This document shows, one piece after another, positions 1-64,000 of a stretch of 64,000 nucleotides of DNA (the first letter of the stretch is position 1; every line of letters starts with the position of its first letter). This DNA is from a virus. Lineage: Duplodnaviria > Caudoviricetes. Location of the stretch: IMG/VR virus record IMGVR_UViG_3300029305_005185, positions 96,001-160,000 of that record. One strand, given 5' to 3'. The notes under the pieces were generated by a model. That model made no database searches. It saw only the letters and a program-made list of their open reading frames with translations, and was not told the origin of the DNA. The position numbers and the translations under genes are program-made.

Positions 1-1
1 T

Positions 2-220
2 TTCGCCGTTGCTTCTCCCGCCCTCGCCAACGTTGGTTGGTTTGACTTCAACTATGACTTCCAGTATGTCATCATCAATTTCGGCTCCCGTACCATTGAA
101 GGTACATGCGAAAAATGGTGGGATTATGAAGATAGCGACGTTGTACAGGTACAGATTGACGGCGTTATCTATCTGACCCATTATGAAAATGTTCTGTTGT
201 GTAGCAAGAAACTGTGGTAA
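2..220 (+). CDS. Partial (5' truncated) small secreted/exported hypothetical protein
   Basis: Open frame from base 2 (FAVASPALANVGWFDFNYDF...YLTHYENVLLCSKKLW) to TAA 218-220; ends in a terminator hairpin. Confidence 0.7.
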   Translation, partial: FAVASPALANVGWFDFNYDFQYVIINFGSRTIEGTCEKWWDYEDSDVVQVQIDGVIYLTHYENVLLCSKKLW

Positions 221-238
221 AACCACAGTTTCTTTTTT
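206..238 (+). terminator. Intrinsic terminator with stop codon in loop
   Basis: AAGAAACTGTGG-TAAAA-CCACAGTTTCTT followed by a T run. Confidence 0.75.
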
Positions 239-281
239 ATGAGAAACTATATGTTAAACATATAGAATTAAAAGAGTGGAA

Positions 282-695
282 TTACTTCCACTCAATTTCA
301 TCGCAACGCATCTTATTAAAGTTGTGGTCTAACACAAGGTCAGCCATACCATGCAACATACAAGAAACAGTTTTCACTCCCTTTGGCACATAGAGAATAA
401 TTTCTTTTCTTTTTGCAGAAGCATAACCCACTTCAAATGCCGTGCCCGCGTCAGCATTGAAACCCCAATCAATAGCAATCACAAGGTCAGCGCGTTCAAG
501 CATTTTAATATCATGATGACAAACTTTCGCGCCCCAATTCCAGTTGGGAAGATTATCGCCGTCAGGAACTTTATAATATCGGGGAATGAAGATTTCCCAA
601 TCATCATATCTGCGCGCGATTTCATCAATGATTCTACTATATTCTTTTTCCTGTTCGGGAGTAAACCAAGGGCCAGCCAAATAAAGCAACTTCAT
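282..695 (-). CDS. Nucleoside 2-deoxyribosyltransferase / nucleotide N-hydrolase family protein
   Basis: LYLAGPWF, D..ML..ADLVIA, DAGTAFEVGYA motifs; start set at ATG 695 behind SD GGAAGGTG; minus-strand promoter at 722-750. Confidence 0.85.
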   Translation of the reverse strand: MKLLYLAGPWFTPEQEKEYSRIIDEIARRYDDWEIFIPRYYKVPDGDNLPNWNWGAKVCHHDIKMLERADLVIAIDWGFNADAGTAFEVGYASAKRKEIILYVPKGVKTVSCMLHGMADLVLDHNFNKMRCDEIEWK

Positions 696-721
696 GATAT
701 AGCACCTTCCTTTCGTGATAT

Positions 722-750
722 AGTATATCATGTTTAGTGTTGCTTGTCAA
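722..750 (-). promoter_or_regulatory. SigA-type promoter (TTGACA-17-TATACT)
   Basis: tgtcaa 745-750 and agtata 722-727 on + strand. Confidence 0.75.
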
Positions 751-906
751 CAAGAAAAACTATATGTTAAACATATAGAAACAAGCGTTGACTTTTCTCC
801 AAAAATGAGTATAATAGATAATGTCAAGAGGCAAGAGGGTAGGGCGAAGGTTAGAGGGTAATCCGGAACCCACCAAAAAAATCCTCAAAAAAATCTCAAA
901 AAGCAC

Positions 907-935
907 TTGACAACCGCCACAAACTGTGGTACAAT
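907..935 (+). promoter_or_regulatory. SigA-type promoter (TTGACA-17-TACAAT, extended TG)
   Basis: Direct reading; a second upstream promoter TTGACT..TATAAT lies at 788-815. Confidence 0.75.
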
Positions 936-994
936 AAAATCACTCCAAAGGGAGTAAATAAGAAAGTCCTAACATGGACAGAAAGAGGTATCTT

Positions 995-1504
995 ATGGCT
1001 AACATGAAGGAAATCACCGCTACCGTTCTCGCTCAGTATCCCGATGCTACCGCTTGCCGCAATGGCTCCAATGGCAACTTCCTCGCCGTGATGGGCGAAG
1101 TTGTTGATGGTGTTCAGACCTACTACGGCGTGAAGGTATGGAAGCTCGCCGCCAAGGCCACCAAGACCAACCCTGCCTTTGATGTGGAAGCCGCCCACGC
1201 GGAGTATGAAGCCTATGCCGCGAAGCAGGCCGAAAAGGCAAGCAAGCCCAAGGTTTCTAAGGAACCCGACCCCGAGAAGGTTGCCGCGAAGAAACGCCGT
1301 CAGGCCGGCCTGCTCGAGTACATGACCGAGAACGCAGGTGTGGAAGTTACTTCCAATGATGTGTTCACCGCCTTGAAGGATAGCGTGTACGATGGTTGTC
1401 TTATCATGGCAGTCGGCTCCGACCTTCAGGCTCTTGCCAAGGTTGACGAAAAGTTGACCGTTCGCGTTGAGAAGGGCAAGAAGTACTGGACTTACAACGC
1501 CTGA
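995..1504 (+). CDS. Hypothetical protein with C-terminal winged-helix-like domain, paralogue 1
   Basis: SD AAAGAGG; TSNDVF..L....LIMAVGSDLQAL......VRVEKGKKYW; similar to 3568 and 5018. Confidence 0.7.
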   Translation: MANMKEITATVLAQYPDATACRNGSNGNFLAVMGEVVDGVQTYYGVKVWKLAAKATKTNPAFDVEAAHAEYEAYAAKQAEKASKPKVSKEPDPEKVAAKKRRQAGLLEYMTENAGVEVTSNDVFTALKDSVYDGCLIMAVGSDLQALAKVDEKLTVRVEKGKKYWTYNA

Positions 1505-1583
1505 TGTACAAGGTGGGAAGGAAACTTCCCACCTTTTCCATCCCAACAAAACTATATGTTAAACATATAGAAAAACAGCCCGC

Positions 1584-1639
1584 TTGTTAAAAACTTAACG
1601 AAATTTGTTGTTGACATATCACGCAACCTATGATACAAT
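1584..1639 (+). promoter_or_regulatory. Rex-box-like palindrome (TTGTTAA-N4-TTAACGA) plus SigA promoter (1611-1639)
   Basis: Palindrome 1584-1601; TTGACA 1611, TACAAT 1634, 17-bp spacer. Confidence 0.6.
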
Positions 1640-1676
1640 GTATACATCCTAAGAAAAGAAAGGCGGTTACTATCCC

Positions 1677-2438
1677 ATGGAAACCATTCTCGTATTTGAC
1701 ACCGAAACCACAAGCATTGACAAACCTTTTGCCTATGATGTGGGCTATAAGATTCTGACCCGAAATTTTGAAACGCTCGAATCCAAGCACTTTGTGATTG
1801 AACAGATTTGGCATAATCTCCCTCTGTTTGAATCTACTTATTACAAAGATAAGCGCCCTTTGTACGTTCTCGCCATGCGTAAGCATGAAGCCATCATGAC
1901 CAAGTGGGGATACATGGTTGCTAAAATGCTCCGCGACATTAAGAAATATAATGTTGTAGCCGCTTATGCTTTCAATAGCACTTTCGATGACCGTGTTTTT
2001 CTTCACAACTGCGAATGGTTCAAAACTCGCAACCCCTTTGATACCATTCCCATCTATGATATTTGGGGCTATTCCTCCCAGTTTATCACGAATACGCAAG
2101 CATACCGCGATTTTGCCGAAGCAAACCAATGCTTCACCGAATCCGGCAACATCAGCGGAAACGCCGAAAACCTTTACCGCTTCATGACCGCCGACCCCGA
2201 TTTTGAAGAAGCGCACCAAGGCTTGCAAGACGTGGAAATTGAAGCCGAAATTTTACGCGAGTGCATCAAGCGTGGTGCAGAGTGGGACACCGAATATAAA
2301 GTGGTACAAAAGATTCCGCGTGAAATTGAACACCCTTACGCAATCAAGGTGAATGGAAAAGTTATCCATGAAGGCAAGTACACCAAAAAGTATGTACGCA
2401 AGGATGTATATTCCTTCACGGAAGAAATGGTGGAGTAA
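1677..2438 (+). CDS. DEDD (DnaQ-like) 3'-5' exonuclease
   Basis: VFDTETT (Exo I), AFNSTFDD (Exo II), EAHQGLQDVEIE (Exo III, DEDDh). Confidence 0.85.
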   Translation: METILVFDTETTSIDKPFAYDVGYKILTRNFETLESKHFVIEQIWHNLPLFESTYYKDKRPLYVLAMRKHEAIMTKWGYMVAKMLRDIKKYNVVAAYAFNSTFDDRVFLHNCEWFKTRNPFDTIPIYDIWGYSSQFITNTQAYRDFAEANQCFTESGNISGNAENLYRFMTADPDFEEAHQGLQDVEIEAEILRECIKRGAEWDTEYKVVQKIPREIEHPYAIKVNGKVIHEGKYTKKYVRKDVYSFTEEMVE

Positions 2439-2453
2439 TCCACCATTTCTTCC
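2420..2453 (+). terminator. 15-bp hairpin with stop codon in loop
   Basis: GGAAGAAATGGTGGA-GTAA-TCCACCATTTCTTCC; weak U tail. Confidence 0.6.
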
Positions 2454-2554
2454 ATCACAACAAAACTATATGTTAAACATATAGAAAATAAATTTGACAA
2501 ACATAAAAAATTCTGATATACTATATATGAAAATTAAGAAAGGAAGATGATTCT

Positions 2555-2788
2555 ATGACCGAACACGTCCACCCTTACATTGATGATGAACACGATATCA
2601 CCTGTCCTTACTGTGGCTCTCCGCTGTACAACTGGCGCGAAGAAACAGGGGATGTGGAATGGGAAGAACTACACAACGGACGTTTCACCTATAAGGAAAC
2701 GTGTGAACAGTGCAACCGTCGTGTAACGTATCATTTGAACTTCACCATAACTTGTGCCGTAGTTGAAGAAGAAAGGTTAGATAGGTAA
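2555..2788 (+). CDS. Small zinc-ribbon protein
   Basis: CPYC...CEQC; promoter TTGACA 2494 / TATACT 2517 upstream. Confidence 0.7.
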   Translation: MTEHVHPYIDDEHDITCPYCGSPLYNWREETGDVEWEELHNGRFTYKETCEQCNRRVTYHLNFTITCAVVEEERLDR

Positions 2789-2973
2789 TGGTAACATATC
2801 TCGCCCTTGCTAATCTCGTAGTTAGCACATTCAGTACCGTATGGTTTAGCCGCGACACCGATATTTACACTGTAACAGATGTTATCATGACTATGCTGTG
2901 CTGTGTACTTCCTATCATTCCCCTTTGCTATCTCTACCGTTGGTGTAACAAGTTTGTGAGAGGAGAAATCTAA
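2788..2973 (+). CDS. Small membrane protein
   Basis: Two hydrophobic segments; translationally coupled (TAATG). Confidence 0.6.
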   Translation: MVTYLALANLVVSTFSTVWFSRDTDIYTVTDVIMTMLCCVLPIIPLCYLYRWCNKFVRGEI

Positions 2974-2975
2974 CT

Positions 2976-3413
2976 ATGGAAGTTAAGACTATCTATATTG
3001 CCAATGATGGCACGGAGTTTGAAGATAAGGAAGAATGCCTTACCTATGAATCTTCTTTGACATCTGAATGCGATTTTGTCCAACTGTATGACAATGATGG
3101 CAAACTCATTGATTGGAATCCCGATGATTATGATGGTATGTGGGATCATCTCTATTACATCGTCATTGAACCGCACCGCGAAGAAGAAGCAGAAGAATGG
3201 TGGGCCAATTCCTTTGGCGTTATGCTTGGTGTTAATCCGTTCAGTGAAATGGATAACGACTGGAAAGCATGGAAACACCATTATCATGGTGACGAACCGA
3301 CCGTTCTTGCTTTTGACTTCGGAGGAAATGACAGTTGGATTATTTTCAATGAAGTCTATGACGAAGTAAAAGGCATTGTTCGCGGCCTTGACCTTGTGGA
3401 TGCTCTCGGTTGA
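2976..3413 (+). CDS. Hypothetical protein
   Basis: SD GAGGAG; YIANDGTEFEDKEECLTYE N-terminus common in small phage ORFs. Confidence 0.75.
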   Translation: MEVKTIYIANDGTEFEDKEECLTYESSLTSECDFVQLYDNDGKLIDWNPDDYDGMWDHLYYIVIEPHREEEAEEWWANSFGVMLGVNPFSEMDNDWKAWKHHYHGDEPTVLAFDFGGNDSWIIFNEVYDEVKGIVRGLDLVDALG

Positions 3414-3461
3414 GAGCATTCCAATAAAACTATATGTTAAACATATAGAAATATCACCCGC

Positions 3462-3517
3462 TTGTTAAAAACTTAACAAAGAAAATACTTGACCAATCAC
3501 CAAAAGTGTGATACAAT
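3462..3517 (+). promoter_or_regulatory. Rex-box-like palindrome TTGTTAAAAACTTAACAA plus SigA promoter
   Basis: Palindrome 3462-3479; TTGACC 3489, TACAAT 3512. Confidence 0.6.
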
Positions 3518-3567
3518 AAATACGTCCTCAAGAGAGGAACACTAAATAAGAAAGAGGTATCCCAATT

Positions 3568-4098
3568 ATGAAGAACGAACTTCGCGCCGAAGCCCTGTCC
3601 GCAGTCCTGCCCAAGGTAATGGAAATGTTCCCCGATGCCGTCAATGTCTGCGTTTCCAACAAGAACATGCTTGCCGTTGATACTGGCAAGGTTGATGACA
3701 ATGGTAAACCCATCTACGCCACCATTGATATTACCATCAAGGACAACGAAGCCACCAAGACCCGCGAAGGCTTTGACCTGATGACCGCCGTCAACGCCTA
3801 CAACGAAAAGGCTTCCAAGGCTACCGAGCGTAAGTCCAAGACCCCTTCCGCGCCCAAGAACACCGAAGCCGCCGAGCGCAAGAACAAGCGTATGACCGCC
3901 CTGCGCGAGTGGTGGACGAATGAAGCCGTTTCCGGCGAGGGCTACACCAGCACCATGATCAAGACCGAGCTTGCCGATGTGTATAGCGAACTGACCATTA
4001 TGCAGGTTGGCTCTGACCTCAAGACCCTGTCTGAAATCATTCCCACCGAGTGCGAGATGCGCGTGGTCGAGGGCAAGAAGCACTACTTCAAGGCGTAA
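3568..4098 (+). CDS. Winged-helix-like protein, paralogue 2
   Basis: LTIMQVGSDLKTL...MRVVEGKKHYFKA; same SD context (AGAAAGAGGTATC) as 995. Confidence 0.7.
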   Translation: MKNELRAEALSAVLPKVMEMFPDAVNVCVSNKNMLAVDTGKVDDNGKPIYATIDITIKDNEATKTREGFDLMTAVNAYNEKASKATERKSKTPSAPKNTEAAERKNKRMTALREWWTNEAVSGEGYTSTMIKTELADVYSELTIMQVGSDLKTLSEIIPTECEMRVVEGKKHYFKA

Positions 4099-4174
4099 GT
4101 CAGCGCTCCCCGAAAGGGGAGCATTTTTTGTTTGGAAAACTATATGTTAAACATATAGAATAAAAAAGGAACGC

Positions 4175-4654
4175 TTAACGTTCCTTCGGTGGAGCATATT
4201 TATTGTATTTTTCTCTTTGCTCACCATATCCCACAGTACCAAGCATACTATAGTTATCGCGCAGATAGAAAATCATACCTTCTAAGATATCTTTCGTGCG
4301 CTCACGTTCATGACGAATTGCTTCTGCCTTGATTGCGTTATTGCCTAACTTCAAGATGCGGTCTGCCTGCTCAGTAACAGTTGCTTCAACGGCATTCTCT
4401 TCATATTTGCTAATGACTTCATCCATAGGATATTCATCAAAGCCAATATACCAAAAACCTTCTCTGCTCTTGTCGGCATTCTGCACATAGCTTTCATACT
4501 GAGAAAACTTCTTCATAGTCAAGCGTTCCCAACAACGAATTGCTTCTGCTCTGTCATCAGTAACAAACAAAGTTTTCCAGTAATACCAGCCATGCTCAAC
4601 GATTTCATAAATTGTTTTCTTAGAACAGAACTCCATAAACATCTTCTTATCCAT
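4175..4654 (-). CDS. Hypothetical protein
   Basis: 159-aa ORF with SD AAAGGGGTG and own promoter TTGACG-17-TATAAT (4685-4713, minus strand). Confidence 0.75.
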   Translation of the reverse strand: MDKKMFMEFCSKKTIYEIVEHGWYYWKTLFVTDDRAEAIRCWERLTMKKFSQYESYVQNADKSREGFWYIGFDEYPMDEVISKYEENAVEATVTEQADRILKLGNNAIKAEAIRHERERTKDILEGMIFYLRDNYSMLGTVGYGEQREKYNKYAPPKER

Positions 4655-4835
4655 GTGTTACACCCCTTTCTTGATTGCTTCTATATTATAACATTTGTTT
4701 TTTATTCCGTCAAGTACTAAAACTATATGTTAAACATATAGTTTCCCCTTTTCCGCCCGGATTTCCGGGCTTTTCTTTTACTCTCTCATCCCACTGCGTA
4801 CCGCACGATTCCCAAAATTTTCCAAAATATACAAA

Positions 4836-4889
4836 AAGCTGGAAAGCTGGAAAATTTTTCCAAAGCTGGAAATTTTATAGAAGCTGGAA
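4836..4889 (+). repeat. Four AAGCTGGAA direct repeats
   Basis: Copies at 4836, 4844, 4863 and 4881; AGCTGGA cores also near 5724 and 5805. Confidence 0.75.
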
Positions 4890-5017
4890 TCATATAAAAA
4901 TTTGACAAATTCTAAAATTTTTCGTATAATATACCCATAAAGAACGAAAGAGTTCTAGAAATAATTATGGAGAAGGAAAACTCCAAATACAGAAACCCTC
5001 GAAAAAGGAGAAAACTT

Positions 5018-5530
5018 ATGGATGTAATGACTCGTGATGCCCTACGTACTGCTGTAATTGACAAGCTACTAGCTGACTTCCCCAAGGCCCAGAAGGTTGC
5101 CGGTGGTGTTGCCTTCATGTCTGAGACCCTAGATGAGGAAACTGGCCTATATTTCCCTGTTGAGATTAAGGTAAGTGTAAAGAATACTCAGGCTACCGCT
5201 CGTTCTGAAGCCTATGACTTTGAAAAGGCTGTTGCTGATTTCGCCGCTAAGCCCGGTCGCCGTACTGTTGACCCTGCCAAGAAGGCTGAACGTGAAGCTG
5301 CTCATGCTGCCTCTGTTGCTAAGAAGAATGCTAATCTAAAGGTTCTACGCGACTGGATTGCTGGCCATGAGATGAACGAAATGACCGCTACCATGGTTTA
5401 TGAGGCTATTCCTGAACTACAGACTGGTACTCTAATGGCTGTTGGTACTCTACTAAAGGAACTAGTTGAAGACGGTACTGTTGTAGTAACTCTAAGCGAG
5501 AAGCGCAAGAAGCTATATACCAAGGCGTGA
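5018..5530 (+). CDS. Winged-helix-like protein, paralogue 3
   Basis: SD AAGGAG; TLMAVGTLLKELVEDG.V.....KRKKLY; promoter TTGACA 4902 / TATAAT 4925. Confidence 0.7.
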   Translation: MDVMTRDALRTAVIDKLLADFPKAQKVAGGVAFMSETLDEETGLYFPVEIKVSVKNTQATARSEAYDFEKAVADFAAKPGRRTVDPAKKAEREAAHAASVAKKNANLKVLRDWIAGHEMNEMTATMVYEAIPELQTGTLMAVGTLLKELVEDGTVVVTLSEKRKKLYTKA

Positions 5531-5964
5531 GCGTCTAACGACGCTCAGAGAGCGTCACGAGGAGCGTAAGCTCCTCTTTTTTATTTTCCGATTGTTAAAA
5601 TTTTAACAAAGTGTGTATGATAAAAAGAAGCGCTTAAAATGTATAACTCGTCAGGCTTGATTTGTTAAATTTTATATGACATAAATTTGACTTATTAGAA
5701 AAATTATGCTACAATATAAATAAAGCTGGATACTTATAGTTTGAGCGAAACGCTCTTATTGATATTATGGGAGGTGTTCGCAATTCCGAACAAACTTTTT
5801 GAATAGCTGGAAAACTACCGATTAACCAACCAACTAACTGTTACCAAATTGGTAGAATTGGTAGGAATTGGTAGAACTACATATTATGAATGGAAGAATG
5901 GCAAGCCGCCAGCAAAGTTAATTACTTACCAAAAAGTAGAACAATTTCTACAAGGAGAATAGAA

Positions 5965-6135
5965 ATGACTTATTTCAATTGTTATAGTGCCAAGTTAGCA
6001 GGATTTCTACGTAAAAAGGGCTTCAAAATTGTAGGCACAAAAGTAAACCTAAAGAAACCGCAATATGACATATTCCTATTTGAAGAAACAGAAGAATTAA
6101 AGAAAGCTGTAGATGAATATTGCCACAGCCTATAA
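5965..6135 (+). CDS. DUF5659-like small protein
   Basis: YSAKLAGFL..KGF.......N...PQYDIFLFEETEELKKAV pattern; SD AAGGAG. Confidence 0.6.
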   Translation: MTYFNCYSAKLAGFLRKKGFKIVGTKVNLKKPQYDIFLFEETEELKKAVDEYCHSL

Positions 6136-6148
6136 TGGAGGAGTTCCA

Positions 6149-6907
6149 ATGATTAACAGTTTCAAAGATAATAAAGTGCGCGATAGTGCTTTAGTTTATA
6201 ACGGCACTTGGGAGCAAATAAAAAAATTATATGCCACCAATCCGCAGCAAGCGGGAGAGCTGGCAATTTCTGCCATTGAAATGGCATTGACAGGCGATAT
6301 TAGTTCTGATGACTTTCTTGTTGGAATCGCTTTGGAAAACATGAGAGTGGTAGCTAAAAAGAATAAGGATAAATGGGATAAAGAATGCGACAGAAAACGC
6401 ACGAATAAAATCGCCGCGCTTGCTCTTGATAAAATTGCGGAGTTATATTTACAAAAAATACCACAAACAAAAATTGGTCAAGAATTAAATATTCCACAAC
6501 AAACAGTTAGTTATCGCTTAAATATTATACGCAAAGAATTTCCTGAATTACTAAAAGAGGAATAGGACCTTACCAATTCTACCAACTTTACTAATATTGG
6601 TAATTTTAGTACCAATGGTACCAGTAGTACCAACAATCCAACGTATGATACTGATACTGTAACTGATACTGATACTGATACTGTAACTGATACTGTAACT
6701 GATACTTCTTTACCCGCTACGCGGGAAATTGGTAGAACCTACCAAAAAATGTCAGTGACAGAAATTGACAAAATGTTGGTAGAAAATGATACGGAAGAAA
6801 TTGTATATAAGGACGGCGCGCTAACGAATTACACAACTGGTGAGGTTATCTATCTTGACGCAGATAGCCAAAAGGAATATGATTCTTATCTTTATGAATG
6901 GAGCTAA
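6149..6907 (+). CDS. Putative replication initiator (DUF6291-like N-terminus, HTH, DT-repeat linker); TAG 6563 read as Gln
   Basis: SD GGAGGAG; frame stays open past TAG through DTDTVTDT repeats to TAA 6905. Confidence 0.65.
6646..6706 (+). repeat. GATACT/GTAACT hexamer tandem repeat encoding DTDTVTDT
   Basis: Direct reading; in frame with the 6149 gene. Confidence 0.85.
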
Positions 6908-7615
6908 TTTCATTTTCATTTCTTGAAAGCGTTTCAAAAATCCAATTTCATTTCCATATAACCCGAAACCCTCCCCTACGCGGGAGGGTTGTTTGTTTTC
7001 CCGAAACTATGCCGGCGGGCAGATGGTTCTCTTCCACCATTATAATGTTATCATAAATTTGTCAAATTGTCAATGTTTCTTTCAGTTAAAAATTTGCGTG
7101 GGATGAAGATACCAAAGGTTAGATGTATTGAATTTTGACAGTGTAAAAATGATGATTGATTATATGTTTTTCCATATGATTTTTATAGTATATCAAAAGT
7201 TGGAGAAAACTTAAAAAAATTTTTAAAAAATTTTTAAAAAAGAAAATTTTATTTAAAAAAAATTTAATTTAAATAAAAAATAAAATAATTAAATTTCCAC
7301 GGGAATTTTTTGGATATAATGGGAAAATTTGATTGAACGACACCTCGGTTTTTCTACTTATACGATGAAGATGAAAACGGATTTTGTAGGGGAAAAATGA
7401 AGGATGGTCACTAAAACACCACACCACCCACACCACACACTACCATTCACCTCGGCGACACAACTTTACCCCACCAAAACCCCAAAATCAACGCATCATC
7501 TCCTTTCGTTTTGCTTATATTATTATTTATTTCCTCTTTAAAGCAGAAAAGAAGTAGGCGTATAAACCTTCCTTCTAACCGCCCTAAACAAACTAAAAAA
7601 ATACACTGAGGAAGA

Positions 7616-8023
7616 ATGAGAAACATTATGAAAAAAGCATATCCAAGTAAAGAGCAAATCCGCGATACGCTAACAGCAATCAACAAGTCCTATCGTCAAA
7701 TCGCTCTTGACAGCGGCATATCGTTAAAATCAGTTTTAAATATAATGGACCTGAAAAATTATAATTTTTCATCATACGAAAAAATTATAGCCTATTGCCG
7801 CACTCAAGTGCCAGAAAAAGATTGGACTTATGTTCCTATCGCCGATTTGCTCTTATTTTTTTCGTCTAATAGAATTTCTAACAAAATCGCCGCCAAGTAT
7901 GGATATACATCCTCTATAAGAAAAAGTTTTTTTGCGCAAAGAAACTTACCTAGAATAGATACATATATCCTCCTATGTAATATCAAAATTGAAATGGAGG
8001 CTGAAAACCTATGTTTAGAATAA
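7616..8023 (+). CDS. HTH-type DNA-binding protein (two XRE-like repeats)
   Basis: SYRQIALDSGISLKSVLNI and ISNKIAAKYG helical motifs. Confidence 0.55.
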   Translation: MRNIMKKAYPSKEQIRDTLTAINKSYRQIALDSGISLKSVLNIMDLKNYNFSSYEKIIAYCRTQVPEKDWTYVPIADLLLFFSSNRISNKIAAKYGYTSSIRKSFFAQRNLPRIDTYILLCNIKIEMEAENLCLE

Positions 8024-8199
8024 TCTCAACCAACCTGGAACCCACCCCCGTTTATGTTGCTGATACCAAAGAAGACTTAGAAGCAATTAAGCGCCAGCAA
8101 TATGACAACGATATGCAAGGCATCGCTGCACTAGTGTTGGATGACGGGGACGGCAAGCCAATGTTGTATGTAATGAATACCGAAGGAGAGTGGGTATAA
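8011..8199 (+). CDS. Small hypothetical (virion module) protein
   Basis: SD GGAGG; LYVMNTEGEWV C-terminus. Confidence 0.65.
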   Translation: MFRIISTNLEPTPVYVADTKEDLEAIKRQQYDNDMQGIAALVLDDGDGKPMLYVMNTEGEWV

Positions 8200-8200
8200 T

Positions 8201-8653
8201 ATGATAGATGTTGCAGCATATGCGCTATTAAAACGCGGCATTACTACCGCAGGTTCCACCACTCCAGGAGTAGGCATCGTTGATGCCAAAATTGAAAATG
8301 GTCACCTAATCCTAATCATGAGTGATGGAAGCACTATTGACGCTGGCCTATTACCTACTGGCGCCGGCATAGATGACTCTGTGGTTTCTACTGAAACTAC
8401 ATGGTCAAGTGCGAAAATAGAAGAATACCACACTCAACATGTTGAAATCCGTGCTGCTGAAATTGCGCAAGAAGTCGCCGAACGCGCTTTAAGTGAATTT
8501 GTACCCGAACTAATTAGTGGTGGTACCGCAGAAAGCACAATAGAGTACATTGAAGGTGGTTCTGCCTCAGATGTAGAGCCAGATGTACTTTACGGTATGG
8601 ATGCCGATGAAGAGCCCGTAGGCGTAAAATTTGATTTTTCCGAGGAGGCGTAA
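8201..8653 (+). CDS. Virion-associated protein with repeated (L/I)xGG motifs
   Basis: GVGIVDAKIENGHLILIMSDGSTIDAG and IDDSVVSTETTWSSAKI are phage fibre motifs. Confidence 0.7.
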   Translation: MIDVAAYALLKRGITTAGSTTPGVGIVDAKIENGHLILIMSDGSTIDAGLLPTGAGIDDSVVSTETTWSSAKIEEYHTQHVEIRAAEIAQEVAERALSEFVPELISGGTAESTIEYIEGGSASDVEPDVLYGMDADEEPVGVKFDFSEEA

Positions 8654-8656
8654 CAT

Positions 8657-9355
8657 ATGGCACGTTTAATTGAACTAGAAAACCAAAAACAATGCGCCTC
8701 TTGGGGCTATCAAGGTGAAAGTGGCGCAACAATTTTAATCGCTTCTATAAGCGAATTTGCAGCCCAGTATCCAACTGGAAAACCCAATGTAATTTTCCAA
8801 CGTCATGATGGTCATCCTTATATGCACAAATTTATTCTTTCAGGGGAAAATCTCCTTATAGAATTAAATTCTACTGATACTTAGCAATGGGGAAAGTGCG
8901 AAGTTCAAATTAGCTGGCTCGTCAGCGGTAACAAAGTAATGAAGAAGAAAATTTATTCTTCCTACATTTTGCCTGGCGATCTTGAAGGTGACCTTCCACT
9001 TACAGACGAAAGTATTTTAGCTTTGGATAATTTGGAAGCTTATGTAGAAGAAGCAAAATTGCTATTAAATGAAGCAAAACAATACGCCGCTGAACTGGTA
9101 TTTGTTGAAGCATTACCCGAAGTTGGTGATAACACTAAACTTTATATTGACAAAGCAACTTCTTCTATGTATTATTGGAGTGGCGATGCCTTTATGCTTC
9201 TCAATCCTTCTTATGAATGCGATTGTGACGATAAAAAGCCTAGTCCGCCACCACCACCTCCACGTCCACCACACATTCCTTGTCCGCCAATAACAGGCGA
9301 TGGACAAGAGATTCTTTATGGTGGCAATGCTTTCTTTCCACAAGCAGAAGACTAA
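8657..9355 (+). CDS. BppU-like baseplate/adaptor protein; TAG 8882 read as Gln
   Basis: ORFs 8657 and 8939 are in one frame, separated only by TAG. Confidence 0.7.
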
Positions 9356-9399
9356 TAAATAAATCCCCACAACTAGATTAACGCAAGCAGGTGAATAAA

Positions 9400-10848
9400 A
9401 TGGCGACAGTTTTAAGCACTAAAATCATTCTTCGTAATGATACTGCGGCTAGTTGGTTAGAACACAATCCAATTCTATCTGCCGGCGAATTTGGTATTGA
9501 ATGGGATACTGGTTTATTTAAAATCGGTAACGGTACAACCACCTATAACAAATTACCATATGCCGGCGCTCCTAGTGCAAGCGGTTCTGCTATTCTAGAT
9601 GCTGATGGATATACCTTAAGCGCGAATCTAGAACGCAAACTTGGCTTAAACAAATGGGGCATAGAATACCACAAATGGGTTGGCGACCACTATGAGCTTG
9701 TTCCCGTTGATGCGAACAATCCATGGAAAATCAACTTACAACCAAAAGTCGCGCAAAACCCAACCACTGGTACCTTAGAGCTTGCTTGGTTTGAACCTTC
9801 CCCAATTTCTGCGGAAGACATTTCTGGCGCAGTTTCCGATTTACAAGAAACTGTTAATACTCTAAGTACTACTGTTGGTACAAAGGAAGATGCCGCAGGA
9901 ACTGATAGTGTTTTTGGCGCAATAGCAACGCTAGACCAAAAACATAACGAACTTGCCGCGATTTCACTTCCTCTCACCGGCGGCCAAATGACAGGTGAAC
10001 TTCTACTTGCAGACGGTTCTCCTGCAGTTTCTGAGAAAACTGTAGATGATAAGATTACCTATGCTGTCGTAAACATGGGCACACTAAAACGCAAAGTAGT
10101 TACTGTTCTTCCTGATGTGGCTGATGCTGATGAGAACACAATTTATATGATAAAGAAGGGAACTTCTTTATTAAGCAATAGTTACGATGAATATTTCTTA
10201 ATTGAAGGTACATTTGAATTAATTGGCGATACGTCTGCCGATTTGGAAGATTATATCAAAAAGCCATTAACATTCACCGAAGGAAATATTGCTTTATTTA
10301 GTAATGATGGTTCAATTAAAGATGCCGGCATTACTGCTAAAGATATATCAGAACATATTGCTGACAATGTTCTTCACATTACTGCCGAAGAACGTGCTCG
10401 TTGGAACTCTGGAACTGGTTCTGGCGAAGCTCCAATTTATATTTTCGGTTCTGGCTTACAAGCTGACAATACTGGCGCAGTAACTTTAAAAGTTGCTGAA
10501 GAAAGTAATGGTATTACCGTTAGTGATGACGGTATTGCTCTTGCTCTTGCAACCAATGAATCCGCTGGCGCGATGTCCGCTGCACAATATTCTAAAATTT
10601 CTAATATGAAAGATATTTAGGGTGTTGTTCTTGGTGATATTGTTGAAGCAGCTTTCGACCCAAAGAATCGTGTACATATTCCAATGGCAAATTCTGTAAG
10701 TCCTGGTGTTGTAGTTTCCTCTAGTGCTACCAACTCTATTGCAGTTGATATGCTTTCTGGTACCATGACCGTAAATACAATTGAAACAAGTAAACTTGTA
10801 GTTCCTGAAGGACAAGAGCTAATCTTAAATGGTGGCTCTGCTTCTTAA
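9400..10848 (+). CDS. Tail fibre-like protein with Mtd_N/hyaluronidase-N domain; TAG 10618 read as Gln
   Basis: IILRNDTAASW..HNPIL.AGE.GIE.DT..FKIGNG...YNKLPY; frame open to TAA 10846 (ELILNGGSAS). Confidence 0.8.
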
Positions 10849-10875
10849 TTTTATTAAAAAGTGAGGTAAAAATTT

Positions 10876-12627
10876 ATGGCTGATAATCATACCCTAAATA
10901 CTCGCATTAAACTTAAATATGACAGTTATGAAAACTGGATTGCAAAGGACCCTGTCCTACTAGCTGGCGAAGTTGCCATTGCTACCGTTGCTTCTAATGA
11001 TGCTGAAGGCAAGCCTGGCTTTCAAAACCTACCCAACATTGTATTCAAGGTTGGTGACGGAAGCAGCAAATACAGCGCCCTAAAGTTCGTATCTGCTCTA
11101 GCTGCTGACGTACACAGCTGGGCTAAGGCTGCTGATAAGCCTGTTTACACCGCCGCTGAAATTGATGGAATCAAGGCTTATATTGATGGCGTAATTGGCG
11201 ATCACAGTGAAATTCAAGATACTGATACCAAGTATATCATGGAAACTGTAGATGGCAACACCTATAAGTACGGTCTATATTCTACCAACAAGGCTGGCGA
11301 AAACAAGACTCTAGTATATACTCTAGACCTAAGTGGTGTAGACGGACGTCTAGATGATCTAGAAGCCGCTGTTGGTGAATCTGGTAAAGTTTCTCAACAG
11401 ATTGCTGCTGCTATTGAAGCTATCGCAGTTGCCGAAACCAACCTTGGCACCACTGAAATGTATTCTGGTTACAAGCAGGTTGGCGGTATTGTAACTCTAA
11501 ACAAGCGTACTCTAGGTATTGCTAACGTAGATGGCCTACAGACCGCTCTAGACGCTAAGCAGGACAACTTAGTCTTCGAGACTGCTTATGATGCTGCTAC
11601 CAATAAGGTTGCCACTATGGCTAACGTTACTGGTGCTATCGACGCTCTAGATAAGGCCGATGCCGCTGTTGAAAAACAGTTTGTAACCGCCGTATCTGAA
11701 GAAAATGGTATCATCACTGTAAGTCGTGCTGCTCTAAAGGCTTCTGATATTCCTAATATCACTCAGAGCCAGGTAGACGGCCTAGAAGATGCCTTAGATG
11801 CTAAGCAGGATAACCTAGTAATTGCCGACAATTACAATGCCGAAAGCAATAAGGTTGCTACCGAAGCTACCGTAACTAAGGCTGTTGCTGACTTAAATGG
11901 TGCTATGCACTTTGAAGGCGTTGCGCCTAAGGATCCCACTACCTTCACCAACAAAGAAAATGATGTTTATAGTGGTGGCGACGTCTTACTATTCGGTTAT
12001 GACGAATATGTATATGATGGAAATACTTGGCACAAGCTAGGCAACGAATCCATTTATAAGCTAAAGAGCGAAGCTGCTACCGAGCACGAAGCTATGCAAG
12101 GTGAAATTGATGCTCTAGAAGCTAATAAGCAGGATAACCTTGGCTTTGAAGGTACCTACAACAAGGACACCAACAAGGTTGTAACCAAGTCTGCAATGAC
12201 TGATGCCATCACCTCTGCTGTTGACGCCCTAGATAAGGCTGATACTGCCGTTGAGCATCAGTTCGTAACTAGCGTAAGCGAAGAAAATGGTGTTATTACT
12301 GTTCTACGCGCTCAGCCTGCTATCGCTGACGTAAATGGTCTAACCGAACGTCTAAGCGGTATTGACAGCGAGATTGCTAAGAAGCAAGATATTGTTGGTT
12401 TTGCCGATGATTACAATAAGGACACCAATAAGGCTGCGACCGTAGCAACCGTAACCAATGCTATCAATGCTCTAGACAAAGCTGATGCTGCTGTTGAAGG
12501 ACAGTTCGTTACTGCTGTACCTCAGGAAAATGGTATTGTAACCGTTTCTCGTGCTGCTGTAACCACTGACCACATCCAGCAAGGCACCAAGCCTTTCATT
12601 CTTGATTGTGGCACTGCCACTCTTTAA
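10876..12627 (+). CDS. Repetitive fibre protein with Mtd_N domain (no TAG)
   Basis: Mtd_N N-terminus; repeated ALDKADAAVE.QFVTAV.EENGI.TV.R and AKQDNL units. Confidence 0.85.
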   Translation: MADNHTLNTRIKLKYDSYENWIAKDPVLLAGEVAIATVASNDAEGKPGFQNLPNIVFKVGDGSSKYSALKFVSALAADVHSWAKAADKPVYTAAEIDGIKAYIDGVIGDHSEIQDTDTKYIMETVDGNTYKYGLYSTNKAGENKTLVYTLDLSGVDGRLDDLEAAVGESGKVSQQIAAAIEAIAVAETNLGTTEMYSGYKQVGGIVTLNKRTLGIANVDGLQTALDAKQDNLVFETAYDAATNKVATMANVTGAIDALDKADAAVEKQFVTAVSEENGIITVSRAALKASDIPNITQSQVDGLEDALDAKQDNLVIADNYNAESNKVATEATVTKAVADLNGAMHFEGVAPKDPTTFTNKENDVYSGGDVLLFGYDEYVYDGNTWHKLGNESIYKLKSEAATEHEAMQGEIDALEANKQDNLGFEGTYNKDTNKVVTKSAMTDAITSAVDALDKADTAVEHQFVTSVSEENGVITVLRAQPAIADVNGLTERLSGIDSEIAKKQDIVGFADDYNKDTNKAATVATVTNAINALDKADAAVEGQFVTAVPQENGIVTVSRAAVTTDHIQQGTKPFILDCGTATL

Positions 12628-12701
12628 TTAAATAATATGCCGACCGACTGATGTCGGTCGGCATTTTTTTCATATATAATTCTATTAAAAGGAGAATGCA
12701 C

Positions 12702-15700
12702 ATGAGTAGAAAATTAATCACCAAGATTATTCTACGCAACGATGTAACTCAAAATTGGTTACTCGTTGCCGATACCATGGTACTCCTACGCGGTGAAATT
12801 GGTTTAGAATATACTGATACTGGCGTAAAAATGAAAATAGGTGACGGCATCTCTACATGGGGACAGCTTCCTTATTTTGTTTCTGGCGCTGGCACAGCCG
12901 AACTACCTGAGAATTTTACTTGGGCTGATTTACTAGGTGTAGCCGCTGAAGGAGAAACAACCTCCACTACAAATATTGGTTTAGTAAAACCCGCTTTAGC
13001 AGATAAAGTTGATGTTAATATTTTAAATGCTAATGCTGAAATTATTGATACTAATATTTTTGACCTAACTGAAAAAATTGGTTCTTTAACTACACTTGTT
13101 GAAGAAAATGTCAATCAAATTCGTGCTACTTTAGCTGATTATGAAGGACGCATTGCGGCTCTAGAAAACAATAGTCCTGAAATTGATTCTGCTGAATTAG
13201 AAGCATTAAAAACTTCTGTTGCAGAATTAACTGAACGTGTTGTAATTCTTGAAAATCGCCAACCTACTGAAGGTGGTACTGTTGATTTCACTGAAATCAA
13301 TAATGCGATTGCAGCCTTAGACAAGCGCATTGTAGCTATAGAAGAATCTTTTGTTAAAAAAGAAGAACTAACTTCTGTAAAAGATGAATTTAATAAAACT
13401 CTTGAAAATTATACTACCAGAGAAGATTTAAGTTCTGTAAAAGAAATTGTTTACGGAAATACCGAGTGTATTACTGAAGTTGAAAATTTCGCTAAAAAGT
13501 TAGAAGAACAAGCCGGCCGTGTTAATGTATAGCTAAATGAAATGACAGAAAAAGACCTTTCTCTTGAACGTCGTATTACCACTCTTGAAGAAAATGGCGT
13601 TCCAGGTGATGGCGGTTCTGCCGAAGTAAGTCCTGAAACTCTTGCTCAAATTGAAGCTAATACTGCTAATATTGCTACTCTAACTGAAACTGTTGGTGGA
13701 TTTGACGAACGTATTACTACTGCAGAAGAAAATGCCGCGACCGCTTTAACCTTTGATGAGCGCATTACCGCTGCTGAAACTACTGTCGCTGGTTATGATA
13801 CTAAAGTTAATGCTGCCGTAGAAGCTACTCAAGCTATTACTGGTATGCAAACTACCATTAATGAAACAACCGCTCGTATGGAAGCAGTTGAAACAGAAAT
13901 GGAAGCTACCAACACTAATGTAGAAGCTATGGGTACTCGTGTTGAAGCAGCAGCTTCTGTCGTAGAAGAATTTGATGGCCGCGTAACTACCACCGAAGCT
14001 CGTTTAGAAGAATTAATTGAAGCTTCTTCTAATGGCGAACTTGACGGTGTAGCCGAAGTAGTTGATGCTCGCGTAGCAACTGATGGTACCACCTATGAAA
14101 ACTTAGGTTCTCACGTTCGTGCTTTAGGTGATGAAATCGCTTATGTAAAGAACAATACCGCTGATTTAGTTGGTGGAAAACTTGTTGATGGTCTTTCTTA
14201 TGAAGGATATATGCTACAATTAACTGCCGGCGGTAATCCTGTTGGTAACGCTGTAGAAATCAAGGGTGGTTCTGGTACTGGTACTGGTGGAGCAGGCACT
14301 TATACTGCCACTTTAACTAACCTACTAGATAGCCGTATGATTTCTGTTCCTAAAGGCGAATCTGTTGTACTAAAGTACAAGTATACTTCTGTTGATAACG
14401 AAGGGACTGACGATGGCGATGGCATCGGTGCAATTTCTGTTGAAAACGTTATCAAAGCTCGCTTCCCTGTAGCCCAAGGTGAAGTTGAAACAGATATTAC
14501 TAATTACTTAGTAAATGGTACCAACACTGTTAAATTAACTGTTGAAAACTCTGAAGGTACGGTAAAGACTATTATTTATACCGTTACTGTTATTGCTTTG
14601 ACTTTAACCACTCCCTTTGCTGAAATGAATACTTATTCTGGCGATGTGGGATTCCAATATACAATTACTGGTAATGGTGCTAAAGTAATTCATTTCATTT
14701 TAGATGACGATTATGAAGTTGGCACTGAAACTATCACTGCTGTAAATGCTACTCGTACTTTCACTATTCCAAAGCAAACTGATGGTGCTCATATTTTCAG
14801 TGTTTATGCCGAAACTGAAGCTGAAGGTACTATCATTCGTTCTGACGAATTACGTCTCGGTATGATGTGGACCTCTAGTGAAATGACTGAAAAAGCAGTT
14901 CTAGTTAATTATAACGGCGGTGAAAAGCAATAGGGTGAAATTATTCAGATTCCTTATTTAATATATGATCCATTCTCTCAAAATGCTGATGTATTCTTTA
15001 GCATTTATAATGAAGATGGTTCTTTATATTATGAATCTGAGTCTAGTATTGTAGACCAGACTGCTAAGATTTGGTCAGTACAAGATTTCCCTGAAGGAAA
15101 CACTGTTTTCCGTGTAACTGCTGGTAATAAAGAAGATACCGCGGAAACTAATGTATATGAAGAAGTTGTTATTAAGATTAATCCTTCTTCTTTCACTAAT
15201 ACTATAATTGATGATAACCTCCTACTAGACTTCAACGCTCGCAATAAGACTAATTATGTTGAAAACCCGGGCCACTGGGAATACAATGGTATTGTTGCTG
15301 AATTTGACAACTTCAACTGGGCAGAAGCCGATGGTTGGGTAACCGACAAAGATGGCGCAAGCGTACTACGCTTCCTACCTGGCGGCAAGATGGTTATTCC
15401 TTTCAAGCCTTTTGAAAGTGATATTCGTAACTCCGGTTACACCATTGAAGCAGAGTTTGCAACCAATAATGTTCGTGACTATGATAGCGTTGTAATTGAC
15501 ACTTACAGTGGCGGTCGTGGTTTGATTATTCGTTCTCAGAACGCAGCTCTAAACTCTGAACAGTCTGGTGTAGGTGTACAGTTCAAAGAAGACGCACGTA
15601 TTCGTTTGACTTTCGTAGTCGAACAGAACACTCTAAATCGTTTTGTATATGTTTATATTGATGGTATCCTTTGCGGCATCACTCAATATTCACTAACTGA

Positions 15701-18700
15701 CAACTTCAAACAGACCGACCCAGTTGATATCACTATTGGCGCTGAAACTTGTGGTCTTGACCTATATAATCTACGTTTCTATGGCCGCGCTTTTTCTATT
15801 GATGAACAACTCAACAACTTCATGTGCGACCGTTCTACTCTAGAAGAGCGTATTGCTGTTCGCGACCGCAATGCTATTACTGATGATGCTGGTAAGATTA
15901 CTGTAGACAAGATTAGTCTTTCTATCCCCTACATGATTATGGAATGTCCCGAACTTCCTCAATTTAAGGGTGATAAGAAAAAGAAGATGTCTGTAAAATA
16001 TGTTGATGGATTACATCCCGATTATAGTTTCGAGGCAACTGGATGCGAATTTGACGTACAGGGTACTTCTTCTGCTGGTTATCCCGTAAAGAACTTTAAA
16101 GTAAAATTAAAGAGTGGATTAACCTATACTGCTTCTGGCGAATATGCTGACGGTTGGTTATTTGATAAAGAAAACTCTCTACCCACTGAAGTATTCTGCT
16201 TAAAAGCTGACTACGCTTCTTCTGAACACGCTAATAACGTAATGTTAGTTGACTATTATGATAAGGTAAGCCCATATCGTATGCCTCCTCAGCAGATTGA
16301 TGACCGTGTTCGCAGTGGCGTAAATGGTAAGGCTATTATTGTTTTCTGGCACAATACCGATACTGGTGAAGTAACCTTCTAGGGTTGCTATAACATGAAT
16401 GATGATAAGTCTAATGAACAGACCTTTGGTTTCGTAGATATTGATGTTACTTCTTTAATTCCTGAACCTCGCATTGAATGCTGGGAATGGTGTAACAACA
16501 ATAATGACCTAGTTCTTTTCCTTGATGACGCCGCATTTGACCAAACTAAGGTTGATGAAGACGGTAAGCCCTATCCCGCTTGGCAGGATGACTTTGAACC
16601 TCGTTTCCCAGACTTAGATGACCATATGTATGGCGAACAAGAGGGCGAACTTGATAAACTACGTCGTATGGTTAGTTGGGTAGTTTCCACTAACCAAAAA
16701 ACAGCAACCAATAATATTATTGCTCCAGTAACCTTACCTCATTATTTAACTGGTGTACCAACTGAATATGCAGTTGATTCTGCTGAATATAGATTAGCGA
16801 AGTTCAAGTCCGAATTTGAAGATTACTTTGAAATGGATGCAATGACTTTCTACTATATCTTCACCGAAGTATTCCTCATGGTTGATAACCGTGCTAAGAA
16901 CATGTTCTTAACCACTTTTGATGGCGATCATTGGTTCCCAATTCCTTACGATATGGATACTGCGATTGGTATTAACAATGAAGGTGCTCTTGCCTTTGAA
17001 TATCACCTTGAAGATACTGACTATGTAGATGACGAGAAAGTATACAATGGTCAGGATAGCGTACTATGGATTAATTTCCGTATGTGCTTCCCCTCTGAAA
17101 TCCGCACTATGTATCAAGAACTTCGTTCTAACAATGAGAATCCTTTCTCTTACTAGGCTATTTACGAAAAGATGAAGAAACACCAAGAAACTTGGCCTGA
17201 AGTTGCTTGGAACTGGGATGCTCAGTTTAAGTATCTTGAGCCTTTCCATCTTGGTTCTAACAACCTTGCCATGCTACAAGGTAACAAAGCTTCTCAGCGA
17301 GATTGGTGGCTATATAATGCCTTTAAGTATCGCGATAGTAAATATCAGGCTGGTGAGTCTTTAACCAATTATATTCACCTTCGTTTATATGAAGCCGGTG
17401 AAATCAATATCGTTCCTTATTCTCACTTATACACTCGTGTTAAGTTTGGTCAAGCCAAAGACGAGACTCAAAGAACATTCCGTGACCAAACCGCTTGCTT
17501 CACTACTGAAGGTATTGCTGACTTAAATGACCTTGAAACACACATTTATTCTGCTGACCGTCTAGTAGACATCGGCGACTTAAGTGCTTTAAAGATTGGT
17601 TATTGTGACGTTTCTCCTGCTATTAAACTTGGCCGACTAATCCTCGGTAGTGAAGCAGATGGATATACCAATCCCAACTTAAAGACCTTAAACATTGGTC
17701 GTAATGAATTACTACAAGAGATTAATGTAAGTAACTGTACTGGTCTTGGTACTCCCGATAAAACTGGTGCTATTCCTACCGCCGTTATTGACGCTAGCAA
17801 GTGCCCCAGCCTTGAAGTACTAAAGGCAAAGGGAACTTCTGTACTCGGTGCTAACTTTACTGATGGTGGCCGTCTACGTGAAGTATATCTACCTGGTACT
17901 GTAACTTCCATTACTCTACGTAATCAGCATAACCTAGAAACCTTTGAACTAGAAAGCTACGCTAATATTTCTACCATCTTAATTGACAATACCGCTAATA
18001 TGCCTATTGAAGAAATGGTAGCAAATGCCGGCAAACTTGACCGTGTTCGTATTACTAATTAGTCTTGGAATGCCACTGATGAAGCTTCTCTATTGGCTAC
18101 TGTCCGTAAGTTAGCTGCTTGTGACGGTTTAAGTGCTGATGGTTCTACTACATTAGAAAATCAGCCTATCGTAACTGGTCGCGCGCATGTAGCTTCTATT
18201 AGTGAAGCAGCTCTTGAAGAAATCAATACTCTATTCCCAGAACTAATTGTTGTTGTAAATGGAGTACCAAAACTCTTTATGCGCTATCTAAACTACGACA
18301 ATACTCTACTCTATCGTTATGTAATTAACGCTGGTGAAGATGCTATTGATCCAATTGCGAAGGGTTATATCAGTGCTCCCGATCGCGCGGATACTGAAAC
18401 TGCAGAATATACCTTTATTGGTTGGTCTGAACTACCCACTAACGTACAGAAAGCTTATAACATTGTTGCTAAGTATGATGGACGTTTCCGCGTAGATTTT
18501 ACTAATCTTGAGGGTGAAGTTATTAATTCTCAATGGATTCTTGATGGCGAAGATGCGGTAGAACCCGTTTCTAGTGGCTTGGTAAATGCTCCTGTTAAAG
18601 AAAGTACAGCACAATATGATTACGAATTTGCTGGTTGGGATCGTAGCTTTATTAAAGTTGAAGAGCCTTTGGTTCTAAAACCTCTATTCAACCCAATTCT

Positions 18701-19625
18701 TCGTAGTTATAAAGTATTCTTCTATAATGATTCTACATTAATTGAAGAACACACTATCTTCTATGGTAGTACTGCTACTTTCACTGGAGATACTACTAAA
18801 ATTAAGAAAATCATTGGCGGAGAAGAAAGTATTTATTATGAATTCACTGGTTGGTCACCAAGTCCTGATAAACCAATTATTAGTAATACTTGGTATTATG
18901 CTGAATTCTCATTTAATGGCTATATTACTGATAGTTGGGAAACTATCGCTGCTGCCGCTAAAGCCGGGGATGTAAGTGCTTATGGCTTAGGCGGACGTAA
19001 GATTTTAGAATATAGTGTTAACGGAGTAAGTTATTCCAAAATTGAACTTGAAATTGTAGGAAAAAATCATGATATTCTTGCAAAAGAAGATAGTTCCTAT
19101 AACGGTGGTTCAGGAAAAGCCGCTTTAACATTTATTGCAAAATTAATAGGTGATGAAGCCCGTATTATGAACCAAACTCAGCATTCTATCGGTGCTAATA
19201 GCTCTCTAAATACTGGCGGCTGGGCAGTTTCTGATATGCGTCTATGGATGCAGAATACTCTTTGGGTAGCAATGCCCGCTGAATTACAAGCCGCTATCAA
19301 ACCAGTCATTAAAAAAAGCGATAATGGTTTCTTCGTTTCTACTATTCGTGAAACTGAAGACACATTATGGTTGCCTTCTGATCGTGAACTTAACTGCGAA
19401 AATACTGGCTTGGTTCTCGCTGGACAGGGCGAACCGTATCCTGTTTATACTGACGCAGCTAGTCGCAAGAAATAGAATAAGGGCGGTGGCTTAAAACTAT
19501 ATTGGACTCGTTCTACTGGTCGTGAAGGATAGCATTATTATCGTTACATTGATAGCCAAGGTAACGGTGGTAATCTAGGCGCGGCTTCTCAAAACCTTGG
19601 TGTAGCCTTTGGCTTCTGTATCTAA
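12702..19625 (+). CDS. Giant 2307-aa virion protein: Mtd_N, coiled coil, beta-sandwich/LamG-like, CotH-like kinase, LRR-like, InlB-B-like repeats, DUF6273/C-type-lectin-like end; 7 TAG read as Gln
   Basis: Six track ORFs share one frame, broken only by TAG (13530, 14931, 16380, 17154, 18060, 19473, 19530); motifs MVDNRAKNMF..YDMDT, YTFIGWS, YWTRS..GVAFGFCI. Confidence 0.85.
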
Positions 19626-19639
19626 GGAGGAAAACTAAT

Positions 19640-19999
19640 ATGTTCTATAAAGTAATGTTTAACAACATGGTCGTTGACCTCCTTACCGAGGCACGCTGGG
19701 TTCGTTATCTTCCTAATTCCAAACGCTTGGTTGCCACTGATAGCCAAGCGGCTAATGGAATTATGGGCAGCGACCATGATACTGTATATCATTTGTTTGG
19801 CAAGCCTTATACTTTTGATAAAGAAGTAAAAACTGTTGAGGTAATTAAGATTGACGGTGTAGAATATGAAAAACTACGTGGCCAATTTATGTTACAGCAA
19901 CAGGAAAATGAAAGCATGAAGAAAGAAATTTGCTCTTTAAAAGAGCAATTAAATTCTCAAGAAGCTTTGTTACAAGCTATTTTAGCTAAACTATCTTAA
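19640..19999 (+). CDS. Hypothetical protein (possible fibre assembly chaperone)
   Basis: SD AAGGAGG; C-terminal coiled coil; followed by hairpin terminator at ~20002-20033. Confidence 0.7.
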   Translation: MFYKVMFNNMVVDLLTEARWVRYLPNSKRLVATDSQAANGIMGSDHDTVYHLFGKPYTFDKEVKTVEVIKIDGVEYEKLRGQFMLQQQENESMKKEICSLKEQLNSQEALLQAILAKLS

Positions 20000-20141
20000 T
20001 AAATAGGGGAGAATTTTCTCCCCTATTTTTTTTGATTGTTAAGAATAAAATGCTTTAATGAATTGTTTTTTTTAACACATTATAAATGAGAGTAATCTCT
20101 TTTAAAAATTCCTTCTTATTTATAACATGGAGGTTAAACAT

Positions 20142-22961
20142 ATGGCATAGAAAGTTCTTAAAACTCGTATAAAACAAAGAATAGATACTGCCGAAAACTG
20201 GGCTCAAATTGCTGAAGCTCCATTAGAAGGCGAAATTATTATTTATAAATCAACAGACGATACAATCCCTGATAAAATAAAAATTGGCGATGGCGCGACT
20301 ACCGCTTCTAATTTACCTTTTATTACCGATGTTGATACTAATAATCTTTCCGCCGGCGTTCGCATTCCAGAGAGCGACACTAATTCTCTCGGCTCTGTTA
20401 CTCAGGGTATTTATTGGGAAAATGGTCGTCCTCAATTAATGTCTTACACTTTAGGTAAGAGTGTTCCTTCCAACGCAGTATTTACTGATACAAACACCAA
20501 AGTTACTTCTGCCGCTAATCACTATGCACCACAGACAGATAGTGCTTCTGCTTTAAATGTTGATGCTTCTAGTACAACTGCGGCAACTTGGGGTTCTACT
20601 AGTTTGGTTACTGGTGTTAATCTAACTCGTGATGCTAAAGGACACGTAACTGGCATGACAGTTGATTCAATTAAGATGCCATCCGACCCAACTTATACTT
20701 TACCTACAGCAACTTATAATACTCTTGGTGGTGTAAAACCTGCTTACACTTCAACTGGTTCTGCTACGCTAACTACTGCCGCTGCAACGAATACTACTAC
20801 TCCTACCATTCAAAAGAAATCTACTACTTCATCTCGTTATTATGGCGTAGAAGCAGACGTAAATGGTATTTTATTTGTTAACGTTCCTTGGACTGGTGAT
20901 ATTACTGGTGTAACTGCTGGCGATGGTTTAACCGGTGGCGGTTCTTCTGGTTCCGTAACGCTAAAAGTTGGCGCTGGCGCTGGTATTACTGTTAGTGCTG
21001 ACGCAGTTGGACATACTAACAGTGTAACTGCGGATACCGCTTCCGAGGGTGGCTCTGCTCGTACTTTGGCTCATGGTGGTACTTTTAATATCCCAAGTGT
21101 TACTTATGATACTGAAGGTCATATCACAGCAAAAGGTTCTACCACCTTAACTCTACCAAGTCTTCCCAACGCAGGTACAAGTGCGGGCGTTGTAAAGTCT
21201 GGTGGCGTAGCTACTATTGCTGATGGTGTAATTACTGCTGTTAGCGGCGCTAGCAATGCAGATACCGCAGGCACTGCTAATAAAGTAGCTAATTCTCTAT
21301 CAATTCAAGGCAATGGAACTGGTATTACTTTTGATGGTTCTGCGGCTAAAACTGTAAATATTAAAGGTTCTGGCACCGTTTCTGTAACTGGCAATACCAG
21401 TGGTGTAATTACTATTACTGGCTCAGCCCATCCTACTGCTTTAAAGAACCCAAATGCGTTGACTATAGATGTAAATGGAACTTCTACTTCTTACGACGGT
21501 TCTTCTACTAAGACTGTAACTATTAATGCCGCGGCTTTAGGTTTATCCAGTGCTATGCAATTTGGCGGCGTTGTAACTTCTTTACCAACATCAAGTACTG
21601 CTGGTACTGTTGTACTAATGGGTAATAAGGAATATGTATACGATACCAATGGAAATTGGGTTGAACTTGGTGACGAAGGAAGTCATGCTTTAAAAACAAT
21701 TAAAGTTACTGCTAATGCTGGTTTGACTGGTGGTGGCACTCTTGCTTCTGATATGACTATTGGTCATGCTAATAGCATCACCGCGGGCACCGCGCAAGGT
21801 AGCAGTGGTACATTAAGTCATGGCGGAACATTTACTATTCCTAAGATTACTTATGATGCTTATGGTCATATTACTGGCGCGTCTACTACAACTTATACAT
21901 TACCTGCTGATAGCAATACTCACTATACTGCTAACTTATATTTAGGTGCTTCTGGCGCTTCTTCTAATGCTACTACCGCAGTAAGCAATCCTTACTTAGT
22001 ATTACGTGAAAATAGCACTACAAGAAACAATATTCAATTAAAAGGTAGTTCTGGCATTTCTGTAAGTGGTGCAAGCGGAGTGGCAACTATTGGACATACC
22101 AACTCTGTTACCGCTGCTACCGCATAGGGTTCCGCAACTGGCACTTTAAGTTTTGGTGGAACATTTACAATTCCCACTATTACTTATGACGCTCAAGGAC
22201 ATATTACTGGTAAGGGCACTACAACTCTTACTATGCCAGCGAACCCCAATACCGATACTCACTGGACAGCCAACTTAATTACTGGCGCTTCTGCCACAGC
22301 GACCGCTAATGCGGCAGCATCTGATGGTAGCGTTTATTTGAACTTAATTGAAAATGGCAGTGTTCGCAATTCTCATCTCATTGATGGCGCGGGTACTGTT
22401 ACTGTTACTAGTGATACAAATGGCAAAATTACTATTACTGGTTCTGCGCATCCAACAGTTAATAATGCCAAGATTACCCTTAGTGCTGGTACTGGTCTAA
22501 CTGGCGGCGGAGATTTTACTCTAAATCAATCTGGTGCAGAGACAATTTCCTTTGGACATAGTAATAGTGTTACTGCTGGCACAGCGCAAGGCGGTAGTGG
22601 CCAGTTAAGTCATGGTGGTACTTTTACTGTACCTACTATTACCTATGACGCACAAGGTCACATTACTGCTAAAGGTACTACTACTTATACCTTACCTACT
22701 GACAATAACACAGATACCAAAGTAACTCAGGCAGCGGCAATTGCTACTAATGGTAATTATCCTGTTCTACTTGCTTATAGTACATCTACATCTTCTGTAA
22801 CTAATACTGTAAATAAGAGCACAACTTTGTTATATAATCCTTCTACTGGAACATTAAGTGCTACCAAGTTCAGTGGTAATGGTAATTCCTTAACAGATAT
22901 TAATGCAGTCCAATTAACTCTTGCTGATAGCGATGAATTGATTCTTGACTGTAATGATTAA
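20142..22961 (+). CDS. Gly/Thr/Ser-rich tail fibre with Mtd_N domain; TAG at codon 3 (20148) and 22125
   Basis: SD GGAGG; MA(Q)KVLKTRIKQRIDTAENW..; repeated TFTIP.ITYDAQGHIT units; ends LILDCND. Confidence 0.85.
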
Positions 22962-23040
22962 TAAAACTTAAAGGGCTGGCTGGAATGATGCCAGCTCTAT
23001 TTTCCAATATCTGGAATGATGATATAAAGGAGATGTTATT

Positions 23041-24570
23041 ATGGCGACAAATACGTTAAAAACACGTATTCAACATAAAAATGGTTCAGCTTCTGATTGG
23101 TCTTAGGCAACAACGTTCGTACCTCTAAAAGGCGAGCTTATTATATATAATGATGCTACTACACCAAAAATTAAGGTTGGTGACGGTGCAACACTAGTAG
23201 AAAATCTACCTTTTGTAGGTGCTTCTATTACAATGAATGGAGCAATAGCCTCCAGTCCAAGTTTTTACGCACCTACAACCGCTGGTACAGCGGGGCAGGT
23301 ATTAAAATCTAATGGTTCTGGCGCTCCTACTTGGGCGGCAGAATACAGTTATACTTTACCAACCGCCACATCATCAGTTCTTGGCGGTGTAAAAGTAGGT
23401 TCTAATATTACAGTATCCAGCGGTACAATTAGTTTGACTAAAGCGAATGTTACCGCGGCATTAGGTTATACACCACCAACAAGTGATACAAATACAACCT
23501 ATTCTGCTGGCACTGGTATTAGTTTAAGTGGTACTACATTCTCAAATAGTGGTGTTCGTTCTATTTCTACTGGTTCAAGCAATGGTACAATTAGTGTAAA
23601 TACTAATGGCACAAGTGCCAATGTTGCGGTAAAGGGATTGGGTAGCGCGGCGTATCTAGCTAGTACGGATTTGATTCATTCTGTATCTTTGGCTACAGAC
23701 GGTACTCTTAGAGTAAATAATGGTAGTGGTACTTCTATTCTTTCTTTAGGTAATTATTATTTAAAGCTTTCTGGTGGTACAGTAACTGGGAATATCAACA
23801 TTCAAGGTACAAGTTATCCATCTTTTTGCTTGCAACCAACTACTGCTAACAGTGCTGGAACATATACTGGAGGCTTCTTTGAAGGAAGTTATGTAGATAA
23901 TGTAAGTATGTGGGTATGGACTGATAGAAATAATAGCGCTAAATCTCGTCGTGGTTTAGTTTTATATGGTTATGCTTAGTAGACAAATGATAATTATGCT
24001 TTAGCCTTACGCAGATGTGATACCTCTGGTAATTGGCAGTCGGATTTAAATATACTTCATAGTGGTAATTTTTCTTCTTACGCTTTATCATTATCTGGCG
24101 GCACAATTTCTGGTAATTTAACTGTTACAGGCACTATTACTGGCACAAAAGTCTACGGTGCCGTTTGGAATGACTATGCCGAATATCGCTCTCAAAACGA
24201 AACTATCGAACCTGGCTACATCACCTATTGTGATGACGATGGCAAATTGAAGAAAACTGCCAAACGTCTCCAAAAATACGAAGGCGTTGTGTCCGATACC
24301 TTTGGTTTCGCAATTGGTGAAACTGACGATTGCAAAACTCCTCTTGCAGTATCTGGTCGTGCTCTTGTTTACTGCGACCCAGAAGAACACTTCCACTCTG
24401 GTGATTGTGTATGTGCTGGACCAAATGGTTTGGCGTATCGTATGATGAGAGAAGAAATTATTGAATTCCCTGACCGTATTGTTGGTGTTGTTTCTGAGAT
24501 TCCAACATATGAAACTTGGGGTACTGGAAATGTAAAAGTTGATGGTCGTATTTGGATAAAAATTAAATAA
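23041..24570 (+). CDS. Tail fibre/spike with Mtd_N and C-terminal peptidase G2-like autocleaving chaperone; 3 TAG
   Basis: TAG at 23104, 23977, 23980; GAVWNDYAEYR...GVVSDTFGF..PDRIVGVVSE. Confidence 0.85.
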
Positions 24571-24646
24571 TAATACCATTGATTTAATAATAGAATATTA
24601 TCCCGCCCAAGTATAAAATTTGGGCGGGAAGTTAAGGAGGATAGTT

Positions 24647-25169
24647 ATGACTTAGAAAAAAATTTTTAGACCAAGAAGGTGTGCAATATCTTTGGTCTAA
24701 AGTGTCTTTGCAAGACTACCCTAATAATGATACTTTAATTGCAGTTTTAAATGCAATTGATGAAACTAAAGCTGATAAGGAAGAAATTCCTTCAAAAATA
24801 AGTCAATTAGAAAATGATTCTAATTTAATGACTCAAGAATAGGCTGATAGCCTAGCCACCAATTACGATGCTGCTGGTTCTGCTGCTCAGGCGCTAGTAG
24901 ATGCCAAGGCTTATGCTGATGGTCTTGCTGGTAACTATGATGCTAAGGGTTCCGCCGCGCAGGCCCTAACCGATGCTAAGGCTTATAGTGATGGCAATTT
25001 AGGTGTTGCTAAGACTTATAGTGATACTAACTTGGCTGCGGCGAAGACTTATAGTGATGGTAACCTAAATACTGCTAAAGCTTATACCGATACTGAATTA
25101 GCCAAGGTAGTAGCACTATCTACTGAGGAAATTGACGCCGCAATCGCTGCTGCTACTCCTGCTAATTAA
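24647..25169 (+). CDS. Coiled-coil fibre-like protein; 2 TAG; apparent +1 frameshift in an A7 run at 24656-24662
   Basis: SD AAGGAGG, ATG ACT TAG; body FLDQEGVQYLWSK..AKAYAD repeats..LSTEEIDAAI is one base out of frame. Confidence 0.6.
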
Positions 25170-25204
25170 TCAGTTAGTTAATTTGGTTTCGGTGAGGGAT
25201 GTTT

Positions 25205-25405
25205 ATGCAAGTTGTAAGACTTTGTTAGAGAAATGACATTGAAGCTAATTGGAAGATTAGTAATCCCGTACTATATATGGGAGAAATCGCAGTTAGTATT
25301 GACGTCAATAATCTCAAAATCGGTGATGGAAAAACCGCGTGGAAAGACTTGCCATATTATATGTAGTCTCTAACCGATGAAGAAATTTTGGCGTTATGTA
25401 AATAA
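25205..25405 (+). CDS. Stand-alone Mtd_N-like protein (66 aa); 2 TAG
   Basis: C(Q)RNDIEANW.ISNPVL.MGEI......LKIGDGKTAWKDLPY; not in ORF track. Confidence 0.75.
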
Positions 25406-25493
25406 AAGGGGTGATTATTCACCCCTTTATTTTATTATAAAAATTTGACAAAAAGAAAAAATTATTTTATACTTAAAAGAAAAGAGGTATAAA

Positions 25494-26579
25494 ATGAGAG
25501 TTTCTTGTAATGATTTAAAAAGACAAATAAATAAATATTCTTCTGAGTTAGAAGAAAAATTATCTAATGTATTTTATAGTGGCTCTTATATTCTTGGTTA
25601 GGAAGTCGCAGCTTTTGAAGAAGAATTTTCTTCTTATTTGGATATTAAACATTGTATAGGAGTGGCTAGCGGATTAGATTCTTTAATTCTAGCTTTTTAG
25701 CTTTTAGGAATTGGCGCTGGTGATGAAGTAGTTATGGCGGCGAATGTTTATACAGCTTGTGCTTTAGCTGCCATTAAAAATGGAGCGATTCCTGTATTAG
25801 TTGATTGCAATGAGTATTATAATATAGATGTTTCTCAAATTGAAAAAGTTATAACACCAAAAACAAAGGCTATTTTAGCCGTCCATTTATATGGACAAAG
25901 TTGCGATATGGATGCTATAATGTCTATAGCAGAGAAATATAATTTATATGTTATTGAGGACTGCGCTCAAGCACATGGTGTGACTTTTAATGGGAAAAAA
26001 GTTGGTACTTTTGGTGATATTGGTTGTTTTAGTTTTTATCCAACTAAAAATCTTGGAGCTTTGGGAGACGGTGGTTGTCTAGTAACGAATAATGATGCTA
26101 TTGCTAAAAGGGGTCGTATTCTTCATAATTATGGCCAAAAAGAAAAAAATATTTTTGATGAAATTGGCATGAATAGTAGACTTGATGAAATTTAGGCTGG
26201 TTTACTAAGAATAAAATTAAAACATTTGGATGAAATGAATAAAGAACGAGAAGAAATTGCTAATTATTATTTACAAGAAATTCAAAATGATAATATAAAT
26301 TTGCCAAAAATACAACCAAAAAGTAGCTGTGTATGGCATCAATTTGTAATTAGTTCTAAAAGACGTGATGAATTAAAAGAATTTTTAAACGAAAAAAATA
26401 TAGAAACTCTTATTCATTATCCGTTGCCTTTTTATTTAAACAAAGCTTATAGTTTTTTAAAATATAAATAGGGAGACTTTCCCAATGCAGAGAAAAAAGT
26501 ATTGAGTTTACCGATGTTTATTGGTATTAATAAAAGTGAAAAAAAGAAAGTAGTGGAAACATTAAGGGAGTTTAATTAA
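25494..26579 (+). CDS. DegT/DnrJ/EryC1/StrS PLP-dependent nucleotide-sugar aminotransferase; 4 TAG
   Basis: [24 protein letters not shown] (PLP Lys), NSRLDEI(Q)A; promoter TTGACA 25445 / TATACT 25468. Confidence 0.92.
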
Positions 26580-26732
26580 TTAAATGAATAAGAAATTTAT
26601 TTATTCTACATTATTATATTCCGATGATTATATTGAGAACGAAATAAAAAATTTTGTTCTCTTATTTTTTTTACATTTTTATAATTTTGTGTTATAATAA
26701 ATCACAAAAGAAAAAAGAAAGTAGGAAAATCT

Positions 26733-27334
26733 ATGTTTAAACTTGGTCCTAAACGTTCTTGTCGTGAATGTGCTTGTCTTGCTCTTCATAAAGATGGGAG
26801 CGGCACTTGTTATCCTAATAGTCCTGACTGTGGAGCAGAATATGAATTAACAGCAGAAGAAATTAACACTCCCGAAGTATGTGATTTTTGGAGGAAAAAG
26901 AGCGATGAATTATGAGAATATTTTGAATTTATTAAAAGGTAACAATTATTATACCAGCGTATATAGTAATACACAATGGTATCCAGAAGATATAGCAGCA
27001 CAAAAATATATTGATGATAGCATTAGAAGTATTTGGTACTCTGATGGAAAGACTGAAATTGAAGTAAAGGAAGAGAAGAAAAATGCCGAAACCAAATCCG
27101 AAGTATGTTCCTCCAGCCAGCATCCCGACGACGGATGTATCTACTGGTAAGCTTTCTGAGAAGTGGGAAACAGCGGTATCTAATGGAGATACTTTTACTC
27201 ATCCGTATAATGGCAAGCCGTATATTAGACTTTCTATTGAATATGATGATATTAATAAGATTCGCAATGCTCTTCGTGTTGCGGAGAAGAATCCGAAGGT
27301 GGGTGTGAAGATTGACAAAGGAATCACTTGGTAA
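26733..27334 (+). other. Three small overlapping early ORFs (26733-26915, ~26905-27150, 27083-27334)
   Basis: Tightly packed + strand ORFs after an AT-rich promoter region. Confidence 0.55.
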
Positions 27335-28091
27335 TCGTGTAATTGATTGTAAGAAATACGCAGACAATATTCTAAACTCCATTTCTGGTGATGGCCGTCT
27401 TGCTATTATTAGTGTTGGAGAAAATGCCGCGTCAGAAGCATATATGCGCGGCAAGCAGAAAGATTGTGACCGCGTAGAATTTCATTGTTCTCGTCATCAT
27501 TTTCCTAACGGCACACTACAGAGTGCGATTGTTGATACGATTAGCATTTTAAATGAAGATGAACGAGTAACTGGTATTATTATTCAGTTGCCTCTCCCCG
27601 AAGGATATGATGAAGAATATCTTACTAGTTTGGTCTATCCCGAAAAGGACGTGGATGGTTTTGTAGAAGGTAGCCACTTTCAGCCTTGTACGCCCGAAGG
27701 TGTAATTTACATTGCTGAGCAAGAAGTGGGCGACCTTACCGGTAAGAATGTTGTAATTATTGGACGAGGAAAACTTGTTGGTCGTCCGTTGGTACAGATG
27801 ATGATTGATAAGAATGCTACTGTGTCTGTTTGTCATAGTAAAACTTCGGAGAATACAATAAAATATCTTACCGAAAAAGCGGACGTTATTGTTGTTGCTA
27901 CTGGTACTCCAGAAAGATGGCTCTTTAATAATTCTAATGCTATCGTAATTGATTGTGGCATTAGTCGTAATGCTGAAGGAAAACTTGTTGGCGATGTAGC
28001 CTATACTCCTGGCCGTTGTACTCCCGTGCCCGGTGGTGTTGGACTTATGACGAGAGCAATACTGATGAAGCATGTAGAAAGGAAAAAGTAA
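27312..28091 (+). CDS. folD: Bifunctional methylene-THF dehydrogenase/cyclohydrolase
   Basis: GIIIQLPLP, KDVDGF, PCTPEG, IGRGKLVGRPL, TPVPGGVGLMT. Confidence 0.93.
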   Translation: MTKESLGNRVIDCKKYADNILNSISGDGRLAIISVGENAASEAYMRGKQKDCDRVEFHCSRHHFPNGTLQSAIVDTISILNEDERVTGIIIQLPLPEGYDEEYLTSLVYPEKDVDGFVEGSHFQPCTPEGVIYIAEQEVGDLTGKNVVIIGRGKLVGRPLVQMMIDKNATVSVCHSKTSENTIKYLTEKADVIVVATGTPERWLFNNSNAIVIDCGISRNAEGKLVGDVAYTPGRCTPVPGGVGLMTRAILMKHVERKK

Positions 28092-31000
28092 TGGAAGATA
28101 TTAGTTTAGCCACAGATATTTGGCTACAATTTTTTAATAAAAATAAAGACCAAATGTATACAACGCTTAGTCAAGATAATGTTAATACTATGATTAACTA
28201 TCTCAATGCGGTAGAAAGCGTCATCATGGACTATCGGCGTGAGCGAGGAGATTTTAGTTGGTGAGAAGCGCGCTTGATGTAATGCGAGATAGTGTTCAAT
28301 CTTGGACTGTTGGATATGGAGAATACCAATACCCGACTTACACAATTGAAGGTGGCGGTCCAAAGTTTTTGGAATTTATTGAATGGCTAAAACGTACTCC
28401 ATATAAAGAATACGTATATGAACCTGTTGAACCAGTAAAGGAGCCAAAGGATGAAGGCATTAGTTGGTGAGAGTTATCCTCTTTATTATAAATATAAAGA
28501 CTTAACTTATTTGGATGCAATGAATTTAGATTATCGTCTTTCCGAATTGGACGATATGGGAGCATTTTCCGCCACAGAATATATTGTAATTAAACGAGCA
28601 TTGGAAAATACTTATCCATCATATAAACGATGGAGAGAAAGGAATATTAAAAATGGCTAAATATGTTCACCGTAGTGGTTTTGTTGAGGCAGAACTAACT
28701 ACAAATGGAACCTATATTATTAATGGTTCTACCTATATGACTGCCGAGCAGTTTAAACAAGAATTTATTGAGTTCCCTGAATCCCGAATTGGTGAGTGGC
28801 TTTTCTTTTCAAATCGTCCAGTCGACCTAACTAAAGAACGCTATAAAGGGCTTCATGAGTCTTGGGGCGAATGCTTTGAAAGTGGCTTTGAATGCTCTAT
28901 TTGCGGTGGTGTGGGAACTGCCGGCATGGGACCGCGAGGCGACATTCCTGAACAAGACAATTGGTCTATTGAAGATGAACGCTCACCTTTTTGTCCTCAT
29001 TGTGGTGCTAAAATGAAATATTGGAATGAAACTTATGAAGAATGGAAGGAAAGAAAAAGATGAAATATTTTTTGCCTTTAACTAATGGTATGATTATTGG
29101 TTCTGGTTTATATTTGCTTTATGAAATGTTTATTGGTTACGGCAACGTAATTGAAATCGCAGGCTTATTTGTTTTTAGCCTTATTTGTCGCGCCGTAGCC
29201 GGTATTTGGGAGAAGTAAAATGGAAGAAAAACGAGAACTTACTTGTCGCGATTGCGGGAATGTAGAAACTATTTATTATTGTAAAGCGCTTGCGACAGAA
29301 ATTGAAAATGAGAAGAAACTCGTTGAATGCCCCTATAGCCATAATTGGCAACGCGGCAATGCTCTATATATTTGGTATTGCCCCGAATGTGGCAATCAGT
29401 TATTGGCAGTGACCCCACCTGAAAAATGTCCTGAATGTAATACCCTTCTTGGAAGAAAAAATGTAAAATAAAGGAGAGAAAGAATTATGGGTTTTCTAGT
29501 TATTTGTGTATGGTTTTGTTTCCTATCTTATGTTGTTGGTGTAGTAGTTGGTGAACATCGCTCTGATCGCTATTGGCGTGAAAAGTGGTGGGAACTTCGT
29601 GAAGAATATATAAGCGAATACCCCGAATCTTTTGAGGATGACCCCGATGACGACGACGATGACGAGGAAGAGGAAGATGAGTCTACTAGGGACTAATTGT
29701 ACCAATTGTCGTAATAATGATTGTTGTTCTCTAATATTAGGTTTTCGTACTGCTTGGTGTAAAATTGAAAGTCTATATGAAAATTTGACAAAAGAATTTT
29801 ATTGTGGTACAATAACAATGAAATGTGATAATTATAGTCAGAAAGAAGAAAATAATAATGAATATGGATATGGACTTTGATAAAAAAGAACTGGCAAAAG
29901 AACTTGTTCACGCATGGGAAGAGGAACGAATAATTCTTCTTCCTGTGCCGATTGGCACAAAGGTTTGGCGTGTTCATTGTTCTTATGTGCCTAAAAGTGA
30001 TAACAAAAGTATTTACCGTAGTTGGGAAAAAACTTATGTTTATGATGAAGAAAAATATGAATTGTCTATGTATAACGCCGTAGATATTTATTTTTCAGAA
30101 GAATCTGCCCGCTTAGCAGTAAAGAGGTATATGAATGAAACCTGATTTTAGAACTTATATAACTACTATTGTTGAAAGAATGCGTAATGAAAAGAGTGTG
30201 GAAATGGAATTTATCAAAAAGAATATTGCTGAAAATAATTTCAACGATAGCAAAGAACTACAAGATTTAAAAGAAGCATTTTTGGTTAGTGGTTCGGCGT
30301 ATGCTATGCTTGACGCCCTTATGAAAGCTATTAATGATTATGATAGACTTGATGTAAAACTTAATTTAAAGAAGGTATTGAATTAATGGAAATGAGAGTT
30401 AATATTACCGAAATGGTAAAAGAATGTATTGATAAAGAGTTGAGTGATACAGTCGCTAATGTTGAAAAATTAACCGTAGATTCTTATGCGGTCAACAGTT
30501 GTTTAGCAGAAAAAGCAGACAAGAGTTATGTTGCAATTAATGAACAGCGCATTAATAATTTAGAACAAGAAACTCAGCCGGCGAATATGCTTGAGCATAT
30601 GCTTCAAGATTATAAACAGTTAGAAGCATATCAGGCTATTGGTACTCCTTATCGTATCAAGGAACGCATTGATACTATTACCAAAGAGCGAGATAAGTAT
30701 TACGATGAACGTAATGAATGGTTAGAGAAATATAGAGCGCTTTATGATGAAAAATTAGATATTCAAAGTAAGTCTGTTTATTTTGAAGAACTACGTAATC
30801 TTCTTTGCGATATGATGAATAACTATGAAAATTGCACGACCGGTCTAGCCAATGCCGACACCGGTACTGCTCGTTTCTTTTATATTAATGCTTTAAGTAA
30901 TGTTATGAATAAGATTGTAGAAATGGAGAGAAATAAGAATGGGTACTGTTAAATTTAATGATGGAAATTTTTATCTAAATGGAGAATATATTGGTAGTGG

Positions 31001-31872
31001 CAAATTTACGGGTGCCACGGAAACCATTCGCCATAAAGATGCTCGTATTAAGTTTCTTGAAGAACAGCTCATTCACGAACGAGCAAGAAGTGAAAAGTTT
31101 CTTCATGTTTTAAATGAATATGAGTCTGTCTTTAAAACTCCACAGGAAATGAAAGACTATGTTAATAAAACTGCTGAATTTAGCGCCAAAATGGCAAAGT
31201 TGAGACAGGAAGCCATTACTATTGATATGGTAGAGAAGGCGGCGTATGATATTATTCGCTGTTTTGTAAAAGAAGAGGATGCCAATCGCCGAACTCCTTG
31301 GGCTACCCATTGTAATGATGTTCTGGTAACTCTTATTACTACTCGTTTGGTGGAAAGGGTGAAGCAGTATGCGAAAGATTGATTTTGCGAATTGGTTTTG
31401 GGCGACAGTATGTGTGGCATATCTTGGCTCTATCATTTGGGGACTTATAGCCGCTTGGACTAAGCCTTGTTTTAATGTTTTAGAACGTATTGTTATGACT
31501 TTACTGATGCTTGTTTGAGGTGTATATGAATATTATTTTAGGTGTAATTGTCGGCGTTGGGTATTTATTTGTGAAGGCCATGGTAATTCGGAAACTAATC
31601 GTAGAGAACCCCAACATGTCGAAAAATGAGAAGATTGTCACTGCAGTAGCGGTGTTAGTGTAATGCTTACAAGTATAAATCGTGTTCCTATTATGAGTGA
31701 CGAAACAATTCTAAATGGTTTTCCAAGAGCGGATAAAGGAACTGTTATATATTTCCAAAAAGAAAGGGCTACCTATATTTATTATGGTGATGGCGAATGG
31801 CGATCTATTATGAATAATACTGATTATGAATATCATAAAGAAAAGAAAAAAGAAAAGGAAATTGTTTGGTAA
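28091..31872 (+). other. Cluster of ~15 short hypothetical early ORFs incl. zinc-finger proteins (28653-29063, 29220-29471)
   Basis: Coupled + strand ORFs ending TAA/TGA; CxxC motifs; promoter TTGACA 29785 / TACAAT 29808. Confidence 0.6.
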
Positions 31873-32052
31873 TGAATTATCTTTATGTCCTCGCCGCCAT
31901 TCCTCTTATTATGGTAGTGATTTTGATTTTATCATTATTTATTCCATATGAAATTTGACAAAAATCAAATTTTCATATATAATAATTACATAAGAAAGGC
32001 GATAAGAATAACTTTCTTATCGCCATTTATTTACTTGAAAGAAGGAAATTTT

Positions 32053-32580
32053 ATGGATAACAAGCCTACCCTTATTATTATGTGCGGTGTTCCCGGAGCA
32101 GGCAAGGATTATCATATTATGAATCATCGTTTCTTTGAAAATCTACGCGCGAATGTCGTGTCTCGTGATGCTATTCGTTTTAGCATGCTGAAGGATGGCG
32201 ATGATTATTTCAAGAATGAAAATAAGGTATTTAATCAGTTTGTTCGTGAAATCGTTGTTGGTCTTAATGAAGGTCGTAATGTAGTGGCTAATGCTACTCA
32301 TATTAACCGTGCTTCTCGTGATAAACTCATTAAGGCTATTGATGCGTGCGTATCCGTAAAGGATTATAATATTATGTTTTTTGTAGTTCAGGCTTCTTAT
32401 GAGACTGTTTTGAAGCAGAATAATCGCCGTGTGGGTCTGAAGCGCGTGCCTGATGATACTATTACTAATATGTTTAGCAAGTTTTCCATGCCTGGCTATC
32501 ATGAGGATAAGCGCATTACTGATGTTTATGTGCTTCGTAATGGAAAACTTATGAGAAAGGAAGGCGGTAATAATGGCTGA
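32053..32580 (+). CDS. AAA_33-type polynucleotide kinase-like P-loop protein
   Basis: MCGVPGAGK Walker A, SRDAIR, NATHINRASR; promoter 31955-31983. Confidence 0.85.
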   Translation: MDNKPTLIIMCGVPGAGKDYHIMNHRFFENLRANVVSRDAIRFSMLKDGDDYFKNENKVFNQFVREIVVGLNEGRNVVANATHINRASRDKLIKAIDACVSVKDYNIMFFVVQASYETVLKQNNRRVGLKRVPDDTITNMFSKFSMPGYHEDKRITDVYVLRNGKLMRKEGGNNG

Positions 32581-33127
32581 GATTTGGTTCTCGTCGGACC
32601 TTCATTTGAGTCATGACAAGGATTTCGTATGGAAGGAAAGAGGTTTTTCTTCTGTTGGAGAAATGAACGTCGCGCTCATTGATAATTTTAACGAATGCGT
32701 GCGAACGCAGGATACACTTTATCTTCTTGGTGATAACTGGCTTAACTGTTCGGTTGGAGAAGGTATTGCGCTCTTACACCAGATTAAGTGTAAGGACATT
32801 CGTTTTATTCGTGGCAATCATGATTCACCCAATCGTTGGGAATCATTGAAGGAAGTCGGCACTCCTATTGGTTGGGCGGAAATGATTAAGGACGCGAAAA
32901 AGTATTATTTGCTTTCTCACTATCCAACTCAAACCGCAAACTATGATGATGGATGGGGTAATGCTGTACGAAATCTTCATGGGCATAGCCATCAGAAAAG
33001 CCCATTAAGTGGTGATTTTCAGGTTAATGTTGGTGTTGATGCTTGGAATAATAGACCTGTTTCTTTTGGAGAAGTAAGGGAACTTTTGAATAAGAGTTAT
33101 TTTAGTGATGCTTTTAAGAAAGAGTGA
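32573..33127 (+). CDS. Calcineurin-like metallophosphoesterase
   Basis: SDLH, LGD, GNHD, HGHSH motifs. Confidence 0.9.
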   Translation: MAEIWFSSDLHLSHDKDFVWKERGFSSVGEMNVALIDNFNECVRTQDTLYLLGDNWLNCSVGEGIALLHQIKCKDIRFIRGNHDSPNRWESLKEVGTPIGWAEMIKDAKKYYLLSHYPTQTANYDDGWGNAVRNLHGHSHQKSPLSGDFQVNVGVDAWNNRPVSFGEVRELLNKSYFSDAFKKE

Positions 33128-33269
33128 TAATAATGCCTGATAAGAATAAAACCAAGCAACGTTCTTGGAAAGAAGTGAATGCCTCTATTCGTCGTAATTG
33201 GGGCGATGTAAAGCCCTATACACGAGTGCATGACTCTAAGAAGAATAAAAAGCCGAAGTATAAGAAGGA

Positions 33270-34863
33270 TTGGAGAGAAGAAGAATAATGTGGAAAAGAA
33301 CTTTTATATGGTTTCATGATATTTTTTGTATTTTTTCTGCTAATTTTAAAATGGCTATTAGCGGTGCTTTGTTGAGCGCCCTTGTAAAAGGGGAAATTTC
33401 TCCTTATTATTATATTCTTCTTGTTTTCATTGTAATTGACTGTTTTATTAATATTTGGGAGTCTATGAGATATGTATAAAGCAAAAGTTTTCAAAGGCGA
33501 TTATCTTGAATTGGAATTGAATAATCTTTTTAAAAAGTTTCCTGAAAATGCTAAAATTATTTCTATTGAATATATTACTTCTCCTTCTGGTAGTCTTAGC
33601 GGTGGGTATGGTAGGATTAATGCCGAGCTAAAGATTTTGGTGGTGTGGGAAGAATGACACGGAATGAGAACTTTAATATGATTATTAAGAAGTTCGTTCT
33701 TAATGAAGGTCTCCTCGCCGCCATAGTTGTCGGATATATATTAGGTGGCGGTTGTACTTTTATTGGTTTTATGGGTTATGCTTGTGAAACCATAGCCGAT
33801 TTGCGAGTTTGTTTTTTCGGTATTTTTATTTTAATTGTTACTGCCGCGTTCAATTGCCTTTGGTATTGTTTACAGAAATACGATAAGATGTATGGTCTTT
33901 TTAATGATTGGGAAGATGGATGCGATATATGTAAGAAATTAATAGCGGCGAGAAGTTATGATTCTGGCAAAGAATATGATATCACCATTAAAACTCATTT
34001 AGATGAGAAAAGATATATTTTTGTTAAGGGTTATCCTCTCTATTGTCCTCATTGTGGCAGAAAACTTTCATCTTTTAATACGCCGAGGTATTGGTAATGA
34101 ATAATTATTTAAATGTAAATGGTTGGCGCCTATCTGGCAAAGACGCCAAACGCCGTCGTGCCAAATTCCGCCGCCAACGTATTACTCGCGGTTTTAGCGA
34201 TTGGGATTGGTGGGACCTTGATTATTTTTTGTGTAATTTGTTAGCGAAGTCTTTGAGGCATTATGCTACGCATACGATTGGTCATAGTCCAGCAGTTGCT
34301 CCCACTTTTGAGGAGTATCAAGAACGCATTTTTCATCTTGCCGATATGTTTGAAGAAATGGCTAATTGGGAAGAAACCCATAATCCTACCGAGGAAGATA
34401 TTGAAAATGGGTTTAATTGGTATAAAGAAGATAGTGCTAAATTAGACGCACTCACTAAAAAGGCTTTCGCAGAATTGGGGGAAGTATTTTGGAGTCTTTG
34501 GGATTGACGGTTGATTTTGAGTTTTTTAAAGAATCTATGAATCATTTTCGTTGGCTTGATGAACAACAGCGGGCAATTGAAAAGATTTTTGATTGCGATA
34601 TTTATGGTGGTCCTATGCTTGCATGGAATAAAGAACTTAATCTGTGGCATCGTATTTTTAAAAAGGAACGGTCTATGGATTTACTTTTAAGTTTTGCTTC
34701 TTTCTATGGATTTGGAGAATTATCTAATGAATTTTCTTATGAATGGGTTCATGATATTAATGATGTTACAAAAGAAACTTTAAAATTAAATGTTCCCATC
34801 TCCGATGATAACTGGCTTAAAGTCATATGGGAAGCTCTTTTGCGTATTGAAGCAGTGGAATAA
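33270..34863 (+). other. Run of small hypothetical ORFs (membrane and zinc-ribbon proteins)
   Basis: Track ORFs 33270, 33472, 33645, 34091, 34489 with coupled starts/stops. Confidence 0.55.
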
Positions 34864-34933
34864 CCGCTTTATTTTTTTGACAAAAATAAAAATTTGTGAT
34901 AATATATTAATGTAATAGGAGGAAGAGATACTT

Positions 34934-35167
34934 ATGGTAAAGATAAATCTAAATGATGTAGATTATACTGAAAAATTAAATGAACTAAATTTCAGCAAAA
35001 ACTATGATAAAGAAGGAGAGTATTTCTCCCTCTACACCACTCTTCGCGGCGTGCCAGGTTCTACATTTACTATGACCGTGCGCGATAAGGGTAATTTGAT
35101 TAAGTTCTTCTAGGGTTGTCTAGAAGTTTTGAATAAAGAGGATGATGGAATATATGATGGATTCTGA
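34934..35167 (+). CDS. Hypothetical protein with one TAG (35111)
   Basis: SD AGGAGG; KFF(Q)GCLEVL resembles KYFLRECLRVI at the end of the next ORF. Confidence 0.55.
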
Positions 35168-35501
35168 ATTAAAGGAAGTGTATCTTACTTGCCAAGATAG
35201 ATGCACAACGTTGCGTTTCACTTATGACAATGATAAAAATTGGAACATTACTTCTTTTGAAATGTTAGACGATAGAGTAGTAAAGGGAACGCCTTTTCTT
35301 TGGCGGTTGAAGCGTGCTTGGCATGTATTGCGAGAAAAACCTTTATGTTATGCCGAAGTACTGGCTACCAATAATGAAAAAACCAAGTATTTTTTGCGTG
35401 AATGTTTGCGGGTAATTGAGGAAGGAGAAAATAAAAATGAAAAGTTTTGTTCGGTTCCTGATTGTAGCAACGATAATCATCACGGCGTGGTTTCTGATTG
35501 A
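35142..35501 (+). CDS. Hypothetical protein
   Basis: ORF track; SD AGAGG. Confidence 0.6.
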   Translation: MMEYMMDSELKEVYLTCQDRCTTLRFTYDNDKNWNITSFEMLDDRVVKGTPFLWRLKRAWHVLREKPLCYAEVLATNNEKTKYFLRECLRVIEEGENKNEKFCSVPDCSNDNHHGVVSD

Positions 35502-35937
35502 GACTTGTTTGCCTATTGGTGCTTTCGCAGAAGAATGGCCACAGACATATCCTATGTATGTAAATACTCGTTTACTTAATGGACGAGAACGTCCTTCAAT
35601 CAACTCTTCGCGCGAGGCTTGGTTTGAAAAAGGCGAAACCGTAGATGCTATTGAATTAAACGATACTGGTTGGGTTCTTGTTGAAGGTGGTGAAACCGGT
35701 GTTGTTTGGTGTAAGGCGGAATATCTTAGCGATAGCAATACTATTCGTGAATGGAAGAATATCAGTGGCGGTAGTGTAAATGTGCGAAAGAATCCTTCCT
35801 ATGATTCTAAACGTGTTGGACGAATTAAGGCGGGTCGCGTAATGCATATTACTGCCGAAGTGTTTGGTTGGGGATATATTAAAGACCAAGGTTGGGTAGA
35901 CCTTAGTTATTTTGAGGTAGTGGATGATGGAGAATAG
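35437..35937 (+). CDS. Secreted/membrane-anchored SH3b-domain protein
   Basis: Signal peptide; LNGRERPS and VNVRKNPS..S..VG SH3b motifs, GWVDLSY. Confidence 0.75.
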   Translation: MKSFVRFLIVATIIITAWFLIETCLPIGAFAEEWPQTYPMYVNTRLLNGRERPSINSSREAWFEKGETVDAIELNDTGWVLVEGGETGVVWCKAEYLSDSNTIREWKNISGGSVNVRKNPSYDSKRVGRIKAGRVMHITAEVFGWGYIKDQGWVDLSYFEVVDDGE

Positions 35938-37668
35938 AGGATATATTGAATGTCCAGGATGCGGGCGTACTATGGGACGCTTACCCGCGGAATATATCAA
36001 TGAATTGAATAGATATGAAGTTAGGCTTTTTTGCCCTTGTGGTTGGATGAGTCCTATTGGATGGGGTGCCACGAGGGAAGAGGCTATTGATAAGGCTTTT
36101 ATAAAGGCTAAAATTCGTGTGGTGGAGAAGTGATTCTTCACCTTTTATTTTTTGACAAAAATAAAAATTTATTGTATAATATTTATGTAATAAGGAGTGA
36201 TAAATATGGTAGAAAAACTAAGTAGATTTGTAATTTCAACATTTGATTCTAAAGCAAAAAGGTATAAAGAAGTCGCTTCTTTTAGTAGTAAATTTGTTGC
36301 CAGATGGGAATATTTTTCAAAAATCGGTAACAAAGAATATACCAATCTTTGCCTAATTGATGCCGAAAAGGGTAAGGTGCTTCATAAGTATGGTGATGTA
36401 GATGAATGATTTTTGGAATGTTCCTGGCGAAGATATTAGTTATCGTAATTCAAATCTTGGCTGGCGACAATATCGCGTGAGTGCGGAAGACTTTTTTAAG
36501 TGGTCAGCACGCTTTAAACCCGAATGGACTTATGAAACAGAAGAATCTTCTTTTGATAAGAAGAAAATTACCTCTACATATTTCAAGCCCACAAAACAAA
36601 AAATTTTTTATAAGGTAGAAGATTATAGTGATATGATGTATAATCATATAACTATGGAATATAAACCTATTACAACTTTTCATGTAATTCCCATTATTGA
36701 AGATTACTGGCATATTATTGAGTGCGTTACCAACACTACCGCGGTAGGCGAACGAAAGGAAGAAGTCGGATGGTAAGTCTAGACAAAATCAAATGGCGTG
36801 AAGTAAGTGAAGAAGAATATGACCGTATTAGTAATCTTTTTGGATGTAATAACATGATGCTTCAAAAATGGCTTTTTACTGATAAAGCTATTTATCATTT
36901 GCCTGATAGTAATTTTGTTATTCTTCGTATTGATAGTCATTTCAATGGTGAAGAGGGTGATTGGCAAGATTTTTACGTTGCCGAACAGTATTATACTATT
37001 ATGGATATTCTTAAGGATGATGCTAATATGCTTTGCGTTCTTGGGCCTATGCTGATGAATGTGGAAGGATGAATTAAATATGAATAATGCTGTCAATTTG
37101 AATTATGTAAGTCATCGTGAATTTACTAGGGTAAAAGACCAGTTTCCTAAAGATTGTTTAAGTTATTATACTACTCGCTCTCTTATGGTTAGAACTCCCG
37201 ATGATGATAGTTCTTTTATTATTTGGCGATGGAAGGATGAACGGGAGAAATTGTTTGCTATTGAAGAAATATTGGTACCGGATAGTCGCGGCGGCTATGC
37301 AAAGAAGAAAGATTATATTGTTTGGCCCGAAGCATATAAACTTATTAAAGTAATGAATGCTATTCGTAAGGAGGTGCCTGCTAATGGGACTAGATGCGAT
37401 GGCATTAGTTGGTAATGTAAGCCATAGAAAATTTAATAAAGTTAAGGATGCTTTTGACCCACGATGGCTTGATAAAGTAGAATATAATGGTGATGATTGG
37501 GAAATGATGGTCTGGAAATATCGCTCAACAGGAGAGGAGTTATTTAGTATTGTTTGGCTAACTTCTGGTGATAGATATTTCTATGTATATTCGCGGGCAT
37601 ATAAATACCTAAAAATCATTGCTCAGGCTTTATATGGTGATTTTGCTTATGAAGGTTTGAAAATTTGA
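35924..37668 (+). other. Six small hypothetical ORFs (first is a Lar-like zinc ribbon)
   Basis: CPGCG..CPCG; promoter TTGACA 36152 / TATAAT 36175. Confidence 0.55.
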
Positions 37669-37726
37669 CATATACAAAAAATTGATATATAATATACTTG
37701 TAAGTTAAGGAAAGGAAAGAAAACAA

Positions 37727-38539
37727 ATGTCTAATCTTGCTATTGGCGACCGCGTGAAGGCTTATGAGAACTGCTACCGTAATTATCTTCCTAATGGTTT
37801 TGACGTAATCATCCGTGTAGATGGTCGCGCATTCCATACTTTTACAAAGAATTTCTACAAGCCCTTTGATACTCTATTTATGAAGTCCATGAAGGATACC
37901 GCCGCAGAACTGTGTAAGGAAATTCAGGGCGTAAAGTTTGCTTATGTTCAGTCTGATGAAATTTCTCTGTGGTTGAATTATGATTATGAAAATGGTGAAC
38001 AGCCTTGGTTTGGCAATAACATTCAGAAGATGGTAAGTGTTTCTGCTAGTATTGCTACGCTTGCGTTTAATCGCGCTTTTAATACTCATGTTTGTGAATT
38101 TTTAACTGATGTTGTTGGCGATGAGTATAAGAATAGTGTTCATTTTGAACAGTATTTGACTTATGATAATAATATTGACACCGCCACTTTTGACTCTCGT
38201 GTCTTCATCCTTCCCCATGAGGAAGTTGCCAACTATTTCCTGTGGCGTACTAAGGATATGGAGCGCAACAGCATTCAGATGGTAGCACGTTCTCTGTATT
38301 CTCACAAGGAACTCGTAGGTAAGAAATCTGCTGATCTTCACGAACTTATTTACCAGAAGGGTCAGAATTGGAACAACTATCCTGGTGATATGAAGCACGG
38401 CACGGTTATTGTAAAGCACATTCATTCTGTTGGCGATGCTTGGCGTACTAAGTGGGGTCCGATGGATGATGCCATGTTCCCGAGTAGCACTTATGAGAGT
38501 TGGAATACGTTTGTTAATCGTTTTGTAGAAAAGGAGTAA
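37727..38539 (+). CDS. tRNA(His) guanylyltransferase Thg1-like protein
   Basis: IRVDGRAFHTFT, YVQSDEISL, FDSRVF, NYFLWR..D..RNS; promoter 37665-37693. Confidence 0.93.
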   Translation: MSNLAIGDRVKAYENCYRNYLPNGFDVIIRVDGRAFHTFTKNFYKPFDTLFMKSMKDTAAELCKEIQGVKFAYVQSDEISLWLNYDYENGEQPWFGNNIQKMVSVSASIATLAFNRAFNTHVCEFLTDVVGDEYKNSVHFEQYLTYDNNIDTATFDSRVFILPHEEVANYFLWRTKDMERNSIQMVARSLYSHKELVGKKSADLHELIYQKGQNWNNYPGDMKHGTVIVKHIHSVGDAWRTKWGPMDDAMFPSSTYESWNTFVNRFVEKE

Positions 38540-38541
38540 GT

Positions 38542-38883
38542 ATGATTCCTGATATTAACGAACTTCGCAGAATAACTGAAGAAGCAAATGAAGTAGATAT
38601 TGCTTCTTATATGGATAAGGCTCGTAATGGAATTGTAAATGGTATCTGGCAGGATGCTAAGAATGGTTTGAAATATCATATTCATGTTTGGGGTCTTGAA
38701 GGTAAGAGTGGGTATACCGAAGGAGTAAGAGGCACTGAGAACTTTAAAGAGGCTATTAGACGCCTTAAGAAAGAATTTGAGGAAGCCGGCTATCAGTTCA
38801 AGATTAACATGAAGGATAGAGGTTTTTCTACTTCTGTTATAGAAAATGTACATATTTCTTGGTATAAATTTGACAAAGAATAA
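38542..38883 (+). CDS. Hypothetical protein
   Basis: ORF with SD AAGGAG. Confidence 0.6.
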   Translation: MIPDINELRRITEEANEVDIASYMDKARNGIVNGIWQDAKNGLKYHIHVWGLEGKSGYTEGVRGTENFKEAIRRLKKEFEEAGYQFKINMKDRGFSTSVIENVHISWYKFDKE

Positions 38884-38931
38884 ATTTTAATATATAATAT
38901 ATATATAAAATAAAGAAAGGATATTTATTTT

Positions 38932-39612
38932 ATGCGATTTATTTTGCCTCGTTTCTTCATCAACTGTGAGCGTTGGAAGTGGAATGACGACCTTCGTGTA
39001 TTTGTATCCACTTTTGGGCATATCAAGGATGAACACAAAAAGAATGTAGCCCCTAAAATCAATGATAGTGGTTACTTTGTCGTGCGAGTCAAAGATAAAT
39101 GGATTTCCGTCCATCGTCTTGTTTTGCTTACTTGGCGCCCCATTCCCAATGATGGCGAGCCTATGACAGTTGATCATTTAGATTCTAATCGCCGCAACAA
39201 TCGTCTTGATAATCTTGAATGGGTTAGTCAAGGCGAAAATTTGCGGCGTGCGAACGAAATGCTTTGTAAGAATAAAGAGGCAAATGCCGCGGAAGTGAAG
39301 CCTATTGTGCCTACTGTTCTTAATTCTGGTAATCCCGTTACTTGGGCTAATCTTGAAGAAAAGACTGGTTTGAAGCGTAACGATGATAAATCTTATCCCG
39401 AAGGTTTGATGGATGAAATTTATAAACTTTATCAGAATGGTACAGTTATGATTTTTAAGGGTAATTCTAATGCTCAACTTGATAACCAGTGGCTTATGAA
39501 GCAAATTGGTAACCAGTCTAACCCCAAGACAATGGTTGAACGTTTTTTGAAGGCTTCGCTTAATAAAACAGGTTCGTATCTTGGTGTAAAACCTCGTATG
39601 TATTGGGCTTAA
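38932..39612 (+). CDS. HNH endonuclease
   Basis: VHRLV...TVDHLDSNRRNNRLDNLEWVSQGEN; promoter 38870-38898. Confidence 0.85.
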   Translation: MRFILPRFFINCERWKWNDDLRVFVSTFGHIKDEHKKNVAPKINDSGYFVVRVKDKWISVHRLVLLTWRPIPNDGEPMTVDHLDSNRRNNRLDNLEWVSQGENLRRANEMLCKNKEANAAEVKPIVPTVLNSGNPVTWANLEEKTGLKRNDDKSYPEGLMDEIYKLYQNGTVMIFKGNSNAQLDNQWLMKQIGNQSNPKTMVERFLKASLNKTGSYLGVKPRMYWA

Positions 39613-39683
39613 AAAAATTTGACAAATACAAAAAACTGATATATAATATATATGTAAGATAAAGAAAGGGAGGAAATTCCTCA

Positions 39684-40268
39684 ATGTTTGATTCTAATAA
39701 TTTTATGGGTAAGATGTTTGGCAAGGTTGGCTCCGGTATGGTTCGTATGTCCATGAATGGTGATATGGCTATTAAGACTTCTAATGGTTATAAGACTTAT
39801 GATGCTGAGTCCGGCGCTCTTGTAAACTGTGATAATTTCGTTTTTGATATTGGTTCTGAAATGTTCTTCCTGATTCCTACCAATAAGGTTCAGAAGGGCG
39901 ATATTATTCTTGCCAGTGGCAAGCCCCATTGTGTAATTGGCGCTGAAAAGAACCGTATTGAGGCTCTGCGCTATGAGGACGGTAGTATTGTAAATATTGT
40001 ACCCGAGCGTCATGTTTTCATGGGACAGACCTACTTCTATGGCAAGATTGTTTCTATGTTCGGCAACATGAAGGGCAAGGGCATGAACTCCATGATGAAG
40101 TACATGATGATGTCCGAAATGATGAAGGGTAAGAATGACGCAATGTCCAATATGCTTCCCATGATGTTTCTCATGGGTAATGGCGGCGGCAACATGGATA
40201 ACATGTTTGAGGGCATGTTTGACCTTGGCGTGGATGACGTTGAAACCGAGACTGAGGAGAAGGAATAA
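39684..40268 (+). CDS. Hypothetical protein with Met-rich C-terminus
   Basis: SD GGGAGG; promoter 39619-39647. Confidence 0.8.
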   Translation: MFDSNNFMGKMFGKVGSGMVRMSMNGDMAIKTSNGYKTYDAESGALVNCDNFVFDIGSEMFFLIPTNKVQKGDIILASGKPHCVIGAEKNRIEALRYEDGSIVNIVPERHVFMGQTYFYGKIVSMFGNMKGKGMNSMMKYMMMSEMMKGKNDAMSNMLPMMFLMGNGGGNMDNMFEGMFDLGVDDVETETEEKE

Positions 40269-40306
40269 TTCCTTCTCTTTGTGATATGAAAGTGAGGTAA
40301 TTAGTT

Positions 40307-41176
40307 TTGGGTGGCGGAAGTTGGACTAGTAGTTCCTATTATGATAGAATGGCATCCCGTGGTATTACTGATGTTGACTCCATTATGAGTATGGATACAA
40401 CGCAGTATTACGAATCTCGCAGTTTGTCCCCTATTCTCAATCCTAAGAATGTAACTCGTGAATGTTGTGATAGCGATGAGCATCCCAACACCATTCCTGT
40501 TATTCTTGCCCTTGACGTTACTGGCTCCATGGGAGCCGCGGCAAAGGCTTGTGCTGCGAAGTTGAATGAGATTATGACTTCGCTTTATGAGAAGGTAAAA
40601 GATATCCAGTTTATGACTATGGCCATTGGTGACTTTGCTTATGACCGTGCTCCTTTGCAGGTAAGCCAGTATGAAAGTGACATTCGTATTCTGGAACAGA
40701 TGGACCAGATTTATTTTGAAGGTGGCGGTGGTGGTAACGATTTTGAATCTTATACTGCCGCGTGGTATTTTGCTCTAAGGCATACCAAACTTGATTGCCA
40801 TAACCGTGGCAAGAAGGGTATTATTATCACCCTTGGCGATGAACCTCTTAATCCCTATCTTCCTCGTGGTGTGGTAGAAAGCGTTATTGGTGATAAGTTG
40901 CAGGGCGATGTAGATACTCAGGATTTGTATCGTGAAGTAACTGAAAAGTTTGATGTATATCATATTTCTGTAGATGATAGTGATTCTTCTTACAAGTGGC
41001 ATAAGATTAATGCCGATACCACTTGGAAGCGTGTTATTGGCGAAAACTACAAGGTAAGTACTCTACAGAATCTTGCTAAGACTATTAGTGATATTATTGT
41101 TAATTCCGCAGCGGAATATGAATTTGTTGAGGTTGGTTCCGCTCATGTTGATAGTGACGGTAATATTAGTTGGTAA
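40307..41176 (+). CDS. vWA-domain protein
   Basis: MIDAS LDVTGSM, GGGGNDFESY, ITLGDE. Confidence 0.85.
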   Translation: MGGGSWTSSSYYDRMASRGITDVDSIMSMDTTQYYESRSLSPILNPKNVTRECCDSDEHPNTIPVILALDVTGSMGAAAKACAAKLNEIMTSLYEKVKDIQFMTMAIGDFAYDRAPLQVSQYESDIRILEQMDQIYFEGGGGGNDFESYTAAWYFALRHTKLDCHNRGKKGIIITLGDEPLNPYLPRGVVESVIGDKLQGDVDTQDLYREVTEKFDVYHISVDDSDSSYKWHKINADTTWKRVIGENYKVSTLQNLAKTISDIIVNSAAEYEFVEVGSAHVDSDGNISW

Positions 41177-41192
41177 TATGAAAGGATAAATT

Positions 41193-42275
41193 ATGAAAGA
41201 AATTAAAGTAGTAACTGGTGCCGGTTATGGTGATGAAGGAAAAGGACTTGTATCTTATGCTCTTGCTCATGAAGCAGTAAATAAGGGTAATAAGGTTCTT
41301 ACTGTACTCGCAAACGGAACCATTCAGCGCGCTCATACGGTAAATGACCGTATTTTGCATTGTATTGGTGCTGGCGATTTGGTTGGCGGCGCCACTTACT
41401 ACTGGCCTTCTTTCGTAATTGACCCTATTGCTTTGTGGATTACTGAGTCCAAAGTAATCTATCATCCCAATTGTCGTATTATTACGCCTTGGGATGTTAT
41501 GGAAAATCGTCGCAAAGAAATTGCTCGTGGTGAAGCACGCCATGGTTCTTGTGGTTTTGGGTTGTTTGAAACTGTAAAAAGACACCTTACGATTGCATTG
41601 AATGCGAAAGATTTGTCTTGGGCTTGGACGTTATATGAAAAATTGAATAAAATTAAAGAACATTATGGTGCGGAAGCGGATGAAGATGAAGTTTACAATA
41701 TCCATAACTTCCATCTTGCCGTAGATTGGATGATGAAAAATTGTAAGTGTGCCACTTTGGCAGAAATTGAAAATGACTTTGAAACTGTTATCTTTGAAAA
41801 CGGACAAGGCTTGCGTTTGGACCAGTCACGTATTAATGAAACTCATCATCTTACTCCGTCTTCCGTAGGTAGTTTTAACATTGCTAGTTGGATTAATTCC
41901 GCCAATGTTGAAAAGAAAGATGTATACTATGTAAGTCGTACTTATCTTACTCGTCATGGCGCCGGCGAACTTCCTACTGAATGCCGTCGTGAAGATATCA
42001 ATCCTAATATCGTGGATAAGACTAATATGCCCAATGAATGGCAGGGTAGTCTGCGGTTTGGTTGGCTTGATATGGATACTATGGAAAAAGATATTGTGAA
42101 AGACTTTGCTCGTTATAATGGGGCTACATCTAATCTGGTGTATACGCAGTTGAATTACACCGGTGGACAGTTGGCTATTGGTGAAGGAAAGTATCTTGAA
42201 ATTGTTAAGCCTACGTTTATCAATGGTAATGTTTTTGGTAGTGAAACCAAAGATAGTATGTTTAAGATGATTTAA
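41193..42275 (+). CDS. Divergent adenylosuccinate synthetase (PurA)-like protein
   Basis: GAGYGDEGKG, HGSCGFG, FENGQG, RTYLTRHGAG, R.GWLD. Confidence 0.85.
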   Translation: MKEIKVVTGAGYGDEGKGLVSYALAHEAVNKGNKVLTVLANGTIQRAHTVNDRILHCIGAGDLVGGATYYWPSFVIDPIALWITESKVIYHPNCRIITPWDVMENRRKEIARGEARHGSCGFGLFETVKRHLTIALNAKDLSWAWTLYEKLNKIKEHYGAEADEDEVYNIHNFHLAVDWMMKNCKCATLAEIENDFETVIFENGQGLRLDQSRINETHHLTPSSVGSFNIASWINSANVEKKDVYYVSRTYLTRHGAGELPTECRREDINPNIVDKTNMPNEWQGSLRFGWLDMDTMEKDIVKDFARYNGATSNLVYTQLNYTGGQLAIGEGKYLEIVKPTFINGNVFGSETKDSMFKMI

Positions 42276-42382
42276 ATGAAATATATTATAATAACAATAC
42301 TTTTTATTATAGCAATAGCAATATCATTTTATTGTTATAGTAAAGACGATAATACTTATTCATAACGAAAGGAAAATAACTA

Positions 42383-42514
42383 ATGTCTAACTCTACTATT
42401 CTTGCTATGCTACGATATCGTGAATCTCTCCTTCTTTCTCGCGATGAGGCTATGAATGCTAATCTGCTACGAAAGATTCGGCGAAATATTCGCAAGTATG
42501 AGGCCCTCGTTTGA
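42383..42514 (+). CDS. Small basic protein (43 aa)
   Basis: SD AAAGGA; MSNSTILAMLRYRESLLLSRDEAMNANLLRKIRRNIRKYEALV; terminator overlaps stop. Confidence 0.55.
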   Translation: MSNSTILAMLRYRESLLLSRDEAMNANLLRKIRRNIRKYEALV

Positions 42515-42578
42515 GGGCTTATTTTTTTGACAAAAATAAAAATTTATTATATAATATATTAGAAAGTGAGGGAAAGAT

Positions 42579-43100
42579 ATGATTTATATTATTGGTGATA
42601 CTCATTTCGGAGAGGAACATATCTTTAAGATGTGTACTAGTTGGCATAAAGATTTTGACACCTGTGAAGAAAAAGATGAAACTATTATTGATTTATGGAA
42701 TGAATTTGTTACAAACGCCGATACTGTTATTGTCGCTGGTGATTTCGGTGACCCCAGCTATGCTGGCCGTTTGAATGGTAAGAAAATTCTTATTATGGGT
42801 AATCATGATTGGGAATGGTGGAACAAAGTGGGTAAGCATGAATATGAACATTTTGAGCATGTATGTCCTTATCCCACTATGATTGAAAATTTTTATCTCA
42901 TCAGTCATGAACCACAATATGTTTCTCCCAACGGAGTGATTGCTAATATTTTCGCACATGTTCATGATAATCCTAATTATAAAAATGTAAGTTCGCGTGG
43001 TTATTGTGTATCCGCGGAGCGTATTGATTGGTCCCCTATTTTGTTAGATTCTATTATTGAAGAAATGAAAATGGAGGAAAAAGCTAATGGGAATTTTTAA
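42579..43100 (+). CDS. Calcineurin-like metallophosphoesterase
   Basis: GDTHF, AGDF, GNHD, SHEP, AHVH; promoter 42527-42555. Confidence 0.88.
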   Translation: MIYIIGDTHFGEEHIFKMCTSWHKDFDTCEEKDETIIDLWNEFVTNADTVIVAGDFGDPSYAGRLNGKKILIMGNHDWEWWNKVGKHEYEHFEHVCPYPTMIENFYLISHEPQYVSPNGVIANIFAHVHDNPNYKNVSSRGYCVSAERIDWSPILLDSIIEEMKMEEKANGNF

Positions 43101-43750
43101 TGATGATATGTGTATTCACAACAATAACGGAGTTTGCGCTTTGAATCTATCTCAGTTGGCTTGGGAAAATAAGTTGCTTAAAGAAGAAAATGAAAAATTG
43201 AAAAAAGAAATTGAAGAACTTAAGAAAAGGAGTAAATAAATATGTTTTGGTTTATTATTGGCGCTGGTTTAGGTTTTTATTGTGGCATTTGGGGAACGCT
43301 AAAGATTATTCATATGACCTATCCTCATATTTATCGCGAGTTTGAAAATGGCGATTGGAAGATAAAGTATTACAATGCTAAAGCCAAGGCCGCGGAAGAA
43401 GAGGATGAGATTCTGTGAAGAGTTTTATTTGGTTTTTGATTGGCATAGTATTTGGTTGGGTAATTATTGCTTCTATGTTCCCAAGTGTTGGCGAAGCTAT
43501 GTTAGAAGAAGGTTTCCTTCCGGCTGTTGCTGGTATTGTGAAGGGTTGGTTTATTAAATGAAGATTGATTGGAAAATTCTAAAAACAAGTATTTGGGAAA
43601 CATTTTATAAAAGTCTAATTTTCATAGGACTAATTGCTCTGGCTCTTGGTCCTATCCCTCTTGGACTTTTTGTGTCTCCCTGGTTTCTTCTAATTTATCC
43701 TATTGTTTTCTTTTGTGAAGAAGTAAGAGAAGCTTATGAAAGAAAAGTAT

Positions 43751-44323
43751 ATGAATCAGAATCGGAAGCCAAATATCAAGATTAAGAATATTTTTCGTCA
43801 TCTTAAAACTATTCGCACCCATCGTAAATGGGTAAAACACTATTGTTTCCAGTTAGGTCTTTACCGTCAAGGTTGGCTTCATGATTTAAGTAAATATTCT
43901 CCCACTGAATTTTGGGAAAGTGTTCGTTATTATCAGGGCACCAGTTCTCCTATTGATGCTTCCAAGAAAGCAAATGGTTATTCTCCCGCTTGGTTCCACC
44001 ACCGTGGTCGCAATCTTCATCACAATGTTTGCTGGATTGATAATATCAATGAAGGGGTTAAACCAGTTCGCATGCCGTTTGATTATGTATGCGAAATGAT
44101 TTGCGATTGGATGGCAGCAGGACGCGCGTATATGGGAGATGATTTTTCTTATGCTAAAGAATATGATTGGTATAGAAAGCGCACTTTCTTTCTTCATCCT
44201 CATACCAAGCGTTTGGTAGATGAAATTATGACATTTATTGTTCGTTTTGGCGATGATGCTTTTAGTTATGGTCTTTGGGAAGATATGATGGAAGAATTTT
44301 ATATTGATGAGGAAAACTTCTAA
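43751..44323 (+). CDS. DUF5662-like (HD-related) protein
   Basis: HDLSKYSP.EF, WFHH.GRN.HH, EMICDW.AAG. Confidence 0.75.
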   Translation: MNQNRKPNIKIKNIFRHLKTIRTHRKWVKHYCFQLGLYRQGWLHDLSKYSPTEFWESVRYYQGTSSPIDASKKANGYSPAWFHHRGRNLHHNVCWIDNINEGVKPVRMPFDYVCEMICDWMAAGRAYMGDDFSYAKEYDWYRKRTFFLHPHTKRLVDEIMTFIVRFGDDAFSYGLWEDMMEEFYIDEENF

Positions 44324-44356
44324 TAGAAATATCATAAAAAGAATACCTATATTTAG

Positions 44357-44776
44357 ATGAATAAACACTTCTTTGATTTGGCTCGTGCTGAATCTTATAA
44401 GGCTACTTATAGTGGTTATTCCGCGGTGAAGATTGGTTGTGTAGTTGTGTATCATGGAACTATTCTTGCCCGCGGATGTAATAGTGATAAAAGTCACACT
44501 ACACAAAGTAGATATAACTATCTTAGATACAATGATAAACATTTAAATCATTATTATCATGCTTCCATACATGCAGAAATACAAGCCCTAAATAAAATAA
44601 AATATTTAGATATAGACTTTTCTAAGGTAGAAGTCTACGTATATCGTGGCTATAAAAATGGCGGAACTGCCATGGCTAGACCCTGCGCAAGTTGTATGGA
44701 ATTTATAAAAAGTTTGGGAATAAAAAATATTTATTATACTACACCTGATGGGTTTGCACACGAAAGGATAAAATAA
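44357..44776 (+). CDS. Zinc-dependent cytidine/dCMP deaminase-family protein
   Basis: HAEIQAL and ARPCASC zinc motifs. Confidence 0.85.
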   Translation: MNKHFFDLARAESYKATYSGYSAVKIGCVVVYHGTILARGCNSDKSHTTQSRYNYLRYNDKHLNHYYHASIHAEIQALNKIKYLDIDFSKVEVYVYRGYKNGGTAMARPCASCMEFIKSLGIKNIYYTTPDGFAHERIK

Positions 44777-44779
44777 ATT

Positions 44780-45316
44780 ATGACGCATGCTTCTCGTAAT
44801 ACTACTACTGGTTTAACTTTTGAAAGAAATACTCCTATTAATAAAATTTTTGATTTTTTGCCAAATAATAAAGTATTAATGTTTGCTAGTAATGCTGTTA
44901 TGGCAAAAGAAACTGGGATGTTAAATTGGCGCGATTATGTTGGAAATTTGCCAGGACTTACTTATGTTGGAGAAAGAAATGGTCGTCATCCAACTATTTG
45001 GAATAAAAATTACATTCCCGATGGTGCGATTATTTATAATAATACACTTTATATTATTGAAAAAAAATATCAACAGTGTGTAGGTACTGTTGATGAGAAG
45101 CTAACATCTGGTGATTTTCGAAGAACAATGTTTGAAAAATTATCAAAATATTTTCCCATTCAAATTAACAATGTAAAATATTTATTTATTTTGGGTGAAT
45201 GGTTTAAAGCAGACAAATATAAAGATTCTATTGAATATGTAAGAAATAAAGATTCAAATGTAGAATTTATGTTTTATGATGAAAAACCTCCTCGCAATTT
45301 TTTTGGAGTCGAATAA
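44780..45316 (+). CDS. PD-(D/E)xK nuclease, restriction-endonuclease-like
   Basis: IPDGAI...IIEKKYQ..GTVDEKL. Confidence 0.65.
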   Translation: MTHASRNTTTGLTFERNTPINKIFDFLPNNKVLMFASNAVMAKETGMLNWRDYVGNLPGLTYVGERNGRHPTIWNKNYIPDGAIIYNNTLYIIEKKYQQCVGTVDEKLTSGDFRRTMFEKLSKYFPIQINNVKYLFILGEWFKADKYKDSIEYVRNKDSNVEFMFYDEKPPRNFFGVE

Positions 45317-45319
45317 ATT

Positions 45320-45862
45320 ATGGCATTAAATGTTGGATACTTAAAAGCTAAAACTGACAAAGCTTCTGATGAAGTATATACTCCAGCTTATGCAGTTAAG
45401 CCAATTTTAAAATATATAGATAAAGGTAATAAAACTCAATATACTGTATGGTGTCCTTTTGATACTGAAGAAAGTGAATATGTAAAAATGATTCGTGCCG
45501 AAGGACATAAAGTAATTGTAAGTCATATTGATGAAGGTAAAAACTTTTTTTATTATGAACCAGAAGAACAGTATGATTGCATTATTTCAAATCCTCCATT
45601 TAGTCTTAAAGACGATATTATTAAACGACTTTATGAATTAAATAAACCTTATGCTATCCTTCTGCCAATTCCAGCTCTACAAGGACAAAAACGTTTTCCA
45701 TATATGAAAGATTGCCAAGCTTTATTATTTGATAAAAGAATTAATTATTATACCACACCTGAGCGAAAAGAAATCCAAAAAGGTGTAAGTTTTGGTTCTT
45801 TTTATCTTTGTAGAAATTTTTTACCTAATGATTTGATTTTTGAAGAACTAAATGTAAAATAA
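45320..45862 (+). CDS. Amino (N6-A/N4-C) DNA methyltransferase
   Basis: DEVYTP, VWCPFD, ISNPPFS motif IV. Confidence 0.85.
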   Translation: MALNVGYLKAKTDKASDEVYTPAYAVKPILKYIDKGNKTQYTVWCPFDTEESEYVKMIRAEGHKVIVSHIDEGKNFFYYEPEEQYDCIISNPPFSLKDDIIKRLYELNKPYAILLPIPALQGQKRFPYMKDCQALLFDKRINYYTTPERKEIQKGVSFGSFYLCRNFLPNDLIFEELNVK

Positions 45863-45889
45863 AAAAAATAAGGAAGCCTTATGGCTCCC

Positions 45890-46195
45890 TTACATTTTCT
45901 CCAATCGTTTCACAACACTAACTCTCCAATCTTCAAGTTCGTCAAGCATATGCTATACTAAACACCCCATTGGATCTTTTTCAACATGGATGTTTTCTTT
46001 TTCCATTAGGCTGTGAAACATTGTGTGAACTTCTTTGTATGATTTGGTAAGTCTTGTCATTGCTTCTGTTGCAAAATATTTTGCCACATCTGTCATTCCG
46101 CATTCTTTCGCATGACCGGCATATTCAAGAAGCATTTCAGAATCTTTTACATCATCATACATAATTTTATAAAAATATTTTAGTAGTTTAGACAT
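45890..46195 (-). CDS. Ferritin-like helical hypothetical protein; 1 TAG (45953)
   Basis: Reads CLV(Q)HMLDELEDWRVSVVKRLEKM to TAA at 45890. Confidence 0.65.
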
Positions 46196-46207
46196 CGCTC
46201 GCACCCC

Positions 46208-46627
46208 TTATCTGATTTTTACAATAGTTACTGCAACATTGGAGTATAAAGCTTCAATGCCAGTATTTCTAATAGTTAAAGTAGAAGGAACATTCCCATC
46301 TATTGCGCAACAATTTGGCAACACTTTTACAATAGTTTCAAAGCCTATATTATCAATTTCAGTTGTTGCGGTAGTAATAGTGGTTGTTGCTTCCGCTCCT
46401 TCATAAATTTCACCATTTACATATAATTGAGCTACTACATCTCCAGCTGCCGCGGCGGATACGTCACCATGGAAATGGACCAGGTAATAACCTGGTCCAT
46501 TCAAGCTAAAAGAACCGGTGCCCGCGGAGTGAGTAGAACAACGACCAGACACGACGCCATTGTCATCAAATAATATGGTGGCATTAACAGCAACTGTCTG
46601 GTCGCTTGTGGAGTAAGAATAAATCAT
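46208..46627 (-). CDS. BclA C-terminal/C1q-like beta-sandwich protein
   Basis: FSLNGPGYYLVHFHG, QLYVNG, VAVTIVKI. Confidence 0.6.
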   Translation of the reverse strand: MIYSYSTSDQTVAVNATILFDDNGVVSGRCSTHSAGTGSFSLNGPGYYLVHFHGDVSAAAAGDVVAQLYVNGEIYEGAEATTTITTATTEIDNIGFETIVKVLPNCCAIDGNVPSTLTIRNTGIEALYSNVAVTIVKIR

Positions 46628-46645
46628 AGCTTGCCACCTCCATTA

Positions 46646-47395
46646 TTAGCCAAAAGCGTATCCGGGGTTAGTGCCGCAACCACAGCCAGTAGCGGGAACT
46701 ACATTAGCAGTTGCGTATGGTGAGCAAGTGAGGTAAGCGGGAATGGGGCAGGGTTTGAGTGTATTAATTAGAGTTTGGTTCTGTGCTAGCTGGCTGAGTT
46801 GGAAATCACGAGCTAGAATATCACGATCACGAGCTTCTAAGCGATCGCGCAAATCCTGAACCATGTTCGCGTTGATTAAAGCGCGAGTTGCTTCGCCTTC
46901 TGCGTGGATGGCATTAGTAATCTCGCAAGTATTCTTGGAATTTTCAAATCTTACGTTGTCGATGTTGCGGTTAGTTTCGCAGCAACACTGCTGAGCAGCA
47001 AAGCGATTTTCTGCGATGTTGTTATTTACGCTATTGAAGCCAACACACAAATCACGCTGTATACCATTAAAGCCCTGTAGAGTTGCAGTATTCATAGTAT
47101 AGAAACCATCGCTTAAACCATAGGTTACACCATCTAGTTTCTGTAGAATACTATTGGTGTCAAAAGCACGTTGGATGTCAGCCTGAGTAGCATATTGTCC
47201 TGCGGCAGTGGCGAGACCGGCCATTCCGGGGCCGTAGCCTTCGCCCCAACCATTACCAGTGAAAGAACGAGCCATGAACATCCATACGAGGTAGATGAAG
47301 GGGTTATTCCACATACCATTCATACCCCAAGCGTCATCATTGTTACGAGTTACAGCCGCAATGTCGGCTAAAGAGATACCATTGTCAGTCATCAT
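46646..47395 (-). CDS. Cys/Gly-rich membrane protein of a type common in clostridial phages
   Basis: SLADIAAV, TM segment, TQADIQRAFD, QQCCCET, PCPIPAYLT, GCGCG. Confidence 0.8.
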   Translation of the reverse strand: MMTDNGISLADIAAVTRNNDDAWGMNGMWNNPFIYLVWMFMARSFTGNGWGEGYGPGMAGLATAAGQYATQADIQRAFDTNSILQKLDGVTYGLSDGFYTMNTATLQGFNGIQRDLCVGFNSVNNNIAENRFAAQQCCCETNRNIDNVRFENSKNTCEITNAIHAEGEATRALINANMVQDLRDRLEARDRDILARDFQLSQLAQNQTLINTLKPCPIPAYLTCSPYATANVVPATGCGCGTNPGYAFG

Positions 47396-47409
47396 AATTA
47401 CGACCTCCT

Positions 47410-47604
47410 TTATTTAAATTGATTTATAAATTGTAAACCAGCTTGTATTTCGTTTTCTGGAATTCCTTGCTAGCGAGCCTGAAGTACAAGTTGATTTAGC
47501 ATGTTCTGATTCATATTGGGCAACCAAGCCTTAAATTGTTGTGGATTAATATTAGGTGTCCCATTGTTGGTTCGTGGTTGTGGTAGATTTTGATTGAGTA
47601 GCAT
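47410..47604 (-). CDS. Gln/Asn-rich small protein; 1 TAG
   Basis: SD AGGAGG; ..LVLQAR(Q)QGIPENEIQAGLQFINQFK. Confidence 0.7.
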
Positions 47605-47944
47605 CTTTATTTCCTCCTAAGGCATTTAGTATAGTGGATAGTTGTTTTTCAAGATTGGCTATCCTGCTTTCAATTGTTGGTTCATTATTTTCTACCGTTG
47701 TTTTTGGACTTTCCGTATATGGAGCCAATTTATAAGCCAAGAAAACTGGCATCCCATTCTACATTGACTTCATATAAAGAAGGTTCTCTTGCAAACATAG
47801 CGCCGCGGTGATTCCAGCACCAGCGGGTATGTTAGCGACCTCAAGACTATTTTGAATTACATACACATTTCCTTGCGGTTGAGGAAACATAGGCTATTGT
47901 GGGTAATAATTCGTGGCTAAGTTATTTTGGTATTGGTAGGCCAT
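47552..47944 (-). CDS. Hypothetical protein (Gln/Pro-rich N-terminus); 2 TAG
   Basis: SD AGGAGGTG; MAYQYQNN..YYPQ(Q)PMFPQPQ..YMKSM(Q)NGMP; in frame with track ORF 47552-47752. Confidence 0.75.
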
Positions 47945-48142
47945 TATTCTACCACCTCCTTTCATAGTATAAGTGGAAAAGTGGGTAGTACTTTAAATCT
48001 GCCATATGAGAATTTATGAATAGAAACTTATAAATTGTTTGACGAAAATTTTACAATTGTTACAATTTTGTTTCTAAAATAAAAATTGCACTTTTCTAAA
48101 AATTTTGTTATAATATAAAAAAAGTAAAGGAGATGAACAATT

Positions 48143-48490
48143 TTGGTTCACAATGCTATTCTGGTAAATCCAGAAAAAAACTTGGTTGTATATGCTAAAT
48201 CTACTACTTTTGATGAAAGCGACGAAATGAATTTTACCTATGAGGCTACCAATGAAGCTTTCAATCTTGCGAAAAAGGCTGATGTAAAAGGCGGCATTAT
48301 TTTCCTTGATGATGCTCCCACTCTTGATAGCGCAAAAGCTATTATTTCTGCAGGACTTAGTAAGGTAATTTATAAAATTCCTATTGAAAATGAAAATGAA
48401 GCCGCCGCTTGTCAGTTGCTTGAGCAGTATGGTATTCCCGCTATTTTTAATGATGAAATTATTGTAACAAAGCAACACGCAAAAGTATAA
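48143..48490 (+). CDS. dCMP-deaminase-like protein lacking zinc ligands
   Basis: AKAIISAGLSKVIY tail is typical; HAE and PCxxC replaced. Confidence 0.55.
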   Translation: MVHNAILVNPEKNLVVYAKSTTFDESDEMNFTYEATNEAFNLAKKADVKGGIIFLDDAPTLDSAKAIISAGLSKVIYKIPIENENEAAACQLLEQYGIPAIFNDEIIVTKQHAKV

Positions 48491-48502
48491 GGAGTGATAC
48501 TT

Positions 48503-48931
48503 ATGGAGTTTGAAAGTATCGTATTTATTATTCTTGGAACATTACTACTTGGTGGCGTAGTTGTTTGCGCTTATTTTGGCAAAGATTATCTACGCTATCA
48601 TAAAGTCTTTGCTCCAGTTCTTGAAATTCTTTGTAGTTGTATTAAGGGAATTAGTGGCATGATGCCTAATAACGCTTCTCTTATGATTCTTTCTACAGTA
48701 CTAAACGCCGCAGTTGAAGCCACCGAAATGGCAGAAACTTTGTGGCTAGAAGGAACAATTGATAAAGAACAGCGTAACGCCTATGCTAAGAATTATATCG
48801 CCGGCATTCTTGAAAAAGCAAAGATTCCAGCAGATAACAATATTAACTCAATTGTTGATGGTGTAATTGCTTTCGTATGTTATTTATTGCCGCATGGTAA
48901 TGCTCCAGTAGTTACAGATGAGGAAGTTTAA
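48503..48931 (+). CDS. Putative holin (LL-H-like)
   Basis: N-terminal TM helix; AAVEATEMAE...RNAYAKNYI pattern; upstream of lysis genes. Confidence 0.55.
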   Translation: MEFESIVFIILGTLLLGGVVVCAYFGKDYLRYHKVFAPVLEILCSCIKGISGMMPNNASLMILSTVLNAAVEATEMAETLWLEGTIDKEQRNAYAKNYIAGILEKAKIPADNNINSIVDGVIAFVCYLLPHGNAPVVTDEEV

Positions 48932-49012
48932 TGACTTCCTCTTATTTTTTTGAGAAAAATTATATGAAATTTTTTACTCTTTTCTCCACCTAAATACAAA
49001 GGAGGGAAGAGT

Positions 49013-49663
49013 ATGACAACAACAAGAATTCCCATTTATGATTTGCTAATTTTTCTTGATGAAAAGAGTGAAACTTTTGAAAGGAAAAATAACATTTTAG
49101 ATTTTGTTATAGATCATTATAAATGTTTAACAAATATAACTCTAAAGTTTTCAAAAGAATATGCAATGGAAACTTTATGTTTTTGTGATAACGGGCTAAT
49201 TGCCAATGGAAACTTCCCAGTAAAAGAAGGAATGTTAGTAAAAAATAAGAAAGGTGAATACGGCATTACATTCCAAGGATAGCACAGTTATGAGCTAGAT
49301 CCTAACCCAACACCTGTTTTATGGGTTTGGACATTAGATAGCAAAGGAATGTTGATTTCTGATTTTTTTAATGTAAATGATTGGATAAAGTGGGGGGCAA
49401 TGTCTTCTTTATATTAGTATTGTGACTATAAAGAAGGAATAGATTATAATCTTGGAGAAAGAGACATATCACGCGGCATGGTAGGAAAAGATGTATTGCT
49501 TATTCAATAGCATCTTTCTCTTTATGATGCCGATGTTCCTTTAACTGGCGAGTTTGAAGAAAAAACTGAAAATTTTATAAAAGGAATACAACGTATGCAC
49601 TTTAATTATGCTGATATAGATGGCGTGATAAAAAAAGAGCATCTTGATATTTATTTAAGGTGA
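49013..49663 (+). CDS. Protein with C-terminal peptidoglycan-binding domain; 3 TAG
   Basis: RGMVGKDVLLIQ(Q)HL..TGEFEEKT..IKGIQ..IDGVI. Confidence 0.7.
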
Positions 49664-49670
49664 TGCGATA

Positions 49671-51056
49671 GTGGATATTAAAGTTAAGTTATCTCGTGAA
49701 GAAAATATTCAATATTACGGCGCCACCGAAATCACAATAGACATAGAAGATTACTTATTAGGGGTGGTCCCTTCGGAAATAGGAAATGCAAATGTTGAGG
49801 CGTGCGCGGCTTAGGCAATAGCATCGCGAACGTATGCAATGAATACAGTAAAGACTAATGGGTATATTACTGATAAAAGTAGTATTCACTAGGCTTTTAG
49901 AGTAAGCAGGCTTACTGGATTTCCAAATGCTTATGAAGGAGTAAAGAAAACAAGAGGACAATTATTATATTATAATAATAAAATTGCGAAATGTTATTAT
50001 TGTGCTTCCAATGGTGGCCAAACCACTTCTTCAAAAGAACGTTGGGGCGGCGATTATGCTTATTTAATTTCCTAGCCCGACGAATATGATAAAGGGCCTA
50101 AAAATGGTCATGGAGTTGGATTGTCTCAACAAGGCGCCGCGGCTCGTGGAGTAGCCGGACATACATATGAATAGATTTTGTCTTTCTATTTTCCTGGAAC
50201 AAAAATTGTAAAGGAGGTGGAAGAAATGGCAACGAACAATGAAACAAAAGTTTTATCTTGGTTAGAAGAACGTATAGGCGATGGATATATTTATGGCGCA
50301 AAAGGACAAGTCGCTACTGGTGATTTTATTTTACAACAAATGGAACAATATCCAGAATATGTAAAATATGATGTAGTTTCTAAATGGATAAATAAAAAAG
50401 TTTGGGATTGCGCGACCTTAGTACGTTTCGCAATGAAAGAAGTCGGTATTTCTATGGTTAGTGGCGCTACCAGTTAGTGGAATAAAACTAATTGGCTTCG
50501 TAAAGGTAAGATTGCAGAATTGCCCAAAAATAAAATTTGCTGTTTATATCGTCGCACAGATGCAGGCATAATGTAGCACACTGGTGTTTATCTTGGCAAT
50601 GGCTACTTTATTGATGCTCGCGGTTCTTCTACTGGTGTTGTTAAAACTAAATTAGAAAAATATCCTTGGACCCATTGGGGTATTCCCAAAGGGTTGTATA
50701 CAGAAAAAGAGTTGGCAGACGCTTCTACGCCTGCTATTCCACAGGAGGTTTTGAAAGTGTTGTATAAAGCAAAAGTTATTGCAGAAAGTGGTTCTACTGT
50801 TCGCATGCGTAGTGTCGCATCTGGCTCTGCTTCTACTATTAAGAAGGTACCAGTTGGTTCAGAAGTTGAAGTTGTAGCAGAACAGCCAGAATGGAAGCAA
50901 ATTATATATAATGGCCAAACTGGTTTTATGATGGATGATTTCCTAGAAAAGATAGAGGAGGCGAAACCAAATGAGTACTATGTCAAAATCAAGTGCTCCT
51001 CAGCAGCGGAAGCCGAACGCCTCGCTAAACTTTTAGCAACAGCAGTAGCAAACTAA
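49671..51056 (+). CDS. Endolysin: SpoIID/LytB + NlpC/P60 + SH3b; 6 TAG
   Basis: EDYLLGVVPSE, AA(Q)AIASRTYA, GHGVGLSQQGA; WDCATLV, ATS(Q)W, HTGVYLG; VRMRS..GQTGFM. Confidence 0.9.
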
Positions 51057-51366
51057 TGAGGGTTTTTTGCGTAGGCTAATAACCAAAGCAAATGAACATA
51101 GCAAGAAACTTACTATTATTGATACAGTAATTTACGTATTTCTTATGATAGCGTTAATCGCAGTAATGATTATTTGGCCGCATATTGCTGATCATTGTGT
51201 AGATGCTATGGGCTATGTTACCACTGCTTTTGTAGCAGTAAGACTTGGTTATAGTGCAAAAGGCGCTGTTGAAAACTTTATGAAAATAAAATCAAATATA
51301 ACTTCACAGGGAGTTTCTAGCGTAATAGTCGAAGAGACAGTAAGTGAAGAAGAAACATTAGGATAA
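50971..51366 (+). CDS. Putative two-TM holin overlapping the endolysin 3' end; 2 TAG in a poly-Gln run
   Basis: SD GAGGAGG, MSTM..; TAG CAA CAG CAG TAG CAA; in frame with track ORF 51067. Confidence 0.7.
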
Positions 51367-51409
51367 AATTTTTTTTCTCCGATGAAAGTCGGGGGGGTTT
51401 TAGTAACAT

Positions 51410-52594
51410 ATGGCGACTAGTACGCTAAAAACAAGAATAAAACATAAAATTGATACTGCTTCCAATTGGGCAAGTTCTAGTCTTGTTCCATTGGAAGGTG
51501 AATTAATTATATATAAAGGCGATAAACCACAAATAAAAGTCGGTGATGGTTCTACTACAGTTGGAAGTTTACCATTTATCAAGGCCGGCAGTGACACAAC
51601 AATTACATAGGCATTAACAAGTGGAACGGAAATTGGTAGTATTAATATTGATGGAGTGGCAACGAAGTTGTATGCTCCTTCTACTATTGCTTGGAGTAGC
51701 GTGACTAGTAAGCCAAGTTACTATGATGCAAAAGCTATAAAATCTATTACTCGTTCTGGAACGACTTTTACCTGGACTTGTATGGATGGTACAACAGGGA
51801 CTTTTACATAGTAGGATAATAATACGACTTATTCGGCCGGAACTGGACTTACTCTTTCTGGAACTACATTTAGTTTAAACGCCACGGCAACAAAAACAGC
51901 ATTAGGATTGGGTAGTAATGCCTATACAAGTACTGCTTATTTGCCACTCACCGGTGGTTCGATGAGTGGAGCTATTGTAGCTTAGCCAAGTGCGAAAAAC
52001 ACTTTTTTATTATGGGGATCTTCGACAGATAAAAATTCATCTTATGACATCCCTTGGTATGGTTTGTCTTTTTATAATGATGGAGTATAGCAGGGAAATG
52101 CACTTGCACTGGCTAACTATTGGGGAATTAATTTTATTACTGCTGGAGATAGTAATACTCATTTATATCATAATGGAAATTTGATATTAAATACATCTAA
52201 TTATACCAATTACGCTCCAACCAAAACAGGTTCTGGTGCGAGCGGAACTTGGGGCATAAATATAACAGGATCTTCTGCAAGTTGTACTGGTAATGCGGCG
52301 AGAGCGGGATTTATTACTTGTGAAGATAACAGAGCTACTATGGCAACTCCAAATGAATATACAATGGGAGCAGATTTAGAGTTTAAATCTGCTGAAGCAA
52401 CTGGATTATCTGGTTATTCTGCTGTATTAACAGTAAAACCTTGGACTGATAGCTCAGGAGGCGTAGTTCATTAGTTAGCTTTTAATGCGTCTGGACTCTA
52501 TCATCGAATTTCCACTTCAAATTTAGCTTCTTGGGGATCTTGGTGCAAATTATGGCAAGCCGGAGATGCTGTTACTGGCGCAGTTTGGAATTAA
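51410..52594 (+). CDS. Tail fibre with Mtd_N domain; 6 TAG; ends GAVWN
   Basis: One frame; TAG at 51608, 51809, 51812, 51983, 52088, 52472; TFT(Q)(Q)DNNTTY. Confidence 0.85.
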
Positions 52595-52674
52595 AAATAA
52601 TAAATAAAATAACACAACCGGCGCCCTGAAAAGATGGGCGCCGCCATTCTTCTGAAATGATTGGAGGTTTTAAA

Positions 52675-54363
52675 ATGGCAAAATAGTTAAATGCAAGAAT
52701 AATTACAAAGCATGATATAGAAGCCAATTGGGAAAAAGCATTGACTTTTATTCCAAAATTAGGCGAAATCATTATTTATGAGACACCAGACAAAATAATT
52801 CCTAACAAATATGACTGGACTAGCATACCTAGATTAAAAATTGGCGATGGAAAAAGTACAATTAATGAATTGTTTTTTATTACCGATGCTTTTGTTTAGA
52901 AAAAAAATGGTTGGGATTTGTCTGAAAATAATTATACTGATACTCATTGGGGTATTGTAAATAAAATAGCAAATTTAGGTTATGAACCAAAATATACTGA
53001 TACAACTTACACCGCGGGAAAAGGTTTGGGCTTAAAAGTAGAAGAAGGAGAAAATGTTTTTTATAACACTGGTATCATTTCAATTTAGGGTTCAGAAAAA
53101 AACGGTTTTATTAAATATCGTTTAAATACTGGTCTTAATGATAGTGATTATAGGGACATTGAAATTGGCATTCCGGGCTTACAACAAACTGCTTTTACTC
53201 CTTTATCCAATTTCTTAACCTCAGATTCTTTAATAAAAATTAATAACTCTATTACTAAACTAGAATCAAGCACAACTCCCGGTTCATTGAAATACACTAA
53301 TGCTGTTGGAGAAACGGGTTTGGTCGCAGTTCCAGGATTGGGTAAGTTGGCATTTAAAGATGGATTTGATGGGGATTTTATTGAGGTTGTAGAAGTAGCT
53401 GTTTAGAGTAATTAGCCCAATGACGCTATTCCAATTTGGATTAATCCTAGTGGAGAAGATAATTTAGGAATATTAAAATATTATAATAGTTATACATAGT
53501 CTTATGTTAATATAGATATAGGAGTAAAAAAAATAACTCCACTTACTGGGGGCTTTTCAAAATATGGTTTTATTGCTACGGATGGTGCTACAGAAGAAAG
53601 CTATCAATTTGGAGTTTTAGGTATTAATAATAAAAGTGACGAACCTGGTACTTTATTGGTCGAATTTAATGGAAGCACTTATGATCTCGTACTTAAAACA
53701 AATCTTACTTTTTCTTCTGGAACACAAAACGGTAGCTTTTCAGTTACTTAGAATGGTGAAACTAAAAATATTCCAATTTATGGTCTTGGTTCTAATGCCT
53801 TTACTTCTACCGCCTATCTTCCTCTTGCAGGTGGTACTGTTACTGGTGTAACCGCTTTTTCAAATACAACAAATTCCACCTCAACTTCTACCGGCGCCGT
53901 TAAAATTTCAGGTGGCTTAGGCGTTGCAAAAGATATATATGGAGCTAAAGTTCATGGCTCTGTATATAATGACTATGCTGAATACCGTCAATCTGAAGAA
54001 CTTATTGAACCCGGATATATTGTTTATTCTGGTGACGATGGAATCTTACATAAAACTGTTGGACGTTTACAATTCTTTGAAGGTATAGTTTCCGACACTT
54101 TTGGTTTTTCAATCGGTAAAACAGATAAAGCTCAAACTCCACTAGCAGTGGCTGGACGCGTGCTTGTATATACAGATGAAGAACTCCATGCCGGCAATGT
54201 AGTTTGCGCTGGTCCGAATGGTAAAGCATGTAAAATGACAAAATAGGAAATTAAAGACCACCCAGATCGTATAGTTGGAGTTGTTTCTGAAGTTCCGAGT
54301 TATGAAACTTGGGGAGAAGAAAATATTTCTGTAAATGGAAGAGTTTGGATTAGAGTAAAATAA
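52675..54363 (+). CDS. Tail fibre with Mtd_N and peptidase G2-like chaperone; 8 TAG
   Basis: SD GGAGG; MAK(Q)LNARIITKHDIEANW; GSVYNDYAEYR..PDRIVGVVSE; invisible in the standard-code track. Confidence 0.85.
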
Positions 54364-54449
54364 AAATTTGACTTTTCTAAAAATTTTGTATATAATATAT
54401 ACATAAAGTGAGTAAGAAATCACTAATAAATTAGAAAGGTGAAAATCAA

Positions 54450-54767
54450 ATGAAGTTTTATTCTGAGTACACTAAGAAGTTCTATGACACTCCCGAAGCT
54501 TGCGAAACCGCCGAACATGAATATATTCTTGCTGCAGAAGCAAAGAAGAATGAACAGGCTGCTATGCTTGAAGCCCTAAATGTTGCCAAGGCAAATCATG
54601 CCGAAGCTCAGGAAGTTGCCGCCGCAGCCAATAAGGCAAGTCGCGAAGCATATAACGAACTTATGAAGCTTGTGCGCGCCTACGCTGCGAAGTATGGTAC
54701 TGTTCCTAAGGAGTTTAATAATCTTCAGTTCCTGACTGAAATGACGCTTTCAAATTTTTTGGGCTAA
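54450..54767 (+). CDS. Ala-rich coiled-coil hypothetical protein
   Basis: Promoter TTGACT 54368 / TATAAT 54391; SD AAAGGTG. Confidence 0.75.
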   Translation: MKFYSEYTKKFYDTPEACETAEHEYILAAEAKKNEQAAMLEALNVAKANHAEAQEVAAAANKASREAYNELMKLVRAYAAKYGTVPKEFNNLQFLTEMTLSNFLG

Positions 54768-54773
54768 AAAAAT

Positions 54774-54802
54774 TTGACAACTCCGAAAATTTCGGTTATA
54801 AT
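54774..54802 (+). promoter_or_regulatory. Consensus SigA promoter upstream of the small ORF and suppressor tRNA
   Basis: TTGACA 54774, TATAAT 54797, 17-bp spacer. Confidence 0.85.
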
Positions 54803-54837
54803 ATAATCACAGAAAAGGAAAGGGAGGAATGATATTT

Positions 54838-54900
54838 ATGAAAGTATTTATTATTTCTAAAAACGAGGAAACTCCACCTAACTCCTATGGGTGCCGTTAA
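54838..54900 (+). CDS. 20-aa small ORF MKVFIISKNEETPPNSYGCR
   Basis: SD GGGAGG; own promoter; stop lies in a hairpin loop. Confidence 0.55.
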   Translation: MKVFIISKNEETPPNSYGCR

Positions 54901-54923
54901 GGCGGCACCCCACTTTTCTTTTT
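54889..54923 (+). terminator. Terminator-like hairpin directly upstream of the tRNA
   Basis: GGGTGCCG-TTAAGG-CGGCACCC then CACTTTTCTTTTT. Confidence 0.65.
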
Positions 54924-54927
54924 ATAT

Positions 54928-55018
54928 TGGGGTATAGTTTAATGGTAAAACAGCGGTCTCTAAAACCGTAATCATTCTGCGTGAGCAGTTCTGAGTTCGA
55001 ATCTCAGTACCCCTGCCA
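54928..55018 (+). tRNA. Amber suppressor tRNA (anticodon CUA), probably Gln-accepting
   Basis: Acceptor TGGGGTA/TACCCCT-G-CCA; anticodon arm GCGGT-CTCTAAA-ACCGT; T arm CTGAG-TTCGAAT-CTCAG; 21-nt variable region. Confidence 0.93.
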
Positions 55019-55088
55019 TTTAAGGCGCATTCAGCAATTTATAGTTTTTTGATAGTGAATGGACTTACAAAAATTGCGTCTTGAAAAT

Positions 55089-55117
55089 TTGACAAATTTA
55101 AAAATTTATTATATAAT
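55089..55117 (+). promoter_or_regulatory. Consensus SigA promoter for the ncRNA region
   Basis: TTGACA 55089, TATAAT 55112. Confidence 0.85.
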
Positions 55118-55124
55118 ATATCTA

Positions 55125-55203
55125 CAATAAAGGAAGAGCTGTTACGTTCTTCATTGGTGATGCCTCCTCAATTCATTTCCCTTTGGTTACTCTTCCTTTA
55201 TTG
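55125..55203 (+). ncRNA. Small RNA closed by a perfect 14-bp stem
   Basis: CAATAAAGGAAGAG ... CTCTTCCTTTATTG, starting near the predicted TSS. Confidence 0.5.
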
Positions 55204-55211
55204 ATTTTTTT

Positions 55212-55843
55212 AAAAGGCTATATTTATTATTCAATATAACTCGGTGAAGTCGGATGACTTTCCGGCCGAGGCTGGTCGTATAACGAGCAGGTGAAGCCAC
55301 GACGGATACGTTTTGGCAACTGTTCTCTTGGTTGTATAGTGATATACACTGACGAGTGCGAACGCACAAGGTTAAGACCAGGCACTTCTACTTTCGCCAT
55401 ATAAGGTATGGACTTATCGCCAGAGCAATAGAAAGCACGGTGAATAGCCGCGCCGAATCCAATCGCCCCTTGGTTGGTGACCGTGGGACAGAGCTTTTGG
55501 AAACAACCACAATCTGGTTTTGTAGTGATGTTGAGAAATCAACTATAAGATAAGGCCGCAGTGCGAGTAGCCCAGATACAACGGATTACAAGAAAGATGT
55601 AATGACTTTACAAATAATTCTGAATGTCGGGTGAAAGTTGTGGGTAATCATTCCCACACGAGGATTGAGCTAATAAGGCCACTTGGTGGCCGAGGGTAGC
55701 AAGGCCATGGAAATTGGCTAGGGCAAGAAGTATGAGGTTCGCTACCACATACTCAGACTTGTCTTCTCGGTGACTGAATAATATGGAAGATTGAAACAGA
55801 AGCAACCCGAAGGGGTATATGTGAATAATAAATATAGTCTTTT
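55212..55843 (+). ncRNA. Large structured RNA, ROOL-like
   Basis: 632 nt closed by a 22-bp terminal helix; no credible ORF; higher GC than flanks; next to a tRNA. Confidence 0.7.
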
Positions 55844-55992
55844 ATTTTTGACAAAAATGAAATTTTAATGTATAATATTAACATAAAGATAAGGAGTGGA
55901 ACTTATGACTATTGTTGATATTATACTTTTTTTGTTTATTATTTTAGGTATATGTTGGATAAACCGTTATGAAATTGAAAGGTGGCTTGTTA

Positions 55993-56445
55993 ATGTCAAA
56001 GATAGATTCCTTCACCGATAAATATGCTTTCATGAGTAATTTTTCTTATTCTCCTATGGAATTTGACGGCATTATAGTTCCCACGGCAGAACACGCTTTT
56101 CAAATGATGAAAGCAACGACACGCGAAATGATGGAGTTTGTTGCTCTTGCTCCGACTGCTTCGCAGGCTAAATCTCGCGGTCGCGGAGTAAAACTGCGTG
56201 GTGATTGGGAGCAGATTAAGTTTGATGTAATGTATCGTATTCAGCAAGAAAAATATAAGCAAAATCCTTACATCGCCGCCGCACTGATTGCTACTGGCGA
56301 CGCAGAACTTGAAGAAGGTAACTGGTGGCATGATAATACATGGGGAAACTGTAAGTGTGAACGGTGCCGCGACATTGAAGGACATAACATGCTTGGCAAT
56401 ATTTTGATGAAAGTGAGAAAAGAACTTTATGAAGAAAAAAATTAA
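55993..56445 (+). CDS. NADAR family protein
   Basis: FMSNFS, PTAEHAFQMMK, WEQIK..VM..K, EGNWWHD..WG, N.LG.ILM.VR; promoter 55848-55876. Confidence 0.9.
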   Translation: MSKIDSFTDKYAFMSNFSYSPMEFDGIIVPTAEHAFQMMKATTREMMEFVALAPTASQAKSRGRGVKLRGDWEQIKFDVMYRIQQEKYKQNPYIAAALIATGDAELEEGNWWHDNTWGNCKCERCRDIEGHNMLGNILMKVRKELYEEKN

Positions 56446-57003
56446 TTTTAATAATCTAACGCTTGAAGAAGCAAAGAATTATGCTTTTGAATCTATGTTT
56501 GTATCGGCTTTCAAATTTGATTATGGTGATACTTATACCATTGATAAATTTATTAAATTGGTAAAAGATACTTCTATTATGGATTACGATGGTATTGGTT
56601 ATGCAGCGTTTGAAATTGAAGGCCATCTTTATGAATTTAAAGAAATGGAAATTTATTGTGATGTAGACTGGCTTGAAAAAAAGAAAGAAATGGGTATTAC
56701 TCATATTAGATGGTATAACAAATGATTACAGTAATTAAAAATGGTAAAGCAAAACGTGTATGTTGTCCTCATTGTGAAAGTCTTTTAGAATATGAAGTTG
56801 GCGACTTAATGATGGGCGGCTCGGTTGGAAAATTTTATTATTATTTGCCTTGCCCCGTATGTGACGAAGAGATTGTTGGAGATTATTTTAAGGTATTGAT
56901 TGAATGCTCTTCTGGCAGAAAGAAAACTTATAAAAAATTAGGAAAAGAACAGTATACTTATGTAGATTTTGGCGAACCTCAACGGCTTGATAGACCATTA
57001 TAA
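56429..57003 (+). other. Two small hypothetical ORFs (56429-56725; zinc ribbon 56722-57003)
   Basis: ORF track; coupled; CPHC..CPVC. Confidence 0.6.
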
Positions 57004-57029
57004 ATAAATAAGAAAGGAAATAAAACAAA

Positions 57030-57485
57030 ATGACTCTTGAAATTCTACAGAATGAAATGATTACTGCCATGAAGAATGGCGACAAATTTACTAAGACTAC
57101 CATTAGTGGTCTTATTGCTCAGATTAAAAAGGCAGCAATTGATAAGGGCTGCCGCGATAACATTACCGAAGAGTTTGTAAATGCCGAACTTCTCAAAGCG
57201 AAGAAGCAGGCACAGGAAAGTATTGACGGCGCTGTCGCCGCTGGTCGTGAAAATTTGATTGAGGAATATTCAAAACAGTTTGATATTATCAATCTCTTTG
57301 CTCCTCAGTTGATTCAAACTATTGCTGATATTCATGAAATTATTGACGTCAAGTATGAAGGTCCCATTACTAAAAAGGACCTTATGAAGTGGCTAAATAC
57401 TAATTATCGCGGCCGCATGGATATGGGCGTCGCCGCGCGTGTAGTTGATGGTTTGGTGAAAGGAGCACAGCAGAGTTCGCTATGA
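57030..57485 (+). CDS. GatB/YqeY domain protein
   Basis: EMITAMKNGDK..I.G..A.IK...K..KQ.QESI.....GRE.L..E......I..FAPQL..MK. Confidence 0.85.
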   Translation: MTLEILQNEMITAMKNGDKFTKTTISGLIAQIKKAAIDKGCRDNITEEFVNAELLKAKKQAQESIDGAVAAGRENLIEEYSKQFDIINLFAPQLIQTIADIHEIIDVKYEGPITKKDLMKWLNTNYRGRMDMGVAARVVDGLVKGAQQSSL

Positions 57486-57847
57486 TGGAAGGTATTGAAA
57501 TTCTTTCGATTGGCTCTATTGGGATTAATCAGGTATTTAATTGGAATGCCGCAATTGCCGGCGGGCTTGTATTAGGATTTTTATGTAGTCTTTATGTTTT
57601 CTTTAGCACAGATAGCTTACTTGCTGGTATAACTGCTTTTATAATTTTGGGACTTTTCTTTGGTTTTATACTTGGTATCAGTGTAGAAAAATATGCTGAT
57701 ACTATGCCGACTTATAAAGTAACTGTTAATGATACAATTAGTATTAATGAATTTTATGAACGATATGAAGTCTTAGAACAAGATGGAAAAATCTTTACGA
57801 TTAAGGAAAAAACAGAAAATGGCAGTAACGGCTTACCCGCGTCGTGA
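57482..57847 (+). CDS. Membrane protein
   Basis: Two TM helices. Confidence 0.65.
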   Translation: MMEGIEILSIGSIGINQVFNWNAAIAGGLVLGFLCSLYVFFSTDSLLAGITAFIILGLFFGFILGISVEKYADTMPTYKVTVNDTISINEFYERYEVLEQDGKIFTIKEKTENGSNGLPAS

Positions 57848-58114
57848 TACGGAAGAAAATTGGATTAAAAATAATCCAATTTTAAAAAAGATGAAATTTG
57901 TGTAGTTTATACAGATTATACCGGTACCATGTATAAAAAAGGAAACGGTAATTCAAGATATACTGAGTTACCTTTCCTTCCTTTAGAAGAAGTGCTTGAA
58001 CATGGTATAATGTATTCTAATGGGATTACTGTTAAAGTTAGAGGTTTCTTTAATGAAAATGCAGGAGAACAAAATGAAGAACAAGTATATTGTCCGGGAG
58101 AATTCGTCTGGTAA
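57819..58114 (+). CDS. Stand-alone Mtd_N-like protein needing a -1 frameshift at A AAA AAG (57884-57890)
   Basis: RRDTEENWIKNNPILK in frame 0 continues as DEICVV..YKKGNGNSRYTELPF in frame -1. Confidence 0.6.
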
Positions 58115-58992
58115 GACACGAGAATTATTGGAGTTTGCGAAAGAAAATAATCTTATTGTTATTTGCCGCGACGCAATAGCAATGGAGCGTAAAGCGCAAG
58201 CATATGGAATTTATGGATTGAATTTCTTTTCTTATGAAGAAATGGCTCATTTGTATGATGAAAGATTAGAACTTAATGACTGTCCTTTCGTTGTAGATGA
58301 AGTAGAAAGTTTTCTTTCTTTCTTTTTTGATAATGATTGTCGTGGTTTTACACAGACAGTGGAGTAAATATGGAACCACTTTATAAAGGCTTTAAAGATT
58401 TTTTAGATTTTTATGTAAATTATGGTTGGAAGGAAAATAGCTCACAAGAAGAAAGGGATGCTTCTGACGCTATGAGCCGAGTTCATACTCATGTATGTTG
58501 GTTAAATCCAACTGAAACAACTTTATCACGTCGCACAAGACGACTTTGTAAGAAATTTTGTAAGAAAAATAACATTCCCAAAGAACCATATTTTCCAAAA
58601 GAATATTGTTGTGACCATTGCCCAAATCTTATAACTGTTTATAAAGATGGAGATACTTTTCTTTTTGGCTTTGGTAATTCTTGGGTTGCTGAAAAACAAG
58701 GTAAAATTGAAATTTAACGCTATGACTATCCATAGCGTTTTTATTTTTGACAAATATAAAATTTTATAGTATAATATATATGAAAGTGAGGGATAATATG
58801 AAAAAAGCTTATGTTGCTGTCAACTACCTTTTTACTGTTGAACCAAGCTATGTTGGATTAAACAATAACTGTTCCGAAGAAGAACTTTATACCGCGGCAA
58901 AAGAATATATAGAAAATACTGCATCTGGAATGGATTTTCTTCTTGGAATGGAACATAATGATTTAGAAGTTAATGTTATGGAGGAAGTATGA
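58056..58992 (+). other. Three hypothetical ORFs (first has a P-loop-like RENSSGKT)
   Basis: ORF track; promoter TTGACA 58747 / TATAAT 58770. Confidence 0.55.
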
Positions 58993-59402
58993 TTACAATT
59001 TTTATTATTACTGATAATGTTCGCCATTGGGCAGAAGATAAAGGTTATCCCAATGAGTGTATTAGACATACTCGCGAAAAGACTGTTGTTTGTATTGGCG
59101 ACGTTTAAATTATTATTGTAAATAAACTTCCTCTTACTCTAAGAGGATATAAGATAGACAAATGGATTATTGATAAACCAATTACACGAAGAGAACTTCA
59201 AGAAATTCAATGGTCTTTCAATCCTGCTCGTGTGATTGAAACTAAAAAGTTTGAATTTATCAATCCTCATCATACTTGTCTTGAATGGGATGGTTTTGAC
59301 GACCGCGGTTGGTATTGTAGTTCTTGCGATAAAGATTTTGGGCATGATAAACCTAATTATAAGTTTTGTCCTTATTGTGGAACGGAATGGGAGAATAATT
59401 AA
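58989..59402 (+). pseudogene. Zinc-ribbon ORF interrupted by an in-frame TAA (59106)
   Basis: SD GGAGG, coupled start; frame resumes after TAA to CSSC..CPYCG and TAA 59400. Confidence 0.5.
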
Positions 59403-60007
59403 TGAGTATGGGTTCTGAGTGGTTAGCCGACCACGCATATGAATTATATAATAGGTCATCAATTGATACATCTAAATGGAAAACCAAAGATGGACGTGTG
59501 CTAAATGTTTGTGATATGACGACAGAGCATATTAAAAATTGTATGAATATGGTTGGAAAAGAAAATCCGTATTGGTGGCCATTTGCAAAAGAATTACTGA
59601 AACGAGTTGGAGTAAAAGTATGAGTAAATATATAGATTTAGAACCAATTCTTCATGTGCCAAATATTCGTAAGGTTTATGAGTATGATGAAACAGGTGAA
59701 TATATTACTTATCTCGCTGTTCCGCTTGAAGTATTGGAAAACGCGGTAGAACATAAAGGTTTTTGGAGCAGTGAATGCGAACCATATTATACTTGTTCGT
59801 CTTGTAAACATACTTTTAGTTTGTTCCAGGCGACGAAGTATTGTCCTAATTGTGGTGCAAAAATGGTATTTGGAGGAATATAAAATGCCTTGTATAATGC
59901 CCGAACAGCCCTATTGTCCTGCTTGTCATTATGGACTTATTGTTCCTGATGAAAACGATGATAGTTTTTGTGAGTGGATTTGTTTGTTAGAAGAAGAGGA
60001 TTGTTAA
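59402..60007 (+). other. Three small hypothetical/zinc-ribbon ORFs
   Basis: Coupled ORFs with CxxC motifs. Confidence 0.55.
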
Positions 60008-60060
60008 AAATTTAACAATTCATATATATTTTTGACTTTTTATAAAAAATCATATATAAT
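60001..60060 (+). promoter_or_regulatory. Rex-box-like palindrome TTGTTAAAAATTTAACAA plus SigA promoter
   Basis: Palindrome 60001-60018; TTGACT 60032, TATAAT 60055. Confidence 0.6.
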
Positions 60061-60093
60061 ATATATGTAAGTTGAAGGAAAGGTTGAAAAAAA

Positions 60094-60333
60094 ATGTTTC
60101 GCAATAGTGTTAAGAATGTTATTCAACTTTGGAAAGAGGATAGTCATCTTCATGAATCTGTAATGTATGATATAAATTATGATACCAAGAAAATTACTAT
60201 TTATACAACGCGACCGGGTTGGATGATTGGTATGGCGGGTACGCGAGTTAATGAATACACAGAAAAAATGAAGCAAGTTTGGCCTCTTTTTGAAGGTTTT
60301 CTTTTCAAAGAAGTTCAAGAGTGGGTGTATTAA
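60094..60333 (+). CDS. Stand-alone KH-like domain protein (ribosomal S3-type)
   Basis: ITIYTTRPGWMIGMAG resembles the S3 KH motif V.IHTARPG.VIG..G. Confidence 0.6.
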   Translation: MFRNSVKNVIQLWKEDSHLHESVMYDINYDTKKITIYTTRPGWMIGMAGTRVNEYTEKMKQVWPLFEGFLFKEVQEWVY

Positions 60334-60496
60334 ATGTTGACTTATGATTATATTCTTAATAGTATAGAAGAATACGCTGTCTATGATACAGTTGGCAAGA
60401 AAATTGCCTCTTGGAAAGTTGAAGATACGGCACAATCAACTTATATCAACTGTCGTAATTGTGGCGCTCCCGTGAAAGGATATAAGTGTAAATACT

Positions 60497-60937
60497 GTGG
60501 TACAAAATATTGATGTTTATTGGGATTATGAACTTGATGAATTATATACTTTAATTCCAATTGAAAATCAAACACTTCGTTTGGGTATTCAACTTATGGA
60601 AGAAACCTATGAAACAGTTTATGGAAATATTTATATTTCCGTATATAATAAACGCAAGCACCGCGACTACAATGAAGATAATATCTTATGGACTGGTCGC
60701 AATCCAATTCAAACTGTTTTTTATGGCATGCGAGCTTTTAAAGAACTTGAAAAGACGGCATTAGAAAAATGGAATCAAACTTATAAAGTTATTCTTTTTT
60801 GTGATTGGTTGGATAAACGCCGGCGTGATGTTTATTATAAGTTTCTTTCAAGACGAGGATATCGCTATGATAGACTTGGAGGAAAGAAAGTAATTATGAA
60901 AGTGTGGAAGAAGGGTGAGTATAAAACTGTGGATTGA
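60497..60937 (+). CDS. Hypothetical protein
   Basis: ORF track; start uncertain. Confidence 0.5.
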   Translation: MVQNIDVYWDYELDELYTLIPIENQTLRLGIQLMEETYETVYGNIYISVYNKRKHRDYNEDNILWTGRNPIQTVFYGMRAFKELEKTALEKWNQTYKVILFCDWLDKRRRDVYYKFLSRRGYRYDRLGGKKVIMKVWKKGEYKTVD

Positions 60938-61235
60938 TGATGTCCGTCCCGCCCCAGAGGGTTATTTCTGGGCTAGAAGCGTCAATGATGCTAAACATTA
61001 CCTTGAGTGGTGGGAAAAACATTGCCGTATAAGTATTGAGCAAGAAGGCATATTTCTTGATATTGACCATGACGCCGGTGATTTCGCTCGCGATGGCGGT
61101 GACTATATCAAACTTCTTGACTGGCTTGAAGAAACTGGTCGCAACTATCCTATCCGAATTCACAGTATGAATCCCGTCGGCGTTGCCAATATGCGTCGTA
61201 TTATTGAGCGGAATGGTTGGAAGGAGATTAAATAA
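60915..61235 (+). CDS. Cyclic-phosphate-processing receiver-like domain protein
   Basis: LWIDDVRPAP, IDHDAG, IHSMNPVG..NM. Confidence 0.75.
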   Translation: MSIKLWIDDVRPAPEGYFWARSVNDAKHYLEWWEKHCRISIEQEGIFLDIDHDAGDFARDGGDYIKLLDWLEETGRNYPIRIHSMNPVGVANMRRIIERNGWKEIK

Positions 61236-61440
61236 TGGAAGCGAAAATTAAATTAATTATTAGTCAAGATGAATTTGACGAATATTGTAAAGGATATCAT
61301 GAACTTAATGACAATCTCCCGACTTTAAAGCAGGTAAAAGAAGTTTTTATTGATTGGTTTATGTCTAATAAAAACGATTATATCAATAGTCATTGTGGTA
61401 TTGATATTGTTCTTGAAATAAATAATAAGGAAGTATTGTT

Positions 61441-61731
61441 ATGAAAAAGAAAATTGCTTTGATTTTGGTTCTTTGCGTTATGGCTACTATGCTGTGTAGT
61501 TGTTCTTCTACTTCCTATGATGAAGCAAAGACTTCCGATACGTATGCTTTTAGTAATGGATATTTTACTGTTATTAAAGAATGGGATGGAGGAGTAAATT
61601 CTCCTCTTGAACGAATCGTTTATGCTAATGATACTGGCGTAATGTATTATACATATGCTTATGGTCATCGCGGCGGTATCACTCCTCTTTATAACGCCGA
61701 TGGCACTTTACAGATTTATGAGGGTAAGTAA
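61441..61731 (+). CDS. Lipoprotein
   Basis: Signal peptide with LCSC lipobox; DTGVMYY, GITPLYNADG. Confidence 0.7.
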   Translation: MKKKIALILVLCVMATMLCSCSSTSYDEAKTSDTYAFSNGYFTVIKEWDGGVNSPLERIVYANDTGVMYYTYAYGHRGGITPLYNADGTLQIYEGK

Positions 61732-61920
61732 ATGGTAGTTGGAATGTTAGTTATGGTACTTGGAGCGATTGGAATGTTTTATTCTTATTTCAATCCTTCA
61801 AATTGGCTTATTGCCATCTCCGCTTCTGCAATTGGTATAGGTTTCGGCGGTGCGATGGATAGTTATAGCCAGCTTATACAAAGAATTGAAAGATTAGAAA
61901 AGAAAGAAGGAAAATAAATT

Positions 61921-63327
61921 ATGGCATACTCTGGTTATATTACTCGTCTTAAGAACGTACATAAGCATCCCAATGCCGACCGTCTTCTGCTTGCCGAATG
62001 CTTTGGCAACCAGGTAATCGTATCTACCGATTATACCGAAGGTCAGCTTGGTGTATATTTCCCCTCTGATGGTCAGCTGTGTCAGGAATATTGTGAAATT
62101 AATAACCTTTTGCGTAAGAAGGATGAGAATGGCAACAACATTGGTGGTTATATGGACGAACGCCGTCGTGTTACTGCCGTAAAGCTTCGTGGCGAAAAGT
62201 CCGATGGTTTGTTCATGCCCTTGACCTCTCTTGCTAATTTCACTACTGTGTCTGACCTAAAGGAAGGCGACACTATTACTGTATTGAATGGTGTAGAGAT
62301 TTGTAAGAAGTATATTCCTCCCCGTAAGTCTGGTTCTTGGCATGGTACTGGCAAGTCTGGTAAGGCAAAGGCAAATTTCGCTCCTACTTTTGTAGAGCAT
62401 GTTGATACTGAGCAGTTGGCTTATCACCTCAATGATTTCCGTGCCGGCAATGTGGTTGAACTTACTTTGAAGATGCATGGCACTTCGGCTCGTACTGGCT
62501 ACCTGCCTCTTGTGCATGAAAAGAAGCGTACCTTGTGGCAGAAGATTATGCGTAAGCCCGCTTATACCTATATGGAATATGGCTATGTAACTGGTACTCG
62601 TCGTGTTGTACTTGACGATAAGCATGATGGTGGTTTCTATTCTGACAATCAGTTCCGTCATGAAATGGCAAAGAAGTTTGAAGGTAAGCTTCATAAGGGT
62701 GAAACCGTTTATTATGAAATTGTTGGCTTTGTAAATGAATCTACTCCTATCATGTCCTCTTGTGATAACAAGAAGATTAAGGATAAGGAGTTCGTGAAGC
62801 AGTATGGTGATACTACTGTGTTCTCTTATGGTTGCGACCCCAATGGCGGTTGGGAAGAAGAACATTATTGCTCTGTCCCTGATGTACTGGATTTTGATAA
62901 GATTATCGCGCCCAAGTGCGAAGTTTATGTATACCGCATGACTATGTCTAACGATGAAGGCGACGTTGTAGAAATGTCTCCTGAACAGATGCGTCTGCGT
63001 TGCGAACAGATGGGTGTAAAGTACGTGCCGGTGTTTGAAACCTTCATGATTCCTGAAATGGGCGTAGATGTAAATGGTGATGGCGAAGCCGATACCCATG
63101 TTATCTCTCCCGGCGAATATGTCCTGCGTAAGGTAGAGGAATACTTTGACGGTCCTGACCCGATTGGTAAGACTCATATTCGTGAAGGTGTAGTCGCTCG
63201 CGTTGTAAATCGTCCGAATATTACTGTGTATAAGCACAAGAACTTTAACTTCAAGGTGCTTGAAGGCATTATCAAGGATAGTGCTGATGCGCCCGATATG
63301 GAAGAAGCCCAGGAGGCAGAGAATTAA
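61921..63327 (+). CDS. RNA ligase (Rnl2-like, N-terminal OB fold)
   Basis: HPNADRL; TLKMHGTS (motif I); YYEIVG; REGVV; YKHKN. Confidence 0.85.
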   Translation: MAYSGYITRLKNVHKHPNADRLLLAECFGNQVIVSTDYTEGQLGVYFPSDGQLCQEYCEINNLLRKKDENGNNIGGYMDERRRVTAVKLRGEKSDGLFMPLTSLANFTTVSDLKEGDTITVLNGVEICKKYIPPRKSGSWHGTGKSGKAKANFAPTFVEHVDTEQLAYHLNDFRAGNVVELTLKMHGTSARTGYLPLVHEKKRTLWQKIMRKPAYTYMEYGYVTGTRRVVLDDKHDGGFYSDNQFRHEMAKKFEGKLHKGETVYYEIVGFVNESTPIMSSCDNKKIKDKEFVKQYGDTTVFSYGCDPNGGWEEEHYCSVPDVLDFDKIIAPKCEVYVYRMTMSNDEGDVVEMSPEQMRLRCEQMGVKYVPVFETFMIPEMGVDVNGDGEADTHVISPGEYVLRKVEEYFDGPDPIGKTHIREGVVARVVNRPNITVYKHKNFNFKVLEGIIKDSADAPDMEEAQEAEN

Positions 63328-63420
63328 CTCTGCCTTTTGGCAAATTTTTTGGGAATTTTTTATTGGTATTTTTAAGTGTTTGTTTACTTATTTTTAGAAA
63401 GGATATAATTAAATTATATT

Positions 63421-64000
63421 ATGATTGAAGTTGGTAAAACTTATAATGCTTGGACTGTGATTGAAGATTTGGGAACTAAACCTACTGGAAAGAGTGGCGC
63501 AAAAAGACATTTTTATCTTTGTGAGTGTGTTTGTGGAACGCGAAAAGAAGTACGTAGCGATAATCTATCAAGTGGTCATAGTAATGGTTGCGGTTGTTTA
63601 AGAAAGAAATTAACGCCAGAAACGTGGAAACAAAAAGATGCGAGTGATAAAAGTTATAAACCTCGTCATGGAGAAAGTATTATTGGCAAAACTTTTGGTG
63701 ATTTATATGTAATGGAATTTGACCATACAGATACTGGTTTAAAGCAATGGTTTAAATGTAAGTGTTCTTGCGGAAATGAAGTTCTTAAAAGAGGAGATTA
63801 TCTAAGAGTTAATGGCGTTATTGCTTGTGACGAATGTATTCATTCTATTTCTTATGGAGAGTTAGCCGTAAGAAAGAAACTTCAAGATAAAAAAGTTCTT
63901 TTTAAAGAACAGGTAACATTTGACAATCTTGTTGGTTATACTGGTTCTAAATTACGTTTTGATTTTGTAATTTATAATAAAAATAATACTCCCATTGCAG
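63421..64000 (+). CDS. Partial homing-endonuclease-like protein (Cys-rich repeats plus nuclease domain)
   Basis: CECVCG..GCGC, CKCSCG, SYGE...EQVTF..LRFDF; runs off the window. Confidence 0.7.
   Translation, partial: MIEVGKTYNAWTVIEDLGTKPTGKSGAKRHFYLCECVCGTRKEVRSDNLSSGHSNGCGCLRKKLTPETWKQKDASDKSYKPRHGESIIGKTFGDLYVMEFDHTDTGLKQWFKCKCSCGNEVLKRGDYLRVNGVIACDECIHSISYGELAVRKKLQDKKVLFKEQVTFDNLVGYTGSKLRFDFVIYNKNNTPIA

Follow-up and report, generated by a model that had tools for sequence, protein, structure and literature searches.

Reassignment of TAG from stop to glutamine is an already known kind of recoding in phages. The alternatively coded gut phages of Borges et al. (bioRxiv 10.1101/2021.08.26.457843) show, in the parts of the preprint drawn on here, the same pattern as the phage analysed below, and Peters et al. 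(2022), in the portion used, report peptides that support code 15 in crAss-like phages. Another code 15 phage, phAss-1 (OQ749652; Babkin et al. 2023, PMC10607447), is the proposed Phassvirus and stands under the NCBI taxon 'Caudoviricetes code 15 clade'. The window, a stretch of 64,000 nucleotides corresponding to bases 96001-160000 of a 180,867-bp virus record rated 100% complete by CheckV, belongs to a siphovirus-type phage that was found in animal gut samples and has a complete genome of 181 kb; by its terminase the phage is kin to SPbeta, Geobacillus E3 and Lactococcus 949-like phages of Bacillota. It represents a further code 15 phage, very probably one in which TAG encodes glutamine and the recoding acts as a lock on late genes. 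The less ordinary part is its 91-nt suppressor tRNA: the variable arm is long, and a U1·U72 mismatch recurs in related phages.

Genes of certain modules are intact only with TAG as a sense codon, the interrupted modules being solely tape measure, terminase, portal, fibres, endolysin, RuvC and sugar-modification genes. The comparison of the standard code with table 15, proposed in an earlier note on this DNA, gave a clear gain with TAG and none in the TGA and TAA controls: coding density over the whole genome rose from 69.6% to 85.7% with TAG read (TGA 68.6%, TAA 71.0%), and the window values were 75.8% (standard), 85.4% (TAG), 74.2% (TGA) and 75.8% (TAA). Reading TAG raised the density of the TAG-rich window blocks from 68.6% to 92.2% and that of the TAG-poor blocks from 83.5% to 83.8%. 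Chance is excluded as the cause, and the note's claim of TAG-to-Gln recoding in particular gene modules is confirmed. In the window, an explicit listing found 49 in-frame TAGs, distributed over 17 ORFs, near the hand count of about 50 in 18 genes, and a simple in-house gene caller found 48 in 17 of 97 genes. Two blocks hold 45 TAGs in 13 genes: fibres and DegT at 6113-26579 (6.1-26.6 kb; 22 TAGs, 9 genes), and lysis and fibres at 49013-54363 (49.0-54.4 kb; 23 TAGs, 4 genes). The features, all on the + strand, were as follows.

6113..6907, +: DUF6291-like protein with HTH, first gene of the fibre block, 1 TAG (6563)
8657-9355 and 9400-10848, +: two tail or fibre genes, 1 TAG each, the second with an Mtd_N N-terminal domain
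10876..12627, +: 583-aa fibre paralogue, no TAG among 20 Gln-family codons
12651..19625, +: 2324-aa fibre/host-recognition protein, 7 TAGs and no TAA or TGA, weak CotH match, DUF6273
20127-22961, 23041-24570, 24708-25169 and 25199-25405, +: four fibre-type genes with 2, 3, 1 and 2 TAGs, Mtd_N and Peptidase_G2-like domains, tandem TAG-TAG at 23977/23980
25494..26579, +: DegT/DnrJ/EryC1 sugar aminotransferase, 4 TAGs, with a sigma-70-like site (11/12 matches) ahead at 25445-25473
26650..48950, +: TAG-poor block of 49 called genes (FolD, Thg1-like, HNH, PurA/PurZ-like and metallophosphatase among them), 4 lone TAGs against 119 CAA+CAG, 8 near-consensus sigma-70 sites of which 6 are perfect
49013..49663, +: 216-aa protein, no family assigned, heading the lysis block, 3 TAGs
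49671..51056, +: endolysin with SpoIID, NlpC/P60 and SH3_3 domains, 6 TAGs, two on conserved Gln (49812, 50475)
51067..51366, +: 99-aa putative membrane protein, holin-like by position only, hydrophobic stretch, TTG start at 51067 with a GAGGG ribosome site ahead, no TAG
51410-52594 and 52657-54363, +: two fibre genes, 6 and 8 TAGs, Mtd_N N-terminus, tandem TAG-TAG at 51809/51812 in the first
55848..64000, + (counted over window 54.4-64.2 kb): TAG-free block of 21 genes, 0 TAG against 63 CAA+CAG, perfect promoter at its head (55848-55876), RNA ligase at 61921-63327

The positions given earlier for the DegT, SpoIID and NlpC/P60 TAGs (26193, 49812, 50475) and for the tandem at 51809/51812 proved exact. 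The lysis genes, described as TAG-dense, are so in the endolysin and its neighbour but not in the membrane protein at 51067-51366. TAGs within a poly-Gln run had also been claimed, and this could not be upheld: the sole such run (~51031-51048) lies upstream of the TTG start at 51067 and overlaps the 3' end of the endolysin gene in another frame, whose codon score is -6.4, whereas the endolysin frame scores +2.9.

Over the whole genome 301 TAGs were counted, spread across 50 of the 217 called genes. TAG accounts for 13 of 664 Gln-family codons in TAG-poor blocks and for 288 of 988 elsewhere (Fisher p = 2e-55). TAG-bearing genes include the tape measure (116 in 4075 aa), terminase (6), portal (1), RuvC (10 in 241 aa), fibres, DegT and endolysin; gyrase B and A, DnaB, RecJ, Pol III alpha, NrdD, ligase, PhoH, FolD, Thg1-like and RNA ligase genes have none. 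Late-type modules (virion, fibre, lysis) are TAG-rich, and the replication, nucleotide-metabolism and small-ORF blocks nearly lack TAG. Confinement to modules is a strong bias but not absolute, since TAGs occur as well in DegT, RuvC, GIY-YIG endonucleases and, four times, in a GT2 glycosyltransferase. The three early blocks are almost TAG-free, as claimed, with 0, 0 and 4 TAGs in 31, 21 and 49 genes, the first being genome 81.7-102.1 kb, which covers window 0-6.1 kb. The four lone TAGs, all at 26.65-49 kb, are at 36399 (codon 2), at 35935 (three codons 5' of TGA), and at 35111 and 45955 (78-80% of ORF length); these may be genuine stops or stand ahead of where the gene really begins. Gene ends were said to be TAA or TGA, and standard-code calls in TAG-poor blocks bear this out for 115 TAA and 34 TGA ends but not for 5 TAG ends (n=154), each of which is followed by TAA or TGA 1-20 codons further on. 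CAG is depleted in TAG-rich genes, but this is non-specific evidence because a general loss of G-ending codons matches it.

A single copy of a tRNA(CUA) was found downstream of the second fibre gene, in agreement with the suppressor tRNA noticed earlier in the window, together with the following elements.

54774..54927, +: promoter and leader, perfect TTGACA-17-TATAAT (54774-54802), 125 nt upstream of the tRNA; the leader has a 20-codon ORF and a terminator-like hairpin (54889-54910) with T run, ending just 5' of the tRNA
54928..55018, +: suppressor tRNA, anticodon CUA, 91 nt, CCA encoded
55216..55836, +: ROOL RNA, 330.4 bits versus a gathering score of 99.1, behind a perfect sigma-70 promoter (55089-55117)

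Near-consensus sigma-70 sites (at least 11/12 matches) numbered 73 in the genome versus a mean of 10.8 in 20 shuffles; 58 of the 73 lie in TAG-poor blocks (97 kb) and 6 in the three TAG-rich blocks (58.6 kb), which contain none of the 28 perfect sites. This promoter split independently supports the early/late division. Host RNA polymerase would transcribe the TAG-free early and replication genes after infection, and the suppressor tRNA would be made early too, from its own perfect promoter. A host enzyme would charge it with Gln. No release factor and no Glu- or Gln-tRNA synthetase gene was found in the phage, so that the search of the rest of the genome for RF2 and GlnRS, likewise proposed in the earlier note, ended negatively for both. 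TAG-bearing messages would be translated in full length only after build-up of the tRNA and would before that end early, the first TAG per gene standing at median codon 44.5. Recoding would in this way act as a timer and as a translational lock on late functions. The first TAGs have a mean relative position of 0.176 versus 0.273 simulated (P ~0.001, 40 genes), in gene calls from the simple caller, whose choice of start codons can bias these positions. The timing role is putative, since the tRNA itself has an early-type promoter and sigma-70-type promoters also precede the TAG-bearing first gene of the structural operon and, at consensus or near-consensus, stand directly ahead of the DegT and GT2 genes (4 TAGs each).

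These same promoters would fit a distribution shaped by drift and purifying selection rather than by a regulatory device, with TAG still meaning Gln, accruing in genes for low-copy late proteins, which can bear suppression that is slow or incomplete, and purged from early genes and those of abundant virion proteins, for which speed or yield counts. We regard this as possible, though on the unlikely side. The capsid candidate (YonB-like) has no TAG among 14 Gln-family codons and four abundant-virion-type genes of the late operon together have 0/31, compared with a block TAG share of 0.353; the near absence of TAG from the capsid candidate recurs in four relatives (0, 0, 1 and 0 TAGs), whose terminases carry 5-8, and related terminases differ in TAG positions. 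However, first TAGs stand nearer to gene starts than random placement predicts, TAG is almost completely lacking from about 150 early and replication genes, many surely low-copy, and unrelated recoded clades repeat the module pattern in the parts consulted of Borges et al. (bioRxiv 10.1101/2021.08.26.457843). Under the late-gene lock, the most abundant virion proteins would stay TAG-free because suppression competes with host RF1.

Judged from alignments, glutamine is the best-fitting residue at TAG, glutamate the second, and Ser, Leu, Tyr and Trp are far worse: empirical log likelihoods over 81 positions (172 cells) in five standard-code relatives were Q -464.5, E -490.3, K -498.1, S -523.9, Y -590.3, L -603.6 and W -605.3. 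With only the best relative at each of 77 positions, Q led E by just 3 log units and won 1381 of 2000 bootstraps, E winning 472. Two terminase columns are Q in 5/5 standard-code relatives and in Phass-1, and there TAG and Q alternate among the phage analysed here and four recoded relatives. Among TAG positions where at least three standard-code relatives agree, two face Q, one K and one I, the latter two in the tape measure. In DegT, the invariant Gln of the LDE[IL]QA motif (position 233, Q in 4/4 PDB alignments listed) corresponds to the TAG at 26193, and the other three DegT TAGs face E/D/K/E, K/K/K/R and T/T/K/N in those alignments. The conserved Gln claimed for SpoIID was borne out (49812, position 48, Q in 3/3), as was that of the NlpC/P60 'ATS(Q)W' motif (50475, Q in the three informative alignments 7cfl, 3pbi and 6biq, with a gap in two CwlO chains). 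Amino-acid composition did not discriminate among candidate residues.

It is very improbable that TAG encodes another residue (Glu, Lys, Trp) or is ambiguous, a reading to which the tRNA lends itself. This is not a canonical tRNA-Gln, as position 1:72 is U·U, position 38 is A and the variable region is 21 nt long. Its core, Trp-like, scores 35 with phage tRNA-Trp and 26 with tRNA-Gln, its anticodon arm is one base apart from phage tRNA-Trp(CCA), and among non-suppressor tRNAs the tRNA-Trp(CCA) of related phages come nearest to it. Besides the second rank of E, one terminase TAG stands opposite W, W, W and Y in relatives, and a Phass-1 terminase TAG occupies a column that is E in 10/10 other aligned sequences. 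Against this reading, invariant-Gln columns take TAG in terminase, DegT, SpoIID and NlpC/P60, the likelihood of W is far below that of Q, and W would reach 2.09% of residues versus 0.94% in relatives. The tRNA features (U1·U72, G73, G2-C71, G3-C70, A9, G10, variable region ~21 nt) include an acceptor stem with the identity set that is common to bacterial tRNA-Gln and tRNA-Trp in Table 1 of Giege and Eriani (2023, PMC9976931), and the amber-suppressor form of E. coli tRNA-Trp is charged with glutamine according to the part used of that review. With glutamine at TAG, late-module TAGs, a tRNA(CUA) in the window and the pattern of Borges et al., the code 15 phage model invoked earlier is supported.

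That the TAG-rich modules came by recombination from another recoded phage, leaving a historical mosaic, is most improbable: fibre genes are typically mobile and the TAG share is uneven among late blocks (0.124, 0.353, 0.458), but coding GC (37.4% vs 35.9%) and RSCU (r = 0.92) of the two gene sets are alike, the structural operon is syntenic with standard-code relatives, and distant recoded relatives have TAGs at the same two invariant-Q terminase columns. Pseudogenes or assembly errors are practically untenable, as TAG alone interrupts the genes, domains run on across TAGs, a matching tRNA is present in a record of 100% completeness, the coding-density controls contradict them, and contigs of four public animal-faeces runs match parts of 37001-57000, TAG-carrying pieces included (31 of 32 listed pieces with no differing letter, one with 1), although these runs may belong to the source campaign and so give no independent support.

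The standard-code relatives Geobacillus virus E3, Enterococcus phage H1, Alicyclobacillus phage KKP_3916, Bacillus phage FADO and Brevibacillus phage Sundance form an SPbeta-like YonF terminase group (terminase identity 32-39% over ~90% length). Their packaging, head and tail operon is syntenic with that of the present phage but, unlike it, has 0 in-frame TAGs, and no CUA tRNA was found in the genome stretches examined. With the amber-suppressor E. coli tRNA-Trp, as presented in PMC9976931, the phage tRNA shares the CUA anticodon, G73, G2-C71, G3-C70, G4-C69, G5-C68 and A9; it differs in having U1·U72 instead of A1-U72 and the ~21-nt variable region, and its charging is a prediction. Like phAss-1, as far as described in the part used of PMC10607447, the phage is of siphovirus type, with a large genome and a tape measure of very great length. 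In both, TAG occurs in the terminase, portal, tape measure and fibre genes, and tRNA-Sup-CTA genes are present among many other tRNAs with no dedicated synthetase. One phAss-1 suppressor tRNA, of 88 nt, has the same kind of variable arm. The present phage has a genome of 181 kb versus 136 kb and one suppressor tRNA versus three reported, and falls outside the genus of phAss-1, since terminase identity is only 32.7%. Common to it and the code 15 phages in the parts consulted of Borges et al. are TAG read as Gln, an encoded suppressor tRNA, recoded structural and lysis genes with largely standard replication genes, late genes in several recoded modules across a large genome (described there for Jade, Sapphire, Agate and Lak), and reliance on host synthetases. 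In contrast to those described there, it lacks an RF2 or synthetase 'code change module', and its split also follows where consensus sigma-70 promoters occur and where they are missing.

The virus record, 180,867 bp in length, is rated 100% complete by CheckV, has a G+C content of 37.7%, and carries 27 predicted tRNAs, one of them with the anticodon CUA. Genes were called with a self-written caller (codon log-odds trained on long standard-code ORFs, greedy non-overlapping choice; not Prodigal or MgCod), which was run under four codes.

Coding density under the standard code and with one stop codon read as sense
Whole genome: standard 69.6%, TAG read 85.7%, TGA read 68.6%, TAA read 71.0%
Window: standard 75.8%, TAG read 85.4%, TGA read 74.2%, TAA read 75.8%
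Two TAG-rich blocks of the window (6113-26579 and 49013-54363): standard 68.6%, TAG read 92.2%, TGA read 69.5%, TAA read 68.0%
Other blocks of the window: standard 83.5%, TAG read 83.8%, TGA read 79.2%, TAA read 84.1%

The earlier note had claimed that TAG is recoded to Gln in certain gene modules between 6149 and 54363, and had proposed gene calling with and without TAG read as sense. Its coordinates were exact, and the density rose only for TAG (+16.1 points over the genome, with -1.0 for TGA and +1.4 for TAA). The gain of 9.6 points in the window came wholly from the blocks 6113-26579 and 49013-54363. Kienbeck et al. used a coding-density rise of 5-10% on reading one stop as sense as the threshold for recoding; a marked rise for one stop codon only is what was found here, for TAG. 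Under the standard code, 66 of the 106 calls outside the TAG-poor blocks terminate at TAG, and the annotation shatters the late genes, with the tape measure, fibres, terminase and endolysin missed or split.

By explicit listing, 17 ORFs of the window contain 49 in-frame TAGs, in agreement with a hand count of about 50 in 18 genes, and 45 of them lie in 13 genes of the two TAG-rich blocks. A poly-Gln run with TAGs, cited by the earlier note as part of the evidence, had to be given up: it belongs to an alternative frame that overlaps the endolysin gene at its 3' end and scores negatively for codon use, and the well-placed TTG start of the next gene lies downstream of it. The 26.65-49 kb block holds the other four, each a lone TAG: one is the second codon, one precedes a TGA by three codons, and two fall 78-80% along short ORFs. 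These four may not be sense codons. Gene ends in the TAG-poor blocks (standard-code calls) include five TAGs besides 115 TAA and 34 TGA, with a back-up stop 1-20 codons beyond each TAG end. The five TAG-ending genes are at genome positions 16730-17119 and 19940-20353 and at window positions 34934-35167, 35509-35949 and 45890-46195; possibly they are early genes that terminate at TAG and are slightly extended when the suppressor becomes available. No population variation at TAG sites was found in contigs of 4 runs over 37001-57000, which hence give no population evidence for synonymy.

The genes that carry or avoid TAG were as follows.

Window, with TAG: a series of fibre-type proteins with a common Mtd_N-like N-terminus
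Window, with TAG: a 2324-aa protein
Window, with TAG: a DegT-family sugar aminotransferase
Window, with TAG: an endolysin with SpoIID, NlpC/P60 and SH3 domains
Outside the window, with TAG: the tape measure, 116 TAGs in 4075 aa
Outside the window, with TAG: two large tail proteins, 25 and 15 TAGs
Outside the window, with TAG: terminase, 6 TAGs, and portal, 1 TAG
Outside the window, with TAG: two further fibres, RuvC (10 in 241 aa), GIY-YIG endonucleases and a GT2 glycosyltransferase
TAG-free: gyrase B and A, DnaB, RecJ, Pol III alpha, NrdD, DNA ligase and PhoH
TAG-free: FolD, a Thg1-like enzyme, a short adenylosuccinate-synthetase homologue and RNA ligase

Across the genome, TAG accounts for 13 of the 664 Gln-family codons within TAG-poor blocks versus 288 of 988 elsewhere (odds ratio 0.049, p = 2e-55). 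The proposed confinement of TAG to structural and lysis modules thus stands as a concentration, with DegT, GT2, the GIY-YIG endonucleases and RuvC as exceptions. The first TAG in a gene comes at a relative position of 0.176 versus 0.273 for random placement (median codon 44.5). Such early first TAGs fit a lock giving short products, an effect possibly inflated by start-codon choices. Within the late operon, a YonB-like capsid candidate (genome 73022-74059; Atlas score 0.98, a lead) has no TAG among its 14 Gln-family codons, and three other small virion genes have none either. The capsid homologues of four relatives (loci L069-L072) have 0, 0, 1 and 0 TAGs, and the terminases of the same relatives 5-8. 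Suppression therefore seems to be costly enough that the most abundant proteins avoid TAG. A structure prediction for the capsid candidate from a 5-sequence alignment was unusable (pLDDT 38, pTM 0.23), PDB sequence searches with this candidate and the phrog_2729 protein produced no meaningful match, and no holin assignment was obtained in PHROGs for 51067-51366. Among the TAG-free genes, 41193-42275 encodes the 360-aa adenylosuccinate-synthetase homologue, whose top PHROG is a PurZ-type family (9e-35; Pfam Adenylsucc_synt 2e-15) and which could point to 2-aminoadenine DNA. The Thg1-like tRNA 5'-end nucleotidyltransferase (37727-38539) and the RNA ligase (61921-63327), both without TAG, may form a tRNA repair set in this phage with 27 tRNAs.

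For the residue inserted at TAG, the called proteins, with TAG as X, were aligned to five standard-code relatives (Geobacillus virus E3, Enterococcus phage H1, Alicyclobacillus phage KKP_3916, Bacillus phage FADO and Brevibacillus phage Sundance) and scored by substitution frequencies from the same alignments. The best score over 172 cells at 81 positions was that of Gln (-464.5), ahead of Glu (-490.3) and Lys (-498.1), with Ser, Tyr, Leu and Trp far lower. The cells are not independent, and with one relative per position (77 positions) Gln was ahead of Glu by only 3 units and took 69% of bootstraps. Individual columns agree with Gln. In two terminase columns the five standard-code relatives and Phass-1 (phAss-1, a published code-15 phage) all have Q, and TAG and Q alternate there in the phage and four recoded IMG/VR relatives. 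Three of the conserved Gln positions named by the earlier note were likewise recovered: position 233 of DegT is Q in 4/4 solved homologues shown, position 48 of SpoIID in 3/3, and the NlpC/P60 site in 3/3 informative alignments. Contrary to Gln, one tape-measure TAG lies opposite K in three relatives and another opposite I, and one terminase TAG lies opposite W, W, W and Y. Alignment of the recoded codon with Gln in homologues, as expected for code 15, was therefore observed, with a small margin over Glu at one relative per position. Two further lines of evidence were dropped. The CAG fraction is 0.24 in TAG-rich genes versus 0.54, as displacement of CAG by TAG would have it, but every G-ending codon is scarcer there. 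In amino-acid composition Q fits the aligned regions (3.86% versus 3.93%, tape measure excluded), with K and S nearly equal.

The suppressor tRNA, placed by the earlier note in the same window, was located with ARAGORN and the Rfam tRNA model, and its surroundings are ordered as follows.

54774-54802, + strand: perfect sigma-70 promoter, upstream of the suppressor tRNA
54928-55018, + strand: suppressor tRNA, 91 nt, anticodon CUA (Rfam 60.5 bits)
55216-55836, + strand: full-length ROOL RNA (330 bits) with its own perfect promoter, 200 nt 3' of the suppressor tRNA

The tRNA has U1·U72, G73, G2-C71, G3-C70, G4-C69, G5-C68, A9, G10 and an encoded CCA. Such acceptor-stem elements are listed for bacterial tRNA-Gln and tRNA-Trp alike in Giege and Eriani 2023 (PMC9976931), where tRNA-Trp in its amber form is also recorded to accept glutamine. 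From the tRNA-Gln identity set in Table 1 of that review, G73, G2-C71, G3-C70, G10, U35 and A37 are present; in place of U1-A72, G36, U38 and a short variable loop the tRNA has U1·U72, A36, A38 and a variable region of about 21 nt, A36 being required for reading UAG. Judged from these elements, the suppressor tRNA would accept Gln, though it is not a canonical tRNA-Gln. When the arm was left out and the remainder compared with 435 predicted tRNAs, the closest non-suppressor ones were tRNA-Trp(CCA) genes from related phages. ARAGORN labelled it as tRNA-Pyl. The tRNA-Pyl is compact, its variable loop being very short and its anticodon stem lengthened, and is accompanied by pyl genes; the present tRNA, at 91 nt, combines an anticodon stem of 5 bp with a long variable region, and the label, which comes from the anticodon alone, was rejected. 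The earlier note had also suggested searching the remaining genome for RF2 and GlnRS. The genome encodes no RF-1/RF-2 domain and no catalytic domain of a Glu/Gln-tRNA synthetase; positive controls were detected in 10 and 14 of 14 control genomes.

The long variable region recurs elsewhere. The same 17-base anticodon stem-loop occurs in 54 CUA tRNAs from 51 IMG/VR loci; 25 of these tRNAs measure 87-92 nt and represent 15 distinct sequences, 11 of which have the Gln/Trp-like body. A related TAG-bearing terminase was present in 4 of 5 genomes tested among the carriers of long CUA tRNAs, and Phass-1 has an 88-nt copy of the long-armed tRNA. In an RNAalifold alignment of 10 sequences the arm forms a 3-bp stem, two of the three pairs showing compensatory changes, and a 7-nt loop with a conserved TCTG; position 1:72 is a U·U mismatch in 7 of the 10. 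Such long-armed amber-suppressor tRNAs of 87-92 nt occur, besides the one in the window, at loci L015, L018, L020, L022, L024, L033, L063 and L068:17538-17625, in several related TAG-recoded phages with Phass-1 among them. A limited search found no mention of the arm in the accessible parts of the Borges preprint, the phAss-1 paper and the theta-ribozyme preprint, which is not proof of its being unpublished.

Between 54774 and 54927 the promoter leads into a 20-codon ORF, then into a strong terminator-like hairpin (54889-54910) and a T run, after which the tRNA begins; the TAA of the ORF falls in the loop of the hairpin. As an idea only, this leader hairpin may attenuate tRNA synthesis. A hairpin just 5' of the tRNA also occurs in L018-, L020- and L022-type loci. 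No ribozyme beside the tRNA emerged from an Rfam E-value scan of 54700-55300, whose sole extra match was a sub-threshold RatA (29.5 versus 49 bits) that overlaps the hairpin on the other strand. The TAG-free gene block after the ROOL RNA has its own perfect promoter as well.

Consensus promoters were scanned over the whole genome as TTGACA-N16-18-TATAAT with at least 11/12 matches. This gave 73 sites, compared with 20 shuffled versions that averaged 10.8 and reached at most 16. The TAG-poor blocks (97 kb) hold 58 of the sites and the three TAG-rich blocks (58.6 kb) hold 6. The 28 perfect sites are all on the + strand and none lies within a TAG-rich block. The crowding of promoter sites into the TAG-poor blocks supports a reading in which the host polymerase transcribes the TAG-free genes from the start of infection and the TAG-rich modules form another class. 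Exceptions are an 11/12 site just 5' of DegT, a perfect site for GT2, and an 11/12 site for the first gene of the structural operon. A TAG-bearing late sigma factor gating late transcription was considered and dropped, as the PHROG 'sigma factor' label on the first gene of the structural operon had no Pfam support, and no late promoter motif was evident by eye in 32 upstream regions. Joints in the assembly graph of public contigs connect consensus promoter regions (38597, 39669, 42559 and 48116) to 54362-55092, placing the promoters within repeated cassettes longer than the hexamers. The near mutual exclusion of TAG use and consensus host-type promoters across 181 kb makes this genome an unusually clean test case for a late-gene lock, also within the late operon, where the abundant capsid candidate avoids TAG and low-copy proteins are full of it.

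We regard as rather unlikely the combined proposal that the suppressor tRNA is an undescribed structural class, with a Gln/Trp-type body, a 1:72 mismatch and a conserved arm serving as a functional handle for charging, host-nuclease protection or a phage factor, and that its expression from the consensus promoter, via a leader ORF with its stop in the terminator loop, is the actual switch opening the TAG-locked late genes. The tRNA does raise the biochemical question of which enzyme charges a CUA tRNA with U1·U72 and a class-II-like arm in the presumed host. This host is probably a member of the Bacillota, because the terminase relatives infect Bacillota; the SpoIID domain, an anaerobic ribonucleotide reductase and the ROOL RNA are further hints. 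In its large terminase the phage shares 32-39% identity with Geobacillus virus E3, Enterococcus phage H1, Alicyclobacillus phage KKP_3916, Brevibacillus phage Sundance, FADO-type Bacillus phages and Lactococcus 949-like phages. Runs containing the sequence are animal faeces metagenomes, and no RNA run is among the 24 public runs listed as containing it. The record ends (genome 1-200 and 180668-180867) have about 150 bases in common, with few mismatches near the start, which suggests a circular or terminally redundant genome.

No near relatives were found in IMG/VR by tblastn with the endolysin as query. The terminase protein is 32.7% identical to that of Phass-1, which is filed by NCBI as 'Caudoviricetes code 15 clade'. 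According to the phAss-1 paper (PMC10607447), the proposed genus Phassvirus comprises phages with >80% nucleotide identity and synteny with phAss-1; at 32.7% terminase protein identity the present phage is not a Phassvirus, and it is a new, distant member of the known code-15 phages. The TAG recoding, its proposed role and its block-wise layout have already been published by Borges et al. (bioRxiv 10.1101/2021.08.26.457843), in the MgCod preprint, in Peters et al. 2022 and for phAss-1 (PMC10607447). The recoding of TAG to Gln in particular modules is thus real, was correctly interpreted and is of a known kind; the tRNA class and the clean anticorrelation of promoters and TAG raise its interest somewhat.

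Follow-up and report, generated by a model that had tools for sequence, protein, structure and literature searches.

The long tail fibre of phage T4 (gp34-gp35-gp36-gp37) consists of separate segments that are encoded by neighbouring genes and joined end to end, and in the baseplate of phage TP901-1 BppU (ORF48) holds the BppL receptor-binding trimers via its folded C-terminal domain. [quoted passage not shown] In Bordetella phage BPP-1 Mtd sits at the ends of the tail fibres (PMC2408619), and passages on this founding Mtd_N protein presume that its N-terminal prism holds it on the fibre (PMC2408619, PMC10743442).

Here, we compare with these systems a fibre module found in the window, i.e. 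the whole stretch of 64,000 nucleotides that was analysed, which is a piece of a 181-kb gut phage contig. We suggest, with a probability of about 0.7, that its fibre proteins are linked by a connector of a C-terminal peptide (plug) and an Mtd_N domain (socket) and that this chain has its root in the baseplate. This joint belongs with the known docking-peptide fibre joints, in a new form. Serial end-to-end segments encoded by adjacent genes recall the T4 fibre, the joints of which are idiosyncratic in contrast with a peptide/domain pair that would be reusable across phage families. As in the Klebsiella phages, the joint would be formed by a short conserved peptide of one fibre protein that meets a small domain of another; there, however, it is the incoming protein that brings the peptide and the carrier that has the domain, whereas in the window phage the C-terminal peptide belongs to the carrier and the N-terminal Mtd_N to the incoming protein. 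Moreover, sequences and folds of the Klebsiella joint are unrelated to plug and Mtd_N, which would recur in series, up to 3-4 times, and are found in sipho-, podo- and myovirus-like genomes, and neither Pfam nor PHROGs reported a KP32-type branching (T4 gp10-like) domain in the proteins scanned. The window system would work like the KP32-type branched RBPs but is not classed as a member. BPP-1 has one joint as opposed to 11 heads in the window phage, but the gene ahead of mtd (bbp9) ends in a plug as well (..GLADLGGIA, judged by eye); Mtd itself (PDB 1YU0) was missed by our head HMM. The plug is the new part; the passages on BPP-1 name no motif of a fibre partner (PMC2408619, PMC10743442).

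The phage that bears these fibres is siphovirus-like in character and TAG-recoded. Most fibre genes are broken under translation table 11 and whole with TAG as Q, which turns 12651..19625 into a single ORF with 7 in-frame TAG. The features by which TAG-recoded phages are recognised were found: late genes contain TAG in frame, a tRNA gene of anticodon CUA lies at 54928-55018, and relatives have Gln where the phage has TAG. At the position of the one TAG of 8657 (codon 76) 23/23 aligned homologues carry Q, and P0003 has Q at the TAG site of 9400. On this sequence evidence TAG is probably read as glutamine in the window phage.

Nine Mtd_N-headed genes had been counted in the first-pass annotation. 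Eight are intact, but the ninth (57819) changes frame at an A6 run (A_AAA_AAG) that splits the gene, and is Mtd_N only once a -1 shift is applied; 24647, likewise taken as continuous before, has an ATG with a good RBS and its FLD frame lies at +1 past an A7 run at 24656-24662. Only four heads pass the gathering score of Pfam PF18454 (Mtd_N, 26.3 bits), i.e. 25199 (38.0), 9400 (37.5), 23041 (30.1) and 51410 (27.3 bits). In the same scan 10876 stays under this score with 14.5 bits, 20142 and 52675 gave no match and 12702 was not listed. A non-circular head HMM, trained only on the four Pfam-positive heads, recovers 20142 (E 1.8e-18), 12702 (3.2e-14), 52675 (2.8e-12) and 10876 (4.3e-10) and two further Mtd_N genes outside the window (genome 9363-12293 and 7557-9029, minus strand). 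The genome has 11 heads in total and fewer plugs, and 4/11 heads directly follow a plug-ended gene. In all 8 intact window genes Mtd_N lies at most 35 residues from the start of the stop-to-stop ORF and about 10 from Met (Table 1).

Table 1. Genes and peptides of the fibre module (window coordinates)
Gene	Position	Strand	Feature
8201	8201..8653	+	Small fibre-module protein, 150 aa
8201	8507-8533		Plug ELISGGTAE (GGxA), on predicted-disordered tail
8201	8546-8572		Plug YIEGGSASD (GGxA), on predicted-disordered tail
8201	8585-8611		Third related peptide VLYGMDADE
8657	8657..9355	+	Putative BppU-like baseplate protein, 232 aa: beta domain 1-105, helix 117-146, Pro/Cys-rich variable linker, C-end plug
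8657	9308-9334		Plug EILYGGNAF
9400	9400..10848	+	Fibre segment, 482 aa
9400	9400-9561		Mtd_N head
9400	10816-10845		C-terminal plug ELILNGGSAS
10876	10876..12627	+	Fibre segment, 583 aa
10876	10876-11088		KYD-type Mtd_N head
10876	12592-12624		C-terminal plug PFILDCGTATL
12702	12702..19625	+	Putative giant distal adhesin, 2307 aa; C-terminal DUF6273 (C-type-lectin-like) domain
12702	12702-12875		Mtd_N head
20142	20142..22961	+	Repeat-rich fibre, 939 aa
20142	20142-20321		Mtd_N head
20142	22935-22958		Plug-like C-end ELILDCND, without GG
23041	23041..24570	+	Mtd_N-headed tip protein, 509 aa; Peptidase_G2-like C-terminal chaperone domain (..YGAVWNDYAEYR..RIWIKIK at the end)
24647	24647..25169	+	Small fibre protein with FLD head (..KKFLDQEGVQYLWSKV..)
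24647	25116-25154		C-terminal tail ..LSTEEIDAAIAAATPAN
25199	25199..25405	+	Candidate adaptor with Mtd_N head, 68 aa
25199	25367-25402		C-terminal tail SLTDEEILALCK, directly after Mtd_N head
51410	51410..52594	+	Mtd_N-headed tip, 394 aa
52675	52675..54363	+	Mtd_N-headed tip, 562 aa; long insert in head
57819	57819..58114	+	Small Mtd_N-headed ORF
57819	57884-57889		A6 run that interrupts the ORF

The plug core is hydrophobic-hydrophobic-x-G-G-x-A. Within the genome it is confined to the ends of the consecutive genes 8201, 8657, 9400 and 10876, to 20142, where it is degenerate, and to a single small ORF that is unrelated; the four consecutive genes and a 95-aa ORF at genome positions 16044-16328 have the only plug-like ends among 294 genome ORFs (5/294). 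A strict pattern, [ILVF]I[LY][DNG][GC][GN], is met three times in 217,920 six-frame genome residues (0.65 expected from composition), each time 1-4 residues before the C-end of an Mtd_N-headed gene. The terminal peptide is real: in 8201, 8657, 9400, 10876 and 20142 it was found where the first-pass annotation had put it, and the receptor-like tips 12702, 23041, 51410 and 52675 lack it as described there. Searched with an HMM for the C-terminal module of 9400 (33 aa), the paralogues gave no significant match (20142 E 0.8, 8657 E 4.6, 10876 E 8.5).

Over hundreds of homologues that are divergent elsewhere the plug is nearly invariant. Homologues of 9400 keep it in 88/104 cases, 2-12 aa from the end, and about half of these bear a non-Mtd_N N-terminal domain. 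G222, G223 and A225 of 8657 are invariant in 23/23 rows, with a preceding linker that varies from 0 to 40 aa, and the plug tail of 8657 is predicted to be disordered. At least one GGxA is present in the last 70 aa of 57/58 homologues of 8201, and two in 35/58; the 8201 tail has a pLDDT <50 in an AF2 model that is poor as a whole (pLDDT 55). The 10876 family comprises 2773 proteins at E<=1e-3, and head and plug are both present in 116 of its best 150 representatives. The relatives found for 20142 have only body repeats in common.

The motif is also a neighbour of Mtd_N genes in other phages. IMG/VR counts are not independent, because the loci are related gut phages picked by the motif: with ELILNGGxA at the C-end an Mtd_N head begins 15-170 nt downstream in 35/37 loci (the remaining two stop too early to judge), as opposed to 1/12 loci with the match away from the C-end; the next gene is Mtd_N in 58 and another in 11 ORF pairs with plug, versus 16 and 289 in those without; an alternative head B has a plug upstream in 0/12; and plug subtypes follow head subtypes. 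In 12 distant cultured phages, selected ahead of seeing their sequences, a plug ends the gene upstream of 10/18 Mtd_N genes, in 10/12 phages, with examples in BPP-1 (bbp9), S-CBS3 (gp08, gp18), Arthrobacter phage Popper (gp29), Pseudomonas phage Epa5, Xanthomonas phage AhaSv, Cellulophaga phage phiST, Gordonia phage Banquo and cyanophage PSS2. Seven of the 18 are without upstream plug (ReqiPepy6 4/4, Ranunculus 2/3, S-CAM8), and Streptococcus Javan161 shows half the motif only (..KIILDGRRDR at the end). When [ILVFMY][DN][GCS]G is searched for in the last 14 aa, 7/233 distant-phage ORFs carry it and 7/7 are located directly upstream of an Mtd_N gene (Fisher p about 1e-9); phage Brigit, without Mtd_N, has no plug in 65 ORFs. 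Motifs, conservation and adjacency are direct observations, and the co-occurrence check that had been proposed finds peptide and Mtd_N correlated in both sets.

A 3+3 complex of the 9400 C-end and the 10876 Mtd_N, the trimeric state being an assumption, was predicted with custom alignments in a set-up unlike the calibration of the tool, in which the ipSAE mark was reached by 58/80 solved complexes and 2/110 mismatched pairs. This complex check, also proposed earlier, yielded ipSAE values of 0.88/0.89/0.89 and 0.00 for the best of three controls, but the prediction is unable to assign a head to a plug because close cousins of the true partner also pass. Partner pLDDT was at least 87 and at least 98% of contacts were common to the runs. 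The predicted interface involves ..TS.LVV..GQELILNGGSAS of 9400 and residues 1-17, 20-21 and others of 10876, with ELILNGGSAS positioned on the first strand of Mtd_N. The plug-Mtd_N contact is a predicted one; the model and the cross-phage co-occurrence both support the original proposal that the peptide may dock the Mtd_N of the next protein. The plug would be a hydrophobic strand followed by G-G-x-A, at a fibre end or on a disordered tail, and the socket the trimeric N-terminal Mtd_N of the protein that follows. The plug strand would pair with the first Mtd_N strand (..TRIKLKYD..) and the G-G-x-A turn would pack against the signature Asp and Trp of Mtd_N. We infer fibre order, branching and the sharing of about 6 plugs by 11 heads: gene order suggests a chain from 8657 (plus 8201 with its 2-3 plugs) via 9400 and 10876 to 12702, and a second one from 20142 to 23041.

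The putative anchor of the chain is 8657. Foldseek relates its model to the NF5 baseplate (9m8o_P, E 4e-6), the N-domain of TP901-1 ORF48 (3uh8, E 4e-4), TP901-1 baseplate chains (4v96) and the 80alpha baseplate (6v8i), overall with E 4e-6 to 5e-4 and probability 1.00 but TM-scores of only 0.3-0.58 at a model pLDDT of 72; Pfam (including BppU_N) and PHROGs gave no match. This suggests a BppU-like fold, and therefore a fibre chain rooted on the baseplate. Like BppU, 8657 would have an N-domain plus helix fold and would join the Dit ring to receptor-binding proteins, but it ends in a flexible Pro-rich linker and a 7-residue plug instead of a folded C-terminal domain. It also contains an internal LPLTDESILAL at 8993-9025.

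The peptide could instead nucleate trimerisation like a foldon, in fibres without a globular or chaperone C-domain, its adjacency to Mtd_N being inherited gene order. Members of the 9400 and 10876 families indeed have the motif as the second strand of a conserved C-terminal strand-turn-strand (..SKLVVPEGQELILNGG.., ..NDLVQTxGDxLVFNCG..), the final two strands of 9400 might also serve folding, and tips with a Peptidase_G2-like chaperone domain are without the motif. However, the 8657 and 8201 families keep only the 7-residue core, often in tandem on variable or disordered linkers and once despite loss of the preceding domain; the adjacency recurs in unrelated lineages with unrelated carriers (the 65-aa Popper gp29, the 792-aa Epa5 tail protein, bbp9); and the predicted complex seats the peptide on Mtd_N and not only on itself. 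We regard this explanation as rather improbable, and both roles can coexist. Slightly less credence is given to a docking or recognition tag for a target other than Mtd_N, such as a site on the baseplate or capsid, an assembly chaperone or an enzyme that processes Gly-Gly. It would account for heads outnumbering plugs, for the many Mtd_N genes without upstream plug, for the plug in 9400 homologues with a non-Mtd_N head and for the 95-aa ORF, which ends in EVLLNGGIL and is not followed by an Mtd_N gene; it is opposed by the specificity of the plug for genes directly upstream of Mtd_N in distant phages, by its absence ahead of head B and by the zero scores of the prediction controls. Conservation at the DNA level, e.g. 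of a GGNGG signal for ribosome binding or coupling of the following gene, or of a hot spot where fibre modules are swapped by recombination, fits high-GC phages in which plug Gly codons lie just ahead of the next start (S-CBS3 gp18/gp19 overlap) but is very improbable given synonymous variation at every motif codon (21 distinct loci), separate Shine-Dalgarno sequences in intergenic DNA, terminator-like hairpins between 10876 and 12702, internal and tandem copies distant from any start and absence of the motif from other genes that need ribosome sites too.

Besides the plug/Mtd_N connector there is probably an independent second one, in which a ..[ST]xxEI[DL].. tail would be joined to an FLDxxGxxxLW head. 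The same neighbour arrangement of ..ITxxEID.. tail and FLDxxGLxxLW head recurs across 118 other loci; with the tail present the next gene is FLD in 40 cases and another in 44, and with the tail absent 21 are FLD and 1565 neither. Gene adjacency in other phages therefore lends support to the second pair of the first-pass annotation, and 25199, with an Mtd_N head and a tail of this type, would turn one connector type into the other. Tentatively, and with more doubt than confidence, tailed phages might use a common, small combinatorial code of connectors that comprises at least two orthogonal peptide/head pairs (C-terminal ..hydrophobic-hydrophobic-x-GGxA with Mtd_N, C-terminal ..ITxxEIDxx with an M..FLDxxGLxxLWxKIK head), with subtypes setting specificity and adaptors converting pairs. 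If so, fibres would be wired serially or branched by exchanging about 10-60 residues, and in the window phage 11 heads would compete for about 6 plugs. Two genes of the module moreover lie behind frame changes at poly-A runs, and the set of tips might thus differ from virion to virion.

Among the tips, 23041 scores 23.7 bits (E 3.7e-5) against Peptidase_G2 (PF11962), under the cut-off of 25, and 52675 gave no PF11962 match in the Pfam scan, but its C-terminal chaperone-like domain is similar to that of 23041. Judged by eye, ..AV[WY]NDYAEYR..GRIWI.. up to the C-end is common to both and to two proteins outside the window, and 51410 ends in ..GAVWN, precisely where the chaperone domain of its paralogues starts.

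The short peptides that the first-pass annotation had listed at the ends of several virion proteins were all found at their positions, and judged by its distribution their core (hydrophobic-hydrophobic-x-G-G-x-A, called plug here) behaves as a short linear motif. Within the 217,920 six-frame residues of the genome the strict plug pattern occurs three times versus 0.65 expected, and in all three cases it lies 1–4 residues from the C-terminal end of a gene that starts with the Mtd_N domain (Pfam PF18454). Plug-like ends are present in five of 294 ORFs of this genome, namely in the consecutive genes 8201, 8657, 9400 and 10876 (named, as all genes here, after their window start) and in one small ORF elsewhere. 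Of 104 proteins in the 9400 family, 88 retain the motif 2–12 residues from the end, and about half of these 88 homologues have a different N-terminal head domain on the homologous body. The 10876 family comprises 2773 proteins at E ≤ 1e-3, and among its best 150 representatives both head and peptide are found in 116. For 8657 the G-G-x-A is invariant (23/23), the preceding stretch of 0 to 40 residues with Pro and Cys is variable, and one family member even keeps G-G-x-A with the entire preceding domain absent. Members of the 8201 family contain at least one plug copy in 57 of 58 cases and two in tandem in 35. The plug tails of 8657 and 8201 are disordered in AlphaFold2 models, the latter of which (pLDDT 55) was of insufficient quality for fold comparison. 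With an HMM of the 33-aa C-terminal module of 9400 the paralogues were not recovered significantly; related-locus searches led to a single distant locus for 9400 and, for 20142 with its ELILDCND end, to nine loci that have only body repeats in common with it.

A scan of IMG/VR with the back-translation of ELILNGGxA yielded 49 loci, and in 37 of them the peptide is located 0–6 residues before the stop. An Mtd_N head starts 15–170 nt downstream on the same strand in 35 of these 37 C-terminal loci; in the remaining two the sequence stops within 80 nt. When the peptide was situated away from the C-terminal end (12 loci) an Mtd_N head was detected once, in a genuine multi-plug protein. Among the ORF pairs of these loci, a plug-ended ORF precedes an Mtd_N gene in 58 cases and another gene in 11; an ORF without plug precedes Mtd_N in 16 cases, head B (an alternative N-terminal head that takes the place of Mtd_N on homologues of the 9400 body) in 12 and other genes in 277. 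Since the IMG/VR loci belong to related phages and were ascertained by the motif, we added 12 cultured phages of various hosts, picked from Mtd_N match lists before the sequences were seen, as a second test set. Here the directly upstream gene carries a plug for 10 of 18 Mtd_N genes (the upstream assignments of S-CBS3 gp08 and Banquo gp30 come from annotation tables). Half of the motif is found upstream in Streptococcus Javan161, and an upstream plug is missing for seven Mtd_N genes, i.e. all four of ReqiPepy6, two of Ranunculus and one of S-CAM8. All plug-pattern ORFs are genes directly upstream of Mtd_N (7/7 within 233 ORFs, two checked by hand; Fisher p ~1e-9), and the direction of the link from plug to Mtd_N is exclusive in the cultured set. 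Brigit, which has no Mtd_N, shows no plug in 65 ORFs. Peptide and domain are thus correlated across phages in both sets, in agreement with the docking proposed in the first-pass annotation.

Plug-ended genes of cultured phages and the Mtd_N genes that follow them
Phage	Plug-ended gene	C-terminal end	Next gene
BPP-1	bbp9	..GLADLGGIA	mtd
S-CBS3	gp08		gp09 (Mtd_N)
S-CBS3	gp18		gp19 (Mtd_N)
Arthrobacter Popper	gp29	..TLDGGNATSTYDGSFNFDGGSAA	gp30 (Mtd_N)
Ranunculus	gp33		gp34 (Mtd_N)
Pseudomonas Epa5	upstream gene	..IIFDGGGA	Mtd_N gene
Xanthomonas AhaSv	upstream gene	..YVLDGGGA	Mtd_N gene
Cellulophaga phiST	gp029		gp030 (Mtd_N)
Gordonia Banquo	gp30		gp31 (Mtd_N)
Cyanophage PSS2	gp066		gp067 (Mtd_N)

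Subtypes are paired in IMG/VR as well: E[LF]ILNGGxA precedes ..LKYD..NW heads, F[DN]CG[ST].. precedes ..QKHD..NW heads and a terminal ..I[DN]GG[EN]A precedes ..LRND...W heads. This pairing could result from specificity or from common descent.

A physical contact is predicted too. The C-terminal 75 residues of 9400 and the N-terminal 100 residues of 10876 were modelled together in three copies each (alignment for each), giving ipSAE values of 0.88, 0.89 and 0.89 versus 0.00 for the best of three controls, a partner pLDDT of at least 87 and at least 98% of contacts common to the runs. The ipSAE mark is attained for 58 of 80 solved complexes and for 2 of 110 mismatched pairs, figures that are only rough for a multi-copy set-up with own alignments. 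Confident contacts connect ..TS.LVV..GQELILNGGSAS of 9400 with residues 1-17, 20-21, 23-24, 26, 29, 34 and 66 of 10876; in the model Leu479 lies on R10-K12 and the conserved Ala484 on D16 and W21, which are signature residues of Mtd_N. The model thus predicts binding of the peptide by Mtd_N trimers, as had been hypothesized, and supports the view that the plug of 9400 binds the Mtd_N of 10876. Searched by sequence with the profile of Mtd_N, the PDB returned isolated HylP hyaluronidases only and no complex in virion context. The plug might instead be a foldon-like folding element; such a role agrees with the strand-turn-strand seen in both the 9400 and the 10876 family, but the bare motif on variable linkers and the adjacency of plug and Mtd_N across lineages do not fit it, and folding and docking could also coexist. 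Plugs without a neighbouring head could bind some other partner. Conservation as a DNA-level signal is rejected, since plug codons vary synonymously and the real ribosome sites sit in the spacers outside the plug, which means that the constraint acts on the protein.

Phage fibres are modular and their N-terminal domains anchor them. The principle of a joint between peptide and domain is already known: experiments on Klebsiella podophages showed that two receptor-binding proteins are joined by a small domain and a conserved peptide (PMC13352976). The joint of our phage is predicted from sequence and model, and its polarity is reversed, with the plug on the C-terminal end of the carrier and Mtd_N on the N-terminal end of the incoming protein. 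The prism of Mtd presumably holds this protein on the fibre (PMC10743442). In the literature searched, mostly outside subscription journals and supplements, we found no named partner site for the Mtd_N head and no description of the plug motif, of the reversed polarity, of serial use and spread over unrelated phages or of the second connector pair treated below; the proposed partner motif of Mtd_N is new in this sense. If the seven-residue plug predicts the carrier of each fibre, fibre architecture becomes readable from sequence. A docking plug would also account for the hold of BPP-1 on Mtd, make sense of gut phages with a dozen fibre genes and represent a very small handle for laboratory fibre swapping, comparable to the Klebsiella branching-domain/peptide pair.

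The nine Mtd_N heads counted before in the window are upheld as eight intact ones and the interrupted 57819. The whole genome contains ten intact heads and one interrupted, because the frame of 57819 (57819-58114) has to shift by -1 at A_AAA_AAG (A6 run 57884-57889), a classical slippery heptamer, before Mtd_N can be read. The unshifted frame meets a TAG four codons past this site; programmed shifting, phase variation and decay are possible explanations of the frame change. The Pfam cut-off is passed by 9400, 23041, 25199 and 51410, with 10876 weak and no Pfam match in 20142, 52675 and 12702. An HMM from only the four positive heads recovers 20142, 12702, 52675 and 10876 at E 2e-18 to 4e-10 and two additional Mtd_N genes beyond the window; ten heads share one aligned signature, G-E...K-I-G-D-G...L-P. 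Among cultured phage records the head has 398-501 matches. Head B has no copy in the genome of our phage. Its motif, ..MSMPKAMNRTNPxPLDASAVW..YAAT..AYVGQ.., is seen in the homologues P0017-P0076 and in Brigit gp27 (20655-20969). In gp27, which is encoded in a cluster between the terminase and portal genes, an acidic ..ATDSEVSEMLSEVF.. tail is joined immediately to this head.

A Peptidase_G2-like chaperone domain terminates four Mtd_N-headed proteins. 51410 ends with ..TGAVWN (52560-52594), exactly at the junction of ..YGAVWN and DYAEYR.. (24100-24140 in 23041) at which the chaperone-like domain starts in 52675, 23041 and a further two genes beyond the window; 51410 seems to have lost this domain by a cut at gene level. 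The 2307-aa giant 12702 possesses a C-terminal DUF6273 domain (19100-19625, E 1.7e-9), a lectin-like domain that is a frequent target of diversity-generating retroelements. The 3' end of 12702 has no template-like repeat anywhere in the contig, and there is thus no sign of such a retroelement.

At the presumed root of the fibres, the model of 8657 (pLDDT 72) matched BppU-type baseplate proteins of NF5, TP901-1 and 80alpha in Foldseek (E 4e-6 to 5e-4, TM-scores modest). BLASTP of 8657 gave no significant match to Brigit gp25 (E 2.3). The model fits a siphovirus baseplate protein that presents its plug on a flexible linker. From gene order the chain would run 8657, 9400, 10876, 12702 and a second one from 20142 to 23041, with 8201 supplying two or three further plugs. 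A plug-ended neighbour is absent for seven heads and about six plugs face 11 heads, which leaves competition of tips for plugs or additional attachment sites as explanations. All four public runs contain a contig in which 10843 (end of 9400) is linked to 22891 (close to the end of 20142) by 25 letters of other sequence. Its depth is 3-4 times that of the contigs of the phage itself; it may stem from a relative without the intervening 12 kb or be a chimeric local match. The contigs of these runs, which may be the window's own samples, revealed no insertion or deletion in 8000-26000, rare variants being hidden by contigs.

The second proposed pair, an FLDxxGLxxLW head and an ITxxEID tail, is apparently borne out by adjacency in other loci. 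The head scan found 150 matches in 118 loci, 149 of them within 25 residues of the ORF start, and the gene directly upstream usually ends with ..[AS]I[TP]xxEIDxxxx. Dereplicated ORFs comprise 40 with tail and next FLD, 44 with tail and another gene, 21 without tail and with next FLD and 1565 with neither. The window contains one FLD head (gene 24647/24681), two EID-type tails (24681 and 25199) and an internal copy of the tail within 8657. 25199 consists of an Mtd_N head and an EID-type tail and nothing else, as would be expected of a candidate adaptor between both connector types. Brigit encodes three neighbouring small proteins with related acidic tails. The start region of the FLD gene (24634-24670) has a strong AAGGAGG site together with an ATG at 24647; the conserved frame is +1 downstream of ACT TAG and of an A7 run (24656-24662), which a 748-nt contig of a public run covers with identical letters.

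Further features of the genome (window coordinates unless marked)
Feature	Position	Strand	Remarks
149-aa ORFs	282-731 and 2970-3419
176-aa ORFs	974-1504 and 3568-4098
Lysis enzyme	49671-51056		SpoIID, NlpC/P60 and SH3_3 domains; 6 in-frame TAG
tRNA, anticodon CUA (suppressor)	54928-55018	+	91 nt
95-aa ORF	genome 16044-16328, outside window	+	plug-like end EVLLNGGIL; no Mtd_N gene after it
4075-codon ORF	genome 55349-67633, outside window	-	between tube-like genes and 605-aa + 1443-aa pair

The window represents bases 96001-160000 of a single contig of 180,867 bp. With the standard code most fibre genes are fragmented, and TAG read as Gln gives whole ORFs (e.g., 2324 codons with 7 TAG); the TAG of 8657 falls in an alignment column with Gln in 23/23 sequences. 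The tRNA(CUA) exceeds an ordinary tRNA in length. TAG codons are concentrated in fibre and lysis genes, often among the first 25 codons (codon 3 in 20142, 4 in 52675, 10 in 25199 and 22 in 23041). Outside the window the minus strand encodes terminase, portal, scaffold-like and capsid-like genes, two tube-like genes and the 4075-codon ORF, and this layout is siphovirus-like. A tape-measure role of the latter ORF would imply a very long tail. The fibre genes lie apart from the structural genes, mainly in 8-25 kb and 51-54 kb of the window. Between 280 and 5560 equal-sized ORFs without Pfam matches repeat about 2.6 kb apart, open on both strands, and the GC content is higher (0.44).

Follow-up and report, generated by a model that had tools for sequence, protein, structure and literature searches.

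The present analysis suggests that the single tRNA encoded in the window, i.e., the whole 64,000-nucleotide stretch of phage DNA that was analyzed, is a UAG-decoding glutamine tRNA whose extra arm is a spare anticodon arm, read by the enzyme that charges the tRNA with glutamine. We put the probability of this reading at about 0.6. On sequence grounds, the tRNA is a member of a class that is widespread among phage suppressor tRNAs; in its members the extra arm takes the form of a small anticodon arm, with the anticodon of the amino acid for which the stop codon has come to stand.

Anatomy of the Suppressor tRNA

The gene and the parts of it that are needed below are as follows.

54928–55018, + strand: suppressor tRNA gene, 91 nt, anticodon CUA, CCA end encoded (ARAGORN, Rfam tRNA model, cloverleaf fold)
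54928–54934, + strand: 5′ strand of the acceptor stem, UGGGGUA, which pairs with UACCCCU at 55008–55014; G73 is at 55015 (sequence)
54953–54969, + strand: decoding arm, stem GCGGU/ACCGU and loop CUCUAAA, anticodon CUA at 54960–54962 (ARAGORN); invariant in 23 of 23 class members
54970–54990, + strand: extra (variable) region AAUCAUUCUGCGUGAGCAGUU, 21 nt (sequence, folds)

ARAGORN finds this tRNA alone in the window, with the anticodon CUA at tRNA position 33, and the Rfam tRNA model RF00005 matches 54928–55015 with 60.5 bits (E 1.3e-10, gathering score 29). The fold is that of an elongator tRNA, namely a cloverleaf with the T arm CUGAG-UUCGAAU-CUCAG, a D stem GUUU/AAAC of 4 bp closing the 7-nt loop AAUGGUA, a decoding loop of the canonical 7 nt with U33 and A37 around CUA, and six of the seven acceptor pairs. 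The acceptor, as read from the sequence, starts with the open U1·U72 mismatch, followed by G2–C71, G3–C70, G4–C69, and G5–C68. The coordinates of the initial annotation, and its description of U1·U72, G2–C71, G3–C70, G73, and a 21-nt variable region, agree with this anatomy.

The core of tRNA-Pyl is atypical, with a short variable loop, a small D loop lacking GG, and no T-loop consensus. ARAGORN labels the gene tRNA-Pyl from its anticodon alone, and the GG in the D loop, the T loop UUCGAAU, and the 21-nt variable region speak against this assignment.

By the element rules given for E. coli GlnRS (PMC9976931), the sequence carries the open 1–72 pair, G3–C70, G73, G10 of the 10–25 pair, and U35. 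The G36 element of tRNA-Gln is absent, the decoding arm having A36, and a G36-like base is found only in the extra arm, in the CUG at 54977–54979.

A Class of Long-Arm Suppressor tRNAs

A pattern scan of viral contigs, in which the arm was left unconstrained, gave 25 distinct CUA tRNAs with a long arm, a count that includes the window tRNA, G001, and L211. The motif U[CU]UG is present in the arm of 22 of these, the phage tRNA among them, and UCCA in none (0/25). The long-arm UCA tRNAs, which are UGA suppressors, display the opposite pattern: UCCA, with the Trp anticodon, in all 17 distinct sequences and U[CU]UG in none (Fisher p = 4.5e-9 for the split). As a control, U followed by the tRNA's own anticodon was found in the variable region of 6 of 97 other distinct tRNAs having regions of at least 13 nt. 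It is because of this split between CUA and UGA suppressors that the arm is most likely a spare anticodon arm.

The arm was further characterized by a count anchored on the motif, which covers 23 distinct CUA tRNAs. In the spare loop, U33 is kept in 22, U35 and G36 in all 23, and A37 in 20, and position 34 is always C or U, both of which give Gln anticodons. The three closing pairs are formed in 23, 23, and 21 of the 23 sequences, with 4, 3, and 4 pair types, respectively. The spare position 36 lies 10–11 nt from the T stem across the class, and 11 nt from it in the phage tRNA. RNAalifold, run on a MAFFT alignment, gives the same picture of a 3-bp stem with a 7-nt loop and counts 5, 5, and 3 double-sided changes for the three pairs. 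In that alignment 5 of the 23 sequences are one column off register within the arm; the "broken" cells reported by RNAalifold (2 and 5) hence stem in part from the alignment itself, and the anchored count was used instead. Judged from these alignments, the spare arm is conserved and covaries across the class, and the class-conserved feature is the in-register anticodon-like loop with a Gln anticodon rather than a GNRA hairpin.

The acceptor end differs between the two groups as well. All 23 CUA members have a weak or mismatched 1–72 pair, and 14 of 17 UCA members have A–U there; G73 is shared by both (22/23 and 16/17, respectively).

Competing Folds of the Extra Arm

Two folds of the extra arm were considered for the phage tRNA.

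54972–54984, + strand: spare anticodon arm, stem UCA (54972–54974)/UGA (54982–54984) and loop UUCUGCG (54975–54981)
54977–54988, + strand: competing hairpin CUGC-GUGA-GCAG, the minimum-free-energy fold of the variable region

In the first, the loop presents the Gln anticodon CUG 11 nt upstream of the T stem, and the RNAalifold consensus, which includes the row of the phage tRNA, forms this 3-bp stem and 7-nt loop. The second would bury the spare CUG. The calculated cloverleaf energies are −25.0 kcal/mol with the GNRA hairpin, −18.9 kcal/mol with the spare arm, and −19.1 kcal/mol without it, i.e., the spare arm is about energy-neutral and the hairpin fold lies ca. 6 kcal/mol below it. The phage arm has the 7-nt loop, the U before the Gln anticodon, the T-stem spacing, and at least three closing, covarying pairs of the class. 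It lacks the A after the anticodon (position 37 is C, compared to A in 20 of the 23 class members), and the spare arm is not its favored fold.

The closest homologue, L033, has the arm CCA-UUCUGAG-UGG, in which the outer pair U–A is replaced by C–G. This sequence can also form a rival helix, CUGA/UCAG, whose fourth pair covaries with that of the phage tRNA, so that the two closest sequences support both folds. Searches for homologues with the same arm, using four patterns, yielded only L033 and L211, the latter a different member, in viral contigs and none in metagenome contigs, and the choice of fold for this arm hence rests on one close homologue. With its 3 bp, its C37, and a rival hairpin of greater stability, the spare arm of the phage tRNA is a marginal structure, which may be masked, act as a switch, or be in partial decay.

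We have also considered the view of the initial annotation, in which the molecule is a plain suppressor like su7, the E. coli amber suppressor of tRNA-Trp. Gln identity would then come only from U35, the open 1–72 pair, G2–C71, G3–C70, and G73, the arm would be a structural GNRA hairpin that adds stability or keeps TrpRS or other enzymes away, and UUCUG would be a leftover or a coincidence. We regard this alternative as possible though rather unlikely. The energies given above speak for it, as does the matching helix of L033, and GNRA-capped long arms without an anticodon motif do occur in other phage tRNAs, such as the tRNA-His of L057 and the CUA tRNA of L050. The E. coli suppressor, moreover, accepts Gln with no extra arm (PMC9976931). 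On the other hand, most of the 22 CUA tRNAs that share the motif are unable to form such a hairpin, and the UGA suppressors have CCA at the same place. In shuffles of the phage tRNA's own arm, U-U-C-U-G in register and closed by three pairs appears in 0.24% of cases, as compared to 19% for any 4-bp hairpin. The GNRA hairpin stands as the minimum-free-energy fold, without conservation across the related suppressor tRNAs. The frequency of 4-bp hairpins in the shuffles, the class-wide conservation of an anticodon-like loop, and the lack of a synthetase match in the phage all argue against the earlier proposal that this hairpin recruits a dedicated synthetase.

Relatives and Public Reads

Relatives were picked by terminase, giving 11 loci, and five whole records were searched with the tRNA. 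Of these, only G001 contains a match, a CUA tRNA of 98 nt with a 5-bp spare arm, whose decoding and spare arms are alike in both stem and loop sequences. BLAST gave no match to the tRNA in G003 and G004, which is no proof of absence. Among public reads, the RNA contigs of run X15 cover only 54929–54969, the Trp-like 5′ half, and continue as ordinary short tRNAs of other organisms. In a related contig from run X4, the 18 differences listed, out of 21, are all in the flanks and none is inside the tRNA; as three are unlisted, a total of zero inside the tRNA is unproven.

The likeness of the two arms in G001 would also be expected if the arm were a neutral remnant, now functionless, that was left behind when the anticodon arm was duplicated in tandem or when the gene recombined with that of a second suppressor tRNA, and the weak arm and changed position 37 of the phage tRNA fit such an origin. 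We nevertheless find it improbable, because loop positions 33, 35, and 36 are retained in 22–23 of 23 members while the closing pairs and acceptor stems vary, and because position 34 is limited to the two bases that complete a Gln anticodon. The confinement of the listed X4 differences to the flanks points the same way, with the reservation on the three unlisted ones.

Amino Acid Inserted at TAG and Origin of the tRNA Body

The phage genome (180,867 bp) uses TAG as a sense codon. When TAG is read as sense, the coverage by ORFs of at least 100 aa is 0.93 instead of 0.73, and the longest ORF grows to 4096 aa, as compared to 1339 aa otherwise. In the control with TAA as sense the coverage is 0.956, but the longest ORF reaches only 1461 aa, and with TGA as sense the coverage is 0.798. 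A crude set of 195 ORFs contains 388 in-frame TAGs, and the present tRNA is the sole one with CUA among the 27 tRNAs of the genome (ARAGORN, default settings). The identification of the gene as an amber suppressor is borne out by these results.

To assign the codon, 34 TAG sites were compared across 11 related loci, giving 145 cells: Q 66, TAG 11, E 9, K 8, T 8, L 8, W 4, and S 2, with Y 1 also among the 134 cells that are not TAG. The log-likelihood is −291 for Q, the next best being H with −433. The rate of Q at TAG sites is similar to that at which genuine Q is conserved (262 of 606 cells). In DegT, a TAG is aligned with an invariant Gln, Q being found in 5 of 5 PDB homologues. Since Pfam gave no match for 9 of 10 virion-module proteins, the amino acid is deduced from the related phages and from DegT. 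The comparison with related phages indicates that TAG is Gln, and the amino acid inserted is most likely Gln, in agreement with the earlier proposal and with the precedent of the E. coli tRNA-Trp amber suppressor.

The body of the tRNA has a different affinity. The 33-nt string of the D and anticodon arms, with CTA changed to CCA, has exact matches in three scanned species genomes, always within tRNA-Trp(CCA); the carriers are Alloiococcus otitis, a member of the Bacillota, and two CPR bacteria. The acceptor stem of the A. otitis tRNA-Trp is identical to that of the phage tRNA except for A1. Against a set of 568 distinct phage tRNAs and the phage's own tRNAs, the best body identities are 0.86 for UCA suppressors, 0.83 for tRNA-Trp(CCA), and 0.74 for the best tRNA-Gln(UUG). 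The resemblance to Bacillota tRNA-Trp that the initial annotation had noticed is hence recovered both in the exact 33-mer with C35 and in the Trp-type top matches, and the body is, by these comparisons, tRNA-Trp-like with A1→U and C35→U.

A tRNA with such a body might have retained Trp identity (G73, G5–C68, and A9 being further Trp-like features), TAG then meaning Trp. G73 combined with a long arm, on the other hand, recalls tRNA-Ser, and SerRS could charge the tRNA through these two features, TAG then meaning Ser. Both variants appear very improbable. W and S account for 4 and 2 of the 134 cells, whereas genuine W is conserved in 205 of 276, and the 4-bp/7-nt D arm and the short extra stem are unlike those of class II tRNAs. 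Of the Trp identity set, i.e., the CCA anticodon, A1–U72, and G73 (PMC9976931), the phage tRNA, with CUA and U1·U72, retains only G73, both C35 and the A1–U72 pair being lost.

It is hardly credible that the extra segment is excised from the transcript like an intron to leave a tRNA of normal length: the tRNA-Gln(UUG) gene of the phage is indeed interrupted by a 91-nt insert, but the present segment sits in the variable region, outside the anticodon loop, exceeds a normal variable loop by only ~16 nt, and has its loop motif and register conserved across the class.

Proposed Mechanism of Charging

In the proposed scenario, a Bacillota-type tRNA-Trp would have acquired the C35→U change (CCA to CUA), A1→U, which opens the 1–72 pair as a Gln-type feature, and a small second arm between the anticodon and T arms. 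The spare triplet would be CUG or UUG in tRNAs converting UAG to Gln and CCA in those converting UGA to Trp. The host enzyme would recognize the Gln anticodon of the spare arm in combination with the weak 1–72 pair, G2–C71, G3–C70, and G73, and the CUA of the decoding arm would be read by the ribosome, such that the in-frame TAGs of late genes (tail fibers, lysin, and other virion genes) would be translated as glutamine. The charging enzyme could be GlnRS or, where GlnRS is absent, a nondiscriminating GluRS followed by GatCAB. We infer from the sequences that the tRNA is charged with Gln and that the arm is the handle of the enzyme. GlnRS identity resides in U35, G36, and the acceptor end; mutation of the anticodon lowers kcat by factors of up to 10^4–10^5 (PMC9976931).

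Several observations speak against this proposal. An arm of 3–5 bp protruding from the tRNA core has no obvious reach to the anticodon-binding domain of a synthetase in the normal L-shape, and a rearrangement must therefore be assumed. A. otitis, the bacterium with the best-matching tRNA-Trp, is furthermore without GlnRS, its best glnS match scoring 49.8 bits against a cutoff of 425.8. Finally, GluRS of the B. subtilis type reads chiefly a modified U34 (PMC9976931), which a spare CUG loop would not provide.

A further, tentative and on balance doubtful, suggestion is that natural tRNAs with a second anticodon arm uncouple decoding from charging, the synthetase reading the spare arm and the ribosome the CUA arm. 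The spacing between the spare arm and the T arm is the canonical one, and in the enzyme-bound state the spare arm could take over the stacking position of the decoding arm. In the phage and in L033, the CUGC/GCAG pairing would make charging switchable. Pairing of the spare CUG in cis with the downstream CAG could then control the timing of the translation of TAG-containing late genes.

Relation to Known Systems

Phages that read TAG as Gln ("code 15": crAss-like, Lak, Agate, and others, phAss-1) likewise have a CUA tRNA and in-frame TAGs in late genes, with Gln inferred (Borges et al., bioRxiv 10.1101/2021.08.26.457843; PMC10607447; PMC10879173). In these systems, too, charging by the host is assumed because there is no phage synthetase. 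Neither an additional arm nor a further anticodon-like loop is mentioned in their main-text passages, and PMC10607447 and PMC10879173 do not use the word "variable" in their main texts. A natural tRNA with a second anticodon arm was not found in the literature searched, which comprised openly available main texts. Phage CUA suppressor tRNAs with Gln inferred are thus known, and what appears to be new here is a natural suppressor tRNA with a second arm bearing the cognate anticodon.

The phage tRNA resembles su7 in combining the body of tRNA-Trp with a CCA-to-CUA anticodon change. However, su7 is a laboratory mutant with a normal short variable loop and A1–U72, whereas the phage tRNA has U1·U72 and a second arm with CUG, and is a natural, fixed part of the code. 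In the E. coli tRNA-Trp amber suppressor, U35 is the element through which GlnRS accepts the molecule (PMC9976931). Closer in design are amber-suppressor allo-tRNAs, in which an engineered "pseudo-anticodon" arm in the V-arm raised charging via an anticodon-binding domain (Mukai 2020, PMC7590224). As described there, that case is man-made, relies on HisRS fused to an extra anticodon-binding domain, and has a modest effect; the phage design is natural and widespread and would use unmodified host enzymes.

With class II tRNAs (Ser, Leu, bacterial Tyr, Sec) the phage tRNA shares a length of ~90 nt and a base-paired arm between the anticodon and T arms. In these tRNAs the long variable arm goes with a class II D arm and the matching discriminator base. 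The phage tRNA has instead a class I-type D arm (4-bp stem, 7-nt loop), an extra stem of 3–5 bp, and a conserved anticodon-like heptamer loop, and Ser, Leu, and Tyr are unfavored at TAG sites (2, 8, and 1 of 134 cells); an assignment to class II was accordingly rejected.

Synthetases also bind mimics of anticodon arms in mRNA leaders, such as the ThrRS operator, and thereby regulate mRNA translation. These are likewise anticodon-like hairpins outside the anticodon arm of a tRNA, but they lie in mRNA, while in the phage the mimic would be part of the very tRNA whose charging it directs.

How phage suppressor tRNAs with changed anticodons are efficiently charged is a question left open by Borges et al. 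(bioRxiv 10.1101/2021.08.26.457843). GlnRS and TrpRS rely heavily on the anticodon, and phage suppressors have hundreds of stop codons to read. If confirmed, a spare arm on which the enzyme finds the original anticodon would answer this question; the arm motif may tell the host charging enzyme which amino acid to load. Such an arm would also represent a natural separation of decoding from tRNA identity, and hence a design rule for genetic code expansion, and the spare triplet would give annotators a direct read-out of the amino acid of a recoded stop codon.

Neighborhood and Phage Gene Content

The following features surround the gene.

54774–54802, + strand: promoter-like site TTGACA-17-TATAAT, upstream of the tRNA and closer to it than any other such site on that side (a 12/12 consensus match only)
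54829–54900, + strand: short ORF, 23 codons from the first ATG, its last codons and TAA stop lying inside the terminator-like hairpin (sequence)
54889–54910, + strand: terminator-like hairpin of 9 pairs, 7 of them G–C, followed by a T-rich tract and ending 17 nt before the tRNA
55089–55117: consensus promoter of the ROOL RNA (promoter scan)
55216–55836, + strand: ROOL RNA, a neighbor of the tRNA (Rfam RF03087, 330.4 bits)

A ROOL RNA is also found near the suppressor tRNA in the relative G001. The phage genome has no match to PF00749, PF00579, PF00587, GatB_N, or RF-1, i.e., the phage is without a synthetase, GatB, or release factor of its own. Its lysin carries SpoIID, NlpC/P60, and SH3 domains, and from these domains, the tRNA-Trp match, and the ROOL RNA, our guess is that the host belongs to the Bacillota.

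Glutamine at TAG codons

The window forms bases 96001–160000 of a single record of 180,867 bp (G+C 36.5%), rated "complete" by CheckV. When TAG is read as sense, ORFs of at least 100 aa cover 0.93 of the genome instead of 0.73, and the longest of them grows from 1339 to 4096 aa. Reading TGA as sense brings a small gain only (coverage 0.80). With TAA the coverage reaches 0.96, yet the longest ORF is just 1461 aa, and the gain is to be expected because TAA is the commonest stop. In-frame TAGs number 388 in a crude set of 195 ORFs, with 116 within one virion gene of 4079 aa; among the recoded genes in the window are tail-fibre genes, a lysin, and a DegT aminotransferase.

The alignments assign TAG to glutamine in this phage. 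One of the four TAGs of DegT aligns with a Gln kept in 5/5 solved homologues, the other three lying opposite E/D/K, opposite K/R, and opposite a variable position. The virion module was aligned to 11 related loci, found via terminase, in which 34 TAG sites give 145 cells: Q 66, TAG 11, E 9, K 8, T 8, L 8, N 6, W 4, S 2, and the remaining residues fewer. In the reverse comparison, TAG sites of the relatives face Q in the window phage at 31/75 cells. Scoring with substitution profiles derived from the same alignments gives log-likelihoods of −291 for Q and −433 for the runner-up, H. Genuine Q is kept at 262/606 cells, about equal to the Q rate at TAG sites, and genuine W at 205/276. The amino-acid order at TAG is unchanged with three non-redundant loci alone.

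Anatomy and origin of the suppressor tRNA

A single tRNA was called in the window by ARAGORN; it scores 60.5 bits against the Rfam tRNA model.

Features of the suppressor tRNA and its upstream gene (window coordinates)
49013–54363: TAG-recoded lysin carrying SpoIID, NlpC/P60, and SH3 domains, a short way upstream of the tRNA
54928–55018, + strand: candidate UAG suppressor tRNA, anticodon CUA
Acceptor stem: UGGGGUA/UACCCCU; U1·U72 open; G2–C71, G3–C70, G4–C69, and G5–C68 paired
D arm: stem of 4 bp, loop AAUGGUA
Anticodon arm: stem of 5 bp, loop CUCUAAA
Variable region: 21 nt, AAUCAUUCUGCGUGAGCAGUU
T arm: normal
3′ end: G73, CCA encoded

Each item described in the initial annotation was confirmed on the sequence and the cloverleaf. 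The body, taken as the tRNA minus its anticodon and variable region, was compared with 568 distinct phage tRNAs, and also with the set encoded by this phage. Top matches are Trp-type UGA-suppressor tRNAs (0.86) and tRNA-Trp(CCA) (0.83), the best tRNA-Gln(UUG) reaching 0.74. With U35 changed to C, the 33-nt string of the D and anticodon arms occurs exactly in three species genomes, always within tRNA-Trp; in one of them, Alloiococcus otitis (Bacillota), the tRNA-Trp acceptor is identical to that of the window tRNA but for A1. Given these body matches and the exact string, the sequence is that of a Bacillota-type tRNA-Trp that has gained an arm and the changes A1→U and C35→U.

According to the review PMC9976931, GlnRS recognizes U35, G36, the 1–72, 3–70, and 10–25 pairs, and the discriminator; Trp identity resides in the first pair, G73, and the anticodon; and Gln is the amino acid loaded onto the amber suppressor derived from E. 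coli tRNA-Trp. By these rules, A1→U and C35→U would shift the tRNA from Trp towards Gln identity, in agreement with the initial annotation. Its broader proposal of a Trp-derived amber suppressor inserting Gln is supported by indirect evidence, namely the body matches, the identity elements, and the Q at TAG sites.

In three public sequencing runs (X2, X3, and X4), contig depth goes up 20–40-fold at 54905–54986, over the 5′ half of the tRNA only, beyond which the contigs turn into short tRNAs of the ordinary kind with ...ACCCCUG at their end. This pattern indicates that, in abundant bacteria of those samples, the 5′ half of tRNA-Trp is nearly identical, a possible clue to the host. The upstream region (54774–54927) contains a terminator-like hairpin (54889–54910), with no promoter-like site between it and the tRNA, and a 23-codon ORF (54829–54900) ends within this hairpin. 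Synthesis of the tRNA may therefore rely on read-through that is coupled to the short ORF being translated.

A probable second, glutamine-type anticodon arm in the variable region

The extra arm is best taken for a copy of the Gln anticodon arm that is weak or can be masked. Viral contigs were scanned with a pattern in which nothing but the T loop and the CUA anticodon arm was fixed, which gave 73 loci with 76 CUA tRNA genes and 22 distinct sequences of 86–93 nt. Together with the window tRNA, a 98-nt CUA tRNA from G001 (a related phage), and that of locus L211, these form a set of 25 distinct long-arm CUA tRNAs. U-(C/U)-U-G is present in the extra region of 22/25 and UCCA in 0/25; the remaining ones are L046, with C-U-U-G, and L018 and L050, of another, class II-like type.

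For position counts, 23 sequences were anchored on the motif. The seven positions of this spare loop are C/U, U (22), C (16) or U (7), U (23), G (23), A (20), and A (19), and the loop reads as that of tRNA-Gln with anticodon CUG or UUG. The three loop-closing pairs are formed in 23/23, 23/23, and 21/23 members, with several pair types at each. Spare position 36 (anticodon-loop numbering) lies 10–11 nt from the T stem, compared to 11–12 nt for position 36 of an ordinary tRNA with a 4–5-nt variable loop. Independently, RNAalifold on a plain MAFFT alignment places a 3-bp stem and a 7-nt loop at the extra arm, with 5, 5, and 3 double-sided changes in its pairs, the window row pairing UCA/UGA. Two-armed suppressor tRNAs form a widespread class, of which the window tRNA is a member and which is apparently undescribed in the literature covered; the published phAss-1 genome holds a member annotated merely as tRNA-Sup-CTA.

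Many contigs carry two adjacent CUA tRNAs, one armless (75–78 nt) and one of 91 nt with the spare Gln arm (L005, L034, L044, L052, L058, L060, L061, L065, L211, and L215:314–482, the last being phAss-1). Two further long-arm CUA kinds (L018, L056, and L062, 86 nt; L050, 88 nt) have class II-like D arms and no Gln-like loop, and may insert another amino acid at UAG. A cow-rumen-4 RNA (Rfam RF02948, 60.7 bits) is located at L043:5857–5922, ~400 nt from a long-arm suppressor tRNA.

UGA suppressors and controls

If the arm shows the anticodon of the amino acid given to the stop codon, UGA suppressors should show CCA. A scan for tRNAs having both a long arm and a UCA anticodon loop, the arm being unconstrained, gave at least 80 loci and at least 17 distinct tRNAs of 93–100 nt, whose spare loop is (G/C)UCCAAA, closed by ~5 pairs. 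Among the matches listed, U-C-C-A is found in the extra arm of 17/17 and U(C/U)UG in 0/17, and the 2 × 2 table of spare motif versus decoding anticodon, its UCA side taken among those matches, gives a Fisher p of 4.5e-9.

The acceptor ends of the two groups also differ in the expected direction. The 1–72 pair is weak or mismatched in 23/23 Gln-type members (U·U 6, U–A 6, A·C 6, A–U 3, U·C 1, U·G 1) and is A–U, the Trp pair, in 14/17 Trp-type members among the matches listed; G73 is near-universal in both groups (for the Trp-type, among the matches listed). In a control set of 97 further distinct tRNAs, each with at least 13 nt of variable region, U followed by the tRNA's own anticodon occurs in the variable region of 6, U(C/U)UG in 5, and UCCA in 4.

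Extra arms of 13–20 nt, some GNRA-looped, are also seen on phage tRNAs of isotypes normally having short variable loops: tRNA-His (L057, 86 nt), tRNA-Cys (L027, 86 nt), tRNA-Ile(UAU) (L046, 92 nt, extra-arm loop CUCACAA), tRNA-Arg (L072, 93 nt), and tRNA-Met (L037 and L054, 87–89 nt).

Two competing folds in the window tRNA

The spare arm of the window tRNA is UCA-UUCUGCG-UGA, with CUG at 54977–54979, 11 nt ahead of the T stem. With three pairs, and C rather than A after the triplet, it is a marginal class member. The CUGC-GUGA-GCAG hairpin noted in the initial annotation is present and is the minimum-free-energy fold, at a predicted −25.0 kcal/mol, and would bury the CUG. The cloverleaf has −18.9 kcal/mol with the spare arm and −19.1 kcal/mol without it, i.e., the arm is about neutral. 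Among 100,000 shuffles of the arm, 0.24% contain the in-register motif and the three pairs that close it, compared to 19% for any 4-bp Watson–Crick hairpin.

The closest homologue, at locus L033, shares U1·U72 and the anticodon stem. Its spare arm is CCA-UUCUGAG-UGG, the outer pair changing from U–A to C–G; a CUGA/UCAG helix equivalent to the hairpin is possible as well, its fourth pair covarying. The two closest sequences hence back both folds. In this member the spare arm may be masked, may act as a switch, or may be in decay. For a related contig from run X4, 18 of the 21 differences from the window are listed; they fall in 54700–55121, none of them within the tRNA. L033 further contains end-to-end matches to the Rfam tRNA model at 2137–2330 (194 nt) and 2876–3006 (131 nt), suggesting tRNA genes with large inserts.

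Charging of the tRNA

Profile searches of the phage genome, in which the positive controls were detected every time, found no GlnRS/GluRS, TrpRS/TyrRS, or class IIa synthetase catalytic domain, no GatB, and no release factor, so host enzymes must charge the tRNA. No GlnRS was found in A. otitis, the source of the best tRNA-Trp match; in a host of this kind, charging would need a non-discriminating GluRS and GatCAB. According to the same review, B. subtilis GluRS reads mainly a modified U34 and the amidotransferase reads U1–A72. A CUG spare loop may suit GlnRS better. We infer that the spare arm would serve as a handle for the synthetase.

Full-text searches of openly accessible main texts brought up no description of a naturally occurring tRNA bearing two anticodon arms, and papers on recoded phages, in the text available, handle suppressor tRNAs as ordinary. 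The nearest case in that literature was engineered, with a pseudo-anticodon arm placed in the V-arm of an amber suppressor (Mukai 2020, PMC7590224).

A possible second UAG reader and the ROOL neighbour

The phage's only tRNA-Gln(UUG) gene (L079:17722–17887, genome 177722–177887) is interrupted by a 91-nt insert after the first two letters of the anticodon loop. ARAGORN at a relaxed threshold reads the insert as a long-arm tRNA(CUA) that has A73 and CCA. It equals the window tRNA at 15/17 bases of the D arm and 53/91 overall, and may be a second UAG reader.

Features downstream of the suppressor tRNA (window coordinates)
55089–55117: promoter-like site, perfect TTGACA-17-TATAAT, ROOL's own
55216–55836: ROOL RNA, full-length, 330 bits, 198 nt downstream of the tRNA

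ROOL is found in G001 too (L092:1981–2571, 337 bits), within the tRNA array carrying its suppressor tRNA, and a ROOL variant turns up at 55240–55830 in the metatranscriptome contigs of run X15.
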